Source of the DNA: Verrucomicrobiota bacterium
Lineage (GTDB): Bacteria; Verrucomicrobiota; Verrucomicrobiia; Limisphaerales; Palsa-1400
Reading direction: 5' to 3'
Assembly: GCA_049510745.1 (NCBI GenBank)
Contig: JBEKYR010000004.1
Coordinates: 96,001 to 160,000, forward strand
Length of the DNA: 64,000 nt
Part shown: piece after piece, positions 1 through 64,000 of the stretch
Numbering within the stretch: the stretch's first letter is position 1
Layout: each line of letters opens with the position of its first letter
The notes under the pieces: model-generated
The model's database searches: none
The model's input: the letters and a program-made list of their open reading frames with translations, nothing else
What the model was told of the DNA's origin: nothing
Position numbers and translations under genes: made by a program

Positions 1-3000
1 CCGCCCCGATCCTGACCCTGAGCAACGTGGCCGCGGCCAATTCCGGCGCTTACTCGGTCGTTGTCAGCAATGCCTTCGGGTCCGCCACGAGTGCCGCCGC
101 GGACCTGACCGTTTATGCCGTCGCCTCCGGCGCCAGCAACCTGGTGCAGAACGGCGGCTTCGAAACGGGTGATTTCACCGGTTGGACACTCGCCGGCAAT
201 TCGTCTTATTCGTATGTCGCCTCCGGTGCAGCCTACGCGCACACGGGCAACTACAGCGCGCAACTTGGGGATAATGCCTACAATTTTGGTTACGGCGGCT
301 CGCTTTCCCAACCCTTGTCAACAACGCCGGGAACGTCCTATCGGTTGTCGCTCTGGCTGGAGAATTCCACCGGCCTGGTGCCCAATCTGTTTCTGGTCAG
401 TTGGAACGGCGCCACCGTCTTCAACCAGACCAACCTCACCGGCCAGGGCTGGGAGAATCTCCAATTCATCGTCACAGCTCAATCCTCCGTTACTCTCCTC
501 CAATTCGAGTTCGAGGATGAGTTGGCTTATTTGGGACTGGACGATGTCAGCGTCAGCAACATCACGGTGGGCGGCGCGCCCCTGGTGACGGTCCCGCCCG
601 CCCTCCAAACCGTCCCGCCCGGCGCCCAGGCCGCTTTCCATGTCGTGGCCGTGGGCGGCGCGCCGCTGGCCTACCACTGGCAATTGAACGGCACTAATCT
701 TACCGATGGCGGAGGCATCACTGGTTCGACTACTTCCAATCTTACCATCGCGGGCGTTTCCGCCGCCAACGCCGGCGGCTACGCGGTGAGCGTCACCAAT
801 TCCTACGGCAGCGTCACCAGTTCCATGGTCCCGCTCACGGTCCTGCCGCCCGCGGCCAGCCTGATTACTTTCGACGATCTTGCGGAAACGACCTCCGGCC
901 TGCCGATTCCCGCCGGCTACCACGGGCTGACGTGGAGCAACTTCGACGAAATGGACGGGGTTTATTTTCCAATTCCCGGCGGTTATGGAGCCGGGGTCGT
1001 CTCGCCGAACAACATCGCGTTCAACTCCGGCGGCTACCCTGCCGCCATCAGCGGCGGCACCTTCAGCCTGTTGAGCGCGCGCCTCACGGCGGCGTGGAAT
1101 GACGAATTGGAGGTGGAAGCGATTGGCTATTACAATGGCACGGTCGTCTATGATGGCAGCTTCACCTTGAGCGCGACCGCTCCCGCGCTGGTTGACTTCA
1201 ACTATCAGGGAATCGATCAGGTGCTGTTCATTGCCTCGGGCGGCACGCCCCATTTGCCTTATTCTCAAGCGCCGGCCAGCCAATTCGTCATCGACAATGT
1301 CGTCATTAGTCCTGCCGCCGGTCCTCCGCAAATCACGACGCAGCCGGCCAGCCAGGCCGTGCCCGCCGGCACGACGGCGACGTTCAACGTCAGCGCCGAG
1401 GGCAGCGCGCCGCTGAGTTACCAATGGAGAATGAACGGCGCTAATCTCACCAGCGGCGGCGCCCTCTCCGGCGCCACTTCCAGCGCGCTGACCATCAGCA
1501 ATGTCACCGCCGCCAATGTGGGGTCTTACTCTGTCGTCGTCAGCAATTCTTACGGCGCCGCCACCAGTTCCGATGCGCTCCTGACCCTCCTGCCGGCCGG
1601 CACCGACCTGATTACCTTTGACGATCTGGAGGATATCGCGGACGGAGCTTACATACCGGACGGCTACCACGGCCTGATCTGGAACAATTTTGCCGAGTTG
1701 GACGGCGTCAACTACGGCCAGCCCAGCGGCTACGGCGCAGGTGTCGTCTCGCCGAACAATATCGCGTTCAATGCGGGCGGATACCCGGCCGGCCTGATCG
1801 CCGCCGGGCCTTTCAACCTGCTCAACGCCTATCTCACCGCCGCCTGGAACGATAATTTGCAGGTGGAAGTGATCGGATTCGCGGGCGGCGAGCTGGCTTA
1901 CGACACCACCTATACCTTGAGCGCGACGCAACCGATGCTAGTCAACTTCAATTATATGGGGGTGGACGAAGTGAATTTCATTTCATCCGGCGGCACACCG
2001 CATCTGGCCTACGGGAATTATCCGGGCTACCAATTCGTGATGGACAACGTGCTGATCGGTCCGGCGCAAGCTCCGCCGCAAATCGCCGTCCAACCCGCCG
2101 GCCAGATCGTCCCCGCAGGTACGCCGGTTTCACTCGCCGTGGCTGCCACCGGCAGCGCGCCGTTGAGCTACCAATGGCAACGGAACGGCCTGCCACTGAC
2201 CGACGGCGGCAACCTCTCCGGGTCGGCCACATCCAATCTGACGTTCAGCGCGATCGCGGCCTCCAACGCGGGGGTGTATTCGGTCACGATCACAAACCCG
2301 TTCGGCCTGGCCGCCAGCGCGCCCGCGGTGCTCGCCGTTTATTCGCCGGCGCCGGGCGCCAGCAACCTGGTGCAGAACGGCGGCTTCGAAACGGGTGATT
2401 TCACCGGCTGGACGCTTTCCGGCGATACCAACGACAGCTTCGTCACCAGTTATGCTCCCTTTGTCCACTCCGGCACGTACGGGGCCGAGATGGGGCCGCC
2501 GAGCTTGTTGGGCGCGCTGCTCTCGCAATCGGTGCCGACCACGCCGGGCGGGACCTATTTGCTCTCTGTCTGGCTGGCAAACCCTTACGCTACTCCTCCC
2601 AACGCCATCCAAATCACCTGGAATGGCGGCACCGTTTACAATCAGCAAAACATGGGGTATCAGACATGGCTCAATCCGCAATTCATTGTCACCGCTTCCA
2701 CCACCAACAGCGTGCTGCTCTTGGACGTTCAAAACGAGTTCGGCGCGTTTGGATTGGACGACATCAGCGTGTCGAACGTGGTGGCGGGCAATTTGGGGAC
2801 GCCGCCGCAAATCAGCGGCCCTTCATTCACCGTGGCCGGCGGTCAATTTTCCTTCTCTTGGACGGCGCAAGTGGGTCAAAGCTACCAGGTGCAATATACC
2901 ACCAATCTGGCCCATCCCACCTGGATAAACCTCGGCCCCAGCACCAACGCCATCGTCCCCGTCATGACCACATCCGACACCATCGCCGGCCACCAACGCT

Positions 3001-3026
3001 TCTACCGCGTCGCCCTGCTGCCGTGA
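1..3026 (+). CDS. Large surface/secreted protein (5'-truncated): Ig-like repeats, two NGGFETG carbohydrate-binding-like modules, two ITFDDL modules, C-terminal FYRV-type domain
   Basis: Open frame from the window edge. Ig I-set motifs (YQWxxNG...L.I..V...aG.Y.V.V.N), NLVQNGGFETGDFTGWT x2, LITFDDL..IP.GYHGL.W.NF x2, ends ...QRFYRVALLP. Confidence 0.85.
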   Translation, partial: APILTLSNVAAANSGAYSVVVSNAFGSATSAAADLTVYAVASGASNLVQNGGFETGDFTGWTLAGNSSYSYVASGAAYAHTGNYSAQLGDNAYNFGYGGSLSQPLSTTPGTSYRLSLWLENSTGLVPNLFLVSWNGATVFNQTNLTGQGWENLQFIVTAQSSVTLLQFEFEDELAYLGLDDVSVSNITVGGAPLVTVPPALQTVPPGAQAAFHVVAVGGAPLAYHWQLNGTNLTDGGGITGSTTSNLTIAGVSAANAGGYAVSVTNSYGSVTSSMVPLTVLPPAASLITFDDLAETTSGLPIPAGYHGLTWSNFDEMDGVYFPIPGGYGAGVVSPNNIAFNSGGYPAAISGGTFSLLSARLTAAWNDELEVEAIGYYNGTVVYDGSFTLSATAPALVDFNYQGIDQVLFIASGGTPHLPYSQAPASQFVIDNVVISPAAGPPQITTQPASQAVPAGTTATFNVSAEGSAPLSYQWRMNGANLTSGGALSGATSSALTISNVTAANVGSYSVVVSNSYGAATSSDALLTLLPAGTDLITFDDLEDIADGAYIPDGYHGLIWNNFAELDGVNYGQPSGYGAGVVSPNNIAFNAGGYPAGLIAAGPFNLLNAYLTAAWNDNLQVEVIGFAGGELAYDTTYTLSATQPMLVNFNYMGVDEVNFISSGGTPHLAYGNYPGYQFVMDNVLIGPAQAPPQIAVQPAGQIVPAGTPVSLAVAATGSAPLSYQWQRNGLPLTDGGNLSGSATSNLTFSAIAASNAGVYSVTITNPFGLAASAPAVLAVYSPAPGASNLVQNGGFETGDFTGWTLSGDTNDSFVTSYAPFVHSGTYGAEMGPPSLLGALLSQSVPTTPGGTYLLSVWLANPYATPPNAIQITWNGGTVYNQQNMGYQTWLNPQFIVTASTTNSVLLLDVQNEFGAFGLDDISVSNVVAGNLGTPPQISGPSFTVAGGQFSFSWTAQVGQSYQVQYTTNLAHPTWINLGPSTNAIVPVMTTSDTIAGHQRFYRVALLP

Positions 3027-3063
3027 GAGGTCCTTTTTAACGCGATGCAGCGGATTGGCGAGA

Positions 3064-3139
3064 TGGTGGGTTGGCGGGGACTCGAACCCCGGACCAATGC
3101 CTTAAAAGGGCACTGCTCTACCAACTGAGCTACCAACCC
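3064..3139 (-). tRNA. tRNA-Lys (anticodon TTT)
   Basis: Reverse complement GGGTTGGTAGCTCAGTTGGTAGAGCAGTGCCCTTTTAAGGCATTGGTCCGGGGTTCGAGTCCCCGCCAACCCACCA: 76-nt cloverleaf, loop CTTTTAA, encoded CCA. Confidence 0.97.
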
Positions 3140-3605
3140 AACAGGCCGGAATTCAGACAGTTCCAACAGTTGTCGCGCCACCGGCATTTCACAAAGTCGC
3201 GGAGAACCTGTCCCTGCCCGAATCATCGGGCCGTTAATATGCCGTACAAAAGCGAAGAGGCAAGCAGTTTCGTCGGACCTTGAAGACAAGGGACGGAAAA
3301 CCGGCCCATCGCCCCGCGTTCCGAGTTCAGCACAACTCGTAGAACGACTCCCGGCCAAGGTGCTTCACATACTTCTTTAGCAGCGCGGGAAGCGTCGCCG
3401 GCGGCCCCAAACTGATCCAATCATCGACCGATCCTCTGAAACAGTACCGTTCCGCCGTGAAGCGGCGTTGCGCCGGGTCTGTCAGAATAAATTAAACTTT
3501 GCCTGATCTGGAAGTCTGTTCGATGCTCATAAAGAAAAGTGGAAGCCTCCGGCCGCCTTGGCGATGGAGCCGCTGTCGCGCTGCCATGCCCCGGACGACG
3601 ACGGC

Positions 3606-4178
3606 CTATTTCGCCCCTTGATCAATCCAGGCGCGGATCAAACCGACTTGCTCCGCTGTGAGCGGTTTTGGCGGCGGGCCGCCTCTGCCAGGGCCGCCTT
3701 GGCCACCGGGGCCGCCGGGACCAGGAGGTCCGCCTGGGCCGCCCGCCCCGCCGGCGTCACCGGAGGGCGGTGGGCCGTTGCCGGGGCCGCCGGGAGGAGG
3801 ACCACCGGGGCCGCCCGGACCGCGCGGTTTGCGCTGCGGCGGCATGGCGATCTTGTCATCGATGCGCGCGGCGGCTGCGACCAGCAGACTCTTCTTGCTC
3901 TCGCCCGGCACAATCATCTTGCCGTCGTGACCGCCCTTGAGGGCGCCCGCAAGGCTGTCGAGCTGGAAGCTGGCTTTGGGCTTCTCTTTTCCGTGGCATC
4001 GGATGCAGGACGCCTGGAAAAAAGGCTGGATATCCTTGTCATAGGTCAGGCCCTGCTTATCGGCGGCGGGCGGCAGCTTGCTGACATCGACTTTGCTGAT
4101 GTCCCATTCGTTCTGCGCGGCAGCCGGCAGGGCGGCCATGGCAACTCCAATTAAAATTAAGGCGGTGGCATGTTTCAT
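3606..4178 (-). CDS. Planctomycete-type monoheme cytochrome c with Gly/Pro-rich insertion
   Basis: Signal peptide MKHATALILIG..., YDKDIQPFFQASCIRCHG, IVPGESKKSLL, MPP...LTAEQVGLIRAWIDQGAK. Confidence 0.85.
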   Translation of the reverse strand: MKHATALILIGVAMAALPAAAQNEWDISKVDVSKLPPAADKQGLTYDKDIQPFFQASCIRCHGKEKPKASFQLDSLAGALKGGHDGKMIVPGESKKSLLVAAAARIDDKIAMPPQRKPRGPGGPGGPPPGGPGNGPPPSGDAGGAGGPGGPPGPGGPGGQGGPGRGGPPPKPLTAEQVGLIRAWIDQGAK

Positions 4179-4272
4179 ATTAGATTGCGCTCTGTTTAAT
4201 CCCTTGGCCGGCAAATGCAAGAAAAAGATGAGGCTGGCGCGTCATGCGTTTGCCTGACACATTCCCCTCCCG

Positions 4273-5397
4273 ATGCCCGCTTATGTCCTCATTGTCCCGG
4301 ATAAATTCAAAGGCAGCCTGACCGCCCAACAGGCGGCCGGCTCCATCGCCCGCGGCTGGCGCAAAGCGCGGCCCGACGATTCTCTGGACGTGCTGCCAAT
4401 GAGCGACGGCGGCGACGGCTTCGGCCAAATCCTCAGCGCCCTGCTCGGCGCGCGGACGCGAAAGACAGCCACGCTCGACGCCGCCCATCGCCCCTTGCAC
4501 GCGACTTGGTGGTGGCAGGCCACGAAAAGAACGGCCATTGTCGAATCGGCCAAAGTCATTGGCGTGGCCATGCTGCCGCCGAAAAAATTCCACCCGTTTC
4601 AACTCGACACTTTCGGCCTGGGAAAGCTGCTGGCGGCGGCGGCCAAGGCCGGCGCCAGGGAATGTATCGTCGGCATCGGCGGCAGCGCCACCAATGACGG
4701 CGGCTTCGGCCTGGCCCGCAGTCTGGGGTGGAAATTCCTGGACCGGTCGGGAGGGGAACTGGACGAGTGGTGGCGTTTGGGCGGGTTGGCCGACGCGCGC
4801 AAACCTGCCGCCGCGCTAAGCCTGCGCACGGTCGTCGCCGTGGATGTGCGCAATCCCCTGCTCGGCCCCGCCGGTTGCTCGCGCGTTTACGGGCCGCAAA
4901 AAGGACTGCGCCCCCAGGACTTTGCTTTTGCGGAAAAATGTCTCGGCCGATTGGCCTCGCGCATGAAAGAGCAACACGGCATCGACGTTGCAAACATCCC
5001 CGGCGCGGGCGCGGCGGGCGGCTTGGGTTTTGGTTTGATGGCGTTCGCGGATGCGAAGGTCGAGTCGGGTTTCGATTTATTCGCGCGCTTTGCCCAATTG
5101 GAAAAGCGCATCCGCACCGCCGACCTCGTCATCACCGGCGAAGGCGCGATTGACGAGCAGACGCGGATGGGAAAAGGCGTCGGCCAAATCGCGCGCCTTT
5201 GCGCCCGGTGCGGCGTGCCGTGCGTGGCCCTGGCGGGCATTGTGGAGAAATCCATTCGAGAGAGCCGCTTCTTTTCCGACATCCGCGCGCTGACGGATCA
5301 CGCGACTCCGCAACGCGCCCGGGCCTTGGCCGCGCGCCTGCTCGAACAATTGGCCGAAGAAGCCTCATCTGATTTTGCCGGGAGGGGCAGGATTTGA
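4273..5397 (+). CDS. glxK: Glycerate kinase (GlxK/GarK family)
   Basis: PDKFKGSL, PMSDGGDG, GIGGSATNDGG, GAGAAGGLG, VITGEG motifs. Confidence 0.92.
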   Translation: MPAYVLIVPDKFKGSLTAQQAAGSIARGWRKARPDDSLDVLPMSDGGDGFGQILSALLGARTRKTATLDAAHRPLHATWWWQATKRTAIVESAKVIGVAMLPPKKFHPFQLDTFGLGKLLAAAAKAGARECIVGIGGSATNDGGFGLARSLGWKFLDRSGGELDEWWRLGGLADARKPAAALSLRTVVAVDVRNPLLGPAGCSRVYGPQKGLRPQDFAFAEKCLGRLASRMKEQHGIDVANIPGAGAAGGLGFGLMAFADAKVESGFDLFARFAQLEKRIRTADLVITGEGAIDEQTRMGKGVGQIARLCARCGVPCVALAGIVEKSIRESRFFSDIRALTDHATPQRARALAARLLEQLAEEASSDFAGRGRI

Positions 5398-5438
5398 ATT
5401 GACGGGCCCGGCGACGGATTTCGTTGCGCGGAGCCGCC
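5393..5438 (+). repeat. ~45-bp imperfect direct repeat, copy 1 (copy 2 at 6729-6773)
   Basis: tttgaattgacgggcccggcgacggatttcgttgcgcggagccgcc vs tttgaattgacgggccaggcgctggatttcgttgcgcgggccgcc. Confidence 0.85.
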
Positions 5439-5517
5439 TGTTTGATTTCCGTGGCGGCAATCTCCTTGTCAGGCACGCCATTTTGGGCCAGGATGAACCA
5501 AAATTGGAACGGATTAT

Positions 5518-6738
5518 ATGCCTGCTGACTTGCGTCCCTCGCCTTTTCCAGCTTTGATGCTCGGTGGATTCATCCTCATTGCTGTCCAAACCGCCGGCGC
5601 GGTCCAATTCCAGATTTCTGACGCGACCGAATTCAGCAAAGTCATTGACACCAATGCCGTCTTCATCACCAACGCCACGATCAACTCTCAGATTGAAGGA
5701 CCAGTATGGATTCCCAACGGCCAATTTCTCGTGTTCAGCGACATGGGCAACAACAAGCTTAAGAAGCTGGATCCGTCAAACAATCTGCTCTCGGATTACT
5801 TTTTGGAGCCTTTAGGGGCGAAATACAATGGCAACATTCTGGATTGGCAGGAGCGTTTGATTTCCTGCGAATCCGGCAGCAGCGGGTTCAAGGTGGTAAT
5901 GACTACGAACGTGGTAGTAGGGACCTCCAGTGGCGTGATCGTTTCGCTGGTGACAAGCTGCAATGGCCTGAAATTTATTTCGCCCAACGACGTCTGCATT
6001 AAATCTGACGGCTCCATCTGGTTCACCGATACGGGATCCGATAGTGGCATTGCTGCGGGCACTTCCGGGTATCAACCCGGCTACTATGTGTATCGCTTTT
6101 ACGAAACCAACGGCAATGCGACGGTGGTGCCGGTGATTACAAATGGTCTTCAGAGGCCTAATGGCATCTGTTTTTCGCCGGATGAAACCAAATTGTATGT
6201 TGCCGACGATGGCATCAATTGGAATATGACCAACATCATGGTATATAACGTCACCAGCAGCAACACGTTGACTGGCGGCAAGATTTTCTGCACCGTCAAC
6301 GGCGGCTTTTCTGACGGATTCCGCTGTGACGTGGATGGGCGGATTTGGTCCACCGCCGGAGACGGCGTGGAAATTTTTGCGCCAGACGGACATCGGATTG
6401 GAAAAATTTTGATGGGCAGCCGCCCTAACAACCTCTGTTTTGCCGGGTCGAAATATCAAACGCTGTTCACGGTCGGCCAGCCCAACGTGTGCTCGTTTCC
6501 AGTGCTGGTCGCGGGCGCGGTTTCGATTCGGAAGCTGGCCGCTTGCAGCAATGGAGGCCAACTCGTGGTGTCGTGGCCCGCGCCATCCACGGGATTCAAG
6601 TTGCAGTCATCGGATTCCTTGGGTGCCCAGGCAGCCTGGACAAATGTCACCGACTCGCCCCAAGTCACCAACGGATTGAACCTAATGAATTTGTCCCCGA
6701 CAAATGCCGAGAAATTCTTGCGACTGCGTTTGAATTGA
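5518..6738 (+). CDS. SMP-30/gluconolactonase family protein, secreted, with C-terminal extra domain
   Basis: EGPVW, SPNDV, WFTD, PNGICFSPD, DGFRCD..G.IW motifs; N-terminal hydrophobic signal; C-terminal SWP..STGF.LQ....L...W...KFLRL. Confidence 0.9.
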   Translation: MPADLRPSPFPALMLGGFILIAVQTAGAVQFQISDATEFSKVIDTNAVFITNATINSQIEGPVWIPNGQFLVFSDMGNNKLKKLDPSNNLLSDYFLEPLGAKYNGNILDWQERLISCESGSSGFKVVMTTNVVVGTSSGVIVSLVTSCNGLKFISPNDVCIKSDGSIWFTDTGSDSGIAAGTSGYQPGYYVYRFYETNGNATVVPVITNGLQRPNGICFSPDETKLYVADDGINWNMTNIMVYNVTSSNTLTGGKIFCTVNGGFSDGFRCDVDGRIWSTAGDGVEIFAPDGHRIGKILMGSRPNNLCFAGSKYQTLFTVGQPNVCSFPVLVAGAVSIRKLAACSNGGQLVVSWPAPSTGFKLQSSDSLGAQAAWTNVTDSPQVTNGLNLMNLSPTNAEKFLRLRLN

Positions 6739-6773
6739 CGGGCCAGGCGCTGGATTTCGTTGCGCGGGCCGCC
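6729..6773 (+). repeat. ~45-bp imperfect direct repeat, copy 2
   Basis: Matches 5393-5438; overlaps the SMP-30 stop codon. Confidence 0.85.
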
Positions 6774-6851
6774 GGGATCTGGGTGTCCGATTTTTGTCGA
6801 AACGTGTTCCGTTGTCTGTTAGAGTTTGAAGATCTTTCGCTTTTTGACGCC

Positions 6852-8069
6852 ATGAAAGCCACTCGAACCACTCGCAGAGATTTCCTGAAACAATCCGCCG
6901 TCACCGGCGTCGGCATCGGCGCAGGTTTGCGCGCCGCCACCTTCGGCGGGGTTGCAATGGCGAGCTACGACCCGACTACTATCACAGCGACGGTCGGCAT
7001 CTCCAAGGGACCGGACCGGGCGGACAATGCGTTCCGGGCGTGTCAGTTGTTCAAGAAAGATATCGCCGCGGCCATCGGGACCAAGCGCGTGGTCATCAAG
7101 GTCAATTTCGTGGCGCTCCCATCATCCGGCAACGACTGCGCCTACACCCGTGTGCAGCATGTCGAGGGGATTCTGGAGTTCTTGAAGTCCATTGGCAAGC
7201 GGGACGTGGTCGTCGCGGAATCGCCTGCCGGGGGCAACACGATCTCCGGCTATGACCAATGCGGATATTGGCCCCTCACCAAGAAGTATCCTGTCAAGCT
7301 GATGGACCTTAATCAGGAAGGATTTGTCAACGCCCCGATTTGGCAATATGGCAGCTCATCGAATACCACGCAGAAGACGATTCGCCTCTGCAAGATGTAT
7401 TTCAACCCGAACAATTTCATTATTTCCGCGACCCCGCTCAAGACGCACAACACCGTCGTCGTGACGTTGTCCGGGAAGAATATCGGCATGAGCGCGCCCC
7501 TGATTGACTTCGGCTTCAATTGGGCGCAAAGCGGGTCGTGGTATCCGATGACCCCGAAGTATTGGATGCACGGCTACGCGGGCGGCACGGCGTATCCTCC
7601 GGGAGACTTTCAAGCGCTGAATGACAACGTCTATAAGATGTTGGCCATCTATAATATCCGCCCGCACTTGGCCGTCCTCGACGCCTATCAGGGAACGGAG
7701 CACAATGGTCCTCACCTCGGCTCCTTCATCGCCAATCCCCAGCAACTCGCTGTGGTTTCCCGCGATTGGCTGGCGGCGGACCGCATTGGGCTGACACTGA
7801 TGGGCACGAACGTTTATGTTGTGCTCAACCATACGCAAGACGGTCACGAAATGCCATATCCGGCCGTCTTGAACTACTGCTGGCAGGCGGGCCTGGGTGA
7901 ATGGGACGATAGAAAAATCCAAGTCATTGGCGACCTCGGCAACATGACAGGCTATTCGCTTAAGGGGAATGCCAGCGTTTACAACTACCAGCCAAATGAC
8001 AACCAGTCTTCGCAACTCGGAATGCGCACGACTCCGCGAGAAGGAACCATTGTTAACCAGATCACCTGA
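6852..8069 (+). CDS. Tat-exported DUF362 family protein
   Basis: TRRDFLK twin-arginine signal; VVIKVN, VAES, LKTHN...VTLSGKN, D.LAADRIG motifs typical of DUF362. Confidence 0.8.
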   Translation: MKATRTTRRDFLKQSAVTGVGIGAGLRAATFGGVAMASYDPTTITATVGISKGPDRADNAFRACQLFKKDIAAAIGTKRVVIKVNFVALPSSGNDCAYTRVQHVEGILEFLKSIGKRDVVVAESPAGGNTISGYDQCGYWPLTKKYPVKLMDLNQEGFVNAPIWQYGSSSNTTQKTIRLCKMYFNPNNFIISATPLKTHNTVVVTLSGKNIGMSAPLIDFGFNWAQSGSWYPMTPKYWMHGYAGGTAYPPGDFQALNDNVYKMLAIYNIRPHLAVLDAYQGTEHNGPHLGSFIANPQQLAVVSRDWLAADRIGLTLMGTNVYVVLNHTQDGHEMPYPAVLNYCWQAGLGEWDDRKIQVIGDLGNMTGYSLKGNASVYNYQPNDNQSSQLGMRTTPREGTIVNQIT

Positions 8070-8121
8070 TTCAAGCGGCCGGCGTCGCGATGCCTTTGGC
8101 GCAACTCAATTCCAACTCCTT

Positions 8122-10302
8122 ATGAAGCTGAATTTCTTCCTTTCCAACCGGGTGCAGAAGGCCCTCCTTGCCACCAGCGTGTGCCTGGCCATTCTTCCCG
8201 CCACCGTCGAAGCTCTCCCGGCGCCGCAGTGGATGCAAGGTGGGCATTCGGCCAGAATCTCCGGCATGGCCTGCTCGCCCGATGGCGCCATGATTGCATC
8301 CTCGAGCGAGGACGGCACTGTCAAGTTGTGGTCCACGAACGGGACCCTTCTAAGGACGCTGACCGCGCAATCCTGTCCCCTCACCGCGCTTGCCTGGTCG
8401 CCGGACGGCACGAAGATCGCCGCCGGCACTTACTACGGCGGTTACTATTTCGGCGCCGCGGGCATGGGTCTGACTTACCTCTGGCAGGCGCCAAGCGGGT
8501 GGACTGCCGCCAACGTCAGCCTGGTGCGCATCAGCACCAACCTCTACGGCAAGGTCACCGCCCTGGCTTTTCGAGCCGACAGCCTCCGGCTCGCTTCCGG
8601 ATGTGAAACGGGCAGCAATTTCGTCACCTCGGTCGCGAATGGATCCTTTGTTGCTACACGCCCGGCTTACAACACCTGGGTGGAACCGGCGGCGGTGACC
8701 AGCGTTGCCTTCTCTACGAAAGGCATGATGGCGTCCGGATGCGAAGACAGCACGATTTGCGTCTTTGACTCGTCCTGGAACCTGCTGTGGACGTCAACCA
8801 ACGCCGCCAACGCGCACACGACCAATGTCACCTCAGTGGCCTTCTCGCCGGACGGCTTGTTCCTGGCCACGGCAAGCCTGGATCAAACCATCAAGGTCTG
8901 GTCAACGACCAACTGGGCATGTTTGCATACAATGGGCCGACACACCAATGGTGCTTCCTCTGTCGCCTTCAGTCCTGATGGACAAAAGATCGTCTCTGGC
9001 AGCGTTGATGGAACTGTCAAGATTTGGAACTGGGCGGCCGGCACATGCCTGCTGACGATTGCCGCACACGTGCTTCCTGTCACGTCAACCGTTTTCACGC
9101 TCGATGGTGCGCGCGTCATTTCCGCGAGCGACGATGACACCATCCGCATCTGGTCGGCGACCAATGGGTCCGCAGTTCTCACCTTGGGCGGTCAGTGGGA
9201 TTACATCGGTGCTGTGGCCTTTTCTCCCGATGGCACGCTGTGCGCCAGCGCCGGTGGCAATGAGACCATCCAGGTGCGCGAGACCAGCGGCGGCTCGCTC
9301 GTGCGGACGCTGGCCGCAAACACGAATTTTGTCAGCAGTCTGGCGTTTTCGCCCGACAGCGCGAGGCTGGCCTCGGGTGGGGGTCCGTTGGAACCCACCA
9401 TCAAAATCTGGCAGATAAGCAACGGCGCGTTGCTCAACACGATTCCAGCGACGACGAACGGGGTGATGGCGCTGGCGTGGTCGCCGGATGGCACGATGCT
9501 GGCTTCAGGCGGGGATTGCGCCGAGCAGAAAATCCGATTGTGGAGCACAACAAGTGGCGACAGCCCGCTCTACACCTTTGCGGGCCACACCAACGGTGTG
9601 ACCGCGCTGGCGTTTTCTCCGGACGGCACCATGCTGGCTTCAGGCGGCCGGCGGTTCGACAACGCGGTCAGAATCTGGTCCCTCACTACCGGCAACTTGC
9701 TGCAAACGTTGTGGGGCCATGCCTGGAACATCGAGGCTGTCGCCTTCTCGCCCGACGGATCCAGGGTCGCCTCCGGCAGCAGTGGAACGAACTCGCTCAA
9801 GGTCTGGCAGCTTTCCGACGGTTCGTCGCGCACCTTCGGCAGCGACACCAATCCCGTCTTCGCTGTCGCGTTCTCCCCGGACGGCGCCACGCTGGCGGCA
9901 GTGGACCAGAACACGGTTCAATTCTGGAACGTGGCTGCGGGTACGCTCAACCAAACATACACTCAGGAAACCGTCCGGCCATCAAGCATTGCCTATTCAC
10001 CGAATGGCAACCTTTTCCTGTGCGGCCGGGAGGACGGCACGGTGACGATGTCAACCAACAACCTTGGCGCGTTGGGCCAGCCGGCGTTGGCCTTTGCTCC
10101 TCTCACGCTTAATCCGATGGGAGCGACGACGATCAGCGCGCCGGTCCAGCCTTGGACGCATTACGTGCTTTTCTCTTCAACCAACCTGACAGACTGGTCG
10201 TTTCTGGCCTCGGCGGTCAGCAGCTCGAACACGCTGACTTTTTCCGGACCGTCCACCAGCAGCGCGCAGGCCGGATTCTTCCGCGCGACGACTCCGCCCT
10301 GA
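8122..10302 (+). CDS. Secreted WD40-repeat protein (about two propellers) with C-terminal extra domain
   Basis: Many GH...V.SVAFSPDG..LASG..D.TIKIW repeats; signal peptide; ends GFFRATTPP. Confidence 0.92.
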   Translation: MKLNFFLSNRVQKALLATSVCLAILPATVEALPAPQWMQGGHSARISGMACSPDGAMIASSSEDGTVKLWSTNGTLLRTLTAQSCPLTALAWSPDGTKIAAGTYYGGYYFGAAGMGLTYLWQAPSGWTAANVSLVRISTNLYGKVTALAFRADSLRLASGCETGSNFVTSVANGSFVATRPAYNTWVEPAAVTSVAFSTKGMMASGCEDSTICVFDSSWNLLWTSTNAANAHTTNVTSVAFSPDGLFLATASLDQTIKVWSTTNWACLHTMGRHTNGASSVAFSPDGQKIVSGSVDGTVKIWNWAAGTCLLTIAAHVLPVTSTVFTLDGARVISASDDDTIRIWSATNGSAVLTLGGQWDYIGAVAFSPDGTLCASAGGNETIQVRETSGGSLVRTLAANTNFVSSLAFSPDSARLASGGGPLEPTIKIWQISNGALLNTIPATTNGVMALAWSPDGTMLASGGDCAEQKIRLWSTTSGDSPLYTFAGHTNGVTALAFSPDGTMLASGGRRFDNAVRIWSLTTGNLLQTLWGHAWNIEAVAFSPDGSRVASGSSGTNSLKVWQLSDGSSRTFGSDTNPVFAVAFSPDGATLAAVDQNTVQFWNVAAGTLNQTYTQETVRPSSIAYSPNGNLFLCGREDGTVTMSTNNLGALGQPALAFAPLTLNPMGATTISAPVQPWTHYVLFSSTNLTDWSFLASAVSSSNTLTFSGPSTSSAQAGFFRATTPP

Positions 10303-10536
10303 TTTCGTGGGGAGATTTCCAACACGCGCTGACAGGCTTCGCGAAACCCGCGATTTATGTAGCTTATCAGGCGCGCGAATTACTCGTGTCGTGTCCCCGA
10401 AATCGCTAAACACTTGCGCCAACTGCGCACCCACGGCCCTCAGTCCTTCCGCCTTCCTCGCCCACTCACTGACTCACTAATTCTTCTACTCACTGATTCG
10501 CTTGCCGTTGGCCCCTTTCCAGTGTTCAGTAAACGC

Positions 10537-11358
10537 ATGACTTTGGAAGATCATTTGGGCGACATTATTCGCAAGGGCCGGCTGGCTGGCGGCGTCGCGC
10601 CGGGCGTGGCGGCGCGGGCGGCCGGCTTGACCGAACCGGAACTCACCGCGCTGGAGGAGACCGGCCAACCTTCGCGCCCCGCCAACCTTCCGGCCCTGGC
10701 CGCCGCCATCGGCCTGGACGCCGCCAAACTCGAACGCATCGCCCGCGGCTGGCTGCCGGCTGTGCCCGACCTGGCGCAGTGGCGCGAATTCCGCCAGATC
10801 ACCACAACCGCCGACGGCCTGAGCGTCCACTGCTATCTCGTTTGGGATGAAGTTTTCCGCGACGCCGCGTTGTTCGACACCGGATGGGACGCCGCCCCGA
10901 TTTTCCAATTGATCGAGGAAAACGGCCTGGCCTTGCGGCATCTTTTCCTCACTCATTCGCACGAAGACCACATCGCAGCGATAGGCGACATTCGCGCGAA
11001 GTTTCCGAAAATCCATTTGCACAGCAACTCCAAAAGCTCGCCCCCGCAGCATCGCAACCGGGCCAACGATTTCGTGCATCTGGGCAGCCTGCGCATCACC
11101 AACCGCGACACCCCCGGCCACGCCGAGGACGGCGTCACCTATATCGTGGGCGGCTGGCCGGACGACGCCCCGCACGTCGCGCTGGTGGGCGACGCGATTT
11201 TTGCCGGTTCGATGGGCCGCGGGAACCAATCGTGGGAGTTGGCCCGGCAAAAAGTCCGCGACCAGATTCTCACCCTCCCGGCGGAGACATTGCTCTGCCC
11301 CGGCCACGGCCCCCTCACCACCGTCGCGCAGGAAAAAGCGAACAATCCGTTCTTTTGA
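10537..11358 (+). CDS. MBL-fold metallo-hydrolase (glyoxalase II-like) with N-terminal HTH-like region
   Basis: THSHEDH, TPGH, GDAIFAGS, PGHGP.TT..EK..NPF motifs. Confidence 0.88.
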   Translation: MTLEDHLGDIIRKGRLAGGVAPGVAARAAGLTEPELTALEETGQPSRPANLPALAAAIGLDAAKLERIARGWLPAVPDLAQWREFRQITTTADGLSVHCYLVWDEVFRDAALFDTGWDAAPIFQLIEENGLALRHLFLTHSHEDHIAAIGDIRAKFPKIHLHSNSKSSPPQHRNRANDFVHLGSLRITNRDTPGHAEDGVTYIVGGWPDDAPHVALVGDAIFAGSMGRGNQSWELARQKVRDQILTLPAETLLCPGHGPLTTVAQEKANNPFF

Positions 11359-11384
11359 CACCCGCCGCCAAAGCCAAATCCCGG

Positions 11385-11789
11385 TTAAGCCGCCTGCGTA
11401 TGGATGGAAGTCACGGTGATGCCACGGACGCGGAACATCGGTTTGCCCGGTTTCTCCGCCGTGATGAACTCTTCCGCGCCCTGGCCAATGGCCGCCGCCA
11501 AATGCAGCGCGTCCACCGCGGCCAGTCCGTATTGGCGCGCCAGTTCCCCGGCCTTCTCCCCCAATTCACGGCTCAACGGCTCCTCGCCTTTCACCGCGCG
11601 GAAATGCGTCTGGTAAAACTCCAGTTCCGCCTCTTGCTTGAAGAACGCCGGTTTGGAGAGCAACTCCAGCTTGACCAGTTGCGACGTGTAGAACTCGCGT
11701 CGCGGATCTTCCATCACCGCCAGCGCCGCCTCGGAATCCCTTCCGCGCCACGCCGTCAGCAACACGCCCGAATCCAGAAACGTCTTCAC
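11385..11789 (-). CDS. vapC: PIN-domain (VapC-like) toxin
   Basis: FLDSGVL, ELL, AVDALHLAAA, FITAE acidic PIN motif; GTG start overlaps the upstream stop. Confidence 0.85.
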   Translation of the reverse strand: MKTFLDSGVLLTAWRGRDSEAALAVMEDPRREFYTSQLVKLELLSKPAFFKQEAELEFYQTHFRAVKGEEPLSRELGEKAGELARQYGLAAVDALHLAAAIGQGAEEFITAEKPGKPMFRVRGITVTSIHTQAA

Positions 11790-12046
11790 GCCAGCCCTCC
11801 GCGCCGCTGCCGCAACTCTTCGGCAATGCCGTCGCTGTCGAGCAGTTCGCCGCCTTGCGCCAGAAACTGCTGGCGAAGCTTGAGCAACTTCCGGCCGGTG
11901 GCCGTTTTGGGCTGCCAGGCCGGGCCGGACTCGCGCGCCAGTTTTTCCGCCACCGCCTGGCGGACGAACTCGCTGCGATTGCCCGGAATCCGGCGCACGT
12001 CCGAGAGCGGCAGCTTGACCGATAACACCTTCAGATCATGTGTCAT
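11786..12046 (-). CDS. Putative antitoxin (ribbon-helix-helix-like)
   Basis: Small basic ORF (VLSVKLP...NRSEFVRQAVAEKL) coupled directly upstream of the PIN gene. Confidence 0.75.
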   Translation of the reverse strand: MTHDLKVLSVKLPLSDVRRIPGNRSEFVRQAVAEKLARESGPAWQPKTATGRKLLKLRQQFLAQGGELLDSDGIAEELRQRRGGLA

Positions 12047-12126
12047 ACCCAAAATGTACTACGCCTGGATTTTTCCGCAAGCTCTTCCTGGAAAGGACCA
12101 AGGATCAAATCCCTTAAAAATGAATG

Positions 12127-12155
12127 TTGACCCGTCAGAGGCCTGTTGCTACCTT
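12127..12155 (+). promoter_or_regulatory. sigma70-like promoter of the ilv leader
   Basis: TTGACC-17 bp-TACCTT with extended -10 TG at 12147. Confidence 0.6.
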
Positions 12156-12162
12156 GCCCGCG

Positions 12163-12216
12163 ATGAAATTTTTGGCCGGCCTGCCGTCAGTCGTCTGCGT
12201 CGTCGTTGTTGACTAG
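12163..12216 (+). CDS. ilv attenuator leader peptide MKFLAGLPSVVCVVVVD
   Basis: 17-aa ORF with 6 Val in its last 8 codons, directly upstream of a terminator hairpin and ilvN. Confidence 0.85.
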   Translation: MKFLAGLPSVVCVVVVD

Positions 12217-12250
12217 CGCGGCCTGAGGCATTGTGCCGGCTCACAGGCCG

Positions 12251-12280
12251 CCCGTCGTCCCACTCGGACGCGGGTTTTTT
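12251..12280 (+). terminator. Attenuator terminator hairpin upstream of ilvN
   Basis: CCCG(T)CGTCC-cactc-GGACGCGGG followed by TTTTTT, 5 nt before the ilvN ATG. Confidence 0.82.
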
Positions 12281-12285
12281 GATTT

Positions 12286-12759
12286 ATGCGACATACCATA
12301 TCCGTGCTCGTGGAAAACAAGTTCGGCGTCCTCACGCGCGTGGCCGGCCTCTTTAGCGGCCGCGGCTACAACATCGACACCCTCAACGTCGCCCCCACCC
12401 AGGCGCCCAACACCTCGCGCATGACCATCGTCACCCGCGGGGACGACGCCACCCTGGACCAGATCGTCAAACAACTCAACAAACTGGTCAACGTCATCGA
12501 GGTCCACGACTTCAGCGAGGCCGAATTCATCGACCGCGAGTTGATCCTGGTGCGGGTGGCGGTCAACGCCAAGACCCGGGCCGAGATCATGCAGATGACC
12601 GATATTTTCCGCGCCAAAATTGTCGATGTCCAGCCCAAGGCCATGACCATCGAGATCACCGGCGACGAAAGCAAAATCGAAAAGTTCCTCGGATTGATGA
12701 ACACCTTCGGCGTGCTCGAACTTTCCCGCACCGGCAAGATCGCCCTGGCGCGCAAATGA
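12286..12759 (+). CDS. ilvN: Acetolactate synthase small (regulatory) subunit
   Basis: MRHTISVLVENKFGVLTRVAGLFSGRGYNIDTL ACT domain; ends E..RTG..AL.R. Confidence 0.96.
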   Translation: MRHTISVLVENKFGVLTRVAGLFSGRGYNIDTLNVAPTQAPNTSRMTIVTRGDDATLDQIVKQLNKLVNVIEVHDFSEAEFIDRELILVRVAVNAKTRAEIMQMTDIFRAKIVDVQPKAMTIEITGDESKIEKFLGLMNTFGVLELSRTGKIALARK

Positions 12760-12794
12760 ATCCTTTAAGTCAAACCTAAAACAAAAACACTCCT

Positions 12795-13820
12795 ATGCCC
12801 GCAAAAGTCTATTCCGATCAACACGCCGACCTGAAACATCTCCAAGGCAAAACCCTGGCCGTCCTCGGCTTCGGTTCCCAGGGCCACGCCCACGCCCTCA
12901 ATTTGAAGGACAGCGGCTGCAACGTCATCATCGGCCTCTACGAAGGCAGCAAATCCATTCCCGTCGCAAAGTCCCACGGCTTTGAGGTGGTCTCCACCGC
13001 CGAAGCCGTGCGCCGCGCCGACGTGATTTTCGTCGCCATCCCGGACACCAAACAGCCCGCGGTGTACCAGCGCGACATCGCCCCCAATCTGGCGCCCGGC
13101 AAGACGCTGCTGTTTTCGCACGGCTTTTCGATTCATTTCAAAACCATTGTGCCGCCCAAAGACGTCAACGTCATCCTCGTCGCGCCCAAGGGGCCGGGCC
13201 ACATCGTCCGCCGCCAATTCACGGAGGGCAAAGGCGTGCCCGCGCTCATTGGCGTCTATCAGGACCCGGGCAGGAACTCCAAAAAAATAGCCCTCGCCTG
13301 GGCCAAGGGCATCGGCGCCACCCGCGCCGGCGTCCTCCAGACCAGTTTCAAGGAGGAAACCGAGACGGACCTCTTCGGCGAACAGACCGTGCTGTGCGGC
13401 GGCGCCACCGCCCTGATCCTGGCCGGTTACGAAACGCTCGTCGAAGCCGGCTACCAGCCCGAAATGGCCTACTTCGAATGCCTGCACGAACTCAAACTGA
13501 TTGTCGATTTGATGAACGAAGCCGGCATCAGCGGCATGCGCTTCTCCGTTTCCGAAACCGCCAAGTGGGGCGACGTCAGCGTCGGCCCGAAGATCATCGA
13601 CGCCAGCGTCAAGAAGAGGATGAAGGCGGCCCTCAAGGACATCCAGTCCGGCAAGTTTGCCAAAGGCTGGATCCGCGAATACAACGGCGGTTACAAGAAG
13701 TACAGCGCCCTCCTCAAAGCGGGCGAGAAGCACTCCATCGAGCGTGTCGGCGAACGCCTCCGCTCCCTCATGCCCTGGATGAAGAAGCGCTCCGTCAAAG
13801 GCGTCCAGGCGGCCTATTGA
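12795..13820 (+). CDS. ilvC: Ketol-acid reductoisomerase
   Basis: [56 protein letters not shown]. Confidence 0.97.
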
Positions 13821-13836
13821 TATTTACAGTCCGGCC

Positions 13837-14724
13837 ATGCCGCCCTCCATGACCCGCCGCGAATTCGTGGCCGGGACCTCCGCCGGCCTGCTGTGCGCTG
13901 CGATGCAGTTGGACGCCGCGCCCGCGTTCGGCCAGCGCATTTGCGCCTTTGAAAAGCCGCTGCAATTTCTCAGCTACTCCGAGCTGGCCGATACCATGGC
14001 CATGCTCGGTTTCAGCGGCATCGAGGCAACCGTCCGTGCCGGCGGGCATGTTCTGCCAAAAAACGTCGAGGACGACCTGCCGCGCCTGCACGACGCCCTC
14101 CAAAACCGCGGGCTGGAAATCACGATCATGGCGACGGACATCAACGCCGCCGATCAACCCCAGGCGGAACTGGTCCTGCGCACCGCCGCCAAGCTGGGAA
14201 TTCGCCGCTATCGGATGCAGTGGTACCGCTACGACGCGCGCAAACCGATTCTCCCGCAACTGGACGAGATCGCAGCCAGGCTGCCGCCGCTGGCGCGGTT
14301 GACGCGCCAGTTGAGCATGTCGGCGATTTACCAAAATCATTCCGGCGCGGAGATGGTCGGCGCGCCCGTGTGGGACATTTATCGTTTGCTCAAGGATTAC
14401 GATCCGAAAACGATTGGGATTGGGTTTGATATTCACCACGCCACGGTGGAAGGCGGGCTGTCGTGGCCGATCCAGTTCAAGCTCATCGCCCCCAATCTGG
14501 CGGCCGTTTATGTGAAGGATTTTGTCTGGGAAAAGGGCAAGGTCAAGAGTGTGCCCCTGGGCGACGGGCAGGTGGACCGCAAGTTTTTCAAGATGCTCCG
14601 CGAGTCGGGATTCACCGGGCCGATTTGCCTGCACGTCGAATATCTCGACGGCAAGAAGGAAGACGCGCTGGCCAACGCCTTTGGCAAGGATTTGGCCACG
14701 CTCCGCTCCTGGCTGAAGACCTGA
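13837..14724 (+). CDS. Tat-exported sugar phosphate isomerase/epimerase (xylose isomerase-like TIM barrel)
   Basis: TRREF Tat signal; GFSGIE, YQNH, FDIHH, YVKDF, PLGDGQVD, GPICLHVEY. Confidence 0.85.
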   Translation: MPPSMTRREFVAGTSAGLLCAAMQLDAAPAFGQRICAFEKPLQFLSYSELADTMAMLGFSGIEATVRAGGHVLPKNVEDDLPRLHDALQNRGLEITIMATDINAADQPQAELVLRTAAKLGIRRYRMQWYRYDARKPILPQLDEIAARLPPLARLTRQLSMSAIYQNHSGAEMVGAPVWDIYRLLKDYDPKTIGIGFDIHHATVEGGLSWPIQFKLIAPNLAAVYVKDFVWEKGKVKSVPLGDGQVDRKFFKMLRESGFTGPICLHVEYLDGKKEDALANAFGKDLATLRSWLKT

Positions 14725-14732
14725 CGCCGCTC

Positions 14733-15248
14733 TTACGGCAGGCTCTCCAAGACAAACCGCGTTGCGCCGCGCACATCGGAATCGACCTGCGCCCATTCAT
14801 TGGAAAGCGGCGCGATCATTTCTGCGGGCATCGTCCGCGACATCTCCCCGCTGAATTCAAAGGCCGCGCTCACAGCCGCCATGGCCGGCGTGCCCGCCAC
14901 CTCGGCCGGTTTCGGAGGACGCGGCGCCGCCAGCCAGAAACTGATCGCGGCCAGCGCCGCCAGCACGGCGAGCGCCGATGCCGGCGCCAGCCAAAGAACG
15001 CGGGAGGCGCGCCGGGGCGCCCGCTCCGCCGCCGCCGCGCGGACGGCGCGCATGATGGAATTGTGGAGCGGCGCATCCGCCGGCATGACGCCGGGGGCGC
15101 GCCGGAAGGCGCGATCCATCTCCGCCGTCTGTTCGGCAAAGCCGCGCAACTCGGGCGAGGCGGCAATCTCCGCCCTGGCGGCCTCCGGCAAGGGCCGGCC
15201 CGCGTCCAGCGCATCGGAAATCCTGAATTTTGTCAATAATATCTTCAT
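14733..15248 (-). CDS. Putative anti-sigma factor (single TM)
   Basis: Coupled downstream of an ECF sigma; N-terminal ISDALD region, one hydrophobic helix. Confidence 0.6.
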   Translation of the reverse strand: MKILLTKFRISDALDAGRPLPEAARAEIAASPELRGFAEQTAEMDRAFRRAPGVMPADAPLHNSIMRAVRAAAAERAPRRASRVLWLAPASALAVLAALAAISFWLAAPRPPKPAEVAGTPAMAAVSAAFEFSGEMSRTMPAEMIAPLSNEWAQVDSDVRGATRFVLESLP

Positions 15249-15844
15249 GGGCTGCCTCCCTCGGTGGCGGGCGCCAGCGCCGGCGTTTCCCGCCCGGCCC
15301 GCCGCAACGGCCCGGCCAGTTTCTGGCGCGCGCGAAACAACAGCACTTTAACGTGCGTTTGGGTCTTGCCGAGCGCCTGCGCGATTTCCGCCACGTTCAT
15401 GTCTTCGGCGTAACGCAGCCAGATGGCCTGGTACTGGCCGTCGCCCAGATGCCGCCGGGCCAGCCGCCAGACATTCTCGCCCTCCTCGCGCCGCGCCAGC
15501 ACTTCGGCCGGATCGTCCAAATCCGGCAGGTCGGGCAGCGGGTCCTCGGAAACCGGGCGGAAATGGCGGTGCAAATCGACGCATCGGCGCCGGGCGATGG
15601 CGAAGAGCCACGGGGCAAAAGGCCGCCGGGTGTCGAATTGCGCAATCGCTTGAAACGCCCGCACAAAGGCGTCCTGGGTCACCTCGCGAGCCTCGGACGG
15701 ATTACACCGCCATTGCGCGGTGAAGGCATAAATGCGGCGCTCGTAACGCGACACCAATTCTTCAAAGGCCTCCAGCGAGCCGGCCTGGCTTTGCCGGGCC
15801 AGTTCCTCATCGGCGGCCGATTTCAGATCCATCTCCACAGTCAC
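15245..15844 (-). CDS. ECF RNA polymerase sigma factor
   Basis: AFEELVSRYE, AREVTQDAFVRAF, F.PWLF.IARR..D, LRY.EDM...EIA..LG....VK..LFRAR. Confidence 0.92.
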   Translation of the reverse strand: MTVEMDLKSAADEELARQSQAGSLEAFEELVSRYERRIYAFTAQWRCNPSEAREVTQDAFVRAFQAIAQFDTRRPFAPWLFAIARRRCVDLHRHFRPVSEDPLPDLPDLDDPAEVLARREEGENVWRLARRHLGDGQYQAIWLRYAEDMNVAEIAQALGKTQTHVKVLLFRARQKLAGPLRRAGRETPALAPATEGGSP

Positions 15845-16806
15845 GGCGAGGGGACGGAATTTGTCTCCTCCGATTTGTCCCGGGCTTTTTCCGCGGCGCC
15901 GGCTTTAATCAAATCCACGGCGTCCGCCTCCGGCATGGTCAAAGTCGCGATCACATTGACGCCATCTTGCCTTACGGAGACGGAGTTGGCCAGTTTCAAA
16001 GCGCCCGGATTCCCCTGCTGAAGTTTTCCCAGCGCGATGAGTCCCTGGGCGATGGCGGAAATCTGAGTGGCCGTGTCGGCATCGTTCGCTTCGAAACTGA
16101 CGGTGGCGCGAAGCTGGTCCTTGGCTTCGCCGACCTGGAAGCGCACCATTTTGGACATTTTCAACATGGCGGAATTCGGGTCTTTGCTGGCGAAATCGAA
16201 TTTGCTGACCATTCCCTGGAGAAAGGTCCCCGCGCCCGCCGCGCCCAATTCGGGCTGCGTTTTGCCGCCGGCCAGACTGGGCGCCTTGCCGTCCAGCACG
16301 TCCAACGCCCCCGCCACGGTTGATTCACTCTGGCCGAAGATAACACGGTTTCCCTGGATGGCGGCATAAAAGAGGCCCTTGTCCCCCCGCTCCGCTTTTT
16401 TCTTCTCGTCAATCCACGAGTGGATGAGGCGCGAGCCGTTGGTGATGCAGTGATAATCCGACGCCGCTTTGGCCAGAGTGATCAGGCGATTGGACTCGAA
16501 GTCGGCATAAAACAAGAGCACGCCATTCTGCGGTGTCTGGCCGGCGCTGTAGAAGGTCAGGCCGTGCAACTGCGTGCGCGGGTCGAAACTGAAGATCGCC
16601 TGGAACGCCGCCAGCTTGCCGGCCACCGCCGGCGCGTCCAATTGGGCCAGAATGGCCTTGCCAATGGCGGTGGCGCGCAAGCCGTCGCAATCGAAGTGAG
16701 CCACCACGGCGGGGCCTGCCGCCACATCAGCGCGCTGGAGCGGCGCGCTCCAACCCGTCCCACAGCCAAGGACAACGCCTGCCATCAAAAGAATTTGTTT
16801 CATCAT
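15841..16806 (-). CDS. Secreted hypothetical protein, first gene of the ECF operon
   Basis: Signal peptide; 4-bp overlap with the sigma gene. Confidence 0.7.
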   Translation of the reverse strand: MMKQILLMAGVVLGCGTGWSAPLQRADVAAGPAVVAHFDCDGLRATAIGKAILAQLDAPAVAGKLAAFQAIFSFDPRTQLHGLTFYSAGQTPQNGVLLFYADFESNRLITLAKAASDYHCITNGSRLIHSWIDEKKKAERGDKGLFYAAIQGNRVIFGQSESTVAGALDVLDGKAPSLAGGKTQPELGAAGAGTFLQGMVSKFDFASKDPNSAMLKMSKMVRFQVGEAKDQLRATVSFEANDADTATQISAIAQGLIALGKLQQGNPGALKLANSVSVRQDGVNVIATLTMPEADAVDLIKAGAAEKARDKSEETNSVPSP

Positions 16807-16911
16807 ATAATAGGGATACGCGCCAGGGCGCCGTTTGGTTACACATTTCGGTTTTGGGATTGCTCATTGACCCGGTCCTTTACATTCTGTGGCGCAAACA
16901 TCATTTGCCGC

Positions 16912-17397
16912 GTGGCGGACAAAGCACCAACTCCCAAGGCCGGTTCCAGCGTGCGGACGCTGTTGCAGGCGTTTTACGCGCTGCCCATTGTGTGCGTGCT
17001 GGGCATCTTCGGCTATCTGGCCTACTCCCGCCTGACCCACCAGGCCCCGCCGGTCCGCCAGATTTCCGCCAAGCCGTTCGCCACCGTCGCCCTCAACGGG
17101 CTGACCGCCAACCTCTTCACCCAGGGCGACACCCTGCGGGCCTCGGGCAACGATCTTTTCCTCGAATTCCGCGACCCGGCGGGAAAGCTGGTCGATGTGG
17201 GCGACGTCTCGCTGGAACTGGGCCTGAAAATGCCCGACGTGGTCATACACAGCATCGGCAAGGTGTTGCGCACCGCCACGCCCGGCCAATATCGAACCAC
17301 ACTCGAACCGCAAATGGCGGGCGATTGGACGGCCCAAATCACCTTCACCGGCCCCAAAGGCCAAGGCCAGGCCAGCCTGCCGGTAAAGGTGAAGTGA
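16912..17397 (+). CDS. Membrane-anchored YtkA/FixH-like Ig-fold protein
   Basis: Probable GTG start; one TM helix, then L.MP.M-like and PGQY......MAGDW motifs. Confidence 0.6.
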   Translation: MADKAPTPKAGSSVRTLLQAFYALPIVCVLGIFGYLAYSRLTHQAPPVRQISAKPFATVALNGLTANLFTQGDTLRASGNDLFLEFRDPAGKLVDVGDVSLELGLKMPDVVIHSIGKVLRTATPGQYRTTLEPQMAGDWTAQITFTGPKGQGQASLPVKVK

Positions 17398-17575
17398 CAC
17401 AGGGCAAGTATGAAGTCAGAAGGATGAAGGAAGAAGTCCGGTTCCGATGGGCGCAGGCGGGACGTAGGTGGCCTGAATTGCGCAGCACGTTGATAATCGG
17501 ACCAACGATGGGTTCGCCGTCTTCGGGGATTGGGTGCTGACGTTTTCCTTTGGCGGGCATGAAAAATAAAAAAGT

Positions 17576-17625
17576 ACTCCGTTTCGCTCCGTTTTACTCC
17601 GTTTCAGTCCGTCTTGCTCCGTTTT
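17576..17625 (+). repeat. Five tandem 10-bp units (consensus rCTCCGTTTy)
   Basis: actccgtttc gctccgtttt actccgtttc agtccgtctt gctccgtttt. Confidence 0.85.
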
Positions 17626-17913
17626 GGCCTCAAACCGATGGAGAACGGATCAGACCAACGATGGGTTCGTTCGGCCTCTCGCCGCAACCCCGTCTCAAAT
17701 CCCGTCATAGCCCCGGGGCTTTTCCTGCGGCGAGGGACAGGAGGTTTCCCGGCGACCGCGCTTCATGTCAAAGAGCGAGTCCTCGCACGCTGCGAATATG
17801 ACACAGTGTGGAGCTTTTGCAAGCTTTTTTGTAACTTTTAAATCCCCGCGAGTGCAGGACAAATTTCTTCGTCTTGTGCCGATCTGGGAATGAGGCGTTT
17901 CCGCCGCGTAGAA

Positions 17914-17957
17914 ACGCTCCGAGCGGGAATGCTCACGCAGGCGCAAAGGGCGCAGCG
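17914..17957 (+). repeat. ~45-bp imperfect direct repeat (partner at 19968-20013)
   Basis: acgctccgagcgggaatgctcacgcag--gcgcaaagggcgcagcg vs acgctccgagtgggaatactcgcgcagaggcgcaaagagcgcagag. Confidence 0.8.
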
Positions 17958-18074
17958 CGGCAGCCGCAACCCAATTTTCACCACGAAGGGGCGCACTTCC
18001 ACCATCACCCAGCATTTGTCCGGGTTGTGCTGGTTCCTGGTTGGGTTGGCCGGCGATAAAGTGGGTGTGGGGGA

Positions 18075-19355
18075 TCATTCGAGAACGCCGCGGCTGCTGG
18101 CGGGAGTCGGGACGGGGCGAACGGCAAACCACAACAGAGCCGCCACGATGGACAGGCCGGCGGCCACGTGCAGGGCGTTTTCCCAGCCGATCTGCCTGGC
18201 CAGGATGGGCGTCAGGGCGGGTGAGATCAATCCGCCAAGATTGCTGCCCATGTTCATGATGCCACCGGCCGTGCCGCTGCGGCGTCCGGCAATGTTCATC
18301 ATGGCCGTCCAGAAGGGACCTTCCACGCACAAGACAAACGCGGTCGCAAAGGCGAGGGAAATGGCCGCAATGATGGCGCTGCCGGTGTGTGCCCCGATGG
18401 AGATCAGGATGCCGGACATGGTCATGCCAAAAATCGGCACGGCCCGGCGGCCCCAAACCTGCCCGAGCCGTCCGGCGGCAAGGCGGTCGGAAATGAATCC
18501 CCCGAGTGGAATCGAAATGATGGAAAGAATCCACGGCAGGCTGCTCATCCAGGCGGCTTTCAACAAATCGAAGTTCCGTTCCTGGACCAGGTAGAGATAG
18601 AACCAGCTCACAAAGATGTAACCGACGTAGCCCTGAAGGGTGTAGCTGAGGGTGAGAAAAATGAATCCAGGTTGGAAGAGGCGCGAGGATCCGGCTGGAG
18701 ATGCGGGCGCGGGTGCCGGCGTGTCGCCGGGTGCCGCAGGGGTTTGCGGGATGCTGGCGGTCCCAGGAGGGGCGGTGATGCGCTGCCAGACGATGGCCAT
18801 GATCAGGGCGGGAAGTGCGGAGACGATCAAGGCCGTGCGCCAGCCAAAATGCACCATGACATGGGACACCAGCGGCGGCGCGATTGCCGAACCGACACCA
18901 ATTGCGCCGATGACAATGCCGTTGGCCCGGCCCTGGAGGGGCGGCGCCACCCAGCGTGATACGCCTTGTGCCGCGCCGGGAAAAGTCGGCGCCTCGGCAA
19001 TTCCAAGCGCCATCCGGCAGGCCATGAAAACCATCAACGTGGTTCCGGCGGTGGTTTGGAACGGACCACAGCCGACAATGGTTTGCAGCACGGTCAAGCC
19101 CACCCAGAGCCACGCCGCCACGGCCAGCACGCGGCGCGCGCCCCAGCGGTCTGCCAGCGCCCCGGCCGGAATCTGGAACAGCGCGTAACCGAGCAGGAAC
19201 GCGCTGAAGACCCGCCCCATCCGCACCTGGTCCAGGTTGAATTCCTTCATCAACAACGGCGCGGCGGTGGAGACGTTGACGCGGCAGATGTAGCTCGCGG
19301 TGGCGGTGGCCGAGAGAATCAGGACCAGGGTCCATGTTTTGGCGCCGGGTTTCAT
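18075..19355 (-). CDS. MFS transporter (anion:cation symporter-like)
   Basis: YICRVNVS, QIPAGALADRWGARR, R..LGIAEAP.FP, GWR; about 12 hydrophobic helices. Confidence 0.92.
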   Translation of the reverse strand: MKPGAKTWTLVLILSATATASYICRVNVSTAAPLLMKEFNLDQVRMGRVFSAFLLGYALFQIPAGALADRWGARRVLAVAAWLWVGLTVLQTIVGCGPFQTTAGTTLMVFMACRMALGIAEAPTFPGAAQGVSRWVAPPLQGRANGIVIGAIGVGSAIAPPLVSHVMVHFGWRTALIVSALPALIMAIVWQRITAPPGTASIPQTPAAPGDTPAPAPASPAGSSRLFQPGFIFLTLSYTLQGYVGYIFVSWFYLYLVQERNFDLLKAAWMSSLPWILSIISIPLGGFISDRLAAGRLGQVWGRRAVPIFGMTMSGILISIGAHTGSAIIAAISLAFATAFVLCVEGPFWTAMMNIAGRRSGTAGGIMNMGSNLGGLISPALTPILARQIGWENALHVAAGLSIVAALLWFAVRPVPTPASSRGVLE

Positions 19356-19828
19356 GCCAGCCGTTTATGCATCAGCACCTCGGCGGCGCCAGGGATGATA
19401 TAGTCGTCGAACTGGCCAACCTGCTTGTAGCCCAGACGTTCGTAGAACGCGCGCGCCCGCGGGTTGAAAGAAGAAACACAGAGGAACATGTGCCGGGCCT
19501 TGGGCCGGAAGTAATTCTCGGCGAACTCCAGCAACTTCGCGCCGACTCCGCGGCTGCGCTGCCCCGGAGCTGTCGCAATCCACTTGACGTAAGGACTCCC
19601 GGCGACGCCCCGTTGCTGCAGCACCACGACCCCGCACCGCTCGCCCTCGCATCGCGCCACAAAAATCAGATAGGCTGCATCCTGGCAGACCTCGCGGCAT
19701 TGCGCCAGGGTGGTGCCGAGATGGCGCCACGGGTCTGTTTCGGCAAACAGGCGCACTGCCCAATCGCGGTCGGCATCAGTTATTGGCGAGATGTCCACAT
19801 ACATTTCATCCCGGTTCATCCGCCCCAT
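19352..19828 (-). CDS. GNAT acetyltransferase (start uncertain)
   Basis: QRSRGVGAKLL and N.RARAFYERLGY acetyl-CoA motifs. Confidence 0.88.
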   Translation of the reverse strand: MGRMNRDEMYVDISPITDADRDWAVRLFAETDPWRHLGTTLAQCREVCQDAAYLIFVARCEGERCGVVVLQQRGVAGSPYVKWIATAPGQRSRGVGAKLLEFAENYFRPKARHMFLCVSSFNPRARAFYERLGYKQVGQFDDYIIPGAAEVLMHKRLA

Positions 19829-19986
19829 TCAATCTGTTGCCAGTCCAATGTCAATCACGGGGCCAAGCTCAATGCCTGTTCACTGATGATGCCTGTGGCC
19901 TCCGCTCGTTGTCTGGAGCATCACTTGCGAACGTGCAACCCTGAAAAGACGGTGGTCATCATGCACCACGCTCCGAGTGGGAATAC

Positions 19987-20062
19987 TCGCGCAGAGGCGC
20001 AAAGAGCGCAGAGAGGGAGGAAGAAAACAGTTTTTCTCTGCGCGCTCTGCGGCTCTGCGCGA
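19987..20062. repeat. Intergenic inverted repeat (28-bp arms, 25/28 identical), CGCAGAG-type REP-like element
   Basis: tcgcgcagaggcgcaaagagcgcagaga ... tctctgcgcgctctgcggctctgcgcga. Confidence 0.85.
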
Positions 20063-20337
20063 AAAGGCCGGTTTCCTCTATTAGGTTGGCCGTCCAAGGG
20101 GGAATATATTTGGACCGCATATACCATTCTGCCGAAACCCGATGATTTCGGCCAAGCGAAGTTTTTTGTCGTGCGCCCGTAGGGCGGGTGGAGGACGGCG
20201 CCGCCCCGTCTTAAATACGAATTTCATTCCGAATTCCGGACTTGCCCCCTCTGAGGGGGGTATGACCAGCTTGCACCTTAGCCCTATACGCCATGATTTC
20301 ATAGCCTCCCAAGAGCGCTTCTGGCATGATGGGGGGT

Positions 20338-21657
20338 ATGAAATGCGCTGGTTGTGGAATTGAATCCAAGAACGAGAAGTTTTTTCACACCGTGCGGCGG
20401 ACCTTCACTTCCAAAGCCCGATCACTTTGCCCTGCATGTTTCCTTGATAAAGATGACGCGGTCCTCAAAACCATGTTCTGGTCGTTTTCCGGTTTGGGTC
20501 TGGTTGGTCTCTTATTGGTTTTCGCCTTTCCGCGCCTGGTTGTGGGGATATGGCTGCTCAATATCGGCGTTGTGTTGGGAGTCGTCTTGGCGAGCACGGT
20601 TCTGCACGAAATGGGACATGCTGCCGCAGGGACGCTGGCCGGTCATCGAATGTTCAGCATTGAAATCGGAAAAGGGGCGACGGTTTTGGAATTCAAATGG
20701 CTTGGTGTGCGCTGGCGATTTCGGACCATTCTTTTTGGCGGAATCGTTCGGGCTCTGCCAAAGCGCCGTAACTGCTACCGGGTCAAGCAGTCCCTATTCA
20801 TTCTCGGAGGCCCGGTGGCGACTGTGCTCCTGGCATTAATCGCCTGGAAGTTTCTTTGGGTGGATAAACTTCTGGAGCCAAGCCCAATCGCCGGCTTCGG
20901 ACCAATGGGAATTATCCTGTTGTCCAATTCTCTGCTGTTGGCCTTCAGTCTGTGGCCGCATCGAGGTATCTCCGCGCACGGCAAGATTCCGAATGACGCT
21001 CTGCTTTTGTGGCAAACTTGGCGGCAGGACCGCGCAAAAATTGCGGCCACATTTTCCTACTCCTATCTTTTCGAGGCGGACGAATGCTGTCGCGATCGAA
21101 AATTCACGGATGCCCAAAAGTGGCTTGGCGAGGGGTTGTGCGCGTTTCCCGGCAACCATTTGCTGGCATTCAGCGCAGCCACGACCCTCATTTTTGAGAA
21201 CAAACTGGATGAGGCCCGGAACGCGCTGCGAGCCTTGCTGACTGAGCTTGCAGACGACCCCAATCTCTTTCCCCTTCTGCTTAACAACATTGCCTACGTG
21301 GACGCGTTGTTGGGCCGACCTGAGTTGTTGCCGGAAGCTGACGATTTTTCCCGTCGGGCGCTCGAAAGTGCGCCGTGGACGGTTTACTTCAAGGGCACGC
21401 GTGGCATTGTCCTCGTCGAATTGGGGCGATTCGAGGAGGGCGTTGCTCTGCTGGAGGACGCACTGCGGAAACATCCTGAAAAGTGGGGTAAAGCCATCAA
21501 CGCATGCTACCTGGGAATTGCCGCAACTCGGCGCGGTTACCCATCCGAATGTCTCAGTTACTTTGCGATGGCCCGCAGGTTGGACCCGCACTGTCCTCTT
21601 TTGGATCGCGAGAAGAAACCTCCATCGAATGCTCTGTCCCCATCAACCGGCGGATGA
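20338..21657 (+). CDS. Peptidase M50 (site-2-type) with N-terminal Cys ribbon and C-terminal TPR
   Basis: CAGC...CPAC; TM-embedded HEMGH; LGGP; PNDA; TPR-like helices. Confidence 0.8.
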   Translation: MKCAGCGIESKNEKFFHTVRRTFTSKARSLCPACFLDKDDAVLKTMFWSFSGLGLVGLLLVFAFPRLVVGIWLLNIGVVLGVVLASTVLHEMGHAAAGTLAGHRMFSIEIGKGATVLEFKWLGVRWRFRTILFGGIVRALPKRRNCYRVKQSLFILGGPVATVLLALIAWKFLWVDKLLEPSPIAGFGPMGIILLSNSLLLAFSLWPHRGISAHGKIPNDALLLWQTWRQDRAKIAATFSYSYLFEADECCRDRKFTDAQKWLGEGLCAFPGNHLLAFSAATTLIFENKLDEARNALRALLTELADDPNLFPLLLNNIAYVDALLGRPELLPEADDFSRRALESAPWTVYFKGTRGIVLVELGRFEEGVALLEDALRKHPEKWGKAINACYLGIAATRRGYPSECLSYFAMARRLDPHCPLLDREKKPPSNALSPSTGG

Positions 21658-21966
21658 CCGCAAAGTTGAGTTTCGGGCCGGCAGGACTATCATCCCGGCC
21701 ATAGGGGTCATATCGAAACATTCCCGTTTTCTGTCGCAAACAAATTAAACTGCAGAAAGTTTGGATGTGATTCCAAACTTAAAACTCCTCACTCCAACCT
21801 CCTTCGGCCGCTCCTCCAACGCTTCCATACACTTTCGCCGCCGCGCCAGACACCGGCAAGTCCCGCGCCGCCGATGCCGGCCGACTGACGGTTTGTCACC
21901 GAATCTTTACACAGCGGCCGCGCCTTTGGCTTGATTCCACCGCGTAGCGTTGGGAATAGTCAGACG

Positions 21967-23529
21967 ATGCGATTGGTTAAACATTTGCTTGCGGTCTTGG
22001 GTTTGATTTTTCTTTGCCAGACGGCTTCGGCGGCGGGCAAGGCTTCGCATGTCGTTCTGATGGTCTGGGATGGCATGCGCCCGGATTTCGTCACTGAGGA
22101 GAATACGCCCGCCCTGTTTGCAGCGGCGCGGGAGGGCGTCACGTTTCTGCATCATCATCCCGTTTATCCCAGCTCGACGGAGGTCAATGGCGCGGCCCTC
22201 GCCACCGGGGTTTATCCCGGCCAGAACACGATCGTGGCCAATGACGAGTTTCGGCCCGCCATCGATCCGCTCGAACCCATAGGAACCCAGGCCCTCGCTT
22301 CCGTGCGCAAAGGGGATGAACTGGGCGCGAATCATTACCTCGCCTTCCCAACCGTCGCGGAGATTTTGCATGACAACGGCTTGCGCACCGCCGTCGCCGG
22401 CTCCAAGGCGGTGGCGCTGCTGCACGACCGCGCCCCCCGCGCGGAGGGCGCGCCGGGCGTCACGTTGTTCGCCGGGAAGACGCTGCCGGAGTCATGGGAA
22501 AGCAAACTGACCGCCGCCCTGGGCCGGTTCCCCGCCGCCGGCTCCACGAAAATGCTACTTGACAATTGGACGATCCAAGCCCTGACCGGGCCGCTCTGGC
22601 GCGACGGCGTGCCCGCCTTCTCGCTCCTCTGGCTGGCTGAACCGGATTATTCGCAGCACAAGGACGGCCCCGGCGCGCCCAATCCCCTCAAGGCCATAAA
22701 AAACGCCGACGATTGCCTGGCCCGCGTCCTCCAAGCCCTCAAAGAAAAGAACGCGCTCGATTCGACCGACGTGATCGTCGTTTCCGACCATGGGTTTTCG
22801 ACCGTGCAGCAGGTCGTCGATGTCGGCGCAGTGTTGAAAAAGAGCGGTTTCCACGTGTTCCACAAGTTTCCCGCCGCCGGACCCAGCCCCGGCGACGTGC
22901 TGGTGGTGAGCGACGGCGGGGTGGTTCTTTGTTACGTCACAGGCCATGACGAACAGCAGATCGAGCAGGCGGTCCACTGCCTCCAGGCCCAACCCTGGAC
23001 CGGCGTCATCTTTTGCCGGGCGCCCGTCGCCGGGACGTTTCCGCTGGCCGAGGCCCATTTGGATTCGCCTTACGCGGCCGACATCGTGGTGGTCCTGCGC
23101 TGGACACTGGACAAGAGCGACTACGGCGTGCCCGGAATGATTTATTGCGACCGCGCGTATGACATCCCCAACAAAGGTTCGCACTCGACGCTCTGCCCGA
23201 CGGAAATGCACAACACCGGCATCGCCTTCGGCCCCGATTTTGCGCGCGGCCTACGCGATACCCTGCCGACCGGGAACATCGACATTGCGCCGACGATTCT
23301 GTGGATCCTGGGCGTCACGCCCAAGCAACCAATGTCCGGCCGCGTGCTGGTCGAAGCCCTGGCCACCGCGGGACCCGCGCCGGTTTCCACCGCTCCGCGC
23401 CATCAGGAGGCGTCGTGGAAAGGGGACGGTTTTGTCTGGCGCCAGTATTTGGACACTTCGGTGGTCAACGGCGTCACTTACCTCGACGAGGGCAACGGCA
23501 GTCAGGCGGCGATTCCGCAACCGCCCTGA
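21967..23529 (+). CDS. Alkaline phosphatase superfamily (nucleotide pyrophosphatase/phosphodiesterase-like)
   Basis: VWDGMRPD, YPSST..N...LATG.YP, EPD..QH..G, SDHGF, DIAPTI. Confidence 0.88.
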   Translation: MRLVKHLLAVLGLIFLCQTASAAGKASHVVLMVWDGMRPDFVTEENTPALFAAAREGVTFLHHHPVYPSSTEVNGAALATGVYPGQNTIVANDEFRPAIDPLEPIGTQALASVRKGDELGANHYLAFPTVAEILHDNGLRTAVAGSKAVALLHDRAPRAEGAPGVTLFAGKTLPESWESKLTAALGRFPAAGSTKMLLDNWTIQALTGPLWRDGVPAFSLLWLAEPDYSQHKDGPGAPNPLKAIKNADDCLARVLQALKEKNALDSTDVIVVSDHGFSTVQQVVDVGAVLKKSGFHVFHKFPAAGPSPGDVLVVSDGGVVLCYVTGHDEQQIEQAVHCLQAQPWTGVIFCRAPVAGTFPLAEAHLDSPYAADIVVVLRWTLDKSDYGVPGMIYCDRAYDIPNKGSHSTLCPTEMHNTGIAFGPDFARGLRDTLPTGNIDIAPTILWILGVTPKQPMSGRVLVEALATAGPAPVSTAPRHQEASWKGDGFVWRQYLDTSVVNGVTYLDEGNGSQAAIPQPP

Positions 23530-23776
23530 GCCGCCGACATCCATCCGCTTCCGCTGGTCATCGTAATCGTAATCCCCCTCTTCCCCTTCCCCCACCCCGC
23601 CCTCGCCTAACGCGGCCTCACCGCCGAGCGATGATCTATACAATTTGGATAGGAGAGCGAAGAAGCGGTCGGCGGGGGCGCGTGCGTTCCCCGGGATGCA
23701 CTGCAACGGTTCTTAGGATTTGGGTCCCTCGAAGTCGCTTGCTCGTCGTGCGGGCTTGCGCTAATCTGGCTTCGAT

Positions 23777-24958
23777 ATGGATGACCGACCGCCAGTTCCA
23801 GAAGCCGTCCACGCGCTGCCCGCAGGCCCGCCGCCGCCGATAGCGCCGCCCCCCATCATTACGGCGCCGCCGCCGCCGCCGCGCGGACGGGGCAAGGCGG
23901 TCTGGAAGGCGTTGGCCATGCTTTTCATCGTGCTGTTCGTCTTGAGCCTGCTCAGCAACGCGCTGAGCTTCTCTCATGGCCTGTTCTCCCACAGCCGGGT
24001 GGTGTCTGACCGCTCCCGCGCTTTGGAAGAGATCGTTCTCGAACGTACAAATTCCAACAACAAAATCGCGGTCATTGAAGTCGAAGGCGTCATCAGCAGC
24101 GGCGAGGTGGACCGGACGGACATGAACATGGTCGATTACATCAAGGAACAGTTGAAGATGGCCGAACACGACAGCGACGTGAAGGCGGTCATTCTCAAAG
24201 TCAATTCCCCCGGGGGCGAAGTCCTGGCCTCCGATGAAATCAATCAAGCCCTGGCCAAGTTCCAGGAGCGCTCGCACAAGCCGGCGATTGCGTCCATGCA
24301 AACCCTGGCGGCGTCGGGCGGCTATTACATTTCGGCCCCCTGCCGCTGGATCGTGGCCGACGAATTGACCCTCACCGGCAGCATCGGCGTCATCATGCAT
24401 GGTTACAATTACCGCCAGTTGATGAACAAAATCGGCATCCGCCCCCAGGTCTTCAAGAGCGGGCGTTTCAAAGACATGCTCAACGGCGAACGGGAACCGG
24501 ACGACGAGAAACTTTCCCCCGAGGAGCGCAAGACCCGCGACGAGGAAGACCGCATGGTGCAGTCGTTAATCGACCAGACCTATGACAAATTCAAAGAGGT
24601 CGTCAAAACCGGCCGCGAACACGCCGCCAAGGAAAACAACGGCAAGGGCAAAACCCTGGTGGACGATTGGCAGGACTACGCCGACGGCCGCATCTTCTCC
24701 GGCAAACAGGCCCTCGCCTTTGGCTTCGTCGATGAGCTGGGCGATTTCGAGACCGCGGTCAAACGCGCCCAAATCCTGGCCAATGTCCCCAGCGCCAGCC
24801 TGGTGGAATACCGCATGCCCTTTGATTTCGGCTCGGTCCTCGCCCATATTTTCGGCAAGACCGAGGCGCCGGCGATCAAAGTGGATTTGGGCGTGGAATT
24901 GCCCCGCCTGGAAGCGGGCCGCCTCTATTTTATCGCCCCAATGACGGTTTTGCACTGA
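23777..24958 (+). CDS. sppA: Signal peptide peptidase SppA (S49)
   Basis: VNSPGG, AASGGYYI, TGSIGVI, KSGRFKD, DGRIF.G.QA...G.VDELG. Confidence 0.93.
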   Translation: MDDRPPVPEAVHALPAGPPPPIAPPPIITAPPPPPRGRGKAVWKALAMLFIVLFVLSLLSNALSFSHGLFSHSRVVSDRSRALEEIVLERTNSNNKIAVIEVEGVISSGEVDRTDMNMVDYIKEQLKMAEHDSDVKAVILKVNSPGGEVLASDEINQALAKFQERSHKPAIASMQTLAASGGYYISAPCRWIVADELTLTGSIGVIMHGYNYRQLMNKIGIRPQVFKSGRFKDMLNGEREPDDEKLSPEERKTRDEEDRMVQSLIDQTYDKFKEVVKTGREHAAKENNGKGKTLVDDWQDYADGRIFSGKQALAFGFVDELGDFETAVKRAQILANVPSASLVEYRMPFDFGSVLAHIFGKTEAPAIKVDLGVELPRLEAGRLYFIAPMTVLH

Positions 24959-25109
24959 GGGCGCCGCGGCCATCGGCGCCCCGGACGCGCGGCAGCGCGT
25001 CGCTACCGGAGCGCGATCGTTGGAATCCTGTTGCATCCGCGCCCGGAAATTGTTTTGATCGGGCCAGGCCGAAACACCAACGAGAAGCGCCGAAGCCTTC
25101 GCCGAGATA

Positions 25110-26240
25110 ATGAACGATTCTGACAACCTTTTGATCGTCGCGGACAGCGAGCGCGACGCCGACATGCTTTATGCCGCCGGCCTGTTCGTGCCCGACCCTT
25201 TTATCTACTTTCGCCTCGACGCCAAAAGCCACATCGTGCTCAACGACGTGGAAATCGGCCGGGCGCGGCGGAAAGCGCGGCATTGCCGGATCATCTCCTA
25301 TAATCAGTGCCTCGATAAACTGGACCGCAAGATCAAGCGTCCGGGGATGGCCGCGGTGATCAACCTCCTTTTTCGCGAACGGCGCCTGCGCAAGGTTTTC
25401 GTTCCGGCCAATTTTCCGCACGGCCTGGCCCGCGAGTTGCGCAATTACAAGATCAAGGTGCGAGTCAAGAAAGACGGCGTCTTTCCCCAGCGCGAATTCA
25501 AGCGGGCCGACGAAATCAAAAAGATCAGCGGCGCCCTGATCATGGCCGAGGTGGGCCTGTCCGAGGGAATCCAAGCCCTCAAAACGGCCAAAATCGGGCG
25601 CGACGGCAAATTAAACTACCACGGCGTGCCGCTGACCTCGGAAAAACTGCGCGCCATCATTGATATTGCCATCCTCCAGGCGGGCGGCCTGGCCACTCAC
25701 ACCATCGTCGCCGGCGGGGCGCAGGCGTGCGACCCTCACGAGCCGGGCCACGGCCCGTTGCGCGCCAACGAGCCGATTATCCTGGACGTTTTCCCCCGCT
25801 CCCAGAAAACCGGTTATTTTGGCGACATCGCCCGCACCGTTGTGCGCGGCCGGGCCAGCGACGCCGTGCGCGGCCTCTACGAGACCGTCTCCCACGCCCA
25901 GGAGGTCGCCTTCGCCAAACTGCGCCCGAAAACGCGCGCCATCGACGTTCACACCGCCGTCCAGAAGTATTTCGACGCCCAAGGTTACAAGACCGGGAAA
26001 AAGGACAGGCGAATGCACGGCTTTTTCCACGGCACCGGCCACGGCCTGGGCCTGGACGTGCATGAAGCTCCGCGCATCGGCCCGCGAACCCAGGACATGC
26101 TGGCCGCCGGCCAAGTGGTGACGGTCGAGCCAGGCTTGTACTATCCAGGCATCGGCGGCGTGCGCCTGGAAGACGTGGCCGTCCTCACCCCGCAAGGCGC
26201 GCGGAACCTGACCAAATTCGAGAAGACGCTGGAGATTTGA
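25110..26240 (+). CDS. Xaa-Pro aminopeptidase (M24)
   Basis: GYFGDIART, HGTGHGLGLDVHEAP, VTVEPGLY..G.GGVRLED. Confidence 0.93.
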   Translation: MNDSDNLLIVADSERDADMLYAAGLFVPDPFIYFRLDAKSHIVLNDVEIGRARRKARHCRIISYNQCLDKLDRKIKRPGMAAVINLLFRERRLRKVFVPANFPHGLARELRNYKIKVRVKKDGVFPQREFKRADEIKKISGALIMAEVGLSEGIQALKTAKIGRDGKLNYHGVPLTSEKLRAIIDIAILQAGGLATHTIVAGGAQACDPHEPGHGPLRANEPIILDVFPRSQKTGYFGDIARTVVRGRASDAVRGLYETVSHAQEVAFAKLRPKTRAIDVHTAVQKYFDAQGYKTGKKDRRMHGFFHGTGHGLGLDVHEAPRIGPRTQDMLAAGQVVTVEPGLYYPGIGGVRLEDVAVLTPQGARNLTKFEKTLEI

Positions 26241-26305
26241 GTTGCGCCGCTGACTCGATGCGCCGGGCCGCCGTCGAGCGTAAGTTTGAGATTCTTGGGG
26301 AAGCA

Positions 26306-26379
26306 GTCAGGGGAATGATTGTCAGAAAAAGGGAAAGAACAGTTTGCAGGATTATTCCCCTGCCAATCATTCCCCTGAC
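26306..26379. repeat. Intergenic inverted repeat with perfect 16-bp arms
   Basis: gtcaggggaatgattg (26306-26321) / caatcattcccctgac (26364-26379), plus an extra tandem unit attattcccctgcc. Confidence 0.85.
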
Positions 26380-26566
26380 ACCTCCGGCCTTCTCGCTGCT
26401 CCATCCTCCGTCTTCGCTTTGGTTGCGGCTCTGCAGCGCTGTGCCTTACGCCGTGCGTTTCGTCTGGCCTCCTGCTTGCAATTTTCCAAAAAAACCCCAT
26501 TGTACCGGCGATGAACGTTTCGGGGCCTTTGCAGTCAAACCGAACGGTTCAGGAAAGAATTGAGCT

Positions 26567-27487
26567 ATGAGATTTGCACAGATTGCCAAACGAATAACGC
26601 TGTTCCTGCTGGTCAACCTGCTGGTGATGCTGACCATTGGCGTCATCGTCAGCCTGGTCTTTCGCGGCCCGGTGGCCCGCATGGGCGGATACCAGAATCT
26701 TTTCCTCTTTTGTTTTATTTGGGGCATGGGCGGCGCCTTTATCTCCCTCCTGCTCTCCCGCTGGATGGCCAAGATGATGATGGGCGTCCAGGTGGTCGAT
26801 CCGGATACGTCCGACCCGGACGAACAGCGCCTGGTGCAAACCGTTCATCGCCTGGCCCGCGCCGCCGGACTGCCGGCCATGCCCGAAGTGGGCATCTATA
26901 ATTCGCCCGAAGTCAACGCCTTTGCCACCGGCCCCAGCCGCTCGCGCGCCCTGGTCGCCGTCTCTTCCGGCCTGCTCGCTCACATGCGCCAATACGACGT
27001 TGAAGGCGTGCTCGGCCACGAGACCGCGCACATCGCCAACGGCGACATGGTCACGATGACGCTCATCCAGGGCGTGGTCAACGCCTTCGCCATGTTCCTG
27101 GCCCGCGTGCTGGCGTTTGCGCTCTCGCGCGGTTCCTCACGGGACGACAATCGCGGCGGCAATTTCTTCGTCGAATGGATGCTGATCAATCTCTTCCAGG
27201 TCGTCTTCATGATGCTGGGGATGATTGTGGTGAACTGGTTCTCGCGCTGGCGCGAATTCCGCGCCGACGCCGGCGGCGCCCGCTTCGCCGGGCGCGACCA
27301 CATGCTTTCGGCGCTCAAAACCCTCCAGGCCATTCACGAAGGAGGCGCCGACATCGCGGGCGCGCCACAGCCGGCCTTTCAAGCGCTCAAAATCTCCGGG
27401 AAGAGCAGCGGTCTCCTGGCGCTCTTCGCCAGCCATCCGCCTTTGGAAGAGCGCATCGCGCGGTTGGAACATCCGTCCGCGGATTAG
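26567..27487 (+). CDS. htpX: Zinc metalloprotease HtpX
   Basis: NAFATG, VLGHETAHIANGDMVTMTLIQGVVN, FSR.REFRAD, SHPPLEERI. Confidence 0.96.
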   Translation: MRFAQIAKRITLFLLVNLLVMLTIGVIVSLVFRGPVARMGGYQNLFLFCFIWGMGGAFISLLLSRWMAKMMMGVQVVDPDTSDPDEQRLVQTVHRLARAAGLPAMPEVGIYNSPEVNAFATGPSRSRALVAVSSGLLAHMRQYDVEGVLGHETAHIANGDMVTMTLIQGVVNAFAMFLARVLAFALSRGSSRDDNRGGNFFVEWMLINLFQVVFMMLGMIVVNWFSRWREFRADAGGARFAGRDHMLSALKTLQAIHEGGADIAGAPQPAFQALKISGKSSGLLALFASHPPLEERIARLEHPSAD

Positions 27488-28548
27488 GCAAACGGATCGG
27501 CGCCCCTGGCTCTGACCCGCAGGCCCGTTTTCTCCGGCGCGGCGGCAAAGGAAATCAACCCCCGTTCCGCCGTGACGCCGGCATACGGATCGTTGGTGAT
27601 GAGCAGATTGCCGTCGATGTCCAGGTGGTCGGTCAACTCGGCCAAGTGGGCGGCGGCGCTGATCAAAATGCTCGTCTCGATCATGCAGCCGACCATCGTT
27701 TTGAGGCCCGCCTGGCGCGCTGCTTTGAGGGCCTCGCAAGCCGGCGTCACGCCGCCGGTCTTGAGAAGTTTCACATTGACTCCGTGATAGCACCGGGCGC
27801 AATCGGCGATGTCCTTCGCGTGATGATAGGATTCATCGCCAAACAACGGCAGCGGCGACCGGATCTTCAGCCAGGCCAATTCCTGCACCGGCGTCGCCGC
27901 CGGCATCGGTTGCTCGACGAACTCGATGTGCGGGTCCTTGGCCAGCCATTCGAGGTTGCGCAACGCCTCCTCCTTGGTCGTCCACCCTTCATTGGCATCG
28001 ACGCGCAGCCTCTTCCTGGGCGCGATCTGCCGGAGAGCGGCCAGGTTCTCGCGCTCCCCCTCCGCGCCGATCTTCAATTTGAGAATGGGATACGCTGCCG
28101 CTTCCGCCGTCTTTTGCCGGACCATTTCCGGCGAGTCGATGCCGATGCTGAAGGAGGTGACATGCTGGTTCTCGGCAAAACGCAGCCCCAGAAAATCGCA
28201 CAGAGCCAGCCCGGCCTTGCGCGCCGCGCCATCGGCCAGCGCCACGTTGAGGGCGCATTTGCCCGAGTAATTCTTCGGGGCGACCTTTTCCAGGTAACTC
28301 ATGCTGGCGGGAATGTCGTCGAAGGAAAGTTTCCCGGCATCGACGCGCCGCAAGAAATCCTGGATCGAGGCCGGGGTTTCGGAATAACGGAGCGAGACCG
28401 GCGCTTCGCCCAATCCCGCCGTTGATTTGTCGCTCAGACGCACCAACACGGTGGCGGCCACCTTCGACCCGCCGCCGCTCTTGGCGCCTCTGGCAATGGT
28501 CCAAGTGTGGCTCAATTTCAAGTTGCAGGGGAGGAACTCCAGCTTCAT
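27484..28548 (-). CDS. Dipeptide epimerase (L-Ala-D/L-Glu epimerase, enolase superfamily)
   Basis: GLGEA, KLK, VDANEGW, EQP, DES, NVKL.K.GG, GCMIE, DIDG. Confidence 0.92.
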   Translation of the reverse strand: MKLEFLPCNLKLSHTWTIARGAKSGGGSKVAATVLVRLSDKSTAGLGEAPVSLRYSETPASIQDFLRRVDAGKLSFDDIPASMSYLEKVAPKNYSGKCALNVALADGAARKAGLALCDFLGLRFAENQHVTSFSIGIDSPEMVRQKTAEAAAYPILKLKIGAEGERENLAALRQIAPRKRLRVDANEGWTTKEEALRNLEWLAKDPHIEFVEQPMPAATPVQELAWLKIRSPLPLFGDESYHHAKDIADCARCYHGVNVKLLKTGGVTPACEALKAARQAGLKTMVGCMIETSILISAAAHLAELTDHLDIDGNLLITNDPYAGVTAERGLISFAAAPEKTGLRVRARGADPFA

Positions 28549-28719
28549 AAACTCAGAAGCACACCTCAAACAGCCGCCAAATGCAAGCGTTTAGCGGTTG
28601 GGTTTGCGGCGGCTGGAGTTCGGAACCCCCACACAAGCAACGCCTTCCGCGCGAGTTCGAGGCGGAACCCCGCAATTTGCGCGATTCAGCCGCGGTGCAG
28701 AACCATGCGGAAGTTGCCG

Positions 28720-28930
28720 TGACCCTGGTAATCACACCCAAATCGACCCCCCACGGCAGCGCCCAAACCTGGACCATGGTTTTGGCCGGGGAAACCGCAA
28801 CCCTGGCGGTTGACAGCAACGGAAACTTCACCGGCTCGGGCTGGTATATTTTGGACACCGAAAACAATTCTTATCCCCTGAGTATAACAGATGGTTATCC
28901 TGCCCCGTCCTCCGGCATGTCCGCCATTGA
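28720..28930 (+). pseudogene. Possible fragment of a secreted beta-rich protein gene
   Basis: Protein-like stretch (TWTMVLAGETATLAVDSNGNFTGSGWYILD) without a convincing start; the frame runs into the tRNA. Confidence 0.25.
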
Positions 28931-28990
28931 ACCGACAAATGGGCTTGCGTTTGGCCGTGGCCCGTGCGAAATAAGAAGGCCATCAAAAGT

Positions 28991-29067
28991 GCCTCGGTAG
29001 CTCAGTTGGTCAGAGCAGCTGACTCTTAATCAGTTGGTCGTGGGTTCGACTCCCCCCCGGGGCACCA
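28991..29067 (+). tRNA. tRNA-Lys (anticodon CTT)
   Basis: GCCTCGGTAGCTCAGTTGGTCAGAGCAGCTGACTCTTAATCAGTTGGTCGTGGGTTCGACTCCCCCCCGGGGCACCA; loop CTCTTAA, encoded CCA; one T-stem mismatch. Confidence 0.95.
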
Positions 29068-29658
29068 CTTTTACCCTCGTAAAGAGGCTTGGAGCCTCTC
29101 CCGCCGCCGTCGGACCAGAATCGAAAATATACGATTTTGTATACGTTTATTTTACGGTGACTGCTGCCGCCCGATGGGCATGCAAAACCCGGCGCGAGCA
29201 TCCATGCAAAGCGTTGATAATACAGTGCTTATGCAAGGATATCCCAAGGGGCCGCCGGTCGACGGCGGGTGCAACCATGCGGGATTCCTGGGTGCCCTTC
29301 GGCAGAGGCCGAAGATGGTTGCACAGGGGAAGATCTGTCGAAAACCAAATGCGTTGTGCCTTTGGCTGCCGGGAGGCCCACCGCAAGCAAGGACGCGGGC
29401 AGGCTGGCATATGCCAAATGTCATATACTCGTGCCGGGGCGTTTTCCGGCATATTTGCAGGCATAATTTATTAAAGCCGCTTGGATGTTTAACAGTTGTG
29501 CTTGCCTGAACCATTCGGGGCTAGCCGTCAATCGGCGAGTGGTCAGTTCAAACCACGGAGGGGTGCGGTGTCGAGAATCAGTTTCGCTTAATTTCCAAAA
29601 CGAGCCGCTTATGACCCCGTCAACTGCTCCGGTCGCGCGACAACAAGCCACCGCAGGC

Positions 29659-31416
29659 ATGCTCGCGGACGGATCGGGCCGCATCACCGACGCTCTCAGG
29701 CATGCGCGCTTCGGCGGTGCGTCGGCGGTCTTCGCACTGAACCTTCTGATTGGCCTGCAAGTTGGCGCTGCGTCCGACGAAATGCCGACCGTGCGCTTCA
29801 CGGACATCACGAAGGAAGCCGGCATCACGTTCGTTCATGTAAACGGCGCTTATGGCGAAAAGCTGTTGCCGGAAACGATGGGCGGCGGTGTGGCCTTCTT
29901 TGATTTCGATGGCGATGGCAATCAAGATTTGTTGTTTATCAATTCCTGTTACTGGCCGTGGCAAACGCCCGAAGGCAAGCCGCCGCCCACGATGGCGCTT
30001 TATCACAACGATGGCCACGGTCACTTCACCGATGTGACGAAAGGTTCGGGGCTGGACGTGAGTTTTTACGGCATGGGTGTGGCTATTGGAGATTACGACA
30101 ACGACGGTCTGGACGACGTGTTCATCACCGCCGTCGGCGGCAATCATTTGTTTCACAACGAAGGCCACGGGAAATTTCGTGATGTTACCAGGGAAGCCGG
30201 ACTTGCGGGTTCCACCGGAGATTGGAGCACCGGCGCGGCCTTTGTGGACTACGACAACGATGGAAAGCTCGATCTCTTCGTCTGCAATTACGTCCAATGG
30301 TCTCCGGAAATTGATCACGCCGCCACGTTTGTTTACCCAAAAATCGGACGGGCTTACGGTCCGCCCCGCAATTTCGCCGGCACCTTTCCCAAGCTTTATC
30401 ACAACGACGGCAACGGGCACTTCACCGATGTCTCGGCCGCAGCCGGCATCCAAATCAGAAGCCCGGTGACCGGCCTGCCGGTGGCGAAATCATTGGCTGT
30501 GGCACCGGTGGACGTGGACAACGACGGCTGGATTGATCTGATCGTCGCGAATGACACAGTGCAGAATTTCTTGTTTCACAACGAACACAATGGAACCTTC
30601 AAAGAAATCGGGGCGCGTTCCGGAATTGCCTATGATGCCTACGGCTTGACTCGCGGCGCGATGGGAATTGATGCCGCGCGTTTCCGGGATGATGACACAC
30701 TGGGCATCGCAATTGGGAATTTCGCCAACGAAATGAACGCGCTTTATGTGGCTCAGCGGGACGCCCTGGTGTTCGCCGACGAGGCCACCAAGGAAGGACT
30801 GGGTGAGCCCAGCCAAAAACTTTTGAAGTTCGGACTCTTTTTCTTCGATTACGATCTCGATGGGCGTCTCGACGTGCTCACCGTAAACGGACACCTGGAG
30901 CCTGACATCAGCCGTGCGCAGCCGGACCAGCAGTATCGGCAGCCAGCGCAATTGTTCTGGAACCGGGGCGACAGCCTGCGTTCGGGATTCGTGGTGGTTC
31001 CGCCGGAGAAATGTGGTAGTGATCTGCTCAAGCCGATCGTCGGACGCGGTTCGGCCTATGCCGATATTGATGGCGACGGCGATCTCGACGTGGTCATCAC
31101 GCAGATCGGAGGGCCGCCGTTGCTGTTGCGCAACGACCAAAATTTGGGGCACCACTGGATCCGTCTGAAACTGGTCGGGACGAAAAGCAATCGCGATGCG
31201 ATCGGCGCCTGGATCAAAGCGCGCGTCGGCGGCCGGACACTGTGGCGGCAGGTGATGCCTACGCGCGGTTACCTGTCCCAATCCGAACTCCCGGTGACAA
31301 TCGGCTTGGGCAATCTTGACAAGGTGGACAGTCTGGAAATCCATTGGCCCTCGGGCATAATCCAGAAGGTGACTCCGTTGATTGATCGCTTGACGACTGT
31401 GACCGAGATCCCATAA
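29659..31416 (+). CDS. CRTAC1-like FG-GAP/ASPIC-UnbV protein #1 (start uncertain)
   Basis: Repeated D.D.DG..DL motifs, ETMGGGVAFFDFD, GRG.A..D.D.DGD.D, SNRDAIGA, GYLSQS....GLG. Confidence 0.9.
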   Translation: MLADGSGRITDALRHARFGGASAVFALNLLIGLQVGAASDEMPTVRFTDITKEAGITFVHVNGAYGEKLLPETMGGGVAFFDFDGDGNQDLLFINSCYWPWQTPEGKPPPTMALYHNDGHGHFTDVTKGSGLDVSFYGMGVAIGDYDNDGLDDVFITAVGGNHLFHNEGHGKFRDVTREAGLAGSTGDWSTGAAFVDYDNDGKLDLFVCNYVQWSPEIDHAATFVYPKIGRAYGPPRNFAGTFPKLYHNDGNGHFTDVSAAAGIQIRSPVTGLPVAKSLAVAPVDVDNDGWIDLIVANDTVQNFLFHNEHNGTFKEIGARSGIAYDAYGLTRGAMGIDAARFRDDDTLGIAIGNFANEMNALYVAQRDALVFADEATKEGLGEPSQKLLKFGLFFFDYDLDGRLDVLTVNGHLEPDISRAQPDQQYRQPAQLFWNRGDSLRSGFVVVPPEKCGSDLLKPIVGRGSAYADIDGDGDLDVVITQIGGPPLLLRNDQNLGHHWIRLKLVGTKSNRDAIGAWIKARVGGRTLWRQVMPTRGYLSQSELPVTIGLGNLDKVDSLEIHWPSGIIQKVTPLIDRLTTVTEIP

Positions 31417-31439
31417 TGAAATTTTGCGGCTAATCGCTT

Positions 31440-32759
31440 ATGAACGACTACATCGAACGGGTGGTGAATCTGCTCGATCCTGCCCTGAACCGGATCCATA
31501 ACATGACGCTTGAGCAGGCCCAGCAGCGAGTCCTCTCAGGTCAACCCGGCGCTGTGCGGGAAATCGACGGCTCCTTTGCATTGGTTGCGCGCGAGGGCAA
31601 GACCGTTCGAATGGCGCGCTCGATGGACCGGCCGATGCGTTACTTTTTGGCCAAGCGCGCCGAAGGACCGGCGCTCATTGTCGCCGATCGGATCGATGCC
31701 CTATTCAACCAGCTCAGGGCGGAAGGGCTTGAAGGACAGTTCCATCCCAGCTACACGCGAATGGTGCCGGCGCATTATTTGGTTGAACTTCAGCTCATTG
31801 GATGTCCCGATCCCGATCCGATCTACACACGTTATTTTGCGCCGCAACGCGATTCGCTTTCGGCCGATCTGGATGAGATTGGCCGGAGGTACATCGGCGC
31901 GCTGGCGGATGAGATTGCAAAGTGGCTGAGGCGAATTCCGCCGATGGAACCGATCGGCGTCGCGTTCTCGGGCGGCGTGGACAGCGGCGCCGTTTTCCTC
32001 GTGACGTATCATGTCCTGCGGCAATTGGGAATGAGTCCGGGCCGGCTTAAAGCGTTTACCTTGAGTTTGGGCGAGGGGCCGGATTTGCAGCAGGCGCGCG
32101 ACTTTCTGGAACGGCTGGGCCTGGGCTTGTTTCTTGAACCGATCGAAGGCGATCTGGCGTCACTGGACATCACCGAGACGCTTCGCGTGATTGAAGATTA
32201 CAAACCGCTGGATGTGGAGTGCGCTTCGATGGGCCTTGCGCTGTGCGGCGGCGTCCGCGCGCGTTATCCGCAGTGGAAGCATCTCGTTGATGGCGACGGC
32301 GGAGACGAGAACTTGAAAGACTATCCCATCGAGGAAAATCCGGAGCTGACCATCCGCAGTGTAGTGAACAATTTGATGCTTTATCAGGAAGGCTGGGGTG
32401 TGGGCCGCATCAAACATTCACTCACTTACAGCGGCGGGTTGAGCCGGAGCTACTCCCGGACCTATGCCCCGGCCCGCCATTATGGCTTCGAAGGCTTCAG
32501 CCCGTTCACTCGTCCGAACGTCGTTGAAGTGGCGGAGGGCATTCCGTTTGCCGCCCTGACCGGGATGTCGGTGGAAAAGCTTTATGCGCTGAAAGGTGAA
32601 ATCGTCGCGCGCGGCGTCAAGGCCGTCACCGGTCTCGATTTCCCGGTATTTCCCAAGCGCCGATTCCAGCACGGCGCCGTTGACATGGAACGCCTGCGAC
32701 AACACGCTTCCGGCCGGGAATCCGAATACCGAAAGAGCTTCCTGGCGCTTTATAATTAA
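31440..32759 (+). CDS. Asparagine synthetase-like ATP-dependent amide ligase (no N-terminal Cys)
   Basis: IDGSFA...AR relic of the Ntn domain; PP-loop FSGGVDS; DGDGGDE; SPF; K..FQHG. Confidence 0.85.
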   Translation: MNDYIERVVNLLDPALNRIHNMTLEQAQQRVLSGQPGAVREIDGSFALVAREGKTVRMARSMDRPMRYFLAKRAEGPALIVADRIDALFNQLRAEGLEGQFHPSYTRMVPAHYLVELQLIGCPDPDPIYTRYFAPQRDSLSADLDEIGRRYIGALADEIAKWLRRIPPMEPIGVAFSGGVDSGAVFLVTYHVLRQLGMSPGRLKAFTLSLGEGPDLQQARDFLERLGLGLFLEPIEGDLASLDITETLRVIEDYKPLDVECASMGLALCGGVRARYPQWKHLVDGDGGDENLKDYPIEENPELTIRSVVNNLMLYQEGWGVGRIKHSLTYSGGLSRSYSRTYAPARHYGFEGFSPFTRPNVVEVAEGIPFAALTGMSVEKLYALKGEIVARGVKAVTGLDFPVFPKRRFQHGAVDMERLRQHASGRESEYRKSFLALYN

Positions 32760-32807
32760 GGCGGAAACATCCGGTTGAACGACGGATGATTTGGAAACGC
32801 CGCCTGG

Positions 32808-33767
32808 TCATTTGCCGCCGCACTCCGGACACTGGACCGCGAGCTCAGTTTGTTGTGACAGATTGACGGCGTGAATTCGTTGGCGCCGTTTTTCCAGGCA
32901 CGCCGGGCATTTTGAAAACCGGCGCAGGTCCCAAGTGTCGGCGAAGACCCGTCCGCTTCCTGCAATATTGAGAGCCAGCTCTTGAGCTTTTTCCAGGGTG
33001 GAAAGACGCGGCGGCGCGTACTCACCCGTCTCCATTAAGCGCTCCAGCGCGCCGTTTCCGGCCCGGGTCGGAATCAGCGAAACCACGTTCGCACCGCAGT
33101 GGAACGCGAACTCGGCGGATTTGACTGCCCAATCCAGCCCTTCTGTTTCGTCCATAAACGGCGGTTTCACGAGGACGAAGGCGCGGACGAAGATTGCGTT
33201 CTCGCGCAGGAATTCCGCCGCGCGAACAAAATGGTCCGGGGAAAATCTCTTGTTCAACCGGGGCAGCACTTGCGGATGCACCGTTTCCAACCCCAGCGCA
33301 ACTTCGAGCGAGCCGGGCAGCAAGTCGCGAAATCTCAGGGCCTTTTCCCCCACCAGTCGCGGGTGTGACTCAATCACGACGTGCTCCGCCGATGACACTG
33401 CCAGCGCAATCGCGGAATAATCCCCGGGCGGTATGGCGGCGGCGTCGAAAAAACTGCCGCTGTTGTACAGTTTGATCTGCTTCGGGCTGCCCTCCAGCCG
33501 CGACAGCGCGTAACGGATCTGTCCGGGAATCGCGCCGAGGGGAACGGTTTGGGTCGTTGTGTTCTTCCACAAATCGCACATCAAACAACGCCACGGGCAT
33601 TCCTTGTTCGTCAGCCAAATGACGCCCGAACTCACGATGCGCCCCGCGCGTGTCCGCTCCTGCTCGAGGAAAAAGCCGTGCGGCCTGAACGGATCGACGC
33701 GGTTGCGCTGCGGGCGAAGCGCGGTAATCCATGCAGTCTGCTCGCGGTCTGAAAAAACTGGATGCAT
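32808..33767 (-). CDS. Radical SAM enzyme, RaSEA/archaeal Elp3-like subfamily
   Basis: CPWRCLMC triad; KLYNSGSFFD, ESHP, EVALGLET, LVKPPF motifs; C-terminal CPAC...CPEC. Confidence 0.85.
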   Translation of the reverse strand: MHPVFSDREQTAWITALRPQRNRVDPFRPHGFFLEQERTRAGRIVSSGVIWLTNKECPWRCLMCDLWKNTTTQTVPLGAIPGQIRYALSRLEGSPKQIKLYNSGSFFDAAAIPPGDYSAIALAVSSAEHVVIESHPRLVGEKALRFRDLLPGSLEVALGLETVHPQVLPRLNKRFSPDHFVRAAEFLRENAIFVRAFVLVKPPFMDETEGLDWAVKSAEFAFHCGANVVSLIPTRAGNGALERLMETGEYAPPRLSTLEKAQELALNIAGSGRVFADTWDLRRFSKCPACLEKRRQRIHAVNLSQQTELAVQCPECGGK

Positions 33768-33870
33768 TGCCAAAGGACGGTGATTCTATCCGGCTCGGAA
33801 CCGTTTGAAAATGAGATTCGCCCGTGCCAGGGTTTTAGGGAAGCATCAGCCCCGATATCAGCGGTTGAAA

Positions 33871-33915
33871 TGTTCAAAATGCAAACCCGGAGGATTTGTT
33901 TTGCATATTTGAACA
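33871..33915. promoter_or_regulatory. AT-rich inverted repeat in the divergent radical SAM/lytS promoter
   Basis: TGTTCAAAATGCAAA ... TTTGCATATTTGAACA (one-base bulge). Confidence 0.55.
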
Positions 33916-33950
33916 GATGGCTTTTATCATAACGCCAGCCGGCCAGGAAC

Positions 33951-35039
33951 ATGAGAATCAACGAGACCCTGGGAAAACGCGGAATCCGATGGCTGTTGGG
34001 ATTCGTCTTTTGGACGTTCATCGGCCTGTCGTTTGCCTTTCAGTTTTATATTTCCAGCGCGAAGGCCGGTCTGGATGTGAGCTGGAGGCAGGCGGTCAGC
34101 TACGCGCTGGGCGATTGGTATGTTTTTGCCCTGTTGTCCATTCCGGTCACCTCGCTCGCGCGGCGGTTTCGTTTTGAATCCGGAACCCGGGTCAAAAGCG
34201 CCGCCGTGCATGTATCCGGCAGCATCGCGTTCTCGCTGGCGTACATGGTTTTGCGCGCCTGGGTTGGGAGATGGCAAAGCGGCGGCAGTTTCTCCGAGGC
34301 CTTCCGGCCGTTGCTGGTGAAGACCTGGCATTTCAACCTGTTGATCTACTGGGTCATTGTTGCAGTGAGTTTCGCTTTTGACTATTACCGCAAATACCGC
34401 GAACGCGAGTTAAGCGCGGCGGAACTGCAGAAACAACTCGCCCACGCGAAACTGCAGGCGCTGCAAATGCAACTGAACCCGCATTTCCTCTTCAACAGCC
34501 TCCACTCGATCTCCGCGCTGATGCACGAGGATGTCGAGCGGGCCGACAGCATGATTGCAAGGTTGAGCGACCTGTTGCGCGCCGCGCTCGACAGCTCTGA
34601 CACACTGGAAGTCCCCTTGCGCCAGGAGTTCGATCTGCTTGAACGATACCTCGCCATCGAACAGATTCGTTTCGGTGACCGGCTGGATGTGAAGATCGAT
34701 GCGCCCCCGGAAATCCTGGACGCGCAGGTGCCGAATCTGATCCTGCAACCGCTGGTCGAAAATGCGATCCGCCACGGCATCGAGCCGCGGGCAAAGCGGG
34801 GACGCGTTGAACTGCGCGCTCAACGGGCGGACGGCACCCTGACCTTGGAAGTGTCTGATAACGGGCCGGGATTGCCGTCCCGCGAACCGATCAACGAAGG
34901 CGTCGGCTTGTCCAACACGCGAACGCGATTGCGGACCCTTTACGGCGAGGCCCACAGTTTCGAGCTTCGCCAGTCGCCCGAAGGCGGACTGCTCGTCCGC
35001 CTGACCATTCCTTTTCGAACCGCGAACAAACCCTTATGA
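33951..35039 (+). CDS. LytS/YehU-family sensor histidine kinase
   Basis: N-terminal TM helices; QLNPHFLFNSL, LQPLVENAIRHG, V.DNGPG, GVGLSN.R.RL. Confidence 0.95.
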   Translation: MRINETLGKRGIRWLLGFVFWTFIGLSFAFQFYISSAKAGLDVSWRQAVSYALGDWYVFALLSIPVTSLARRFRFESGTRVKSAAVHVSGSIAFSLAYMVLRAWVGRWQSGGSFSEAFRPLLVKTWHFNLLIYWVIVAVSFAFDYYRKYRERELSAAELQKQLAHAKLQALQMQLNPHFLFNSLHSISALMHEDVERADSMIARLSDLLRAALDSSDTLEVPLRQEFDLLERYLAIEQIRFGDRLDVKIDAPPEILDAQVPNLILQPLVENAIRHGIEPRAKRGRVELRAQRADGTLTLEVSDNGPGLPSREPINEGVGLSNTRTRLRTLYGEAHSFELRQSPEGGLLVRLTIPFRTANKPL

Positions 35040-35794
35040 AGATCCGCACCCTCATCGTAGATGACGAATCGCTGGCGCGCAACCGGCTCCGCCAATTGCT
35101 CGAGAACCAACCGGACGTTGAGCTCGTTGGTGAATGCGCGGACGGCCGTGAGGCGGTGGCGACGATCCAGAAACTGAAACCAGACCTCATTTTTCTCGAC
35201 ATCCAAATGCCGGAACTGGACGGGTTCGGCGTGGTGCAAGAGATCGCCGCGGACTGCGCACCGGTCGTGGTGTTCGTGACGGCCCATGACAAATTCGCGT
35301 TGCGCGCTTTTGAGATCCATGCGGTGGATTACCTGTTGAAGCCATTCGATCGCGAGCGGTTTCAGAAAGCATTGCACCGCGCGGTCGAGCACGTAAAGCA
35401 TCACGGCGACGGCGAACTGATCGAGCGGCAGGCCGCTTTGATCGCCGAGCTGAAGTCCCCGAAGATCACCGACCGTCTGGCTGTGAAATCGGGCGGGCAC
35501 ATTGCCTGGTTGAAGCTTGAGGACGTGGACTGGATCAGCGCCGCCGACAATTATGCCGAGTTGCACGTTGGCCCGAAATCGCATTTGCTGCGCGAGACGC
35601 TGGCCAGCTTGGAAACAAGACTGGCGCCCGACAAGTTTGTCCGCATCAGCCGCTCCGTCATCGTCAATCTCGGGCGCATCAAAGAACTGAAGCGGTTGTT
35701 TTACGGTGGTTACGAACTGATGCTTCAGGACGGCACCAAGCTGACCTTGAGCCGGCGTTATCGGGATAAGTTGCGGCAACTGGGCATTGATTAA
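35036..35794 (+). CDS. LytTR-family response regulator
   Basis: IVDDE, FLDIQMP, FVTA, DYLLKP receiver domain; FVRISRS.IVN...L.LSRRY LytTR domain; 4-bp overlap with the kinase. Confidence 0.95.
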   Translation: MKIRTLIVDDESLARNRLRQLLENQPDVELVGECADGREAVATIQKLKPDLIFLDIQMPELDGFGVVQEIAADCAPVVVFVTAHDKFALRAFEIHAVDYLLKPFDRERFQKALHRAVEHVKHHGDGELIERQAALIAELKSPKITDRLAVKSGGHIAWLKLEDVDWISAADNYAELHVGPKSHLLRETLASLETRLAPDKFVRISRSVIVNLGRIKELKRLFYGGYELMLQDGTKLTLSRRYRDKLRQLGID

Positions 35795-35843
35795 GCCGTC
35801 TCTATCCCGAAGGAGCGGCGGGGAACACTGGACCTTCGGCGGA

Positions 35844-35909
35844 CCTTTTGTCCCCAAATCCGAACCGCTTATCCCAATGAACGTGTGTTCCTCTCCGCTG
35901 TTGTACATT
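35844..35909 (+). promoter_or_regulatory. Candidate LytTR boxes (21-bp period) plus -10 upstream of the porin operon
   Basis: CCTTTTGTCCC (35844) and CCGCTTATCCC (35865), then TACATT at 35904. Confidence 0.6.
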
Positions 35910-36026
35910 TCTTGTCCATCACACGACAATTTAAAGCTATCCGATATGATGAATCATGAATTTTGCATCGGTCTGCGTCTGCGGTTTGCCGTTCAACCAA
36001 AACGATCGGGGCCGCTCACCCGCCAA

Positions 36027-37436
36027 ATGAAAAAGAAACTCACGGTCGGGGCCATGCTCACGGCTGTCACCGGAACGCTCGTTGCGCAAGACAAACCGTT
36101 CCTCCAGGGGGGAACGGGGCAAATCCCTCCGCCTCCCGAGCCATCCGGGGTTGCCGAGTCTGCCGCCGGCGGGGGGATGGCGGCGCCCACTGCCGCGGCC
36201 AATCCTGTGGAAGAGCTTTTCAACGGCCGGGTTCCCGGCGCGTTGGCGCAGGGCGAGTTCAACCTCAACGTGCGCTTGCGTTATGAACAGGTGGATCAGG
36301 ATGGCACGCCTGGCATTGCCAAAAACTCGTATGCACCCACGTTGCGGACACGATTCGGCTACACCTCGGCGCCACTGGATGGATTTCAAGGCATGTTGGA
36401 AGCGGTGAATGTCTCCGTGCTGGGTCCGGAACACAATTACAACGCCGCCGGATCCAACGGCCAGGGCGCCCGTCCGTCCGTAGGTGACCCGCCGTTGACC
36501 CGGCTGGATCAGGCATGGCTGGCGTACGCGCACAGCAATTACTTCGGGATCAAAGTGGGCCAGCAGCAGATCAACCTGGACAACCAGCGTTTCATCGGCG
36601 ATGCGGGCTGGCGGCAGAACATGCAAACCTATGACGCGGCGAAGGTGCAAGGCTCGCCGGTCAAGGATCTCGACCTGGATTACTTCTATGTCTGGGACGT
36701 TCATCGCGTCTTCGGCGATGTGTCCGGCCTGCCTGCGGCTAACGGGGACTTTGACTCGCATTCGCACCTCATCAACGTCTCGTATTCGGGATGGGAATAT
36801 GGCCGGTTCGTCGGCTACGCCTATTTGCTGGACCTGCACAACGCCGCCGGAGACGCGAACTCCTGCGCCACTTACGGCGGCTACTTTGCCGGCGCCGCGC
36901 CCGTCAGTCAGAAAGTGACGATTGATTACCGCGCTGAGTTCGCCTGGCAGGATCAATACGCCGACAATCCGCAGAGATACAGTGCGGAATATTGCAACTT
37001 TGAACTCGGCGCCAACATCAAACCGGTGGCCTTGGGCGCAGGCTATGAGCTGCTGGGCAGCGGCGCCAACTCCGGCGCGGGCGGCGGACGAGTCGGCTTC
37101 AAAACTCCGCTGGCGAGCCCGCATCCATTCAACGGCTGGGCGGAGGTCTTCGTCACCCACCCGAACAACGGTTTGCAGGACATTTATGAATACGCACAAG
37201 TAACTTTGCCGGGGCAGATCCCGGTTCGTTTCCTCTATCACAAGTATGATGCCGACTGCGGCGGTGGCGACTACGGCCAGGAATTTGACGTGATGGCGTC
37301 CAAAAAATTCGGCAAATACTGGTCGGCCCTGGTTGAATGCGCCGATTATCTTGGTAAAAACGCAGCCGCGCCGGCGCTCCCCGCGGCGGGAGCGAACATT
37401 CAAAGATTCTGGGCCTCGGTGGAATTCAACTTTTAA
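36027..37436 (+). CDS. Outer-membrane beta-barrel (alginate export/AlgE-like family)
   Basis: Signal peptide; RLRYE, G.Q.INLDNQRFIG..GWRQN.QT.DA, F.TPLA..H.FNGWA; C-terminal Phe. Confidence 0.85.
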   Translation: MKKKLTVGAMLTAVTGTLVAQDKPFLQGGTGQIPPPPEPSGVAESAAGGGMAAPTAAANPVEELFNGRVPGALAQGEFNLNVRLRYEQVDQDGTPGIAKNSYAPTLRTRFGYTSAPLDGFQGMLEAVNVSVLGPEHNYNAAGSNGQGARPSVGDPPLTRLDQAWLAYAHSNYFGIKVGQQQINLDNQRFIGDAGWRQNMQTYDAAKVQGSPVKDLDLDYFYVWDVHRVFGDVSGLPAANGDFDSHSHLINVSYSGWEYGRFVGYAYLLDLHNAAGDANSCATYGGYFAGAAPVSQKVTIDYRAEFAWQDQYADNPQRYSAEYCNFELGANIKPVALGAGYELLGSGANSGAGGGRVGFKTPLASPHPFNGWAEVFVTHPNNGLQDIYEYAQVTLPGQIPVRFLYHKYDADCGGGDYGQEFDVMASKKFGKYWSALVECADYLGKNAAAPALPAAGANIQRFWASVEFNF

Positions 37437-37453
37437 CGTGACATCATGAATCC

Positions 37454-40324
37454 ATGGGAGATGCTGAAATAGGACCCGCCAACGGACCGGCCAGGAAGAA
37501 ATATGTGCGCGCCATTGGCCCGCGCCTGCGCGTGCTGTTGTATTTCATTTTCGGCCTCATTGCCATCCTGGCCGCCAATTCCGTCTATCTCAGCGCCGTC
37601 ACCTTTCTCGAATGGCTCAAGAGCGACCCCGACACCAGCTACCAAAACTGGTTCTACATGGTGATGTTTGGAACGCACCTTGGCCTCGGTCTGTTGATCG
37701 TCCTGCCCATTGTCGTCTTCGGCGCCTTGCACATCAAAAATGCGCATGACCGCCCGAATCGCCGCGCCGCCAAGGTCGGCTACCTGCTTTTCTTCACGAC
37801 GCTGGTGGTCCTGGTCACCGGCCTGCTGTTGACGCGCGTTGACCTCTTCCATTTCAAGAACGTGGGGCTGAAGGACCCGCGCCTGCGTTCCATCGCCTAC
37901 TGGGCGCACGTGATCACACCTCTTGCGGCGGTCTGGCTTTACATCCTGCATCGGCTGGCTGGACCGCGGATCAAATGGAAACTCGGCTTGCGCTGGGGTG
38001 GCGCCGTCGGGGCGCTCACGGTTGGCATGGTGTTGTTGCACACGGCGCATCCGAGGAAAAACCAAATCGGCTCAACCGAAGGCAAAAAATATTTTGAACC
38101 GTCGCTGGCCCGGACGGCATCGGGGAATTTCATTCCGGCACGGACCTTGATGATGGACAGCTACTGCTTGAATTGCCATCAGGACGCGTACAAGGGGTGG
38201 TTTCACAGCGCGCACCATTTCAGCTCGTTCAACAACGCGCCGTATCTCTTCAGCGTGCGCGAGACCCGGCAGGTTTCACTCAAGCGCGACGGCAATGTGA
38301 AGGCAGCCCGCTGGTGCGCCGGGTGCCACGACGTGGTGCCATTCTTCAGCGGCGCCTTTGACGACCCCAATTTCGACGATGTGCATCATCCCACGGCTCA
38401 GGCGGGAATCACTTGCACCGCTTGCCACGCGATCACCCACGTCAACAGCACAAAAGGCAACGCGGATTACACCATTGACGAGCCGATTCACTATCCGTTC
38501 GCCTACAGCACCAATCGTGTGCTGCAATACGTCAACCAGCAATTGGTGAAAGCCAAGCCCGAGTTCCACAAGAAGACGTTCCTCAAGCCGTTCATGCGCA
38601 GCGCCGAGTTCTGTTCCACCTGCCACAAGGTCAGCATCCCCGGCGATCTGAATCACTACAAGGATTTCCTGCGCGGCCAGAATCATTACGACACCTATCT
38701 GTTGAGCGGTGTCTCGGGGCACGGCGCGCGCAGCTTTTACTATCCCGATCAGGCGAAACAGAACTGCGCCGCCTGCCACATGCCGTTGAAAGAATCCGAA
38801 GACTTCGGCGCGAATTTTTTCAATCCGACGAACCCTTCCGCCCGCTACATTCACGATCATCTTTTCCCGGGAGCCAACACGGGCATTCCATTCATTCGCA
38901 GCGACACCAACACCCTCAAAGCCGAGGAGGAATTCCTGAAAGGTTCGTTGCGCGTCGATATCTTCGGCCTCAAGGAAGGCGGTTCGATTGATGATCCGTT
39001 GACAGCGCCCTTGCGGCCCAAGGTGCCGATGCTCAAACGGGGACAGCGCTATTTGCTCGAAGTGGTGCTGCGCACGATGAAGGTCGGCCATCCGTTCACC
39101 CAGGGCACGGTGGATTCAAACGAGGTATGGGCGGATGGCAAAATAAAAAGCGGCGGAAAAATCGTCGGGCGCAGCGGCGGGCTTGGACCTCACAGGGAAG
39201 TGGATCCGTGGTCTCATTTCGTGAATGTCTATACGCTCGATCGCGACGGCAACCGCGTGGATCGCCGAAACCCGCAGGACATTTTCACGCCGCTCTACAA
39301 TCACCAGATTCCGCCCGGCGCGGGCCAGACTGTGCATTACGAATTCGTCGTTCCCGAAGATCAACGCGAGCCGCTGACTCTGGAGGTGAAACTGCAATAC
39401 CGCAAGTTCGACACGATCTACATGAACTACGTGTTCAACACGAACTATACCCGCGGCGCGCCGTTCACGGTGACGAATGACCTGCCCATCGTAACGATCG
39501 CCATGGACAAGATCACTTTCCCCGTCGAAGGCGTCAGCACAGTCGTAACCAATGAAGATTCCAAAATTCCGGGGTGGCAGCGCTGGAATGATTACGGCAT
39601 CGGTCTGTTTTCCGAGGGGAACGTCGGCGCCGAAAAAGGCGAATTAATCCAGGCCGAAGCGGCTTTCGAGCAGGTGGAGAAGCTCGGCCGAGCCGACGGT
39701 CCGGTGAATTTGGCGCGGGTTTACTTCAAGGAAGGCCGCCTGGACGACGCTGTCGCCGCGCTGCGACGCGCCGCGAGCTTTGATCCACCGGCTCCACGAT
39801 GGACCGTGGCGTGGTTCAACGGCTTGGTGGACAAACAAAACGGTTTTCTCGACAAAGCCATTACCGAATTCCGCAGCATTCTGGAAGATCGTTACGACGA
39901 ACTCGAACAACGGCGCTTCGATTTCAGCAAGGATTACGAAGTTCTCAACGAACTCGGCCAGGCTTGCTACGAACGGGCAAAAATGGAGCGCGGCAATCCG
40001 GAACGACAAAAGGAGTTTTTGAATCTCGCTGTCGAATCCTTCAAAAAAACCCTGGCGATTGATTCGGAAAACCTGACGGCTCACTATACGCTGGCGCTGA
40101 TTTATGCGCAGCTCGGCGACGAGGAGAAGGCCTCCTACCATAGGCAAGAGCATAGGAAGTATCTTCCGGACTACAACGCGCAAGACCGGGCGGTCAGCCT
40201 CGCCCGGCGCGCGGACCCCGCCGCTGATCACGCCGCCCAGGCAACAGTGATCTATCCGCTGCAACGGCCCGGCGCACCGGAACTGGATGAGTCCTATCGC
40301 GCGTTGCCGGCGGCTCTGAAATGA
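37454..40324 (+). CDS. Membrane-bound pentaheme cytochrome c with N-terminal cytochrome b-like TM domain and C-terminal TPR
   Basis: 5 TM helices with 4 His; CLNCH, CAGCH, CTACH, CSTCH, CAACH; TPR helices. Confidence 0.88.
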   Translation: MGDAEIGPANGPARKKYVRAIGPRLRVLLYFIFGLIAILAANSVYLSAVTFLEWLKSDPDTSYQNWFYMVMFGTHLGLGLLIVLPIVVFGALHIKNAHDRPNRRAAKVGYLLFFTTLVVLVTGLLLTRVDLFHFKNVGLKDPRLRSIAYWAHVITPLAAVWLYILHRLAGPRIKWKLGLRWGGAVGALTVGMVLLHTAHPRKNQIGSTEGKKYFEPSLARTASGNFIPARTLMMDSYCLNCHQDAYKGWFHSAHHFSSFNNAPYLFSVRETRQVSLKRDGNVKAARWCAGCHDVVPFFSGAFDDPNFDDVHHPTAQAGITCTACHAITHVNSTKGNADYTIDEPIHYPFAYSTNRVLQYVNQQLVKAKPEFHKKTFLKPFMRSAEFCSTCHKVSIPGDLNHYKDFLRGQNHYDTYLLSGVSGHGARSFYYPDQAKQNCAACHMPLKESEDFGANFFNPTNPSARYIHDHLFPGANTGIPFIRSDTNTLKAEEEFLKGSLRVDIFGLKEGGSIDDPLTAPLRPKVPMLKRGQRYLLEVVLRTMKVGHPFTQGTVDSNEVWADGKIKSGGKIVGRSGGLGPHREVDPWSHFVNVYTLDRDGNRVDRRNPQDIFTPLYNHQIPPGAGQTVHYEFVVPEDQREPLTLEVKLQYRKFDTIYMNYVFNTNYTRGAPFTVTNDLPIVTIAMDKITFPVEGVSTVVTNEDSKIPGWQRWNDYGIGLFSEGNVGAEKGELIQAEAAFEQVEKLGRADGPVNLARVYFKEGRLDDAVAALRRAASFDPPAPRWTVAWFNGLVDKQNGFLDKAITEFRSILEDRYDELEQRRFDFSKDYEVLNELGQACYERAKMERGNPERQKEFLNLAVESFKKTLAIDSENLTAHYTLALIYAQLGDEEKASYHRQEHRKYLPDYNAQDRAVSLARRADPAADHAAQATVIYPLQRPGAPELDESYRALPAALK

Positions 40325-40331
40325 TTGAGTT

Positions 40332-42197
40332 GTGAACAATAAGCCATCGCCTCCAACTTCACCCGAAACCGAAGAAGAACTGGTTCACGCCGATGACAGA
40401 ATCATTGGCAAAGCGGTTCGCTGGTCTCTGTGCGGGCTTGTTCTCGTTGCCGTTGTGGTGGGAGCAACCATCCTGGCACTCAAACGAAAACCGGCGCCGC
40501 GCCCGCCGCAGATCACCCGGTTGAGCGCTCCCGTCGCTCCCGAAACGCCGCAGGCCGGGATTCCGGTCGCGAAGTTCACGGATATCACCAAAGAAGCCGG
40601 CATCACGTTCGTTCACGTCAACGGCGCTTATGGCGAAAAACTGTTGCCGGAAACCATGGGCGGCGGTGTGGCCTTCTTTGATTTCGATGGCGACGGCAAC
40701 CAGGATCTGTTGTTTATCAACTCGTGTTACTGGCCGTGGCACACGCCCGAAGGCAAGCCCGCGCCCACTATGGCGCTCTATCACAACGACGGGCATGGTC
40801 ACTTTACGGATGTGACAAAGGGTTCAGGGCTGGACGTGAGTTTTTACGGGATGGGGGTTGCTATCGGAGATTACGACAATGACGGGCTGGACGACGTGTT
40901 CATCACGGCCGTTGGCGGCAACCATTTGTTCCATAACGAGGGCCACGGTAAATTCAAGGAGGTCACCGCGGAGACGGGTGTGGGCGGTTCAACCAACGAC
41001 TGGAGCACGTGCGCCGCGTTCTTTGATTATGACAATGACGGCAAGCTTGATCTTTTTGTCGGCAATTATGTCAAATGGTCGCGCGAGATTGATGCCGAGG
41101 TCGGCTACAAAATTGACGGCCGCACGCGCGCTTACGGTCAGCCGATGAATTTCCAGGGCGCTTTTCCGCGATTGTATCACAACGACGGCCACGGCCGTTT
41201 CACCGAGGTTTCCGCCCAAAGCGGATTACAGGTCAAAAATCCCGCGACCGGCGTGCCCGCCGCCAAAACTCTCGGCGTCGCCCCGGTGGACGTCAACAAC
41301 GATGGATGGGTTGACCTGGTGGTGGCCAACGACACTGTGCCGAATCTTGTTTTCATCAACCAGCACGACGGGACTTTCAAAGAGATCGGCGCAGAATCCG
41401 GCGTTGCCTTTGACAGCTACGGCAACACGCGCGGCGCGATGGGCATTGACGCGGCTTATTACCGGAACGACGGCAAGCTGGGCATCGCCATCGGCAATTT
41501 CGCAAATGAGATGACGGCTCTTTACGTCGCGCAAAATTCGCCGGCCACTTTTTCCGACGAGGCCATCACCGAAGGCGTCGGTCCGGACAGCCGGCGGTTC
41601 CTTAAATTCGGCCTGTTCTTTTTCGACTACGACTTGGACGGAAGGCTCGACCTGCTCACCGCCAACGGGCATTTGGAAGAAGAGATCAGCAAAATTCAAG
41701 CGAGCCAGACCTACGCGCAACCGGCGCAATTGTTTTGGAACGCCGGCGATCAGAGCCGTGGTTGCTTCGTTGTCGTTCCACCAGAAAAGGCCGGCGCCGA
41801 TCTTTTCAAGCCGATCGTCGGGCGCGGTTCAGCCTTTGCTGATATTGACGGCGATGGCGACCTGGACGTTGTGCTCACGCAGGTGGGAGGTCCGCCGTTG
41901 CTGCTGCGCAATGACCAAGATCTTCACCACCATTGGATTCGCCTGAAACTCGTTGGCACGAAAAGCAACCGCGACGCCATCGGCGCCTGGATCACGGTGC
42001 GCGTCGATGGCCGCACCCTGCGGCGCCAAGTCATGCCGACGCGCAGTTATCTCTCCCAATCCGAATTGCCGGTCACCATTGGCCTCGGCGACGCGGTGAA
42101 ACCAGACGACGTCGAAATTCTCTGGCCTAGCGGGATCAAGCAGAAAGTCGAAGCGGTGGCGGTGGATCACCCGATGGCGGTCACCGAGCGTCCGTAG
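40332..42197 (+). CDS. CRTAC1-like FG-GAP/ASPIC-UnbV protein #2 (N-terminal TM anchor)
   Basis: Same motifs as #1, of which it is a close paralogue. Confidence 0.9.
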   Translation: MNNKPSPPTSPETEEELVHADDRIIGKAVRWSLCGLVLVAVVVGATILALKRKPAPRPPQITRLSAPVAPETPQAGIPVAKFTDITKEAGITFVHVNGAYGEKLLPETMGGGVAFFDFDGDGNQDLLFINSCYWPWHTPEGKPAPTMALYHNDGHGHFTDVTKGSGLDVSFYGMGVAIGDYDNDGLDDVFITAVGGNHLFHNEGHGKFKEVTAETGVGGSTNDWSTCAAFFDYDNDGKLDLFVGNYVKWSREIDAEVGYKIDGRTRAYGQPMNFQGAFPRLYHNDGHGRFTEVSAQSGLQVKNPATGVPAAKTLGVAPVDVNNDGWVDLVVANDTVPNLVFINQHDGTFKEIGAESGVAFDSYGNTRGAMGIDAAYYRNDGKLGIAIGNFANEMTALYVAQNSPATFSDEAITEGVGPDSRRFLKFGLFFFDYDLDGRLDLLTANGHLEEEISKIQASQTYAQPAQLFWNAGDQSRGCFVVVPPEKAGADLFKPIVGRGSAFADIDGDGDLDVVLTQVGGPPLLLRNDQDLHHHWIRLKLVGTKSNRDAIGAWITVRVDGRTLRRQVMPTRSYLSQSELPVTIGLGDAVKPDDVEILWPSGIKQKVEAVAVDHPMAVTERP

Positions 42198-42648
42198 GCG
42201 TTGGCGCGCGGATTTCCGAGTGGCGGATTTGTCCGCCGAGGTTTGCCGTCCAGATCAGGATAAGGCCTACGATCACTGTTGCGAACAACATCGTGATCCC
42301 GAACCAACGAGCGGGGGTTCTGTCCCGAAAGAGAAGCAATCCGGCCAATGCGATGACGCCGAGCAGGCTGCAACCTGCCAATGCCAATGCTGCCACCGTT
42401 TGATGCCGTTCAAGAATGGTATCTACAAATCCCGGCAAGCCCTTCACGGCGCCTGACGCTGGTTTCCCCGTCAGATACAGAGGCAAAGTCAAGACGGCTG
42501 CCGCCACGATTGTTGCCAGCGCGATCTTTTGGTCTTCAGAATTGCCGCGCCACAGACCGATGATCAGCAAGACGAATGCAAAGAGAATTGCCATAATTGG
42601 CGCGTGACACAGGAGCAAATGAATGTGAGCGGCGGTGACTGTGTTCAT
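42181..42648 (-). CDS. Small 4-TM His-containing membrane protein (DUF2231-like)
   Basis: HIHLLLCHAPI, YLTG, ERH, TANLGGQIRH.EIR. Confidence 0.65.
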   Translation of the reverse strand: MNTVTAAHIHLLLCHAPIMAILFAFVLLIIGLWRGNSEDQKIALATIVAAAVLTLPLYLTGKPASGAVKGLPGFVDTILERHQTVAALALAGCSLLGVIALAGLLLFRDRTPARWFGITMLFATVIVGLILIWTANLGGQIRHSEIRAPTPTDAR

Positions 42649-42671
42649 GAGTTATACTCGCTTCTGGTTGG

Positions 42672-43271
42672 CTAAAACTCCAGCGGCACACGGACGATCA
42701 GGCCGCCCATGACATCGCCGGTCTTGAAATCCTTCCTCGGGTTGGCGGCATTCCGATTATGGCAATCGGCACAGGCGTTGACGGTGGCCGCCTCGGCATA
42801 GACGGCGGTGAAATAACGGCGGCCGCCGAGCGATTCCCCGGCATAATAATTCGTGCCGGGATGATCGGCGACGAATCGCAAGCCGGTTTTTTCCGTGTCG
42901 GTTTCCGGTCCGTTCTTTGGATTGATCGGCCACAGGGAGCGAAGGACGTAGTGGAACTCAGCACCCTGCTGTTGAACGGCTTCGGATGCCTGGCGCAGCA
43001 TCCGGGCGTGCATGGCCATGAGGACTTCGTCCGGCCCCGGCGCGCCGCCCGGCGGGCAGGCTTGCAAGACCAGCCGGCCATAGGTTTCCTGGTCGGCGGC
43101 AATCACGGCATGAAGAGCATCGGCCATCTCCTGCGGCTTGAATGCCACCGCCGGTTCCGGCGGCGGCGGGGCCTGTTTGGCTGGTTGCTGCCCGCAACCG
43201 GCGCCGGCCAGGAAAACCAGGCCCGCCAGGGTGAAACCGGGGAAATTGGCTGCTGTTTTTATTTTGTTCAT
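42672..43271 (-). CDS. DUF3365 (Tll0287-like) monoheme lipoprotein
   Basis: Lipobox-like AGAGC; LRSLWPINP.N.P, CADCHN, F..GDVMGG. Confidence 0.85.
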   Translation of the reverse strand: MNKIKTAANFPGFTLAGLVFLAGAGCGQQPAKQAPPPPEPAVAFKPQEMADALHAVIAADQETYGRLVLQACPPGGAPGPDEVLMAMHARMLRQASEAVQQQGAEFHYVLRSLWPINPKNGPETDTEKTGLRFVADHPGTNYYAGESLGGRRYFTAVYAEAATVNACADCHNRNAANPRKDFKTGDVMGGLIVRVPLEF

Positions 43272-44380
43272 GGTCTTTGTTCGTTGTTCGCTTCCGCAGG
43301 AAGGAACCGCCCGCCATGCGCTTTTAACAACTGAAGGTTTGCCTCTCGATTGCCCTGCGAGTCAAAAACAAAAATTCCGGACGCGCCGGTGAAGGAAAAG
43401 TCAATTGGAAAAGCCTCATGCGCCGGACGACCGCCGCTTTGCCGCAGTATGCGGATCAACAACGCCGCCGCGTCGTAAGCCGCCGCAGCCGTCGCGTCCG
43501 GCTCGTGGCCGAAACGCCCGCGGAAGGCGGCGGTGAAACGGTGGAACGCGGCAGTAGCATCCGGTTCCAAAACGGGGGCGGATACTACAAATCCTTCCAT
43601 GGCGTCACCCGCGGTTATCGCGAAGTCAGCCGCGCGCAACCGGCCCGGCCCGGCCAGCGTGCCGGTGAACCCGGCGGTTCGCAATGCTCTCGCCAGTTTC
43701 CCGGCCGCCGCCGGATCCAGCCAGAGCAGAACGGCGTCGGGATGAGTCGCCAGGATTTTTTTGTCAAGCCGGGCCAGGTTTGTGAACGACGGATTCAGGT
43801 CAATTATTATCTCAAGGGTGCAATCACTGTTGGTCGCGGTTTCCCCAAGGTCGCGGGCCGATTCGCGTCCGCCGCGTCCGTCGCGAACCACGGCGGTCCA
43901 ATGGCGGGCAGGGATGCGGGTGAACAGCGTTTTTGCCTCCTCGATGGTGCGGGGAACAACGCGCGCCATCCAAGGGACGCCTGTGTGACTGACAGAAGAG
44001 TCGGCACAGAGAGACATCACCGGCACAGCCGTGCGGCCGGACACCTGCAACACCAAATGCGTGGCCGCGCCATCCGGCGGCGCAATCAAGCCCAGCGCGC
44101 CGTCGTCGGTGACCATCCGGGCGGCTTCCACGCCGTCCGCGCCCCATTGCCCGGAACGTCCGCGAATCACCAGGCTCGCGCGCGGTCCGGGAGATTGATT
44201 GGCCACCTCCACACCGAGCGTCGCGCCCTCACGCAGGCCGGCGGCCTGGGGTTCCTCGGGCGGGACGAGCAGGCCGATGACGAGGTTGGGATTTTGCGCA
44301 ACCGCTTCACCCGCATGCAAACACGCCGCGCCTGCCATCAGGGCAATGGCGGCAACGGTGGAACGCGCGTTGAAGTGCAT
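43268..44380 (-). CDS. Type-1 periplasmic binding protein (LivJ-like), orphan
   Basis: Signal peptide; IGLL.P...G..L.VE.AN, F...F..RFG..P...AA.AYDA, FTGASG...FD..GNR. Confidence 0.85.
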   Translation of the reverse strand: MHFNARSTVAAIALMAGAACLHAGEAVAQNPNLVIGLLVPPEEPQAAGLREGATLGVEVANQSPGPRASLVIRGRSGQWGADGVEAARMVTDDGALGLIAPPDGAATHLVLQVSGRTAVPVMSLCADSSVSHTGVPWMARVVPRTIEEAKTLFTRIPARHWTAVVRDGRGGRESARDLGETATNSDCTLEIIIDLNPSFTNLARLDKKILATHPDAVLLWLDPAAAGKLARALRTAGFTGTLAGPGRLRAADFAITAGDAMEGFVVSAPVLEPDATAAFHRFTAAFRGRFGHEPDATAAAAYDAAALLIRILRQSGGRPAHEAFPIDFSFTGASGIFVFDSQGNREANLQLLKAHGGRFLPAEANNEQRP

Positions 44381-44383
44381 CCC

Positions 44384-45763
44384 TTACTTCGCCGCGGTCT
44401 TGACCGGCTTTGAGGTCGGCTCCGGGAAGTAATGCCAGCGGCCTTGCCGGTATTCGGCATAGACAATCGGCGCGATGTTGTCCCAGCGGCCGTCAAAGCG
44501 CATGTGACCGGTCACGCCGTTGTATTCGTCCGTGGCGGCCATCACGTCGCGGATGCGGTAGCGGTTCGGCCCGGCCTTCTTGATCGCGGCGATGAGCATT
44601 TGCGCGCCGTCGTAGCTGAAACCGGCGTAGATATCCGGCTTGATGCCGTAACGCTTTTCGAAGCGCGCCACAAAACCCGTCCACGCCGGGTCGGTTTTGT
44701 CCGGGTCGAAAAAGTAGGCTGCGGATGTTCCTTCCGCCGCCAAGCCGGCGAGTTTGACGAAATCCGGGTCCACGAGCCGGTCAAAGCCGTAGAACGCGGC
44801 CTTCACGCCCACCGCCCGCAGTTGCGCGGCCGCCGGGCCGGTCTCGGCGGCATTGCCCCAAAAGACGACGGCCTGAGGGTTCGCCTGTTTGATGACGGCC
44901 ACCTGCGTGTCGAACGTGCGGTCGCCGTCCTTGAAATTGATTTCCTGCAACACCGGATGGCCCAGCCGGCGCACGGCGTCCACAAAGGGCCGGACGCCCA
45001 TGCGGCCGGGACGGCTGTTGCCACGCAGCACCACGATGTTGGTCAGCCCGCGCTCCTCCACCATCAGCCGGGCCAGCAGATAACCCTGCTGCCGGTTGTC
45101 GGGAAAAACGCGCAACAGCCAGGGAATCTGCGTCTCGGTCAGCGAGGGATCGGGGTCGGAACAATTCACCATGAACGTCTCGATTTTCAACACCGCGCGG
45201 AGCGCGACGTGGGTGGCGTCGCCGTCAATCGTGCCGAGGAATGCCAGCACATTAGTGTCGGCGAATTCGACCGCGATGTTCGCGGCGCTGCCCCACTGCG
45301 GCGAGTCGGCTTTGGCGATAAGCTCGAAAGGCAGTTCGCCGGGCTGGCGCGCGGCATTGGCTTCCTCGAGGGCCAGCGTGACACCGCGTTTGGTCATTTC
45401 GCCGCGCGCGGCTTCCGGGCCATCGGGTGCCGGACTGAGCAGCCCGACCCGGAGCGTTTTCAAGTCGGGCGGAGCGGGATAATCCCGGCCTGGCCCGTAG
45501 AAATTCAGGCGCGTCAGCCAGTAACGGTAATAAGGTTCGATGTTGCGATAGGGCAACATTTCCTCCGGCACGTTTCCGTAGAAGGGATAGACACCTCCGT
45601 AGAACGGATAGCCCTTGTCGGGCTTCTGCGCTGCTGGCGCGCCTGGCGGCAGGACCGGTTCGGCGATATAGTTGGTGTTGGTATCCTCCTTGTCTTCGTA
45701 GGCGCACCAACCGGCCGGCGCGACGGCCAGCGCACAGATCGCCATCAGGAATACTTTTTTCAT
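44384..45763 (-). CDS. Type-1 periplasmic binding protein (LivJ-like) with Tyr/Pro-rich N-terminal extension, orphan
   Basis: G..LALEEANA, LTE...PW..R..P, F...F..RYG..P......SYDG, GVTG...FD. Confidence 0.85.
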   Translation of the reverse strand: MKKVFLMAICALAVAPAGWCAYEDKEDTNTNYIAEPVLPPGAPAAQKPDKGYPFYGGVYPFYGNVPEEMLPYRNIEPYYRYWLTRLNFYGPGRDYPAPPDLKTLRVGLLSPAPDGPEAARGEMTKRGVTLALEEANAARQPGELPFELIAKADSPQWGSAANIAVEFADTNVLAFLGTIDGDATHVALRAVLKIETFMVNCSDPDPSLTETQIPWLLRVFPDNRQQGYLLARLMVEERGLTNIVVLRGNSRPGRMGVRPFVDAVRRLGHPVLQEINFKDGDRTFDTQVAVIKQANPQAVVFWGNAAETGPAAAQLRAVGVKAAFYGFDRLVDPDFVKLAGLAAEGTSAAYFFDPDKTDPAWTGFVARFEKRYGIKPDIYAGFSYDGAQMLIAAIKKAGPNRYRIRDVMAATDEYNGVTGHMRFDGRWDNIAPIVYAEYRQGRWHYFPEPTSKPVKTAAK

Positions 45764-45772
45764 GGATGCCTC

Positions 45773-46354
45773 CTATCCAACGAGAATGGCAATGGCTTCA
45801 ATTTCCACGAGCAGATCACTCCGGCAAAGTCTCCCCTGAACCCCGGTGCTGGCCGGGAACGGATCCAGTCCCAGCGCGCGGTAAAACTCGTTGCGGATGG
45901 AATTGAACTCGCCGTAGTCGCGCTCGATGTCGCGGATGTAGCAGGTCGTTCGGACGACGTCATGCCAGGTGGCTCCCTGGCTTTCGAGCAGCCCGGTCAG
46001 GTTGTGATAGGTGCGCCAGAGTTGGGCGCGGAAATCGCCGGGATACATCGTCTCGCCATCCGGGCCGACGCTGGCGGTGCCACTGAAGTAAAGTTGCGTG
46101 ATGCCGCCGGGCAGGTCCACGCGCAGGCCGCGCACGAAGGCCGCGCCATATTCCGGGGCTTCGTTCAAGACCTTCGGCTCGGCGATGGCTTTCTTGCCGA
46201 CCGGGGTCCGGCCTTTTGGCAAACGCTTGATGGCGCGGGGAGGGGATGGCTCGCAGGGAGGCAGCCCGAGCGCGCGGCGCTCAATTTTTTCCGCGTCGGA
46301 ATAGTTGACAACCCGGTCCGCTTGACTGCCGGGAATGACAAAGTTCGTTTTCAT
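45773..46354 (-). CDS. YjgF/RidA-superfamily protein resembling the C-terminal domain of FkbO/Hyg5 chorismatases
   Basis: AF.RG, SGTAS, GD..AQ..RT..N, LCR.DLLVEIEA; GAAAGG SD upstream of this ATG. Confidence 0.8.
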   Translation of the reverse strand: MKTNFVIPGSQADRVVNYSDAEKIERRALGLPPCEPSPPRAIKRLPKGRTPVGKKAIAEPKVLNEAPEYGAAFVRGLRVDLPGGITQLYFSGTASVGPDGETMYPGDFRAQLWRTYHNLTGLLESQGATWHDVVRTTCYIRDIERDYGEFNSIRNEFYRALGLDPFPASTGVQGRLCRSDLLVEIEAIAILVG

Positions 46355-46383
46355 AATGTTCGTTGACCTTTCTTGAATCATCG

Positions 46384-47517
46384 TTATTTGGCGTCCGCGA
46401 CCTTGGCGGGTTTCGGCGGAGCCGCGAAATAGGCGCGCGACAGCCCGTCGGAAGTGGCGAACCAGGCTTCGTGGTCGTCCACCCAGATGCCGAGGACAAA
46501 ATCATTCGGCAGCTTCGTGGACATCGTCCGTGTCTCGACGGTCTGGCCCGGGCGCGTGATTTCAACGATGCCTTCGCCCTTTTCGTTGGTGCGATAATTG
46601 ACCCAGGTGTCGCCGTCGGTCACGGAAAGGCCGCGGTCGGTGCCCACCCAGGCGACACGGCCATGCGGCCAGATGAAGTTGACGAAATTGGAGACGAGCG
46701 GCGATTTTTTCTCCTCCCAGGTGCGCCAGCGCGAGCCGTCGTAGCGCGCCATGCCAAAATAGGTGGCCTGCCAGAGAATGCCGTCCTCCCAGGCTACCCA
46801 GGAAGTGATGTCGCTAATCGGGCCGGCGTCATGCACCAACTCGAAATGAAAATCGCGGTCGGGGTCGCGGTGTTCCTTGAAAATCTTATTGGCCAGTTCG
46901 TATTCGAGAATGCCGCCGCCCCACACCCCCACGAAGATGCGGTCTTTCGCGCCTTTCACCGCATAGACCCACGGCTCGTGCATGACCGTGTTGCTCTGGT
47001 CAAAGATGGACCATTCCCCGGTCTTGAGATTCAATGCTCCCAAGCCCGCAGCGGTGGCGACCCAGAGCGTGTCGTCCAGGATGTCCACTCCATAAACCAC
47101 GTTGTTCGGCAGGCCGCTGTCGGTTTGCAGATAGCTGGTGATGCGTCCGGCGCTGTAGCGATTCAACCCGCGCATCGTGCCGATCCACATGTCGCCGGTG
47201 CGCTTGTCTTCCACCATGCACAAAACCATCTTGTGGCTCAGGCCGTCTTCGAAGCCGATGCGGCGAAACTTTCCGTCCTCGCGCACCAAGACGCCGTTGT
47301 AGGTGCCTACCCAGAGCTTGCCATCGCTGGCGCGCAAGACGCAGTGGGCCTTGTGGGTGGGCATTCCGTCCTTCATCTGGAAGTTTTCAAACCGGTCAAT
47401 CAACGGGAAGGGCAGGTCGTCCGTGCCCGTTGCCGCGGCGCGGACGCAGGGCGCGACCAGGAACAGGCAGAACGCCAACCCGGCCGTGAGGATTAGTGAA
47501 CTTAACTTGGTTTTCAT
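46384..47517 (-). CDS. Secreted beta-propeller made of two-component-regulator propeller repeats
   Basis: Signal peptide; repeated GL....V..+..D..G.+W+GT..GL motifs; no kinase domain. Confidence 0.85.
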   Translation of the reverse strand: MKTKLSSLILTAGLAFCLFLVAPCVRAAATGTDDLPFPLIDRFENFQMKDGMPTHKAHCVLRASDGKLWVGTYNGVLVREDGKFRRIGFEDGLSHKMVLCMVEDKRTGDMWIGTMRGLNRYSAGRITSYLQTDSGLPNNVVYGVDILDDTLWVATAAGLGALNLKTGEWSIFDQSNTVMHEPWVYAVKGAKDRIFVGVWGGGILEYELANKIFKEHRDPDRDFHFELVHDAGPISDITSWVAWEDGILWQATYFGMARYDGSRWRTWEEKKSPLVSNFVNFIWPHGRVAWVGTDRGLSVTDGDTWVNYRTNEKGEGIVEITRPGQTVETRTMSTKLPNDFVLGIWVDDHEAWFATSDGLSRAYFAAPPKPAKVADAK

Positions 47518-47536
47518 GGTATGCATTCCTCCGGGT

Positions 47537-49483
47537 TTACAGTGTTTTCAGAAAGTCGATCAAATCGTTGAGCTGGATTTTGTTCATATAACTGCTCACG
47601 CCGTGCATGTCGTTCGTATTGTAGGTGGTCCAGAGTTCCTCCAGTGTCTGGGCCCGGCCGTCGTGAAGATACGGCGCGGTGGTGGCGATGCCCAACAGGT
47701 GCGGGGTGTCGAACATCCCTCCGGTGCCCACATCGAAAGAGAGCCGCACCGAGTAAAGCGGCGGACGATGGCAGGTCGAGCACCGGCGTTCCTGCGGAAT
47801 CTCCTTGCCGTCCGGGGTCCTGGTGGCGAAGAAAATCGCGTTGCCGCGTTCTTGCGCCGGCGTCAACCTTCCATCCGCGCTCCTTGCGACGCGCGACGGC
47901 GGCAGTGACTTGATGAATGTCGTCAAGTCCCGCAAATCTCCCGGCGGAATCGGGTCGGTGCGCATCAACACCCGGGCGAATCGCGGGCCGCACTGCACTT
48001 CGAGGCTGGGATTTTTCCCGTTCCACTTGAACGGCTCGGTTCCGGCCACGCCCATCAGACTGCGGTTGTCCAGCAGGTTGTCGCCAATGCCGCTGGTGTC
48101 AAAATCATAACTGAGGCCGTCCACGTGGCCGTCGGGATGGCAGGAGCGGCAGGAAAACTGATTCTGGAACGTGTAACCCGCCTTCGTGAAAACCCTCTCA
48201 CCACGCCGGATCGGGTCGTTCAATCCGCCGTCGCCCAACACGATCCGGCCCCGCGCGCACAGGCTCCTGGCGTCCAACACGAGGATGCTGTCGGCAAGCC
48301 GCTCCGCAACGAACAGCGTGCCGCCATCCGGGCTGATCGCCAGTTGCTTCGGATTGCGGCGGGTGGGAATGCGGGCCGTGACGTATTCGGGTGAAAGCGA
48401 AAGGTCGTAAACCGCCTCCCGTTTCGTGGCCGGGTCCGCTTTTTCCAGCCAGGCCGCCAGTTTCTCCAAGTCCACGACCGTGACCACGTCGCCGCCGCCG
48501 GAGGCGATGAAGGCGCGGCGGCCAGCCGGGTCCGTCACGACTGCCGACGGATCGGCAAAATAATTGTTTGCCTCGTCGAGCGGCATCTGGATGACCGTGC
48601 CGGTTTTGATGTCCGTGACCGCCAGTCCGCTGGACATCACCCAGCCGCCGGCCACCTGCGTGATGGGGACAAGATTGCGCACCTTGACCAGCGACGTCAG
48701 CATCCATGGCCGCGAGGGCACGGCGCAAACGCCTTCCGACAGATGGGCCGAATCCAATGATTCGCGCCGCACCGTGCGCGCTGTCATCGGGTCAATCTCG
48801 GTGATTTCCGACGCGGGACCTGCCATAACCGGGCCCAGTCTGACCAAGCGGTTGGCGGCGAAAGCGCGAGTTCCGTCCGGAGTGATGGCCACGGCATACG
48901 GCTGGCGTCCGGCCAGGGGCCGGCCCAGTTCCTGCAATGGCGAGACGGAAAGCACCGAAATGTCATCCGACATGGAATTGGCCACCACAAGCCGGTCGCC
49001 GGACGCTGTGCGGCAAAAGGCCACCGCCACAGGCCCCATTCCCACCGGCGCCGACGCGGTTTCGCTCAAAGTTTGCGTGTCCAGCACCGCCAGGCGGTCG
49101 CCGTCCCGGCAGGTGACGAAGAGGCTTTTGCCCGCCGCATCCAAAGCCAGTCCGAATGGCCGGCCCGCCACTTTGGCCCGGCGGAGCACCTTCCGCGAGG
49201 CAATGTCCGCCTCGGCCACTTCATCGCGATCATCAAGGGCGATGTAAATCTTCTTTCCGTCCGGCGAAACCGCCAGGCCGGCAGGGGCATCGTGGTGGGG
49301 CCTGGGTTTCGCCCACGGAAGACGGGCAGTTGAAACGAAATGGCAGTTGAAACAGGTGACCTTCGCGAGGTCTTTTTGACCCGACATCCGCCGCATGTGA
49401 TCTGTCCAGTCGTGCTTAAGCCCAAGACCCGGCCCGACAAATCCCGCCAAGATCAATGCGAATGAAACGCAGCGTCTTTTCAT
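47537..49483 (-). CDS. Triheme fusion: N-terminal heme + YVTN/YncE beta-propeller + di-heme cytochrome c peroxidase/MauG-like domain (HzsB-HzsC-like architecture)
   Basis: CFNCH; P.GLA.SPDG repeats; G...F...SCRSCHPDG, PF.WNG, RG..IF...CSTCH, TP.L.G....APYLHDGRA.TLEE. Confidence 0.85.
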   Translation of the reverse strand: MKRRCVSFALILAGFVGPGLGLKHDWTDHMRRMSGQKDLAKVTCFNCHFVSTARLPWAKPRPHHDAPAGLAVSPDGKKIYIALDDRDEVAEADIASRKVLRRAKVAGRPFGLALDAAGKSLFVTCRDGDRLAVLDTQTLSETASAPVGMGPVAVAFCRTASGDRLVVANSMSDDISVLSVSPLQELGRPLAGRQPYAVAITPDGTRAFAANRLVRLGPVMAGPASEITEIDPMTARTVRRESLDSAHLSEGVCAVPSRPWMLTSLVKVRNLVPITQVAGGWVMSSGLAVTDIKTGTVIQMPLDEANNYFADPSAVVTDPAGRRAFIASGGGDVVTVVDLEKLAAWLEKADPATKREAVYDLSLSPEYVTARIPTRRNPKQLAISPDGGTLFVAERLADSILVLDARSLCARGRIVLGDGGLNDPIRRGERVFTKAGYTFQNQFSCRSCHPDGHVDGLSYDFDTSGIGDNLLDNRSLMGVAGTEPFKWNGKNPSLEVQCGPRFARVLMRTDPIPPGDLRDLTTFIKSLPPSRVARSADGRLTPAQERGNAIFFATRTPDGKEIPQERRCSTCHRPPLYSVRLSFDVGTGGMFDTPHLLGIATTAPYLHDGRAQTLEELWTTYNTNDMHGVSSYMNKIQLNDLIDFLKTL

Positions 49484-50943
49484 TTCTCAGATTTGGCCTT
49501 GGCCAGCTTTGCCGTTTCCAAACTCAGGCACGGCACAGGCGCGTTCACGGCCAGCGGGCGATGGTTGTGCGGAGCGCGATTGGGAGGTGGGTGACAGCCG
49601 ATGCAGGAGCGGTTTTCGCCCGGACGCACCCACATGAAGGGACGCTGCCGCCGAAGGGTTCGTCCGCTTTCGCCAATCACTTCAAAGCCCAAAGGCATAT
49701 CCGCCGGCACTTCGGCGAGAAATGAGCCGTCGGCTTGCACCGGAACCTCTCCGAGCGGCCGGACAATTCCCGGCGAGATCTCCGCGGTCACACGGACGCG
49801 AGTTGCCGAAGGCGGCGGCCCATCATTGTCAGAAGAGTCCCGCGTGAAGTTCGCGTCGAGACAAAGAATTTTTCCGGTCCGCTTTGTGAAATCCAGAGTT
49901 GAAAGCCGTCCCAGGGGCGGGCGATGAGCAGAGACTTCGACCGCCTCCAGAAAGCCCCACTTCGGATCGGCAACGAGTGGCGCGCCTAAAGTGGTGGCGC
50001 TTGCGCTGAGGCGGAACACCGCCGGTAAAGTCCAATTGCCCGGCAGCCCCGCGGCGCAAGCCAGGAAATCCTCATCGCCGGCCGGTTGCACCGACAGGAG
50101 ACGCGCCATCACGTTCGAGAGCAACAGCGAACCATCCTGGCAAGGTCGTGCCATGCGGACGAATTCCGCCAGACCCTCCGGCGAACCGGAGCCGGCTTTG
50201 GGAACGAGGAAGGCAACCCGACCGCCGGAAATCTGACGGGGTTGTGCCATCAGTGACACCGGAAGTTTTTGTTCGGCGAACTCTGTAATCTCCGTGCCGT
50301 CGTTGTTGATCGTGTAAAGCGCGCATTCAGGCGCGGAGCCCGGCGACGGACTTTGCAGGGCGGCGAACAGAATTCTGCCATCCGAGAGCACCGTGGAGTC
50401 GAGGACCGGACTCGAACCGAACGTGAGCTGGCGGGGCTGGCCGCCCGGCGATTGCACGAACAGCGCCGACGGGCGCCGGCTTGCTTTTGCGCCATCGATT
50501 TTGGGCACCGGTGAAATGAAAACGAGACTCCCGTTGGGCAAGAGTGTCGGACTCATGGCGCCGCCAGGCATCGAGGTCAAAACGCGCGGACCCCAGCCTG
50601 CCAATAGCGTTTCATAAATTTGCCAGTCGCTTGCGGCTGTGGCCTTGCCGACGAAGAAAATGCGCTCTCCGTCATACGAAACAACCGGACTGCCGGCGGC
50701 AACGAGAGATTCCGAAAGGATTTTCTCGTGTCTTGCGTCAAAAGGCGCTTCCCGGAGAACCACGCGGCTGCCGATTGGATAACGCGCCTCGAGAACATCC
50801 GTTGCCGGATGAATTGCGGCCGAAGCCGGCGCCTTCGTCAAAACCAGCGAGCCGGATGGCGCGGGCCGGTCGCATCCGGCGCCAACGAGAAGGAGCAGAC
50901 CAACGGCAGAGCATTCGATTTGGGAAATACGTTCCGCTTTCAC
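49480..50943 (-). CDS. Hydrazine synthase alpha-subunit-like lipoprotein (propeller + HZS-alpha middle domain + one heme)
   Basis: Lipobox-like GAGC; P.VSYDG..I.F, DGRILF, LYTINNDGT; LGEVPVQADGSF..EVPAD.P..F......G...W+RPGENRSCIGCH. Confidence 0.8.
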   Translation of the reverse strand: MKAERISQIECSAVGLLLLVGAGCDRPAPSGSLVLTKAPASAAIHPATDVLEARYPIGSRVVLREAPFDARHEKILSESLVAAGSPVVSYDGERIFFVGKATAASDWQIYETLLAGWGPRVLTSMPGGAMSPTLLPNGSLVFISPVPKIDGAKASRRPSALFVQSPGGQPRQLTFGSSPVLDSTVLSDGRILFAALQSPSPGSAPECALYTINNDGTEITEFAEQKLPVSLMAQPRQISGGRVAFLVPKAGSGSPEGLAEFVRMARPCQDGSLLLSNVMARLLSVQPAGDEDFLACAAGLPGNWTLPAVFRLSASATTLGAPLVADPKWGFLEAVEVSAHRPPLGRLSTLDFTKRTGKILCLDANFTRDSSDNDGPPPSATRVRVTAEISPGIVRPLGEVPVQADGSFLAEVPADMPLGFEVIGESGRTLRRQRPFMWVRPGENRSCIGCHPPPNRAPHNHRPLAVNAPVPCLSLETAKLAKAKSEK

Positions 50944-52679
50944 GGTGCCTTTTGTTCGGCGGGTTCACGCACTTTGAAGATTTGATCCACAGGAACGTTG
51001 GTCAACTCCTGGACCACTCCGCTCGGCCATCGAATTTCCATGCGATCCACCATCGTCGCTTTGCCGAGACCGAAATGCAGGCGCCGGTCACTCTGCATCA
51101 GGAAACCGAACGCGCAGCGCGCTTCACTGAAGAGGGTCTTGCCGCCCGCGGTGAGCTTCACTTTTGCGCCAAAGCCATCCCGATTGCTCTTCACCCCCTG
51201 CAAATCAAGCGTCAGCCAGTGGTTGCCGGATTTATCGCGGTTGTGAAGCAGAAACGGACGGTCCCCGATCGTGGTGACTATTATGTCCATTCGACCGTCA
51301 TTGTCATAATCGGCGACCGCAGATCCTCGCGCATTAATCTTGGTTTTGAAATAAGCGCCACCCTTTGCCGCGGCATCCGTGAATGTGCCGTCGCCGCGGT
51401 TTTCCAACAGCAGACTTTCCCAGCCGACCAGGTAATGCGGATCGCCGTTGGCAATGAAGATGTCGAGCTTGCCGGAATTGTCGAAGTCGAGGGCACAGCC
51501 GCCCCAACCGACGAATTGCGCGGTCAGCGCGCCGAGACCGGATGCCATCATGCGGTCGTCATAAATTCCGTTAGTTCTGCCCATGTAAAGCGAACCATAC
51601 CCAAGGCGCGTGATGAGCAGGTCCTGCAGGCCGTCGCCCTTGAAATCGGCTATCGTAGCCGCCATTGAGCCGGCGGCCTCGCCCATGGCGTTGAAGGCCA
51701 CGCCAGCCTGGAGCGCGATGTCTTTGAAGTGGCCCCTGCCGTCGTTGACCAGCAGCAGATTCGGCGTGCCGTCGTTGGAGACATAAAGATCCGGCGCGCC
51801 GTCGCCGTTGCAATCAAACGTCGCCACCGACATCGCCCGGTGTCCGGCAATTTCGATGCCGGAAGATTTGCTGACGTCCTCGAACGTGCCGTCACCGCGA
51901 TTGTGATAGAGCTTGTTGAACTGAGGCTTGTAGGAGAGCGGGCCGGGATACGCGTCGGGATTGTAATAAAGCTGGTAATTAGGATCAAAGGCGAGATAAT
52001 TCGCAACGAAGAGATCGAGCTTGCCATCGTTATCCGCGTCGAGCCAGACCGCGCCAATGCCTGTGCCGCCGAGATTGGCGACCCCTGCTTTTTCAGTCAC
52101 GTCTTCAAAAGTGCCGTCGCCTCGATTGTGATAAAGATAGCAGCGCCCCACACCAACGACGAAAAGGTCCTCATGCCCGTCGTTGTCGTAGTCACCGGCG
52201 ATCGCGGCCGTGCAATAGCCCATGCCGCTCAAACCGGCTTTTTCTGTGACGTCCTCGAACGTGCCGTCATGCCGGTTGCGGTAAAGACGATTGGGCTGGC
52301 GGACGGTGCCGGGCGGGTGATGCGTGACGCCGTCCAGCGGCCCGGAATTGACGAGGAACAAATCGGGCCAACCATCGCCATCATAGTCAAGCCAACAACC
52401 CCCCGCGCCGTTGGATTCCAGGATGTTGGCAATTTTTGAATCACAGAACTGGTGGACGAACTTGATGCCGGCCTTGGCGGTGACATCCTCGAACAAATCG
52501 TCCGGCCCGGCGGGAATCGGAGGCGTTGTCGCGCGACTCGGCGATGCTTGGGGCGGGCTGGAAGGCGAACGCCGCGTGATCGTTTTAACGCCGGCAACAG
52601 CCAGCGCCACAACCAGAATTAGCAACAAGGCGACCCCGATCTTGCGAGAACTTTTTTTTTGCTGGTTCATAGTTGACAT
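50940..52679 (-). CDS. CRTAC1-like FG-GAP/ASPIC-UnbV protein #3 (N-terminal TM anchor)
   Basis: Repeated DYD.DG..DL, RG.A.ADYDNDG, SNRDG.GA, LHFGLG. Confidence 0.9.
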   Translation of the reverse strand: MSTMNQQKKSSRKIGVALLLILVVALAVAGVKTITRRSPSSPPQASPSRATTPPIPAGPDDLFEDVTAKAGIKFVHQFCDSKIANILESNGAGGCWLDYDGDGWPDLFLVNSGPLDGVTHHPPGTVRQPNRLYRNRHDGTFEDVTEKAGLSGMGYCTAAIAGDYDNDGHEDLFVVGVGRCYLYHNRGDGTFEDVTEKAGVANLGGTGIGAVWLDADNDGKLDLFVANYLAFDPNYQLYYNPDAYPGPLSYKPQFNKLYHNRGDGTFEDVSKSSGIEIAGHRAMSVATFDCNGDGAPDLYVSNDGTPNLLLVNDGRGHFKDIALQAGVAFNAMGEAAGSMAATIADFKGDGLQDLLITRLGYGSLYMGRTNGIYDDRMMASGLGALTAQFVGWGGCALDFDNSGKLDIFIANGDPHYLVGWESLLLENRGDGTFTDAAAKGGAYFKTKINARGSAVADYDNDGRMDIIVTTIGDRPFLLHNRDKSGNHWLTLDLQGVKSNRDGFGAKVKLTAGGKTLFSEARCAFGFLMQSDRRLHFGLGKATMVDRMEIRWPSGVVQELTNVPVDQIFKVREPAEQKAP

Positions 52680-52765
52680 TTCCGCGGCGCGAAGAAACCA
52701 CTGCCGTTCAAGCCCATAACGAAAACCTAATCTGACATTAGGCGCACTAAGCTACGCGCGCGTTC

Positions 52766-52834
52766 AGATTAGCGGTGGAACCGTGATGAAAAAAAGAATG
52801 CCGGGCCGGACGGCTCGTTTTCTGGGATAAACGG
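52766..52834 (-). promoter_or_regulatory. Candidate LytTR boxes (21-bp period) plus -10 for the leftward 9-gene operon
   Basis: Minus strand CCGTTTATCCC (52834-52824), CCGTCCGGCCC (52813-52803), then TAATCT (52771-52766). Confidence 0.6.
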
Positions 52835-52934
52835 AGTGTATCAAGCTGGAAATGACAATTCGTCCTGCTCCGTCCTGCTTTATGTGCATTTCACTTTCCC
52901 TTTCTTCTCATTCGAGGTTAAGTAGGCGCCGGAT

Positions 52935-55900
52935 ATGTCAAAGCGAATCGTTTTAATCGCCCTTGGAGTCGGAGTCATCTTGATTTTGGCGGTGATTGTC
53001 CTTCTCTCTCGCCAATCCCGAAGTGCTCAGGAGCAATTCACGCGCTTGATGGTTCGTGGCAATGGTTATTTGGAAAAGGGGGACGCGACCAACGCCATCA
53101 GCGCTTGCTTGCAAGTCGTGAAGCTGGCGCCGGAAAATCTCGACGCGCGGCTGAACCTCGCCAACGCGTATTTGCTCGCCGGAGATTTGCCGGGTGTGAT
53201 CGAGCAATGCCGGCAGGCGGTGGCTATCGACCATAACAGTGCCGCGGCCTACTACCTGATGGGTTGCGCTTATCTGCGGCAAAATCAGGCGGAGCGAGCC
53301 GTCCAGTCGTTTCAACAATCGAAACAGATTGATCCCGCCGTTACTGCGCTGGACTTCCAACTTGGTTTGGCCCAAGCCGCCCTGAGCCATGTGCAGGACG
53401 CGATCAGCCAATTTCAAACGGTCGTTCGTTTCGATCCGGACCATCCTTCAGCGCACTATCAACTCAGCAAGCTTTATCAACATGAGGGCCGCCTCGACGA
53501 CGCGGCGCGTGAGATGCAGATGCACCAGGAAGTTTTGGCTAAACATGCCGCCAACGCAAGTGGCCCGGCTGCTTTCGAACGATGCAAATATACGCAACCC
53601 AGAATCGCCTTTGTGCTGGAACAACCGGATCGCCGGGGAGTTCCCGTGCATTTCGTGGACGCCACCGCCACGGCATGTGCGCTAGCTTCCAACTATCATG
53701 CGCCGCTGGCGGTATTGGACCTCAACCATGACGGACGCAACAGCTTGTTCGTTTGCGAAGGCGACAAAGGTTTTCGCGTTTTGAACAATCAAAACGGGCG
53801 GTTTGAACCATTGAGTGAACTTTTGCCGGGCCGGTCGGGGGCGGTGTATCAACGTGCCTTGGTTGGTGACGTGAACAATGATCGTTTCGAGGATGTGATC
53901 GTTCTGGGCGAGCAAGTGTCGCACGCGTTCAAATTTGCCACCAATGGCCAGGCACGAGAGGTCACGACGTTTGCCGGCCTGAAGAATCTAAAAGCTCGCG
54001 ACGGCCTGCTGGCTGACCTGGACTTTACTGGAAAACTTGATTTGCTGGCGGTTCTGCCGGACGGAACCGGCCTGAGCCTTTACCAAAATCTCGGGAATTT
54101 TTATTTTCAAAACCAGACCAATTCGGGTCTGCCGGCGGCGGTGGACGGTGCCGCGCATGTTGCGGTCGAGGATTGGAACAACGAGGACGTGCCCGGCGTT
54201 TTCGTGACGCGTGCCGGCAAGCCGCCTCTCTTTTTCCCAAAACAGCGCGCCGGAACTTTTACCGCAACGAATACGCCCCCGGACTGGCCCGTGGGCGAAT
54301 GTATTGCGACGGGGGATCTGAACAATGATCTTCGACCCGACCTGGTCGTGGCGGGCGAGCGCAACCTGGAAATCGTTTTCGGCGGCCTGAAAGAGCGGAC
54401 AACCATTCCTCTGGATGGGCTGCGGGTAAAGGGGCTTCTGCTCGTGGACTACGACAATGACGGCTGGCTGGATATCATCGCCTACGGCAATGGCGTGCGG
54501 GTGTGGCGAAACTTGGGGAAGGCGGGATTTGTTGATGTGACCAAGGAGCTGGGCCTCGACCAAATCAATTCCGTGGACGCACTGGTGGCCGCAGATATCG
54601 ACAACGACGGGGCCACCGATCTGGTGTTGAGCGGGCCCAACGGCTTGCAGTTCTGGCGCAACGACGGCGGCAACGCCAACCGGCAATTGAAATTGCACCT
54701 GGCCTGCAATCGCTCGAACGCGAGCGCACTGGGGGTGCGCGTTGAGCTGGCTGCCGGAAATTGGAGGACGCTTCGCACGTTGCAGCAGCTTCCACTTGAG
54801 ATCGGCGTGGGGAAACACGACAAACTTGACGCGCTAAAAATCCGCTGGTTCGACACCGCGAGCACCCTGGTGGACGTGCCCGTTCAAACGAATCAACTGA
54901 CCGTGGATGAATTGACCGTGCCAACCGGCTCCTGTCCTTATCTGTACGCCTGGAACGGAAAACGTTTCCAGTTCGTGACCGACATCCTTGGCGCCGCCCC
55001 GCTCGGCTTGCCCGCGAGCAAAACGCGTTATTCCGACGCTGACCCGGAAGAGTTTCTCGCCTTGGGAGATGATCAAAAATGTCTGCCGAAGGACGGCCGC
55101 TACGAACTTCGAATCACCGAAGAGCTTCGGGAAGTGCTTTACCTCGACGAAGCCAAGCTGGTCGTGGTGGATCATCCTGCCGGCACGCTCGTTTGTCCGG
55201 CGGGCAAATTGGCGCCCGGCAGGCCGTTTCCACCGCACGGACTCTGGACGTTGCGTCCGCTGGCCCCACTTAAACGCGCGACCCGTAGCGACGGTCTTGA
55301 TGTGACGAGAGCTTTGAGCGCGACGGATGGCGAGATGGTTTCGCCGGTCCGCTTGCGCGAGCCCCAACTCCGCGGATTGGCTGAGCCTTTTTCCGTCACG
55401 ATGGATTTCGGCGAACTGGGAACGGATCTTCCGCTGGTTCTGGTTTTGAACGGCTGGTTGCGTTTCGGGGGCGGCATGGCAAATGTGGCCGCGTCGCTGG
55501 ATCCGAATCTCCCGTTTCCCTTCCCCACCCTTGAAACCGAATTGAGCGATGGTTCCTGGACGAATGTGGATGTCGTCGTCGGCGCGCCCTGCGGAAAAAC
55601 CAAAACGATTCTGGTTGATCTGGAGCACAAGCTTCCGCCGGGCGCCCGGCGGCTGCGACTGACCACCGCCTTTGAAATTTACTGGGATTCCGCCTTCCTC
55701 GCGGAAAAAATCACGGCTGAAAATAACCGTCAGGTCACTCTCGCGCCGGACCAAACGGATTTGCATTGGCGGGGATTTAGCGAGTTCATGCCGTTGCCCG
55801 ACTGGCTGCCGCTCACGCCGGATTACGAGAAGGTTCGATCCGACCCGCCCTGGCGGCGCACGCCCTCCGGCTGGTGCACACGCTACGGACCGGTGGACGA

Positions 55901-56213
55901 GCTGATTGCAAACAGTGACGACGCTCTGGTGTTGTTAAACGGCGGTGATGAGCTTGCGCTGTCTTTCAAAGCCGATCGTTTGCCGGTGAAGCCTGCAGGT
56001 TTTGTTCGGGACTTCTATCTTTACGTTGTCGGCTGGGACAAGGACGCTGATTTCCATGTCGCCCAGGGCTGGCGTGTCGAACCGTTGCCGTTTCACGGAA
56101 TGGACGATCAAAAATACGCTCATCCATCTCCGCCGGCGGCCGAGAAGGATTGGGTTGAGAAATACAACACGCGTTGGGTGGGGCCAATGGTGTTCAGCAA
56201 GCGGGTAAAATAA
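52935..56213 (+). CDS. TPR + FG-GAP + ASPIC-UnbV protein with C-terminal SCPYLY domain (#4)
   Basis: TM anchor, TPRs, D.+NDG..D repeats, SN.SALG, GSCPYLYAWNG, E...LD, GWDKDAD. Confidence 0.88.
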   Translation: MSKRIVLIALGVGVILILAVIVLLSRQSRSAQEQFTRLMVRGNGYLEKGDATNAISACLQVVKLAPENLDARLNLANAYLLAGDLPGVIEQCRQAVAIDHNSAAAYYLMGCAYLRQNQAERAVQSFQQSKQIDPAVTALDFQLGLAQAALSHVQDAISQFQTVVRFDPDHPSAHYQLSKLYQHEGRLDDAAREMQMHQEVLAKHAANASGPAAFERCKYTQPRIAFVLEQPDRRGVPVHFVDATATACALASNYHAPLAVLDLNHDGRNSLFVCEGDKGFRVLNNQNGRFEPLSELLPGRSGAVYQRALVGDVNNDRFEDVIVLGEQVSHAFKFATNGQAREVTTFAGLKNLKARDGLLADLDFTGKLDLLAVLPDGTGLSLYQNLGNFYFQNQTNSGLPAAVDGAAHVAVEDWNNEDVPGVFVTRAGKPPLFFPKQRAGTFTATNTPPDWPVGECIATGDLNNDLRPDLVVAGERNLEIVFGGLKERTTIPLDGLRVKGLLLVDYDNDGWLDIIAYGNGVRVWRNLGKAGFVDVTKELGLDQINSVDALVAADIDNDGATDLVLSGPNGLQFWRNDGGNANRQLKLHLACNRSNASALGVRVELAAGNWRTLRTLQQLPLEIGVGKHDKLDALKIRWFDTASTLVDVPVQTNQLTVDELTVPTGSCPYLYAWNGKRFQFVTDILGAAPLGLPASKTRYSDADPEEFLALGDDQKCLPKDGRYELRITEELREVLYLDEAKLVVVDHPAGTLVCPAGKLAPGRPFPPHGLWTLRPLAPLKRATRSDGLDVTRALSATDGEMVSPVRLREPQLRGLAEPFSVTMDFGELGTDLPLVLVLNGWLRFGGGMANVAASLDPNLPFPFPTLETELSDGSWTNVDVVVGAPCGKTKTILVDLEHKLPPGARRLRLTTAFEIYWDSAFLAEKITAENNRQVTLAPDQTDLHWRGFSEFMPLPDWLPLTPDYEKVRSDPPWRRTPSGWCTRYGPVDELIANSDDALVLLNGGDELALSFKADRLPVKPAGFVRDFYLYVVGWDKDADFHVAQGWRVEPLPFHGMDDQKYAHPSPPAAEKDWVEKYNTRWVGPMVFSKRVK

Positions 56214-56235
56214 CCGCGCTCCAGCGAGCATCCAA

Positions 56236-59200
56236 TTACTTTCCGTGATTCTCCAGCGACCCGGACGAATCCGTCACCTGGCCGCTTTCATTGATGGTGA
56301 CCTTTGCCGCGCCGTTGGGCAGGTCGCTCTCGGTAATCTTGCCGCCGGGCCAGCGGATCCAGACTTTCGTCGGCGGTTCCGGACAACCCAGGACCTGTAC
56401 GACGCTGTCTTGCGACCAGTAACCGGAGCCGCCATGGATTTCGCGCGCAGGGCCGAAGCGCTGGCCGAACTCCAGGCGGATGGCGGCGCCGATGGCGTGG
56501 GGATTCCCCGGCGGCCCGATTAATCGCACACTCAACCCCGGTTTGGCGCCCCTGTTCTTGAATAACTTGGTTTCTGCGCCGTTTTGGGCCACGGCCAAGT
56601 CCACCCGGCCGTCGCCATTGAAATCGCCCACCGCCGCTCCGCGCTGTTCGCCGTAAATGATGATGCCCGATTCCTGTCCCGGCATGGCCTCCAACTTCCC
56701 GCCGCCCAGCCCGCGCAAGAGCAAGCCCCGCCCCGCATCCTGGCGAGGCTGGTCCGGGCGCACTTGAAAAAAGTTTTGGCTTAGAAAAACGTCTTCGTTT
56801 CCGTCGCCATCGAAATCCGCCACGTTGACGCCGAAGGCTGGGGCCAGTTGCGCCGGATACGGCAACGGGACGGCCTCGAAACCGTTCGTGCGGTTGAAAA
56901 ACACCGTGGACGCCAGCGTCGTGGCCTCCACGCGGCTGGCCGCCTTGGGCAGCGCCGCCAGGACTTTCTCGATGGAGGCTTCGCTGTATTCCTTGTGGGT
57001 GGGAAATGCGGTCACGAAAAACGGAAACGCCACCGCCATCGCGGACCGGTCGCGCATGGGCACGACCGCGTTGAGGAGCGGATCATAGACCGTTTCAATC
57101 AAGTCATCCACGCCGGTGTCGGAGAAATCGCCATAATACAACGCCGCCGGATGTTGGGCGCTGGCCCGATAATCCGAGTTCCATCCCCAGTTGCCGGCAA
57201 TGATGTCCAGCCGGCCGTCGCCATCAATGTCTCCCGTCGTCACCCCGCGCCACCAACCGGTGTATTGGTCCAGGCCGAGCTCCCTGGTAATTTCGTGCAA
57301 GTGGCCCTTTTGATTCTTGAAGACGCGAATCGGGCCCCACTCGCAGGCCAGGATCAAGTCGGGAAACCCGGCCCCGTCCAGATCGCTCCAGACCGCGCCG
57401 TTTACCAGGCCGACGTTTTCCAAGGCCCGGGTGTTTTCCAGGTCGAGCACAAGCTGTTTTCCATCGTCGCGATAAATCTTCGAGCTGGCCGCCTCGGGAT
57501 AATGGCCGGGAATCACGCGCCCGCCTACAAACACGTCGAGATGCCCGTCGCCATAAACGTCGGCCACGGCCACCGGCCCGGTGCTGGCCCGCTGTCCGGG
57601 AAAATTGGCAATCGGATCCAGGCGGTTCGAATTGCACGAAAATACCCAACCCGACGGGAGGGCGCCGCGGATTTCATAGCTGGCCTGGCCGACCACCCAG
57701 AAAGGGGCGCCGTTGGGTTGAATCCAGCCCACGATACTCGTCAAATCGTCGGCATTGGTCAGCGCCGATTCCAGACGCACGAACCGGTCGTTGCCTTCCG
57801 CGGCGAACGCCTCCAATCGCCCCCCGCGCGGCGAGCCGATGACCAGCGCCTCGTGCCCGTTGGTGTCGCAGCTTACCCAGGCGACCCCGGGGCCGTCACA
57901 GCTCAGCCTGTGGGGCAATAGCGGCTGAACCTGGAAGTCGTCAAAATCCGCCTTCTGATACTGGTGCCCAATGAGCGAACTGACATCCTCAAACAGAGGC
58001 TTGAGCGGTTCGGCTGGCGGGGCCGGTTTGACGGAACTTGCGCCCGCTTCGTCTATTTCATAGATGCGGTTCGGGCGGACATCGCGGACGGCGCTGACCT
58101 TGCCATCGCGCCAGGTCACTTCGAGGGCCATGCTCTGGCTTTTGCCCGCGGCAAACACGCGCGCCGGGTCCGAGCCGGAAAGATATAACCCGCCACTCTT
58201 CACTTCCGCGCTTTGCATCGGCACGGCGCCGTTGAACAGTTTGATTTTCGCCCCGATGCCCTGTGAATTGGGCGCCCGCCCTTTTACGCGCACGGCCACC
58301 CGCGGCGCGGTTGCGTTATTGCGATAGATTTCGGCCGGCCCGTTAAAGCCGTTGACCACCAAGTCCAACTTGCCTCTTCCGTCCAAATCGCCCAAGGCTA
58401 AGCCCGTGCGGATGCCCGGGTCCGCAAGCCCCCATTGCAGGCCAAAGTCCTGGAATTGCAGCCCCGGCTTCCCCAAATTCCGGAAGGCCACAATGGGGTT
58501 CGTGAGCGGCTCCCGCATGGAATTGTTTCGCAGCAGCCCCTCGGTGAGGCGTTCTTGCTTCGAGCGCTCGATCTCATGGCCATCGGGTCCGATCTTGGGC
58601 GGCACCAGACGCTTGGCCCGCTCCAACTCCAGAGCTTTGGCTGACGCATCGCGGTCCTGCACGTCCCGAAAGAAACCGGTAATGACCAAAATGTCATCCC
58701 AGCCATCGAGGTCCACGTCCAGAAAGACCGGTTGCCAGGACCATTCGGCGGCGGCCACACCGGCGAACGCGGCGATTTCTTCAAAAGTCCCGTCGCCGCG
58801 GTTGTGAAACAGCGTGTTGCGCGTCACTTGAGGGGGGTCCTCTGCGCCCGGACCGAACAAATAACTCATCTCGTCGAGATTCTGCTGTTTCCGCACACTC
58901 CAGCTTCGGCTCACCATGTCCGAAACGATGAAGTCCTCATGGCCATCGTGGTCGAGGTCGGCAAAATCCACCCCCATGGAACTGGCGCTGGTGTGGCGCT
59001 GGGTGGTTTTCGGAACGGCGCGAAAATGTCCGTGCCCGTCATTGATCCAAAAACGATCGGGCGTCCAAAAATCGTCGCAGACATAAAGGTCCGGGGCGCC
59101 GTCGCCATTCACATCGTGGAATTGCGCGCCATTGGCCCAATCTTTCGGCGCTTCGGTGAGCGGTTTTCCGGCCTCGTCCAGAAAAGCGCCGTTGGTCCAG

Positions 59201-60036
59201 GAGACCGGCGAAAAATTCCCGTGGCCGTCGTTCAGGTAGAGCTGTCCGGGTTCTCCATACGGATAAGCCTGATTGTGAGCGGTCGTCACCTCATTCTGCA
59301 ACCGCGGCGGAACCTTGAGTTGGCCGTTGACCACAAGGAGTGTGGCGTCTGCCCGGTCCTGCACCGAAGAGCTTTTATAATCAGCCACGTAAAGGTCGAG
59401 CGTCCCGTTGCCGTCCACGTCCGCCAGCGCCAGCGTGGCCGCGCAATGATCCGAGAGCAAGCCGGCGGAACCGCTGATGTCCGCAAACGTGCCATCGTGC
59501 TTGTTGGTGAACACCAGCACTCCGTGTCCCATGGTGCCGACCAGCAGATCCGGCCAGCCGTCGCCGTTGATGTCGGCAAAAACCGCTCCCCGGCAAATGT
59601 AGTTGGTGCAAACGATGCCCGACGCCGCGGTCACGTCTTTGAACTTGAAGCCGCCAAGGTTTCGGTAAAGCGCGCAATGTCCATCCAACGCGCAAAGGAA
59701 AATGTCCGGCAGGCCGTCTTTGTCGAAATCTCCCACCGCCACCCCCGAGCCTTCGGCCAGGATCCGGTTTTCGGCGATCGCGCGTTCACTCACCTGGTTG
59801 GTGAAATAGAGGCCCGTTTCGTCGGGCAGCAAGCGAGTGAAACCGGGCTTGCCCGGGGGCTCCGGAGGAAGCTCGGCCCAACGAAAACCCGTCTCCTCAT
59901 GCCATTGAAATCCCGCGGCGATGGCCGGCGCTTCCCAAAACAGGACCGCGAGAAGAGCCAACCACAACAATCCGCATCGGCGATTTTCCGTCGCGATGGA
60001 TTTGATTCTTACGGAGACACTCACACTGGAACGCAT
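56236..60036 (-). CDS. Tandem double FG-GAP/ASPIC-UnbV protein (#5)
   Basis: Two FG-GAP blocks, each followed by N...IGA.I.....G.GY.S; N-terminal hydrophobic signal. Confidence 0.88.
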   Translation of the reverse strand: MRSSVSVSVRIKSIATENRRCGLLWLALLAVLFWEAPAIAAGFQWHEETGFRWAELPPEPPGKPGFTRLLPDETGLYFTNQVSERAIAENRILAEGSGVAVGDFDKDGLPDIFLCALDGHCALYRNLGGFKFKDVTAASGIVCTNYICRGAVFADINGDGWPDLLVGTMGHGVLVFTNKHDGTFADISGSAGLLSDHCAATLALADVDGNGTLDLYVADYKSSSVQDRADATLLVVNGQLKVPPRLQNEVTTAHNQAYPYGEPGQLYLNDGHGNFSPVSWTNGAFLDEAGKPLTEAPKDWANGAQFHDVNGDGAPDLYVCDDFWTPDRFWINDGHGHFRAVPKTTQRHTSASSMGVDFADLDHDGHEDFIVSDMVSRSWSVRKQQNLDEMSYLFGPGAEDPPQVTRNTLFHNRGDGTFEEIAAFAGVAAAEWSWQPVFLDVDLDGWDDILVITGFFRDVQDRDASAKALELERAKRLVPPKIGPDGHEIERSKQERLTEGLLRNNSMREPLTNPIVAFRNLGKPGLQFQDFGLQWGLADPGIRTGLALGDLDGRGKLDLVVNGFNGPAEIYRNNATAPRVAVRVKGRAPNSQGIGAKIKLFNGAVPMQSAEVKSGGLYLSGSDPARVFAAGKSQSMALEVTWRDGKVSAVRDVRPNRIYEIDEAGASSVKPAPPAEPLKPLFEDVSSLIGHQYQKADFDDFQVQPLLPHRLSCDGPGVAWVSCDTNGHEALVIGSPRGGRLEAFAAEGNDRFVRLESALTNADDLTSIVGWIQPNGAPFWVVGQASYEIRGALPSGWVFSCNSNRLDPIANFPGQRASTGPVAVADVYGDGHLDVFVGGRVIPGHYPEAASSKIYRDDGKQLVLDLENTRALENVGLVNGAVWSDLDGAGFPDLILACEWGPIRVFKNQKGHLHEITRELGLDQYTGWWRGVTTGDIDGDGRLDIIAGNWGWNSDYRASAQHPAALYYGDFSDTGVDDLIETVYDPLLNAVVPMRDRSAMAVAFPFFVTAFPTHKEYSEASIEKVLAALPKAASRVEATTLASTVFFNRTNGFEAVPLPYPAQLAPAFGVNVADFDGDGNEDVFLSQNFFQVRPDQPRQDAGRGLLLRGLGGGKLEAMPGQESGIIIYGEQRGAAVGDFNGDGRVDLAVAQNGAETKLFKNRGAKPGLSVRLIGPPGNPHAIGAAIRLEFGQRFGPAREIHGGSGYWSQDSVVQVLGCPEPPTKVWIRWPGGKITESDLPNGAAKVTINESGQVTDSSGSLENHGK

Positions 60037-60230
60037 GAACACAATGAAACAGGAATATTCATCCTGGCGCAAACAGATTGTTGGGTGCAAGTCCAAGCGC
60101 CTCCTGCCGAAACCGCAACATGACACTCAGGGCGTTTGGCCAAGCCAATGGGCGAATTGAAAGGCCGCCGGGCACTTTGCCGTTGTGCAAAAGCCGGCCG
60201 TGAACGCATTGTTCGGCAGCCCGGACAAGT

Positions 60231-60266
60231 AAAAAAGAGAGGCAGAGTTGTTGTCCTCTGCCTCTC
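60231..60266 (-). terminator. Rho-independent terminator of the Ig/LamG gene
   Basis: Minus strand GAGAGGCAGAG-8 nt-CTCTGCCTCTC-TTTTTT. Confidence 0.88.
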
Positions 60267-60314
60267 CCAACGTAAGACCCCGAACCTCAATCCACGCCCA
60301 TCGCTACAGGGCTA

Positions 60315-63300
60315 TTATAGCCCTGCCTGGAAGAACTGGGCAACGCCAGTGGTCGAAGTCGTGTAGGACCCCGACACGCTCACACTGGTCCACGGCCCGT
60401 TCACGCTTGGCGCCGAGTACAGGGTGCCCGGCCCGGTTGTGCCGTCTGTCTGGTCCCAGGTTACCGTGACCGTGCCGTTTTTGTTATTGACGATCGTCAC
60501 ATTCGGTGGCAGCACCCGAACGATGACTGCCTCGACGCTGCCGCCTTGGGTGGAGAACGTCTGGTTCTGTCTCGTATAGTAAACTGGCGGAGACAGCACG
60601 TTGAAGCTGAATTGGGTGCCTGGGGCCGTGAAGGTGCCCACCACATACATATTGGCGCCCATTGACCACTGGGCAGAGACGTTGGCGAGATTGTTGGTAT
60701 CTTGCAGTTGCTGTGCGGGGAGGCTAATGGGGCCGCCGCGATCGTCCAGCCCGATCCACTGGAACGAATACCGTATTCCAGGCGTGAGGTTTTGCAATTG
60801 GGCCACAAAAGATGGAGGTACAACGCTGGCAGTCGGCGGGTAAACGAAGTTATCCAACACCGCGTCAAAGTTGGTGTCACCGGTTGTTTCGGCGTTGAAG
60901 GACCCGCCGACGCCGGCACTCCCCCCTGGGGTCAAAGTGGCCACTGAACCGTCAGTCACGAAGTTAACCACTATATTGCTGTTGTCCAGATACACGGTCT
61001 CGGCAGTGTTGCCGAGGGCTTCCGCCCCCACTATCAGCCCAGGAGGCGCCAGCAGTGTCGCTTCCGCAGTGGGGTTGGGATACTTCGGGGAATATATAAT
61101 CGGGGCTGGCGGCGAGAAGTGGATGCCGGTGACGCCGTTGAGAACAGTCAACGTGGCGGGCAGGCTGACGCTCGGCCCGTTGGCGTTGCTCACGGTGACC
61201 GTATAAGTGCCGGCATCACCGAATACGACCGGGTTGATGGTCAGCGCCGGGGAGTTGGCGCCGGAGATGCGCGTATTGTTCAGGATGTTGGCGCCGTTCA
61301 ACTCCCATTGGTAGGAAGTGATGGGCGCTGACGGATCACTGGCCGCCCGCACGACGAACGTCTGCGAGAAGGTGGAATAAACCGTGGCACTCAGCGGTGG
61401 GATGCCGATGAAAGGCGGCAGTCCGGCGAGATTCGCCGTCTGCAACTGGATGCCGTTCAAGATGCCGTTTGAGCCGGTAACCGTAAAGGACAGGTTTCCA
61501 GAGACGTCGGAGATGTTGGTGTTGACAAAGTAGTTGGCACCCAGGGTCAACGGGTCGCGGGGAATCCCCGCCACAACCCCGGAAACGCCGCCGCCGCTGA
61601 ACGTGCTTCCCTCAGCGGTTGAACTTCCGTTGTCGGCGCTATAATAGACGGCCTCATAGGCGGCGTTGGGATTCAGGCCGCTGATAGTCACTTTAAGTTC
61701 CGTGCCATCGGCGTAGCCCGCCATTAAGTTGTTTGTGGTCGTGTCGGCGTTATTCGGATCGTCAACGTAACCGCCGGCTACCACCGAAAACCCCAGCGGC
61801 GTCGGACCACCTGAGTAATCCTCCAGGTAGGACTTGGAGGCGCTATTGACATTGCCACCCCCGCTAACGACCTCATTCCACACGTCGCTCGGCAGGCCCA
61901 GCACCTGCTGCTGCCCTCCAGACACGGGGTTATTGAAGTCCGCGCTGATCGCAATGTTGACCAGCAACGGCCGGCCGCTAATGGTCAGGGTCGCAGGGCT
62001 GCTCATTGCCGGGGAGCCCCCTGTGCCGTTGACCGTGACGGTGTAAGTCGCCGCATCGGATGCGACGACTCCGTTAATGTCCAGCGTGTCTAAATGTGAG
62101 CCGGTGACGCGGCCACCATCGCTGAGAGCCACTCCGTTCGACTGCCACTGATAGCTCAACCCCGAGCCGATGGCCACCACGTGGAACCGGGCGATGCCTC
62201 CGAGGCTGACAGCCGGATCGGCGGGACCCCAAATGATGCTCGGGGCGACCGGCGGGCTGCCCACAGACGAGGCGTAAAGCGAGTAAATCTGGCTGCACGA
62301 CAGAGCCTGCCCAAAGACCGCGACATCAGCAATGGAGCCGTCGAAGTTGTTGGTGCCGCTCGCGTCCGCCGGATCGTCCCCGATCAAAGCGCTTCCGCTC
62401 CACGGTTCATTGGCGTTGCCATATTTAAAAACGTTGGCGGCAAGCGAACCGTTGTTATAAACGTAAGCCGTGGCTCTGGACGGTTCAACAACGAGGGCGA
62501 CGAACGACCAGGTGTTTTCCGGCACGATCAGACCGGAATTCCACTTCGAGGTATTCGGATCGCCATTATTCCAAAGGTAGCCCAGGGTATCGGTCGCTGG
62601 ACCGTAAATCAGACCCGCGCCCCTGGTTTTCACGCGCGTCAGCAACAGTGCCGTGCCGGGAGCCTGCGGCCCAGCCGGCTTGACCCAGGCGGTAATCGTA
62701 ACCGTGTTGGTGTTCAAATCCAGCGGCGGAACCGTGATGGACGAACCCGTCTCATTGAAGACAAAGCTCCCCGCGGTGTTTCCGACCTCGAATCCGCTAT
62801 AAGGCGAGATTGGCACGCCCGTTGCGCCCAACGTGGCGTTGCTGCCGACCCTGCCGTTAAGACCATTGATGTAATCCAAGGCAATTGCGCTGCCGACGGA
62901 ATCATTCAGCCGCCAGTACGCCACCGGATTAGCTGCATTGACCGCCATAGAGTAACCGGTGGGGGAAATCCCGGTGAGTGTGCTGGAGTTGGTGGCGGAG
63001 CCGTTCGCATTGCTGACGATCAAGCTGACGGTCGTAGCTCCGGCGGGAACATTGGCATAAACCAGCACGGGCGTTTGTGAACCCGAGACCCCGCCGCCGT
63101 CGGTCAGGTTAGCTCCATTTGCCTGCCATTGGTATGCCAGCCCGTTGTAGAAGGGATTGTTGGGGTTGCCGGGTTGGCTGGTAGTCATCAGTATATTGGG
63201 AACGCCGGCGGCGATGGTCGCATAATGCACCGTGCGCCCTGCGTATATCGTCTGGTTCACTGGCGGCAGATAGATAACAGGATTGGAAGGCGCCACTTGA

Positions 63301-63992
63301 AGCTGCAAGCCGTTCCAAGGAGCCACCCAGCCGTTACCCCCCACCCCAGCGCCGACCGTGTAAACGACGGTGCCGGCGCCGTCCGATGCCATTACGGTTT
63401 CGTCGAAATTCTGGCCGTCAATAAAGTGTGAATTGTTGACGAGATTGGCGTTCGTGGTCCAACAAACATTGGTTACGGTGCCGGCGTCGTTGGTCCAAGT
63501 GACCATGGCGCCTTGCCCGTTGCCATTGCCGTTGCCGTAATTAATCACGACATAATTTGTGTTTGGAATCAGGCCCGTGAATATCACTGTTTTTGTGTTT
63601 CCAAACGTGTACTGTCCCAGCACGCCGACTGTGGCATCCGTCGGGTCCAACGGATCTGTGCCCCCCCACCCAGTGCCGCCTGAGATCTCGACCGTAACAC
63701 CCGTGGTATTCCCCTGCACATCCAAAAGGGGGCCGAGGACGACGTCGCCGCCGCCTCCCATTCCCTGCCAGATATCACCGGGAAGACCCAACGCGCCGGC
63801 GCCGCTCATCGTAAAACCAGCGGTATAGTAAATATCGATCAAGTTCAAGCTTGATTGGGCAAATGAAACCGTCTGTATGGCGGCGGCCAAAACAAAACCG
63901 GTTATCAAGGGAAGCAATCGGCGCCAGCCTGCCCGCTGTTGGGGCACGCCACGTGGATCCGGTAAAGGCAGAGTGTGGGTTCGGTGTTTCAT
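60315..63992 (-). CDS. Large secreted protein with Ig-like and LamG/concanavalin-like domains and a C-terminal FF-type domain
   Basis: Signal peptide; P.AYWRLN, TITAWVKP, W.FVALV, F.G.I.DVAVF..AL (LamG); Ig repeats; ends AQFFQAGL. Confidence 0.85.
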   Translation of the reverse strand: MKHRTHTLPLPDPRGVPQQRAGWRRLLPLITGFVLAAAIQTVSFAQSSLNLIDIYYTAGFTMSGAGALGLPGDIWQGMGGGGDVVLGPLLDVQGNTTGVTVEISGGTGWGGTDPLDPTDATVGVLGQYTFGNTKTVIFTGLIPNTNYVVINYGNGNGNGQGAMVTWTNDAGTVTNVCWTTNANLVNNSHFIDGQNFDETVMASDGAGTVVYTVGAGVGGNGWVAPWNGLQLQVAPSNPVIYLPPVNQTIYAGRTVHYATIAAGVPNILMTTSQPGNPNNPFYNGLAYQWQANGANLTDGGGVSGSQTPVLVYANVPAGATTVSLIVSNANGSATNSSTLTGISPTGYSMAVNAANPVAYWRLNDSVGSAIALDYINGLNGRVGSNATLGATGVPISPYSGFEVGNTAGSFVFNETGSSITVPPLDLNTNTVTITAWVKPAGPQAPGTALLLTRVKTRGAGLIYGPATDTLGYLWNNGDPNTSKWNSGLIVPENTWSFVALVVEPSRATAYVYNNGSLAANVFKYGNANEPWSGSALIGDDPADASGTNNFDGSIADVAVFGQALSCSQIYSLYASSVGSPPVAPSIIWGPADPAVSLGGIARFHVVAIGSGLSYQWQSNGVALSDGGRVTGSHLDTLDINGVVASDAATYTVTVNGTGGSPAMSSPATLTISGRPLLVNIAISADFNNPVSGGQQQVLGLPSDVWNEVVSGGGNVNSASKSYLEDYSGGPTPLGFSVVAGGYVDDPNNADTTTNNLMAGYADGTELKVTISGLNPNAAYEAVYYSADNGSSTAEGSTFSGGGVSGVVAGIPRDPLTLGANYFVNTNISDVSGNLSFTVTGSNGILNGIQLQTANLAGLPPFIGIPPLSATVYSTFSQTFVVRAASDPSAPITSYQWELNGANILNNTRISGANSPALTINPVVFGDAGTYTVTVSNANGPSVSLPATLTVLNGVTGIHFSPPAPIIYSPKYPNPTAEATLLAPPGLIVGAEALGNTAETVYLDNSNIVVNFVTDGSVATLTPGGSAGVGGSFNAETTGDTNFDAVLDNFVYPPTASVVPPSFVAQLQNLTPGIRYSFQWIGLDDRGGPISLPAQQLQDTNNLANVSAQWSMGANMYVVGTFTAPGTQFSFNVLSPPVYYTRQNQTFSTQGGSVEAVIVRVLPPNVTIVNNKNGTVTVTWDQTDGTTGPGTLYSAPSVNGPWTSVSVSGSYTTSTTGVAQFFQAGL

Positions 63993-64000
63993 AGTGTGTT

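Follow-up and report, generated by a model that had tools for sequence, protein, structure and literature searches.

A hydrazine synthase-like operon co-occurs with genes for an AsnB-like ligase, a radical SAM enzyme and a pentaheme cytochrome in a Verrucomicrobiota bacterium

The analyzed window, a stretch of 64,000 nucleotides from a Verrucomicrobiota bacterium (GCA_049510745.1 JBEKYR010000004.1:96001-160000), contains a hydrazine synthase (HZS)-like operon in one cluster with genes for an amide ligase, a radical SAM enzyme and a membrane-anchored cytochrome. Homologues of these modules were found together in other genomes, mostly on different contigs, which supports the reading that cytoplasmic enzymes and a membrane and periplasmic heme chain form one system that is modular and nested. 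The core, as shown by co-occurrence, consists of a Cys-less AsnB-like ligase, a RaSEA/QueL-like radical SAM enzyme and a pentaheme cytochrome with a TPR tail and its CRTAC1-like partner; most genomes also have a halogenase-like flavoprotein. Accessory to it is a clade III HZS-like operon, which is dependent on the core and is found preferentially in genomes without the flavoprotein. The set of ligase, radical SAM and cytochrome genes that accompanies the HZS-like operon is undescribed so far, and the modules are very probably functionally linked.

Gene content and genomic setting of the cluster

ORF calling on the window identified 19 ORFs between 29485 and 60126, in agreement with the about 19 packed genes of a sequence-only reading of the same DNA. 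The intergenic gaps ranged from -17 to 48 nt, with exceptions of 177 and 255 nt, and the genes were arranged in at least six strand blocks, i.e., not as a single operon. The sequence-only reading had proposed one co-regulated system; the system is supported by the co-occurrence of its modules, whereas co-regulation is not, as promoter-like sites in the cluster occurred at chance level. A tRNA-Lys(CTT) gene does lie beside the cluster (28991-29067), as had been pointed out, but none was found in the 36 related loci searched, no second copy of its 3' end was detected in the rest of the genome, and the GC content is 59.7%, compared with 60.3% for the genome. The adjacency therefore looks incidental.

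Matches to family profiles confirmed the outer-membrane barrel, the LytS/LytTR pair, the AsnB-like ligase, the radical SAM enzyme and the YjgF-like protein that had been named before. The LytS-type histidine kinase (33951-35039, plus strand; PF06580 and HATPase) is followed by the LytTR response regulator (35036-35794, plus strand; PF00072 and PF04397) and by an alginate-export-family outer-membrane barrel (35787-37436, plus strand, likely start ATG 36030), which scored just above the PF13372 cut-off and has a C-terminal Phe. The two orphan solute-binding proteins were both assigned to Peripla_BP_6, and the 19 genes include neither a permease nor an ATPase. Exactly 10 CxxCH motifs were counted, distributed as 5, 1, 3 and 1 over four proteins, as expected for the four c-type cytochromes; two of these (487 and 648 aa) are homologues of HZS alpha and beta-gamma, which had gone unnoticed. 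FG-GAP repeats were found in all five proteins that had been described as FG-GAP/ASPIC-UnbV propellers, and ASPIC/UnbV was also matched in four; the TPR-fused protein gave no UnbV match at E<=0.01. The cellular locations of the cluster proteins were judged by eye.

The HZS-like operon

The HZS-like operon is encoded on the minus strand. Its first gene encodes the CRTAC1-like protein FG3 (50940-52679; FG-GAP and ASPIC/UnbV Pfam matches), which matched the CRTAC1 structure 9ETN (E 1e-15) and has relatives in 37 of 39 HZS-like metagenome loci. The HZS alpha homologue (49480-50943; PF18582; 5C2V_A, E 8e-10) is 487 aa long and carries one heme motif, a single CxxCH at 447 without a Tyr downstream of it; based on alignment and consensus, it has neither a Tyr591 equivalent nor a heme alpha-II domain. 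The HZS beta-gamma fusion homologue (47537-49483; 648 aa) matched NF052342 (E 1.6e-51, below the cut-off) as well as 5C2V_B and 5C2V_C, and consists of an extra N-terminal heme, a 7-blade propeller and a MauG/CCP-type di-heme domain, with CxxCH motifs at 44, 445 and 568. Against the NCBIfam models NF052339 and NF052342, the scores were 50 of 800 bits and 175 of 1250 bits, both below the cut-offs.

Structure comparison of the beta-gamma propeller with 5C2V_B gave a TM score of 0.89. At the positions of gamma-His144 and gamma-Asp168 the protein has W487 and Arg501, both invariant among the relatives aligned, and the beta-loop Glu is replaced by Gln (PITQ vs PVCE). The third thioether Cys of heme gamma-I (C498, corresponding to Cys165) and the bis-His heme gamma-II (H627) are kept; the heme gamma-II His is invariant in 25/25 aligned rows and the Cys is the majority residue at less than 90%. 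As judged from these alignments, the operon is without the anammox catalytic residues, whose roles were taken from the main text of PMC12758564 and from 10.1101/2023.01.22.525020. The anammox HzsABC of Kuenenia (PDB 5C2V) shares homologous alpha, beta and gamma domains, the three-Cys heme gamma-I and the bis-His heme gamma-II with the window proteins, but keeps the catalytic residues of both active sites and heme alpha-II; here, the gene order is reversed and extra partner genes are present.

Downstream of beta-gamma are a Reg_prop-type beta-propeller (46384-47526; PF07494), a near-constant operon member found in 38/39 HZS-like metagenome loci, a Rid protein described below, orphan solute-binding protein 2 (44384-45763; PF13458; 37/39 loci), orphan solute-binding protein 1 (43268-44380; PF13458), a Tll0287-like (DUF3365) monoheme c protein (42672-43271; PF11845; 14/39 loci) and, as the last gene here, a DUF2231 membrane protein (42181-42648; PF09990, below the cut-off).

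By its predicted features the operon corresponds to clade III as described in the main text of Hagglund et al. (Genome Biol Evol 2025, PMC12758564), clade labels here being assigned by gene order, heme count and identity and not by the published tree. In that clade, as in the window, a CRTAC1/FG-GAP gene lies upstream of a short alpha, alpha lies upstream of a fused beta-gamma, and two ABC binding-protein genes lie downstream (here at 43268-45763). Also shared are an alpha without heme alpha-II and Tyr591, and a beta-gamma that carries an additional N-terminal heme motif and has Trp at gamma-His144 (the MauG/CCP position, according to the same text) and a loop Glu that is not conserved. The third thioether Cys is named there for clade I and is present in the window protein as well. 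The sequence-only reading knew of no characterized pathway of such composition; part of the cluster is published as this non-anammox clade, whose function is given as unknown, and hzs-like genes were also reported by Suarez et al. 2023 (PMC10732223). The main text of PMC12758564 does not mention asparagine, radical SAM, DAHP, halogenase, chorism-, YjgF or Verrucomicro-, and no account was found there of a constant Reg_prop propeller, of Rid and Tll0287 genes, of the cytochrome link or the flavoprotein pattern, or of an operon that depends on the ligase and radical SAM core.

The ligase and the radical SAM enzyme

The first core gene encodes the AsnB-like ATP-dependent amide ligase (31440-32759, plus strand; PF00733). 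The predicted structure (pLDDT 87) has the Ntn-like and PP-loop synthetase fold of Cys-less AsnB-like amide ligases; in the structure search it reached Z 24 to AsnB and beta-lactam synthetase (TM 0.64 to the latter), and lower values to TsnB9 (Z 18.9) and QueC (Z 7.2). The modeled ligase aligns to AsnB only from residue 39 on and lacks the N-terminal glutaminase Cys, and it scored 33 of 267 bits for glutamine-hydrolyzing AsnB, i.e., below the cut-off. A degenerate Ntn domain and a PP-loop synthetase domain (SGGVDS) are likewise found in beta-lactam synthetase and carbapenam synthetase CarA, and by fold in TsnB9; the identity is about 15-18%, and no beta-lactam pathway genes were found nearby.

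The second core gene, for a RaSEA/queuine-lyase-like radical SAM enzyme (32808-33773, minus strand), is inverted in the window, while it lies on the ligase strand in all 61 other loci. The CxxxCxxC motif is present, with C57, C61 and C64 invariant in 69/69 rows. RaSEA and queuine lyase are the closest characterized families: the protein scored 111.8 bits against TIGR01210 (cut-off 212.15) and its profile matched queuine lyase 6P78 with E 8.7e-8. RaSEA and queuine lyase QueL belong to the same sequence neighborhood, and RaSEA follows an amino-acid-transferring partner, acting after lysine transfer by ArcS (PMC11298593, in part). Here the system is bacterial, the partner is AsnB-like, and no tRNA transglycosylase is linked. 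RaSEA acts in a complex with ArcS on preQ0-Lys tRNA; among the conserved neighbors of the ligase loci, no ArcS-like gene, transglycosylase or Que gene cluster recurred.

The pentaheme cytochrome and the FG-GAP proteins

The membrane-anchored pentaheme c cytochrome (37454-40324, plus strand) has 5 CxxCH motifs, a c554 match and a TPR tail. Four His residues of its membrane segments (H75, H93, H152 and H166) are invariant in 6/6 rows, and these segments may possibly bind b hemes. The usual neighbor of the cytochrome gene is an FG2-type gene, which adjoins it in 14/19 fetched genomes. The CRTAC1-like proteins FG2 (40332-42197, plus strand) and FG1 (29485-31416, plus strand, likely start ATG 29611), both with FG-GAP and ASPIC/UnbV Pfam matches, are paralogues with 76.5% protein identity and 88% DNA identity over 300 nt. 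The remaining Pfam-assigned members are the TPR and FG-GAP protein (52935-56213, plus strand), with relatives in 31/80 ligase loci and 14/39 HZS-like metagenome loci, and the double FG-GAP/UnbV protein FG5 (56236-60126, minus strand), with relatives in 11/80 ligase loci. A gene of the heme-copper-oxidase family was present in 80/80 genomes tested.

Rid protein and DAHP synthase

The single-domain Rid/YjgF protein (45773-46381, minus strand; 202 aa) ends in a chorismatase-like motif. It shares the Rid fold and the motif Cys-Arg-x-Asp-Leu-Leu-Val-Glu with the multi-domain FkbO/Hyg5 chorismatases, while it scored 25.9 of 325 bits against TIGR04444 (E 5e-6, below the cut-off) and its relatives 26-47 bits, the longer ones 34-47. 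C186, E193 and E195 are invariant in 17/17 rows. Profile comparison with 5AG3 gave a weak match (E 0.004), the alignment end-point of which would place E193 in register with the catalytic Glu334 of Hyg5 (PMC7170507, in part). The Rid protein has PAS where RidA-type structures have PAR, so that the RidA Arg is replaced by Ser. RidA imine deaminases carry their active-site Arg in the PAR motif. Neither the Rid protein nor the radical SAM enzyme nor the ligase reaches the cut-off of the family for which it is named.

The presence of Rid and DAHP synthase genes follows that of the HZS-like operon and not that of the ligase core. Rid was found in 21/39 HZS-like metagenome loci and in 3/80 ligase loci, and DAHP synthases of two unrelated classes in 10/65 HZS-like loci that were 10 kb or longer; a Rid gene was present in each of these ten. 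In three loci, multi-domain Rid relatives adjoin DAHP synthase; the DAHP synthase of the window genome is on another contig. The sequence-only reading had the cytoplasmic enzymes acting on a small N-containing molecule. This stays conjectural, and the recurrent DAHP synthase and chorismatase-like protein point to an aromatic scaffold.

Co-occurrence of the modules

Within the order of the host genome, the radical SAM gene was found in 18/19 ligase genomes compared with 0/42 others, and the pentaheme-TPR cytochrome in 73/80 ligase genomes compared with 3/80 ligase-free genomes. The ligase was present in 37/38 genomes with a clade III operon, across 15 families, vs 125/363 of the rest; since related genomes are not independent, the Fisher values for such comparisons overstate significance. 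The sole clade III genome without ligase retains the genes for the radical SAM enzyme and the flavoprotein, and in one genome with the whole cluster no radical SAM gene was found. Clade-I-only genomes showed no significant association (9/17 with ligase), which together with the 37/38 nesting disfavors genome size alone as the cause. In Acidobacteria the ligase operon is common, and an HZS-like gene was present in only 3/12 genomes tested. Physical linkage recurs in four metagenome loci and in three Opitutaceae genomes, which were chosen because their linkage was visible; in this second order, neither of the genes was present in any other genome (0/150).

Missing from the window is a halogenase-like flavoprotein, whose gene is usually the third in the ligase operon. 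It was found in 14/38 clade III genomes, which thus kept both, vs 41/42 HZS-free control genomes hand-picked out of 116. The gene was further present in 2/9 clade-I-only genomes and in 0/3 Opitutaceae, and one genome has neither flavoprotein nor HZS-like genes. Flavoprotein loss clusters by family (four families), and for most of the loss families there was no HZS-free genome to compare. The protein scores above the Pfam Trp_halogenase cut-off; its best NCBIfam matches include QhpG, LodB, GoxB and the halogenase CmlS, all below cut-off.

Proposed pathway

Taken as a whole, the explanation that we favor, a nested and co-inherited system with the mechanism below, is tentative and falls well short of an even chance; the particular chemistry is itself doubtful. 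The chorismatase-like Rid protein would act on chorismate to release an aromatic acid, for which DAHP synthase would supply flux in some lineages. Being without a glutaminase, the ligase would adenylate a carboxyl group and couple it to the amine of an amino acid. By analogy with RaSEA after ArcS, the radical SAM enzyme could then cleave the C-N bond and leave an amide. Oxidative tailoring of the ring, by halogenation or hydroxylation, would in most genomes fall to the flavoprotein and here instead to the periplasmic HZS-like complex, acting as a MauG/peroxidase-type di-heme oxidase. Since the flavoprotein seems to be located in the cytoplasm and the HZS-like complex in the periplasm, this replacement needs export of an intermediate. 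The product may serve as a cofactor or redox ligand of a pentaheme-TPR/CRTAC1 complex connected to the quinone pool, with the orphan binding proteins and LytS/LytTR perhaps binding or sensing it.

Alternative explanations

It is conceivable, though we consider it unlikely, that the genes mature a protein cofactor. In this view, either the flavoprotein or the HZS-like di-heme protein would act as maturase and, with the ligase and the radical SAM enzyme, would build a quinone cofactor or a modified residue into the pentaheme-TPR or the CRTAC1-like protein, which would then serve as a periplasmic dehydrogenase that delivers electrons to the quinone pool. Tryptophylquinone maturation (MauG; QhpD/QhpG; LodB/GoxB) brings together a beta-propeller, a di-heme protein with an inter-heme Trp, a radical SAM enzyme and a flavoprotein, and the LodB/GoxB/QhpG flavoproteins and MauG are alternative maturases. 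The complementary flavoprotein and HZS-like distribution fits this, as do the flavoprotein matches to QhpG, LodB and GoxB beside CmlS, the MauG/CCP Trp of a di-heme domain that matches MauG weakly, and the core membership of the cytochrome and its propeller. However, neither a small quinoprotein subunit nor, close to the genes, a conserved small ORF for a substrate or precursor was found, a ligase is present, DAHP synthase and Rid are left unexplained, and the flavoprotein passes Trp_halogenase. The second heme is bis-His, keeping the distal His of HZS, at the position of which MauG has a Tyr.

That the modules serve separate functions and have accumulated in shared lineages of soil and peat with large genomes, at times within one island, is improbable. 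Their usual position on different contigs, the shuffled gene order, the strand blocks in the window, the 125/162 ligase genomes without a clade III operon and the 8/17 clade-I-only genomes without ligase speak for this reading. Against this stand the cytochrome association despite unlinked positions, the clade III nesting that clade-I-only genomes do not share, and the linkage in a second order, albeit in genomes selected for it.

Nitrogen-oxide chemistry, in which beta-gamma would reduce NO or nitrite to hydroxylamine that is detoxified or used by the ligase for a TsnB9-like hydroxamate or N-N product, is decidedly improbable. C498 and the bis-His heme gamma-II are retained, the ligase is structurally related to TsnB9, and one genome has an NrfA-like gene next to the cluster, but the three active-site replacements in beta-gamma argue against it, TsnB9 ranks under AsnB and beta-lactam synthetase, and neither the flavoprotein pattern nor DAHP synthase is explained.

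Modification of 7-deazaguanine or another nucleoside by ligase and radical SAM enzyme, archaeosine-like and unrelated to the heme proteins, is very unlikely. Both nearest characterized radical SAM relatives act on 7-deazaguanine derivatives, queuine lyase among them, but the conserved neighbors include no recurring transglycosylase or Que cluster, QueC trails AsnB in the structure search, and the enzyme pair tracks a periplasmic cytochrome. A true hydrazine synthase, and with it anammox capacity in a verrucomicrobium, can be dismissed with near certainty: although all three HZS subunits have homologues in adjacent genes, Tyr591, heme alpha-II, gamma-Asp168, gamma-His144 and the beta-loop Glu are lost or replaced, the scores are far under the cut-offs, and the main text of Hagglund et al. 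(PMC12758564) rejects clades I-III as such.

Implications

An HZS relative is joined here to undescribed amide-forming, radical SAM and membrane cytochrome genes that are co-inherited across many soil and freshwater bacteria. With a low chance of being right, the favored pathway would make the non-anammox HZS relatives di-heme oxidases that carry out tailoring in the periplasm and can be exchanged for a flavin-dependent halogenase, within a widespread, undescribed aromatic amide cofactor pathway (ligase, radical C-N lyase and chorismatase-like enzyme) for a new quinone-linked cytochrome/CRTAC1 complex. If true, this would be a new cofactor system, would give bacterial CRTAC1/UnbV propellers their first function in respiration-type redox chemistry, and would represent the function from which hydrazine synthase was recruited. 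The linkage is a clue to the role of hydrazine synthase's relatives that is open to experiment.

Gene content and borders of the cluster

The source genome has a size of 5.6 Mb and is 94% complete; its close homologues carry the labels Verrucomicrobiota/Limisphaerales. Within 29485-60126 of the window, 19 ORFs were counted, encoding among others five FG-GAP proteins and four proteins that together hold ten CxxCH motifs. The outer-membrane barrel, the two orphan solute-binding proteins, the LytS/LytTR pair and the three cytoplasmic enzymes that the sequence-only reading had listed were all present. This inventory stood, with the correction that the genes are distributed over at least six strand blocks and do not form one unit. 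Between 29000 and 44000, promoter-like (6 vs 4.6) and terminator-like (21 vs 20) sites occurred at the level of shuffled sequence, and no LytTR-type repeat common to the intergenic regions was found. A short motif with the consensus GGATTTGTTTGGCAT lies upstream of LytS (window ∼33890-33910); 80% or more of the 13 upstream regions compared keep it, and it is a candidate regulator site.

The sequence-only reading had placed the cluster next to a tRNA-Lys. The GC content resembles that of the genome, a second copy of the tRNA 3' end was absent elsewhere, and none of 36 related loci contained a tRNA-Lys; the tRNA therefore looks incidental, and integration at it is unsupported. A second tRNA-Lys (TTT) was located at 3064-3139, 26 kb from the tRNA-Lys (CTT). 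The genes on the left border (20326-28569) appear to have no tie to the cluster; they encode an RseP-like/TPR protein, a sulfatase/phosphodiesterase-like protein, SppA, a Xaa-Pro peptidase, HtpX and a dipeptide-epimerase-like enolase. The cluster is followed by a gene for a 1225-aa exported LamG/Ig-domain protein (60315-63992), which has several paralogues elsewhere in the genome and also flanks the cluster in genome G006 (84% identity). Heterodisulfide-reductase-like genes, recognized by eye, lie on the same contig at ∼181700-194100 (L154), ∼22 kb past the window.

The CRTAC1-like FG-GAP and ASPIC/UnbV proteins FG1 (29782-31287) and FG2 (40560-42065) are paralogues with 76.5% identity and 88% DNA identity over 300 nt. 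The block that separates the two genes (LytS-LytTR-barrel-cytochrome) was found in one orientation in L061, L063, L076 and L090 and in the opposite orientation in L026 and L089, which suggests recombination between the two paralogues.

Two cytochromes are homologous to hydrazine synthase

Two of the heme proteins were homologues of hydrazine synthase (HZS), a relationship that was missed when the heme proteins were first recognized. The 487-aa cytochrome (49480..50943, minus strand) matched HZS alpha (PF18582; 5C2V_A, E 8e-10), and the 648-aa cytochrome (47537..49483, minus strand) matched the model for fused beta-gamma (E 1.6e-51) as well as chains B and C of 5C2V. The modeled propeller of the beta-gamma homologue superposed on HZS beta with a TM-score of 0.89; the model of its heme domain, mostly at pLDDT <50, is not reliable enough to show pocket geometry. 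In published numbering, Cys165 (as C498) and the heme gamma-II distal His are retained in the beta-gamma homologue, but His144 is substituted by Trp, Asp168 by Arg and the beta-loop Glu by Gln. The Trp, Arg and His were invariant in 25/25 aligned rows, and the Cys was conserved in <90%. The alpha homologue is devoid of both Tyr591 and heme alpha-II. A comparison of the alpha and beta-gamma profiles was uninformative, and a complex prediction for the alpha homologue and FG3, a further CRTAC1-like protein, spoke neither for nor against an interaction (score 0.00, without controls).

By gene order, heme count and identity, the HZS-like operon matches clade III of the HZS homologues as delineated by Hagglund et al. 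(2025; PMC12758564). There, these homologues are stated not to make hydrazine and no function is proposed; verrucomicrobial members may be among the supplementary tables. Suarez et al. (2023; PMC10732223) suggested that the family is broader and acts on other substrates. The composition of the operon is stable: in 39 metagenome loci spanning 10 kb or more, out of 80 matches listed, the Reg_prop propeller was present in 38, solute-binding protein 2 and FG3 in 37 each, and the alpha homologue in 35. The YjgF/chorismatase-like protein Rid (21/39), solute-binding protein 1 (20/39) and Tll0287 (14/39) were less constant. Plasmid searches returned no match to the ligase and a single, distant match to the HZS-like genes.

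The ligase core is widespread

The Cys-less AsnB-like amide ligase (31440..32759, plus strand) is predicted by its structure model to fold like AsnB and beta-lactam synthetase, and is without the N-terminal segment carrying the glutaminase Cys. It is common, occurring in 162 of 401 genomes of the order and in at least 563 matching stretches in Verrucomicrobiota, Acidobacteriota and other GTDB genomes. Some of the named carriers are apparently cultured, such as Opitutaceae bacterium EW11 (L106) and Granulicella sp. L46 (L092). Among 61 related genomes the ligase was present in 19 and the radical SAM gene in 18, every one inside those 19. In the best 80 of the ligase-matching stretches, the radical SAM gene was found in 61 loci, and a halogenase-like flavoprotein gene and an FG-GAP gene in 46 each. 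All 61 radical SAM genes lie on the strand of the ligase, whereas the one in the window (32808-33773) is inverted and convergent with it. A long open frame across the ligase in genome G516 was no fusion with the radical SAM gene.

Single-sequence PDB searches with the ligase and the radical SAM enzyme gave no significant match, and atlas searches matched unnamed family clusters only. With a profile, the sole significant PDB match of the radical SAM enzyme was queuine lyase, and its sole NCBIfam match was RaSEA, which converts the lysine adduct produced by ArcS (PMC11298593). The flavoprotein scores above the Pfam cut-off for Trp_halogenase, with a resemblance to QhpG, LodB and GoxB as well. 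It normally comes after the radical SAM gene, where it is missing in the window, and elsewhere the genome has only a 24-27% identical relative.

In 21 Acidobacteriota loci (L085:15667-16551 and 20 others), CRTAC1-like genes adjoining the ligase operon enclose a membrane gene of the RnfD/NQR2 family, an arrangement reminiscent of the enediyne unbU/unbV pair; no such gene was found in the genome of the window. A sulfonate/taurine-type ABC transporter adjoins the ligase operon in ∼7 loci (L117, L137, L134, L119, L079, L138).

Only 7 of the best 80 loci had the pentaheme-TPR cytochrome close to the ligase. At the genome level it was present in 73 of 80 core-bearing genomes (G512 and 79 that have the ligase), compared with 3 of 80 core-less ones, drawn from order-sample genomes not among the ligase matches; one of these three has the radical SAM gene. 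Of 19 genomes examined, 14 have the FG2 propeller next to the cytochrome. In Acidobacteriota, 5/5 ligase-bearing genomes contained more distant relatives (30-45% identity), a count made with no negative control.

The clade-III-like HZS operon is nested within ligase-bearing genomes

The HZS-like beta-gamma gene (E<=1e-90) was found in 55 of the 401 genomes of the order. Split by identity and not by tree, these comprised 38 with the close, clade-III-like type (>=57%) and 17 with the distant type only (40-46%), for which ten heme motifs were found in the two examples checked. The ligase was present in 37 of the 38 clade-III-like genomes, covering 15 families, compared with 125 of 363 others; in distant-type-only genomes it was present in 9/17 (not significant). 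Co-occurrence of the homologues in other genomes, which the sequence-only reading had made its test, was thus found for the radical SAM gene, the cytochrome and clade III alike. Further ligase-bearing GTDB genomes held an HZS-like gene (E<1e-100) in 14 of 50 cases, representing 50 of 70 remaining loci and possibly overlapping the order sample. An Opitutales sample (0/150 genomes with the ligase or HZS-like gene besides its centre) was uninformative on co-occurrence.

In three Opitutaceae the ligase, the radical SAM gene and the HZS-like operon are adjacent. G006, from another genus, has the exact gene order of the window at 59-94% identity, and no radical SAM gene was found in it, including at the equivalent position. 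None of three genes searched was found in G001, a genome of the same genus (89% complete). In G061 (Opitutaceae) the cluster is flanked by genes for an NrfA-like pentaheme nitrite reductase and a formamidase/amidase-like protein (L145:6766-8256, L146:15304-16329).

Of the clade-III genomes, 14 of 38 had the flavoprotein, as did 2 of 9 ligase genomes with clade I only, versus 41 of 42 HZS-free ligase genomes, hand-picked from 116 and spanning 22 families. It was absent from all three Opitutaceae with the adjacent arrangement. A flavoprotein-less genome occurred in 9/15 clade III families versus 1/22 HZS-free families, a comparison in which most flavoprotein-less families have no HZS-free control. 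Against a replacement, 14 genomes hold both the flavoprotein and the HZS-like operon, and G364 is without both. A want of heme-copper-oxidase-family genes does not account for the loss of the flavoprotein, as these were present in 80/80 genomes; the family includes NO reductases, so this count is no proof of aerobiosis.

A possible aromatic precursor and the proposed chemistry

A DAHP synthase motif was found in 10 of 65 HZS-like loci (>=10 kb), some of them close kin, and all ten contain the Rid gene. Seven were HMM-confirmed, in two unrelated classes, and three were identified by motif only. Among 89 ligase-only loci the motif was flagged in three, of which one was spurious, one a repeat of L122 and one (L107) in an HZS-like-bearing genome; the aromatic link through DAHP synthase and Rid belongs to the HZS-like operon as opposed to the core. 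In L107 the DAHP synthase ORF (7418-9079) runs in frame into a receiver domain. Rid (45773..46381, minus strand) is without the RidA arginine; its Y78, F82, R84, C186, E193 and E195 were invariant in 17/17 rows and are common to longer FkbO/Hyg5-like relatives. E193 registers with Hyg5 Glu334 (PMC7170507) by the end-point of a weak match.

A pathway may be proposed from what was observed, namely the gene content, the homologies, the substituted residues and the pattern of co-occurrence. An aryl acid from chorismate would be adenylated and coupled to the amine of an amino acid, and radical C-N cleavage would leave the amide behind. Oxidation or halogenation of the ring would fall to the flavoprotein or, in the genome of the window, to the HZS-like di-heme complex, and the product may serve the pentaheme-TPR/CRTAC1 complex. 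Ammosamide biosynthesis (PMC12715798) is a precedent for amino-acid nitrogen donors and for a cluster that combines an AsnB-like amidase with a flavin halogenase, but uses PEARLs and a peptide scaffold, neither of which was found in the present system. A search of 7501 ORFs (25-700 aa) near the genes for a RiPP-type precursor revealed no conserved small ORF.

The strongest rival is that the enzymes mature a protein cofactor, which accounts well for the exchange of flavoprotein and di-heme complex but leaves the DAHP synthase unexplained. Behind it, in falling order, stand functional independence of the modules, chemistry on N-oxides, modification of nucleosides and, as the weakest, anammox.

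Implications

The HZS-like operon is of a kind already described, without a function. Three results are new here, in that no paper on them was found in the open-licence literature: cytochrome and ligase core are coupled genome-wide, clade III is nested almost totally, and the flavoprotein is distributed in a complementary pattern; likewise, no description of the whole system, or of a function for bacterial UnbV/CRTAC1 proteins, was found there. The system is real, widespread and uncharacterized. As the core is common, what is at stake is an unknown metabolite or cofactor of bacteria that abound in soil and peat, and hzs-like matches in such genomes call for caution against an anammox reading. 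The locus bears on the origin of hydrazine synthase, whose homologues were catalogued in 2023-2025 without a function. It gives these relatives genetic partners and an apparent replacement pattern, which narrows their chemistry to testable options.

Follow-up and report, generated by a model that had tools for sequence, protein, structure and literature searches.

The ligase and radical SAM genes described here form a real, widespread and uncharacterised module that fits no described pathway and is best read as a variant of radical nitrogen transfer. Across six phyla the genes of two intact enzymes, each with a known fold, stay together in one and the same order, and the pair probably delivers nitrogen to a small molecule. 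In its specific form this reading has an amide ligation with an organic amine followed by a radical C-N cleavage that would leave the nitrogen on the (aromatic) small molecule, and to this form we give a probability of about 0.4. Nitrogen transfer by attaching an amino acid and then cutting it with a radical SAM enzyme is known from tRNA modification (ArcS-RaSEA and MnmEG-MnmL), as far as the accounts drawn on below describe it, and no description of the ligase-radical SAM pair was found in the open-access literature. The window (the whole 64,000-nucleotide stretch that was analysed) holds the pair among the genes tabulated below, where the interval of the first row is that of the longest ORF, the true CRTAC1 start lying probably further in.

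Features of the window at and around the ligase-radical SAM pair
Feature	Positions	Strand	Basis
CRTAC1/ASPIC-UnbV FG-GAP propeller protein, directly upstream of the ligase	29485..31416	+	Pfam PF13517, PF07593
AsnB/beta-lactam-synthetase-fold ATP pyrophosphatase, putative amide ligase, 439 aa	31440..32759	+	Pfam PF00733, fold match
RaSEA-lineage radical SAM enzyme, putative C-N lyase, 319 aa	32808..33767	-	TIGR01210, queuine lyase profile
LytS/LytT-type sensor kinase and response regulator, divergent from the radical SAM gene	33951..35794	+	
Multihaem cytochrome-TPR protein and second CRTAC1 protein	37454..42197	+	
Two periplasmic binding proteins, Rid-fold protein and propeller protein (hydrazine-synthase-like module)	43268..47526	-	
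Hydrazine-synthase-like beta-gamma fusion (three CxxCH), alpha homologue and CRTAC1 gene	47537..52679	-	NF052342, NF052339

The first-pass annotation had read the ligase as keeping the PP-loop SGGVDS and the GDGGDE motif (residues 177-182 and 285-290) and as having no N-terminal catalytic Cys, and this is borne out by the ORF, the homologues and the structural model alike. The open frame spans just 441 aa and so leaves no room for an upstream Cys, and a Met-Cys start is seen in none of 119 homologues (439-499 aa). The Pfam domain PF00733 (Asn_synthase) covers residues 170-301 only (E 3.6e-10; 40.5 bits, cut-off 21), and the protein has the SGGxDS and GxGxDE motifs and the two-domain fold of the AsnB/beta-lactam synthetase superfamily. 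An AlphaFold model (pLDDT 89.1, built on a 60-row alignment) superposes on beta-lactam synthetase 1mc1 with Z 24.7 (rmsd 3.9 over 374 residues, 17% identity) and on E. coli AsnB 1ct9 with Z 23.9, these two being tied with human ASNS as fold matches (Z 23.7-24.7). Since the model aligns only from target residues 36-43 onwards (40 in beta-lactam synthetase, 39 in E. coli AsnB), the opening Ntn strands with Cys1, some 38 residues, are missing. What remains of the Ntn domain shows no decay: QFHPxYxRMxPAH and GCPDP are (nearly) invariant among the 60 aligned sequences of 48-86% identity. Cys122, His112, His326 and Lys406, the last of which may correspond to the catalytic lysine of AsnB, are invariant across the 60-row alignment. 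Asparagine synthetase B itself is rejected as an identity for the ligase, given the lack of Cys1, the incomplete Ntn glutaminase domain and a TIGR01536 score of 33 bits that falls below the cut-off of 267.1. Profile comparison with Bacillus AsnB aligned just the stretch from the PP-loop to GDE (probability 9%), a plasmid search with the ligase gave no match, and the matches in the ESM Atlas belong to clusters that are unnamed or generically named. A predicted complex of the ligase with the radical SAM protein scored 0.00, a value uninformative either way on binding.

For the radical SAM protein the motifs first noted, C57xxxC61xxC64 together with KLYNSGSFFD, ESHP, GLET and KPPF, are all present in the ORF, and two C-terminal Cys pairs (C287xxC290 and C313xxC316) are found as well. 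RaSEA is the top NCBIfam match of all 116 members of the family (best E 2.4e-38), although the protein of the window scores 111.9 bits on the RaSEA model TIGR01210, below its curated cut-off of 212.15. The comparison set was fetched from metagenomes with a putative RaSEA motif, 71 frames matching it and 36 complete ones being kept; the 14 of these 36 archaeal RaSEA-type proteins that were scored all lie above the TIGR01210 cut-off, at 291-392 bits. Homology to the 36 is full-length at 23-31% identity, and both C-terminal Cys pairs occur in all 36 as in 93 of the 116 family members. RaSEA shares 16 of the 49 positions invariant in the radical SAM family and differs at the other 33, among them E56, D65, N102, H135, R235 and W279. 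In a quick ML tree with long outgroups, for which a careful search is unfinished (63 rows, including 18 of the 36 archaeal-type proteins and 27 of the 116 family members), the radical SAM family is one clade (SH-aLRT 87) and the RaSEA-type proteins another (94), neither nested. RaSEA groups, at a weak support of 83, with three other bacterial lineages that score 111, 173 and 198 bits on TIGR01210, and the radical SAM family stands outside that group. Two such lineages come from biosynthetic clusters, one a Streptomyces P450/carbamoyltransferase cluster and the other a Bacillus ketosynthase/AsnB cluster, and because bacterial RaSEA-like enzymes in unrelated clusters reach 173 and 198 bits, resemblance to RaSEA does not fix the chemistry. 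In the genome (94% complete) the best match to the archaeal TGT model TIGR00432 reaches 70.5 bits, short of the cut-off of 350. RaSEA proper is thus rejected by score, by the separate clade and by the lack of an archaeal TGT in the genome, and as judged by sequence the protein is RaSEA-like, not RaSEA. The kinship with RaSEA that had been proposed for it therefore holds as to lineage, and gives way on closeness, the family being a clade of its own with other bacterial families nearer to RaSEA.

Queuine lyase is the only significant sequence match in the PDB of the family profile (E 6.3e-9 over 140 positions), the single-sequence comparison with queuine lyase 6P78 giving E 0.68. As a fold match queuine lyase does no better than HydE and biotin synthase (all at Z 16.9), and the MnmL/YhcC (YtqA) model TIGR01212 is matched weakly by 50 of the 116 family members (best E 3e-8).

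Linkage of the two genes in other genomes, on which the first-pass annotation had made its proposal depend, holds. The pair is common in bacteria of soil, peat and sediment, with at least 569 stretches confirmed of at least 599 candidates in a scan of species genomes. The best 80 loci, which were analysed, come from Verrucomicrobiota, Bacteroidota, Acidobacteriota, Planctomycetota, Armatimonadota and Abditibacteriota; 72 of them hold both genes, and in all 72 the ligase lies upstream on the same strand, with a gap of -1 to 381 bp. Three of the eight ligase-less loci have less than 3 kb of upstream contig, and of the remaining five genomes four have the ligase at another place. The ligase is present in 19 of 61 relatives, and a radical SAM orthologue accompanies it in 18 of those 19; in G206, a close relative (93% complete), the ligase adjoins the kinase with no radical SAM match, and in G201 the radical SAM is present only as a distant paralogue. 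The radical SAM gene is within 1.5 kb and co-directional at 11 of the 18 non-self ligase loci among the relatives, and at the other seven it is on another contig, 3.8 kb off or missing. In an Acidobacteriota-centred sample of 251 genomes an identical set of 22 carries ligase and radical SAM (one, G334, is flagged unpublished), and the radical SAM alone was seen in no genome of this sample or of the 61 relatives. One genome reached via a locus, G271, has the radical SAM and no ligase match. The presence of the pair is patchy, since only one other genome with an orthologue turned up among 201 sampled from the phylum of the window.

At the locus itself the ligase and the radical SAM genes converge, their stop codons 48 bp apart. 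Misassembly as the source of this layout is ruled out by an independent public contig that spans both junctions (32485-34098) with zero differences, and three other runs bridge one junction each. The convergence first noted is a real local rearrangement, and an exceptional one, relatives having a co-directional operon. No inverted repeats flanking the radical SAM gene were seen among the 25 longest of 71 pairs, its GC3 (0.71) is in line with that of the neighbour genes, and in G206, the nearest cluster relative, the order is CRTAC1-ligase-kinase with no radical SAM in between. CRTAC1-type (CRTAC1/ASPIC-UnbV) genes are present in 53 of the best 80 loci, and the LytS/LytT-type kinase and regulator in 12 and 14. 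The hydrazine-synthase-like matches (NF052342, E 1.6e-51; NF052339, E 1.1e-13) are both far under cut-off, and this module is a possible downstream partner of the pair.

A flavin halogenase directly follows the pair in 40 of the best 80 loci. Its best matches are CtcP and PltM (E ~1e-43), it has the halogenase motifs GLKRG (34/35) and WxWx[ILV] (35/35), and it is confined to pair-bearing genomes (12 of the 61 relatives and 19 of the 251 genomes of the Acidobacteriota sample). The search of the 94% complete source genome did not find the pair's halogenase; an unlinked gene of the halogenase family sits on another of its contigs. For 50 of the best 80 genomes, chosen for spread, a beta-gamma hydrazine-synthase-like gene is present in all 21 without the halogenase and in 8 of the 29 with it. 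Pooling three samples, at thresholds of E<1e-70 or 1e-100 and with G334 among the halogenase-bearing genomes, gives the hydrazine-synthase-like gene in 29 of the 31 carriers without a halogenase and in 11 of the 59 with one, 14 of the 31 being Bacteroidota of one lineage. On the tree the halogenase changes state about five times, of which three are forced (some 3-5 independent events), and a paired test of the complementarity is not significant (3 pairs, median p 0.5, none opposite). Dependence of the hydrazine-synthase-like complex on the pair is rejected, since 11 of 14 such genes in the Acidobacteriota sample occur in its absence. The pattern fits a functional substitution of one activity by the other, and it also fits an acquisition of the pair by a haem cluster, the halogenase being lost later; a word search for such a pattern gave no hit. 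It is a long shot that the pair makes one N-bearing aromatic intermediate for two unrelated systems, the flavin halogenase or a non-anammox hydrazine-synthase-like haem complex, either of which would oxidise or halogenate it. If so, there would be a handle on the function of hydrazine synthase relatives and a small-molecule version of radical nitrogen transfer, and the near-complementary association also offers a route into the function of the haem complex.

What the radical SAM enzyme may do is best approached from its characterised relatives. RaSEA, which complexes with ArcS, is described as converting preQ0-Lys to archaeosine (PMC11298593), QueL as regenerating preQ1 from queuine (PMC11570991), and YhcC/MnmL as converting cmnm5s2U to nm5s2U in vitro with loss of the carboxymethyl group (bioRxiv 10.64898/2026.05.18.725915). 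In the parts of these sources drawn on, each of the three removes an alkyl substituent from a nitrogen that itself stays in place, and for two of them a different enzyme has put on an amino acid beforehand, so that C-N cleavage by the radical SAM enzyme of the pair is, by analogy, plausible. The substrates there are nucleobase substituents, and the same parts report cleavage of an amide-linked alkyl group for none of the three.

In the mechanism that we propose the two genes, whose co-occurrence and order are observed, would encode an obligate cytoplasmic two-step module. The ligase would adenylate the carboxylate of a small-molecule substrate and condense the acyl-adenylate with an organic amine, for example an amino acid; an organic amine is favoured over glutamine-derived ammonia because of the fold, the motifs and the lack of Cys1. 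The radical SAM enzyme would then abstract a hydrogen beside that nitrogen and break the C-N bond, with the nitrogen staying on the substrate, as the three characterised relatives lead one to expect, and the carbon skeleton leaving as an aldehyde or imine. This would be how ArcS-RaSEA and MnmEG-MnmL operate, except that the ligase is not homologous to their installing enzymes and that tRNA is probably not involved. The flavin halogenase would, in most genomes, take part in the same pathway, and its place as third gene suggests an aromatic or heteroaromatic substrate; in the source genome, where the halogenase was not found, the module lies within a CRTAC1/hydrazine-synthase-like cluster. The sequence of ligation and radical cleavage had been suggested at the outset, and of that suggestion the C-N cleavage has gained backing from the kinship with queuine lyase and MnmL/YhcC.

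Other orders and other chemistries have to be weighed against this, and of these a radical SAM enzyme that cyclises, rearranges or cross-links what the ligase makes, on the way to a halogenated natural product or a cofactor and without transfer of nitrogen, is unlikely although to be taken seriously. The separate clade with its own invariant residues is in keeping with such a role, as are the RaSEA-like proteins of the Streptomyces and Bacillus clusters and the amidation, lactam, hydrazide and nitrile chemistry of AS-like enzymes, which in the parts consulted also act on short overlooked peptides (PMC13622209, PMC13060819). Against it, the three characterised neighbours all carry out N-dealkylation, and no conserved short precursor peptide, as would go with a lasso cyclase or another RiPP AS-like enzyme, was found near the genes: among 1946 short ORFs with ATG starts within 2.5 kb at the 80 loci no family exceeds 6 loci, and the best one (6/80) is an antisense overlap with an UnbU-like gene. 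Somewhat less probable is the reverse order, in which N-dealkylation by the radical SAM enzyme would come first, in the manner of salvage as with QueL, and the primary amine so released would be acylated or cyclised by the ligase. In its favour, the enzyme that ranks first among the fold matches of the ligase, beta-lactam synthetase, closes an intramolecular amide. The radical SAM protein and QueL have ExH in common where RaSEA has ESRP, and QueL is described as working alone on a free small molecule (PMC11570991). The ligase-only genome G206, together with the lack of any radical SAM-only genome in the 61- and 251-genome samples, makes the ligase-first order fit slightly better, a pattern to which G271 runs opposite.

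The remaining readings look to another target or to no partnership at all. It is quite improbable that the module serves the exported CRTAC1 or haem proteins encoded nearby, by protein modification or by cofactor maturation; the frequency of CRTAC1 genes speaks for this, as does a database protein (P0116, a single sequence and possibly a read-through artefact) that fuses the radical SAM to a CRTAC1 domain, whereas 27 of the 80 loci (some with short flanks) have no CRTAC1 match and 11 of the 14 hydrazine-synthase-like genes of the Acidobacteriota sample do without the pair. Modification of tRNA or of a nucleoside in bacteria, as by RaSEA and MnmL, would suit the fact that PP-loop enzymes often modify tRNA and that the relatives, as they are described, act on tRNA or its bases. 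This is very unlikely given the patchy presence (19/61 relatives, 22/251 genomes), the lack of an archaeal TGT over cut-off in the genome and of an RNA-binding domain in Pfam searches, the partnership with a halogenase, and a mean net charge of -3.4 in the radical SAM family versus +3.2 in archaeal RaSEA. An ordinary asparagine synthetase that depends on ammonia and has its neighbours by chance is a hardly credible reading of the ligase: it is the only PF00733 protein of the genome and goes in databases by the name of asparagine synthase, and yet the TIGR01536 score is far below cut-off, the structural identity to ASNS/AsnB is 16-19% and the pairing with a radical SAM gene is strict.

Should ligation followed by radical C-N cleavage be right, the same nitrogen-transfer logic would have been put together with an unrelated ligase and turned to a non-tRNA substrate. 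As the module consists of two or three soluble enzymes of small size, encoded in a set order, it lends itself to a direct test by heterologous expression.

Among known systems, beta-lactam synthetase, carbapenam synthetase, AsnB/ASNS and TsnB9 resemble the ligase in the two-domain fold (Z 19.6-24.7), the PP-loop and GxGxDE, and differ from it at 12-19% identity and in possessing the first ~38 Ntn residues. The flavin-dependent halogenases PltM and CtcP match the usual third gene of the operon, the one not found here. The clade III hydrazine synthase homologue clusters (PMC12758564) have, as described there, the same layout as the window (CRTAC1, alpha, beta-gamma and binding proteins), and their beta-gamma and that of the window have one extra haem motif; the words 'radical SAM', 'asparagine' and 'halogenase' do not occur in the main text of that source. 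With MnmEG-MnmL/YhcC the pair would have in common that an amino acid is attached first and its carbon part then removed by a radical SAM enzyme, whereas the substrate there is tRNA U34, the sequence is distant and the installing enzyme is unrelated to the ligase. QueL (6P78) shares NSGSFF, ExH and GxET and cleaves C-N on a small molecule; in contrast to the radical SAM enzyme here it is a salvage enzyme and, at 251 aa, shorter; the C-terminal Cys region lies beyond the structural match, which stops at residue 281. The partner of RaSEA in the archaeosine synthesis of Euryarchaeota, ArcS, is TGT-derived whereas the ligase of the pair is an AsnB-fold PP-loop enzyme, the source genome gave no archaeal TGT over the cut-off, and the third gene is usually a halogenase. 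ArcS-RaSEA is nonetheless alike in a radical SAM protein that is homologous over its full length and has the C-terminal Cys pairs in common, and in a logic of ligating and then cleaving that for the pair described here is a proposal.

The gene cluster around the ligase and the radical SAM protein is edged by a tRNA-Lys(CTT) gene, and the 3' part of that gene recurs 70 kb downstream as a 45-bp copy of 93% identity (G000:C4:195086-195130, own genome) which is not called as a tRNA in its own right. Together the start at the tRNA and this partial copy suggest that the cluster may be an old integrated island. There is no shift in GC, and the ORFs of at least 280 aa at C4:155-200 kb include none recognisable as an integrase. 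For the two genes upstream of the tRNA, membership of the cluster was not found, and the dipeptide-epimerase-like gene has no match in the 80 loci, the best 80 of at least 569 confirmed stretches with relatives of the radical SAM protein.

Features at the tRNA edge and within the cluster
Feature	Window positions	Remark
Xaa-Pro peptidase-like gene	25110-26240	upstream of tRNA-Lys(CTT), by inspection
Dipeptide-epimerase-like enolase family gene	27484-28569	upstream of tRNA-Lys(CTT), by inspection
tRNA-Lys(CTT) gene	28991-29067	cluster starts immediately after
Rid-fold protein	45773-46381	weak FkbO/Hyg5 chorismatase match, E 5e-6
TPR + FG-GAP protein, 1092 aa	52935-56213	long unannotated C-terminal region

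A DAHP synthase lies within the same cluster as the Rid-fold protein in 17 loci, those inspected being Bacteroidota, and this, taken with the weak chorismatase match, hints at a substrate that would be a chorismate-derived aromatic. The TPR and FG-GAP protein is kept in 46 of those best 80 loci. Some Acidobacteriota loci encode an NMT1-type ABC transporter after the halogenase (for example L077:12342-16013).

Other bacterial neighbourhoods hold RaSEA-like radical SAM proteins, scored here on the RaSEA model TIGR01210. A Bacillus plasmid cluster (L255:4734-8924; 198 bits) with type II ketosynthases and a full-length AsnB is an independent AsnB and RaSEA-like neighbourhood. A Streptomyces linear-plasmid cluster (L090:14926-26072 and L091; 173 bits) carries in addition a P450, serine hydroxymethyltransferase, GT9, carbamoyltransferase and RfaE2. 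L135:1468-2553 (111 bits) belongs to a further family, in which at least 120 proteins share 56% identity or more with it; the gene of this family in the relative genome G201 is convergent with a methyltransferase gene.

A single 896-aa database protein, P0116, has the radical SAM fused to a CRTAC1/UnbV domain, possibly a read-through artefact. In Acidobacteriota loci an RnfD-like membrane protein is flanked by CRTAC1/UnbV genes (L076:6637-7494 and 12 other loci), an arrangement which may resemble the enediyne UnbU/UnbV pair.

What the first reader, a model, noticed from the sequence alone, without database searches (positions are those of the whole stretch)
47537..50943. Hydrazine-synthase-like hzsA + fused hzsBC pair in a probable non-anammox organism
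Seen: two coupled genes (4-bp overlap). One is a lipoprotein with a propeller and the motif LGEVPVQADGSF...PGENRSCIGCH. The other is a YVTN propeller fused to a di-heme CcP/MauG-like domain, with an extra N-terminal CFNCH heme. Established: anammox hydrazine synthase consists of alpha (propeller, middle domain, hemes), beta (seven-bladed propeller) and gamma (di-heme peroxidase-like) subunits, and beta-gamma are fused in Scalindua. Here alpha ends after one heme and lacks the C-terminal heme domain. Inference: a structurally homologous complex doing different chemistry, possibly NO/hydroxylamine handling, N-N/N-O bond chemistry or cofactor maturation.
Basis: partly seen in the sequence, partly recalled or inferred. 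Interest (0 to 1): 0.85.

Follow-up and report, generated by a model that had tools for sequence, protein, structure and literature searches.

The report
Hydrazine-synthase-like heme operon, not anammox
These two genes are real but distant relatives of the anammox enzyme hydrazine synthase; they lack the residues needed to make hydrazine and belong to a widespread gene-cluster type published in 2025 whose actual reaction is still unknown.

Summary
Observation confirmed. 49480-50943 encodes an HZS-alpha homolog (PF18582 above cut-off; model matches 5C2V alpha 54-629) and 47537-49483 a fused beta-gamma homolog with an extra N-terminal heme. They sit in an eight-gene operon (CRTAC1-like, alpha, beta-gamma, propeller, Rid, two binding proteins, Tll0287-like cytochrome) conserved in Verrucomicrobiota, Acidobacteriota and Bacteroidota. 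Gene order, heme counts and tree place it in 'clade III' HZS homologs of Hagglund et al. 2025 (PMC12758564). It is not hydrazine synthase: alphaTyr591, alphaCys303, heme alphaII, gammaAsp168 and gammaHis144 are missing, and carriers are not enriched in HAO or NirK. It is also not a plain peroxidase or MauG (no distal Glu; second heme His/His). Added here: the gammaCys165 position is Cys, Asp or Glu in 59 of 61 homologs, suggesting a conserved third heme link; the extra heme follows a membrane anchor and a conserved His; DAHP synthase and an AsnB-like ligase travel with the operon. Best guess (0.3): a membrane-anchored periplasmic complex activating O2/peroxide to oxidise a small aromatic substrate. 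Known kind, function open.

The parts
50940..52679 (-). CRTAC1-family protein (FG-GAP repeats + ASPIC/UnbV), first gene of the operon
   Evidence: Pfam PF13517/PF07593; only PDB hit human CRTAC1 9ETN; present in 50 of 54 loci
49480..50943 (-). HzsA-like probable lipoprotein: six-bladed TolB-like propeller + HZS alpha middle domain with one c-heme; no heme alphaII domain
   Evidence: present in 51 of 54 loci, the 3 misses at contig ends
49591..49605 (-). CxxCH of the alpha-like protein (heme alphaI equivalent); two-residue gap where HZS has Ser590-Tyr591, so His451 is the likely iron ligand
   Evidence: profile alignment to 5C2V_A; conservation
47537..49483 (-). Fused HzsB-HzsC-like protein: membrane anchor + extra heme, seven-bladed YVTN propeller with the HZS-beta blade insertion, di-heme CcP/MauG-fold domain
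49340..49468 (-). Hydrophobic helix (res. 6-22), conserved His29 and N-terminal CxxCH (44-48): inferred membrane-proximal His/His heme
   Evidence: His 10-27 residues upstream in 124 of 128 three-heme homologs, exactly 15 upstream in 116; hydrophobic window in 104 of 114
47978..48151 (-). Heme I (gammaI equivalent) CxxCH 445-449 and distal segment: Trp487, Gln497, Cys498 (= gammaCys165), Pro500, Arg501, Phe502 (= gammaAsp168); no catalytic Glu
47603..47782 (-). Heme II CxxCH 568-572 and His627 (= gammaHis332): His/His electron-transfer heme
   Evidence: His627 in 61 of 61 rows; Fig. S7 label H332
46384..47526 (-). Secreted Reg_prop-type beta-propeller
   Evidence: PF07494; directly downstream in 50 of 54 loci
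45773..46381 (-). Cytoplasmic Rid-family protein lacking the RidA arginine; weak FkbO/Hyg5 chorismatase similarity (homologs start at Met10)
   Evidence: in 32 of 54 loci
44384..45763 (-). Periplasmic binding protein 1 (Peripla_BP_6), no permease or ATPase beside it
   Evidence: found in 45 of 45 carrier genomes vs 1 weak match in 35 non-carriers
43268..44380 (-). Periplasmic binding protein 2 (fused to protein 1 in some Acidobacteria)
42672..43271 (-). Tll0287-like monoheme cytochrome, probable electron carrier
   Evidence: PF11845; 23 of 54 loci, CxxCH lost in 2
31440..32759 (+). AsnB-like ATP-dependent amide ligase (accessory; tail-to-tail with a RaSEA-like radical SAM gene at 32808-33773)
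   Evidence: in 32 of 45 carriers vs 8 of 35 non-carriers, often within 10-20 kb

Best explanation
The pair is the heme core of a membrane-anchored periplasmic complex built on the hydrazine-synthase scaffold (clade III of the published HZS homologs) that does oxidative, not hydrazine, chemistry. SHOWN (sequence, models, tree): three-subunit HZS architecture in two chains, conserved operon, loss of the HZS catalytic residues. INFERRED: electrons enter at a membrane-surface His/His heme behind the N-terminal anchor (from quinol or the Tll0287-like cytochrome), pass through His/His heme II and Trp487 to five-coordinate heme I; heme I, held by a third covalent link (thioether with Cys, ester with Asp/Glu) and lined by Gln/Pro/Arg/Phe instead of Glu/Asp, binds and activates O2 or peroxide; the oxidised or reactive product passes along the beta-propeller interface to the His-ligated alpha heme for a second step. 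SPECULATIVE: the substrate is a small shikimate-derived aromatic supplied by the co-travelling DAHP synthase, Rid and AsnB-like/radical-SAM enzymes and carried by the two orphan binding proteins.
For: Architecture. Complex: ipSAE median 0.48, best control 0.00, contacts agree at least 65%, partner pLDDT at least 80; weak: the mark was reached by 116 of 157 solved complexes and 2 of 215 mismatches, at 0.60 or under by only 18 of the 157 and both mismatches, and a like complex (5C2V) is solved, so it may be from memory. Gene coupling in 51 of 54 loci. Heme II His/His plus bridging Trp plus no distal Glu plus a distal Phe resembles the ligand set of the CcP-fold dioxygenase RoxA, which has no peroxidase activity (passages of PMC6311187, PMC10837239; the Phe equivalence is by analogy, not alignment). 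Position 498 is C46/D12/E1/A1/F1 in 61 rows with at least 5 Cys-to-acid switches on the tree, against BLOSUM62 -3/-4; Asp/Glu-heme methyl esters form autocatalytically via H2O2 and compound I in myeloperoxidase (PMC5437232 passage). The host has four COX1-family matches, so O2 is plausible. DAHP synthase lies in 16 of 18 acidobacterial loci at three different positions; AsnB-like in 32 of 45 carriers vs 8 of 35 non-carriers.
Against: No activity, spectrum or expression datum exists for any member. Clade I members include strict anaerobes (PMC12758564), which argues against O2 as the family-wide co-substrate. The window's own operon has no DAHP synthase (the genome's only close copy is on C32); Rid is missing from 22 of 54 loci and AsnB-like from 13 of 45 carriers. 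Cys/Asp/Glu could equally be a metal ligand or acid-base residue; two rows have Ala or Phe. Phe502 is kept in only 39 of 61 rows (Thr 11, Ala 6). An electron wire into heme I fits a reductase just as well.
Confidence: 0.3

Rival explanations
1. NO / hydroxylamine handling: heme I reduces NO or another N-oxide with electrons from the membrane heme, and the alpha heme processes or condenses the product (detoxification or N-N/N-O chemistry other than hydrazine).
For: Closest solved relatives of all three modules are the HZS subunits; His/His heme II, Cys498 and Arg501 are shared with HZS gamma; this genome has NirK and an octaheme HAO-family gene; Suarez et al. proposed HZS-like enzymes with alternative substrates (PMC10732223 passage).
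Against: No co-occurrence: HAO family 7 of 45 carriers vs 6 of 35 non-carriers; NirK 8 of 45 vs 12 of 35; both genes lie on other contigs. gammaAsp168, 4.08 A from the iron and stabilising the axial water in HZS (bioRxiv 2023.01.22.525020 passage), is Phe; alphaTyr591 is deleted.
Confidence: 0.17
2. Quinol-fed periplasmic terminal reductase or electron-transfer complex for some other acceptor (organic peroxide, S-oxide, humic or metal-organic compound), with the binding proteins capturing the substrate.
For: Membrane anchor + conserved His + CxxCH; clade I homologs carry 4-8 extra hemes in the same place; Tll0287-like cytochrome in the operon; a cytochrome-b-like/pentaheme/TPR gene lies 7 kb away.
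Against: The pentaheme gene is not obligate: 0 of 8 Opitutaceae carriers, and present in 6 of 35 non-carriers. Clade II lacks any extra heme. Does not explain the Rid, DAHP synthase or AsnB-like partners.
Confidence: 0.13
3. MauG-like maturase that oxidises Trp/Tyr residues of a partner protein in the operon (propeller, CRTAC1-like or binding protein) to build a protein cofactor.
For: Trp487, Gln497 and Pro500 match MauG Trp93, Gln103, Pro107 by spacing; the Reg_prop propeller has many invariant Trp/Tyr.
Against: No Glu at the MauG Glu113/BthA Glu277 position (columns 504-509), which is needed for bis-Fe(IV) and peroxidase activity in BthA; heme II has His, not the Tyr needed for bis-Fe(IV) (PMC6405878 passages). 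Invariant Trp are expected in propeller blades.
Confidence: 0.12
4. Periplasmic sensing scaffold: hemes bind a gas or report redox state, binding proteins and the Reg_prop propeller relay the signal; no turnover.
For: Two binding proteins without permease or ATPase, a two-component-type propeller, a LytS/LytTR pair nearby in the window and in several loci.
Against: The two-component pair is not a fixed neighbour; an electron wire and an invariant Trp bridge fit catalysis better.
Confidence: 0.1
5. Plain di-heme cytochrome c peroxidase with accessory propellers.
For: PF03150 hit above cut-off (34 bits vs 25.6); Trp, Gln, Pro retained.
Against: Distal Glu conserved in bCcP/MauG/BthA is absent; second heme has His where bCcPs have Met (Met ligand recalled); obligate alpha-like partner.
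Confidence: 0.05
6. Genuine hydrazine synthase in an unrecognised anammox organism.
For: Domain inventory; Cys498.
Against: NCBIfam scores 50 of 800 (alpha) and 175 of 1250 (beta-gamma); five key features missing; octaheme protein scores 57 vs HDH cut-off 900; same conclusion in print.
Confidence: 0.01

Closest known systems
Clade III homologs of the hydrazine synthase complex (Hagglund et al. 2025, Genome Biol Evol, PMC12758564; representatives Maribacter luteus, Lutibacter citreus)
   Same: CRTAC1-like gene upstream of alpha, alpha upstream of fused beta-gamma, two binding proteins downstream, alpha without heme alphaII, one extra heme on beta-gamma, Trp at gammaHis144, two-residue gap at Ser590/Tyr591 (vs 28, 45, 51); groups with the Bacteroidota locus L064 in a three-heme clade, SH-aLRT 96.
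   Different: Verrucomicrobial host; keeps Cys at gammaCys165 where the two published clade III representatives have Asp (Fig. S7); operon adds Rid and a Tll0287-like cytochrome; only 37% identical to L064.
Anammox hydrazine synthase (Kuenenia HzsABC, PDB 5C2V; fused beta-gamma in Scalindua)
   Same: Folds of alpha (to residue 629), beta with its blade insertion, and gamma; Cys165, Arg167, His332 equivalents.
   Different: No heme alphaII, Tyr591, Cys303, Asp168, His144; Gln at the beta-loop Glu; reversed gene order; membrane anchor and extra heme; 17-24% identity in structure alignments.
bCcP/MauG superfamily (CcP, MauG, BthA, MbnH)
   Same: Di-heme fold, bridging Trp, distal Gln and Pro.
   Different: No distal Glu; His/His second heme; fused propeller; probable third heme link.
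Rubber oxygenase RoxA
   Same: CcP-fold core, His/His C-terminal heme, open N-terminal heme; weak PF21419 hit below cut-off.
   Different: No overall homology beyond the core; RoxA is a stand-alone secreted enzyme with no alpha/beta partners. A functional analogy only.

Membership tests
Hagglund clade III HZS homologs | Gene order CRTAC1/FG-GAP, alpha, fused beta-gamma, then two ABC substrate-binding proteins | tested here: met
   vs text
Hagglund clade III HZS homologs | Alpha has heme alphaI only and lacks the C-terminal part | tested here: met
   one CxxCH, model aligns to 5C2V 54-629
Hagglund clade III HZS homologs | Beta-gamma with exactly one extra N-terminal heme motif and Trp at gammaHis144 | tested here: met
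   CxxCH 44/445/568; Trp487
Hagglund clade III HZS homologs | Phylogenetic grouping with clade III rather than clades I or II | tested here: met
   quick IQ-TREE, 89 rows: 39-row three-heme clade (SH-aLRT 96) with Bacteroidota L064; Granulicella L46 (clade II representative, L061) and 6-10-heme proteins outside. The paper's own Maribacter/Lutibacter sequences were not in the tree; L064 stood in for them.
Hydrazine synthase (HzsABC) | NCBIfam equivalog cut-offs NF052339/NF052342 | tested here: not met
   50.1 of 800; 175.3 of 1250
Hydrazine synthase (HzsABC) | alphaTyr591 heme ligand | tested here: not met
   two-residue gap at Ser590-Tyr591
Hydrazine synthase (HzsABC) | alphaCys303 zinc ligand | tested here: not met
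   Lys226; the paper notes Scalindua also lacks it, so it is weakly diagnostic
Hydrazine synthase (HzsABC) | Heme alphaII domain | tested here: not met
Hydrazine synthase (HzsABC) | gammaAsp168 and gammaHis144 | tested here: not met
   Phe502 and Trp487
Hydrazine synthase (HzsABC) | gammaCys165 third heme link; His/His heme gammaII | tested here: met
   Cys498, His627 by alignment; the bond itself is not testable here
Hydrazine synthase (HzsABC) | Hydrazine dehydrogenase in the same genome | tested here: not met
   single octaheme PF13447 protein scores 57.3 vs 900; genome 94% complete
Hydrazine synthase (HzsABC) | Hydrazine formation from NO/NH2OH and ammonium | not testable with these tools
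   needs an assay
Bacterial di-heme cytochrome c peroxidase | Distal Gln-Pro-Glu triad at the five-coordinate heme | tested here: not met
   Gln497 and Pro500 present, no Glu among the top residues of columns 504-509 in 61 rows
MauG/BthA-type maturase | His/Tyr six-coordinate heme enabling bis-Fe(IV) | tested here: not met
   His627 invariant, matching HZS His332
RoxA-type oxygenase | Distal Phe stabilising bound O2 | tested here: inconclusive
   Phe502 lies at the HZS distal Asp168 position; no alignment or superposition with RoxA was obtained

The most novel reading that the evidence does not exclude
The complex is a second N-N (or N-O) bond-forming enzyme on the hydrazine-synthase scaffold: heme I generates an activated nitrogen or oxygen species, the alpha heme couples it to an aromatic amine or amide made by the DAHP synthase/Rid/AsnB-like/radical-SAM genes, giving an unknown periplasmic cofactor or natural product in common soil and sediment bacteria, and preserving the ancestral reaction from which anammox arose; its heme I would also be the first c-type heme whose third link alternates between thioether and ester.
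Probability: 0.1. Interest if true: 0.85.

Novelty: new member of a known kind. Interest (0 to 1): 0.33.

Why it matters
The origin of hydrazine synthase is an open question, and these clusters are its closest non-anammox relatives; finding their reaction would show what the scaffold did before anammox and would stop false 'hzs' calls in metagenomes. That case was already made in print in 2023-2025 and this scan has met the cluster type many times, so one more copy adds little. What this copy adds are testable details: a compact clade III member that keeps the third-link Cys, the Cys/Asp/Glu alternation, a membrane-proximal heme, and evidence against a nitrogen-cycle link.

Tried and rejected
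Anammox metabolism in the host: one PF18582 match only, one HAO-family protein far below the HDH cut-off, no NirS above cut-off. Link to NO supply or HAO: not enriched (45 of 54 carrier genomes were used, the 9 left out mostly on short contigs, and 35 of 53 relatives without a close match, chosen mostly by completeness; 5 of those 35 hold distant, about 30% identical, beta-gamma-like genes; kin are not independent). Idea that the cytochrome-b-like/pentaheme/TPR gene at 37454-40324 is an obligate electron donor like the anammox ETM (kuste2855/56; only named in the passage read): rejected as obligate; homology to kuste2855/56 was not tested. Recent horizontal transfer: GC of the region equals the genome's 60%, though distribution is patchy (7 of 61 genomes, own included, with a match of 60% or more). 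Promoter/terminator scan at chance level. No RNA holder listed, which says nothing on expression. Structure searches with the whole beta-gamma model were filled by propellers and did not test the heme domain; the gamma assignment rests on sequence profiles. The complex was folded with alpha cut at residue 436, which removes its heme motif, and no contacts were returned. Rid could not be assigned: generic Rid hits outrank Hyg5/FkbO. The DAHP synthase's BagF/FevY hit is below cut-off and below the generic models, so no link to nitroso-benzoate pathways is claimed. A first motif regex matched nothing and was corrected. Earlier-finding look-ups by sequence and place returned nothing.
Full report
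Observation. The two minus-strand ORFs, their 4-bp overlap, the motifs and the heme counts are as described. The 487-aa protein hits PF18582 above cut-off and 5C2V alpha by sequence and by model (pLDDT 82.6; TM 0.72; Z 32.6 over residues 54-629). The 648-aa protein's best NCBIfam hit is the HZS beta-gamma fusion; profiles hit 5C2V beta and gamma over their whole lengths; its model (pLDDT 93.7) matches 5C2V beta at Z 44.5. Close homologs are labelled Verrucomicrobiota/Limisphaerales, so the host is very probably of that group; the genome is 94% complete with one PF18582 match.

Surroundings. The pair is genes 2-3 of a tightly packed operon, 52679 to 42672: CRTAC1-like, alpha-like, beta-gamma-like, Reg_prop propeller, Rid, two Peripla_BP_6 binding proteins without permease, Tll0287-like cytochrome. 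Among 54 genome loci found with the beta-gamma protein, alpha is present in 51, the CRTAC1-like gene in 50, the propeller in 50, binding protein 1 in 48, Rid in 32, Tll0287-like in 23; misses of the core genes are at contig ends. Binding protein 1 is found in 45 of 45 carrier genomes and once, weakly, in 35 non-carriers. All strong genome matches to the CRTAC1-like protein lie in this window, which also holds an AsnB-like/RaSEA-like pair, a LytS/LytTR pair and a membrane pentaheme TPR protein. Most acidobacterial loci use the order alpha, CRTAC1-like, beta-gamma and carry a DAHP synthase in 16 of 18 loci at three positions. The loci were found with peptides of the window's protein, so the sample leans to its relatives.

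Prior description. Hagglund et al. 2025 (PMC12758564; I read parts 1-6 of 9 of the text, and supplement parts 1, 13, 110, 111 plus two term searches) describe four clades of co-located alpha and fused beta-gamma homologs. Clade III has the FG-GAP gene upstream of alpha, two binding proteins downstream, no heme alphaII, one extra heme on beta-gamma, Trp at gammaHis144 and a two-residue gap at Ser590/Tyr591; they conclude these proteins cannot make hydrazine and give no function. Every listed feature is met here, and Pedosphaerales hits are already in their Table S3. In my tree of 89 rows the window's protein lies in a 39-row mostly three-heme clade (SH-aLRT 96) with Bacteroidota locus L064, next to the 6-10-heme clade I type, with Granulicella L46 (their clade II) outside (quick search, no bootstrap). 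Suarez et al. 2023 (PMC10732223, passages) had reported hzsA upstream of fused hzsBC in Phycisphaerae and suggested a wider family with other substrates. Earlier agents of this scan reached the same identification in other genomes (unchecked notes, not independent evidence).

Active-site residues. Alpha: gap at Ser590-Tyr591, Lys226 at Cys303, so the CxxCH His is probably a normal iron ligand and there is no HZS zinc site. Beta: the blade insertion is kept but the loop Glu (Glu253, number recalled) is Gln276. Gamma: Trp487 for His144, Cys498 for Cys165, Arg501 for Arg167, Phe502 for Asp168, His627 for His332. Asp168 lies 4.08 A from the iron and stabilises the axial water in HZS (bioRxiv 2023.01.22.525020, passages). 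Against bCcP/MauG/BthA, Trp, Gln and Pro keep their spacing but the Glu required for peroxidase and bis-Fe(IV) activity is missing and the second heme has His rather than Tyr (PMC6405878, passages).

Details I did not find discussed in the parts of the paper read or in paper searches. (1) In the 61 rows of clades I-III the Cys165 column is Cys 46, Asp 12, Glu 1, Ala 1, Phe 1, with at least five Cys/acid switches (the 28 rows of the distant outer clade were left out of this count). The Asp is visible in their Fig. S7 but the text mentions only clade I's Cys. Asp and Glu form esters with heme methyls autocatalytically through H2O2 and compound I in myeloperoxidase (PMC5437232, passages), so the simplest reading is a third heme link kept as thioether or ester, implying that heme I can reach a high-valent state; a metal-ligand or acid-base role is not excluded. 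(2) The extra clade III heme follows a hydrophobic helix and a His placed exactly 15 residues before the CxxCH in 116 of 128 three-heme homologs (124 within 10-27; the 4 misses are gene calls that start after it), i.e. probably a His/His heme at the membrane surface. (3) No link to the nitrogen cycle: HAO family 7 of 45 vs 6 of 35, NirK 8 of 45 vs 12 of 35, although this genome has both genes elsewhere. (4) The AsnB-like gene is in 32 of 45 carriers vs 8 of 35 non-carriers, but also accompanies the pentaheme module in non-carriers, so it may serve CRTAC1-type islands in general.

Complex. A model of beta-gamma 58-648 with alpha 30-436 scored 0.48 (runs 0.48, 0.34, 0.65) against 0.00 for three controls, contacts agreeing at least 65%, partner pLDDT at least 80. 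The tool rates this weak (116 of 157 solved complexes and 2 of 215 mismatches reach the mark; only 18 of the 157, and both mismatches, at 0.60 or under), and 5C2V is a solved look-alike, so it shows likeness rather than binding. Translational coupling and synteny are the better argument.

Mechanism. I favour (0.3) a membrane-anchored periplasmic complex in which a heme wire feeds five-coordinate heme I, which activates O2 or peroxide, with a second step at the alpha heme, acting on a small aromatic compound. The ligand set (His/His heme, bridging Trp, no Glu, hydrophobic distal residue) recalls the CcP-fold dioxygenase RoxA (PMC6311187, PMC10837239, passages), an analogy only. Against it: anaerobes carry clade I, the aromatic-pathway partners are not universal, and the wire fits a reductase equally. 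Rivals: NO/NH2OH chemistry 0.17, other terminal reductase 0.13, MauG-like maturase 0.12, sensor 0.10, plain peroxidase 0.05, true HZS 0.01. Dietl et al. 2015 was not read; its residues are taken from the papers above and from the 5C2V alignments.

Verdict. Real, well conserved, already described kind; function unknown and worth an experiment, but this copy is a new member of published clade III. Interest 0.33.

Noticed in passing
window 37454-40324 (+): 956-aa protein with four N-terminal hydrophobic His-bearing helices (cytochrome-b-like by eye), five CxxCH (c554-like) and C-terminal TPRs, followed by a CRTAC1-like gene; found in 28 of 45 carriers (11 acidobacterial matches lack the membrane part) and 6 of 35 non-carriers, so a separate module.
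   Followed up: partly
window 31440-33773: Convergent AsnB-like (no N-terminal catalytic Cys) and RaSEA-like radical SAM (TIGR01210, below cut-off) pair, highly conserved (59-87% for the AsnB-like protein) across three phyla and linked to CRTAC1-type islands; product unknown.
   Followed up: partly
window 29485-60126: Five FG-GAP/CRTAC1-like genes (29485, 40332, 50940, 52935, 56236) cluster in 31 kb; 29485 and 40332 are close paralogs; 52935 is a TPR fusion divergent from the operon and recurs beside it in many loci.
   Followed up: partly
window 33951-37436 (+): LytS/LytTR two-component pair followed by an alginate-export-like outer-membrane barrel; same neighbours in several Verrucomicrobial loci.
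   Followed up: no
L061:13496-14437 and 15 other acidobacterial loci: Dedicated class I-beta DAHP synthase inside or beside the operon, at three different positions.
   Followed up: partly
G000:C23:64385-66169 (-): Octaheme HAO-family protein, far below the HDH cut-off; oxidative or reductive type not determined.
   Followed up: partly
G000:C2:135868-160487: Dense multiheme cytochrome cluster (11, 9, 9, 7, 6, 4, 4 CxxCH), possibly extracellular electron transfer.
   Followed up: no
P0001 vs window 47537-49483: The database gene call of the beta-gamma protein starts at Met30 and loses the membrane anchor and conserved His29; the coupled ATG at 49483 is the better start.
   Followed up: yes
L032 and L034: Tll0287-like gene has lost its CxxCH in two Opitutaceae loci.
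   Followed up: no
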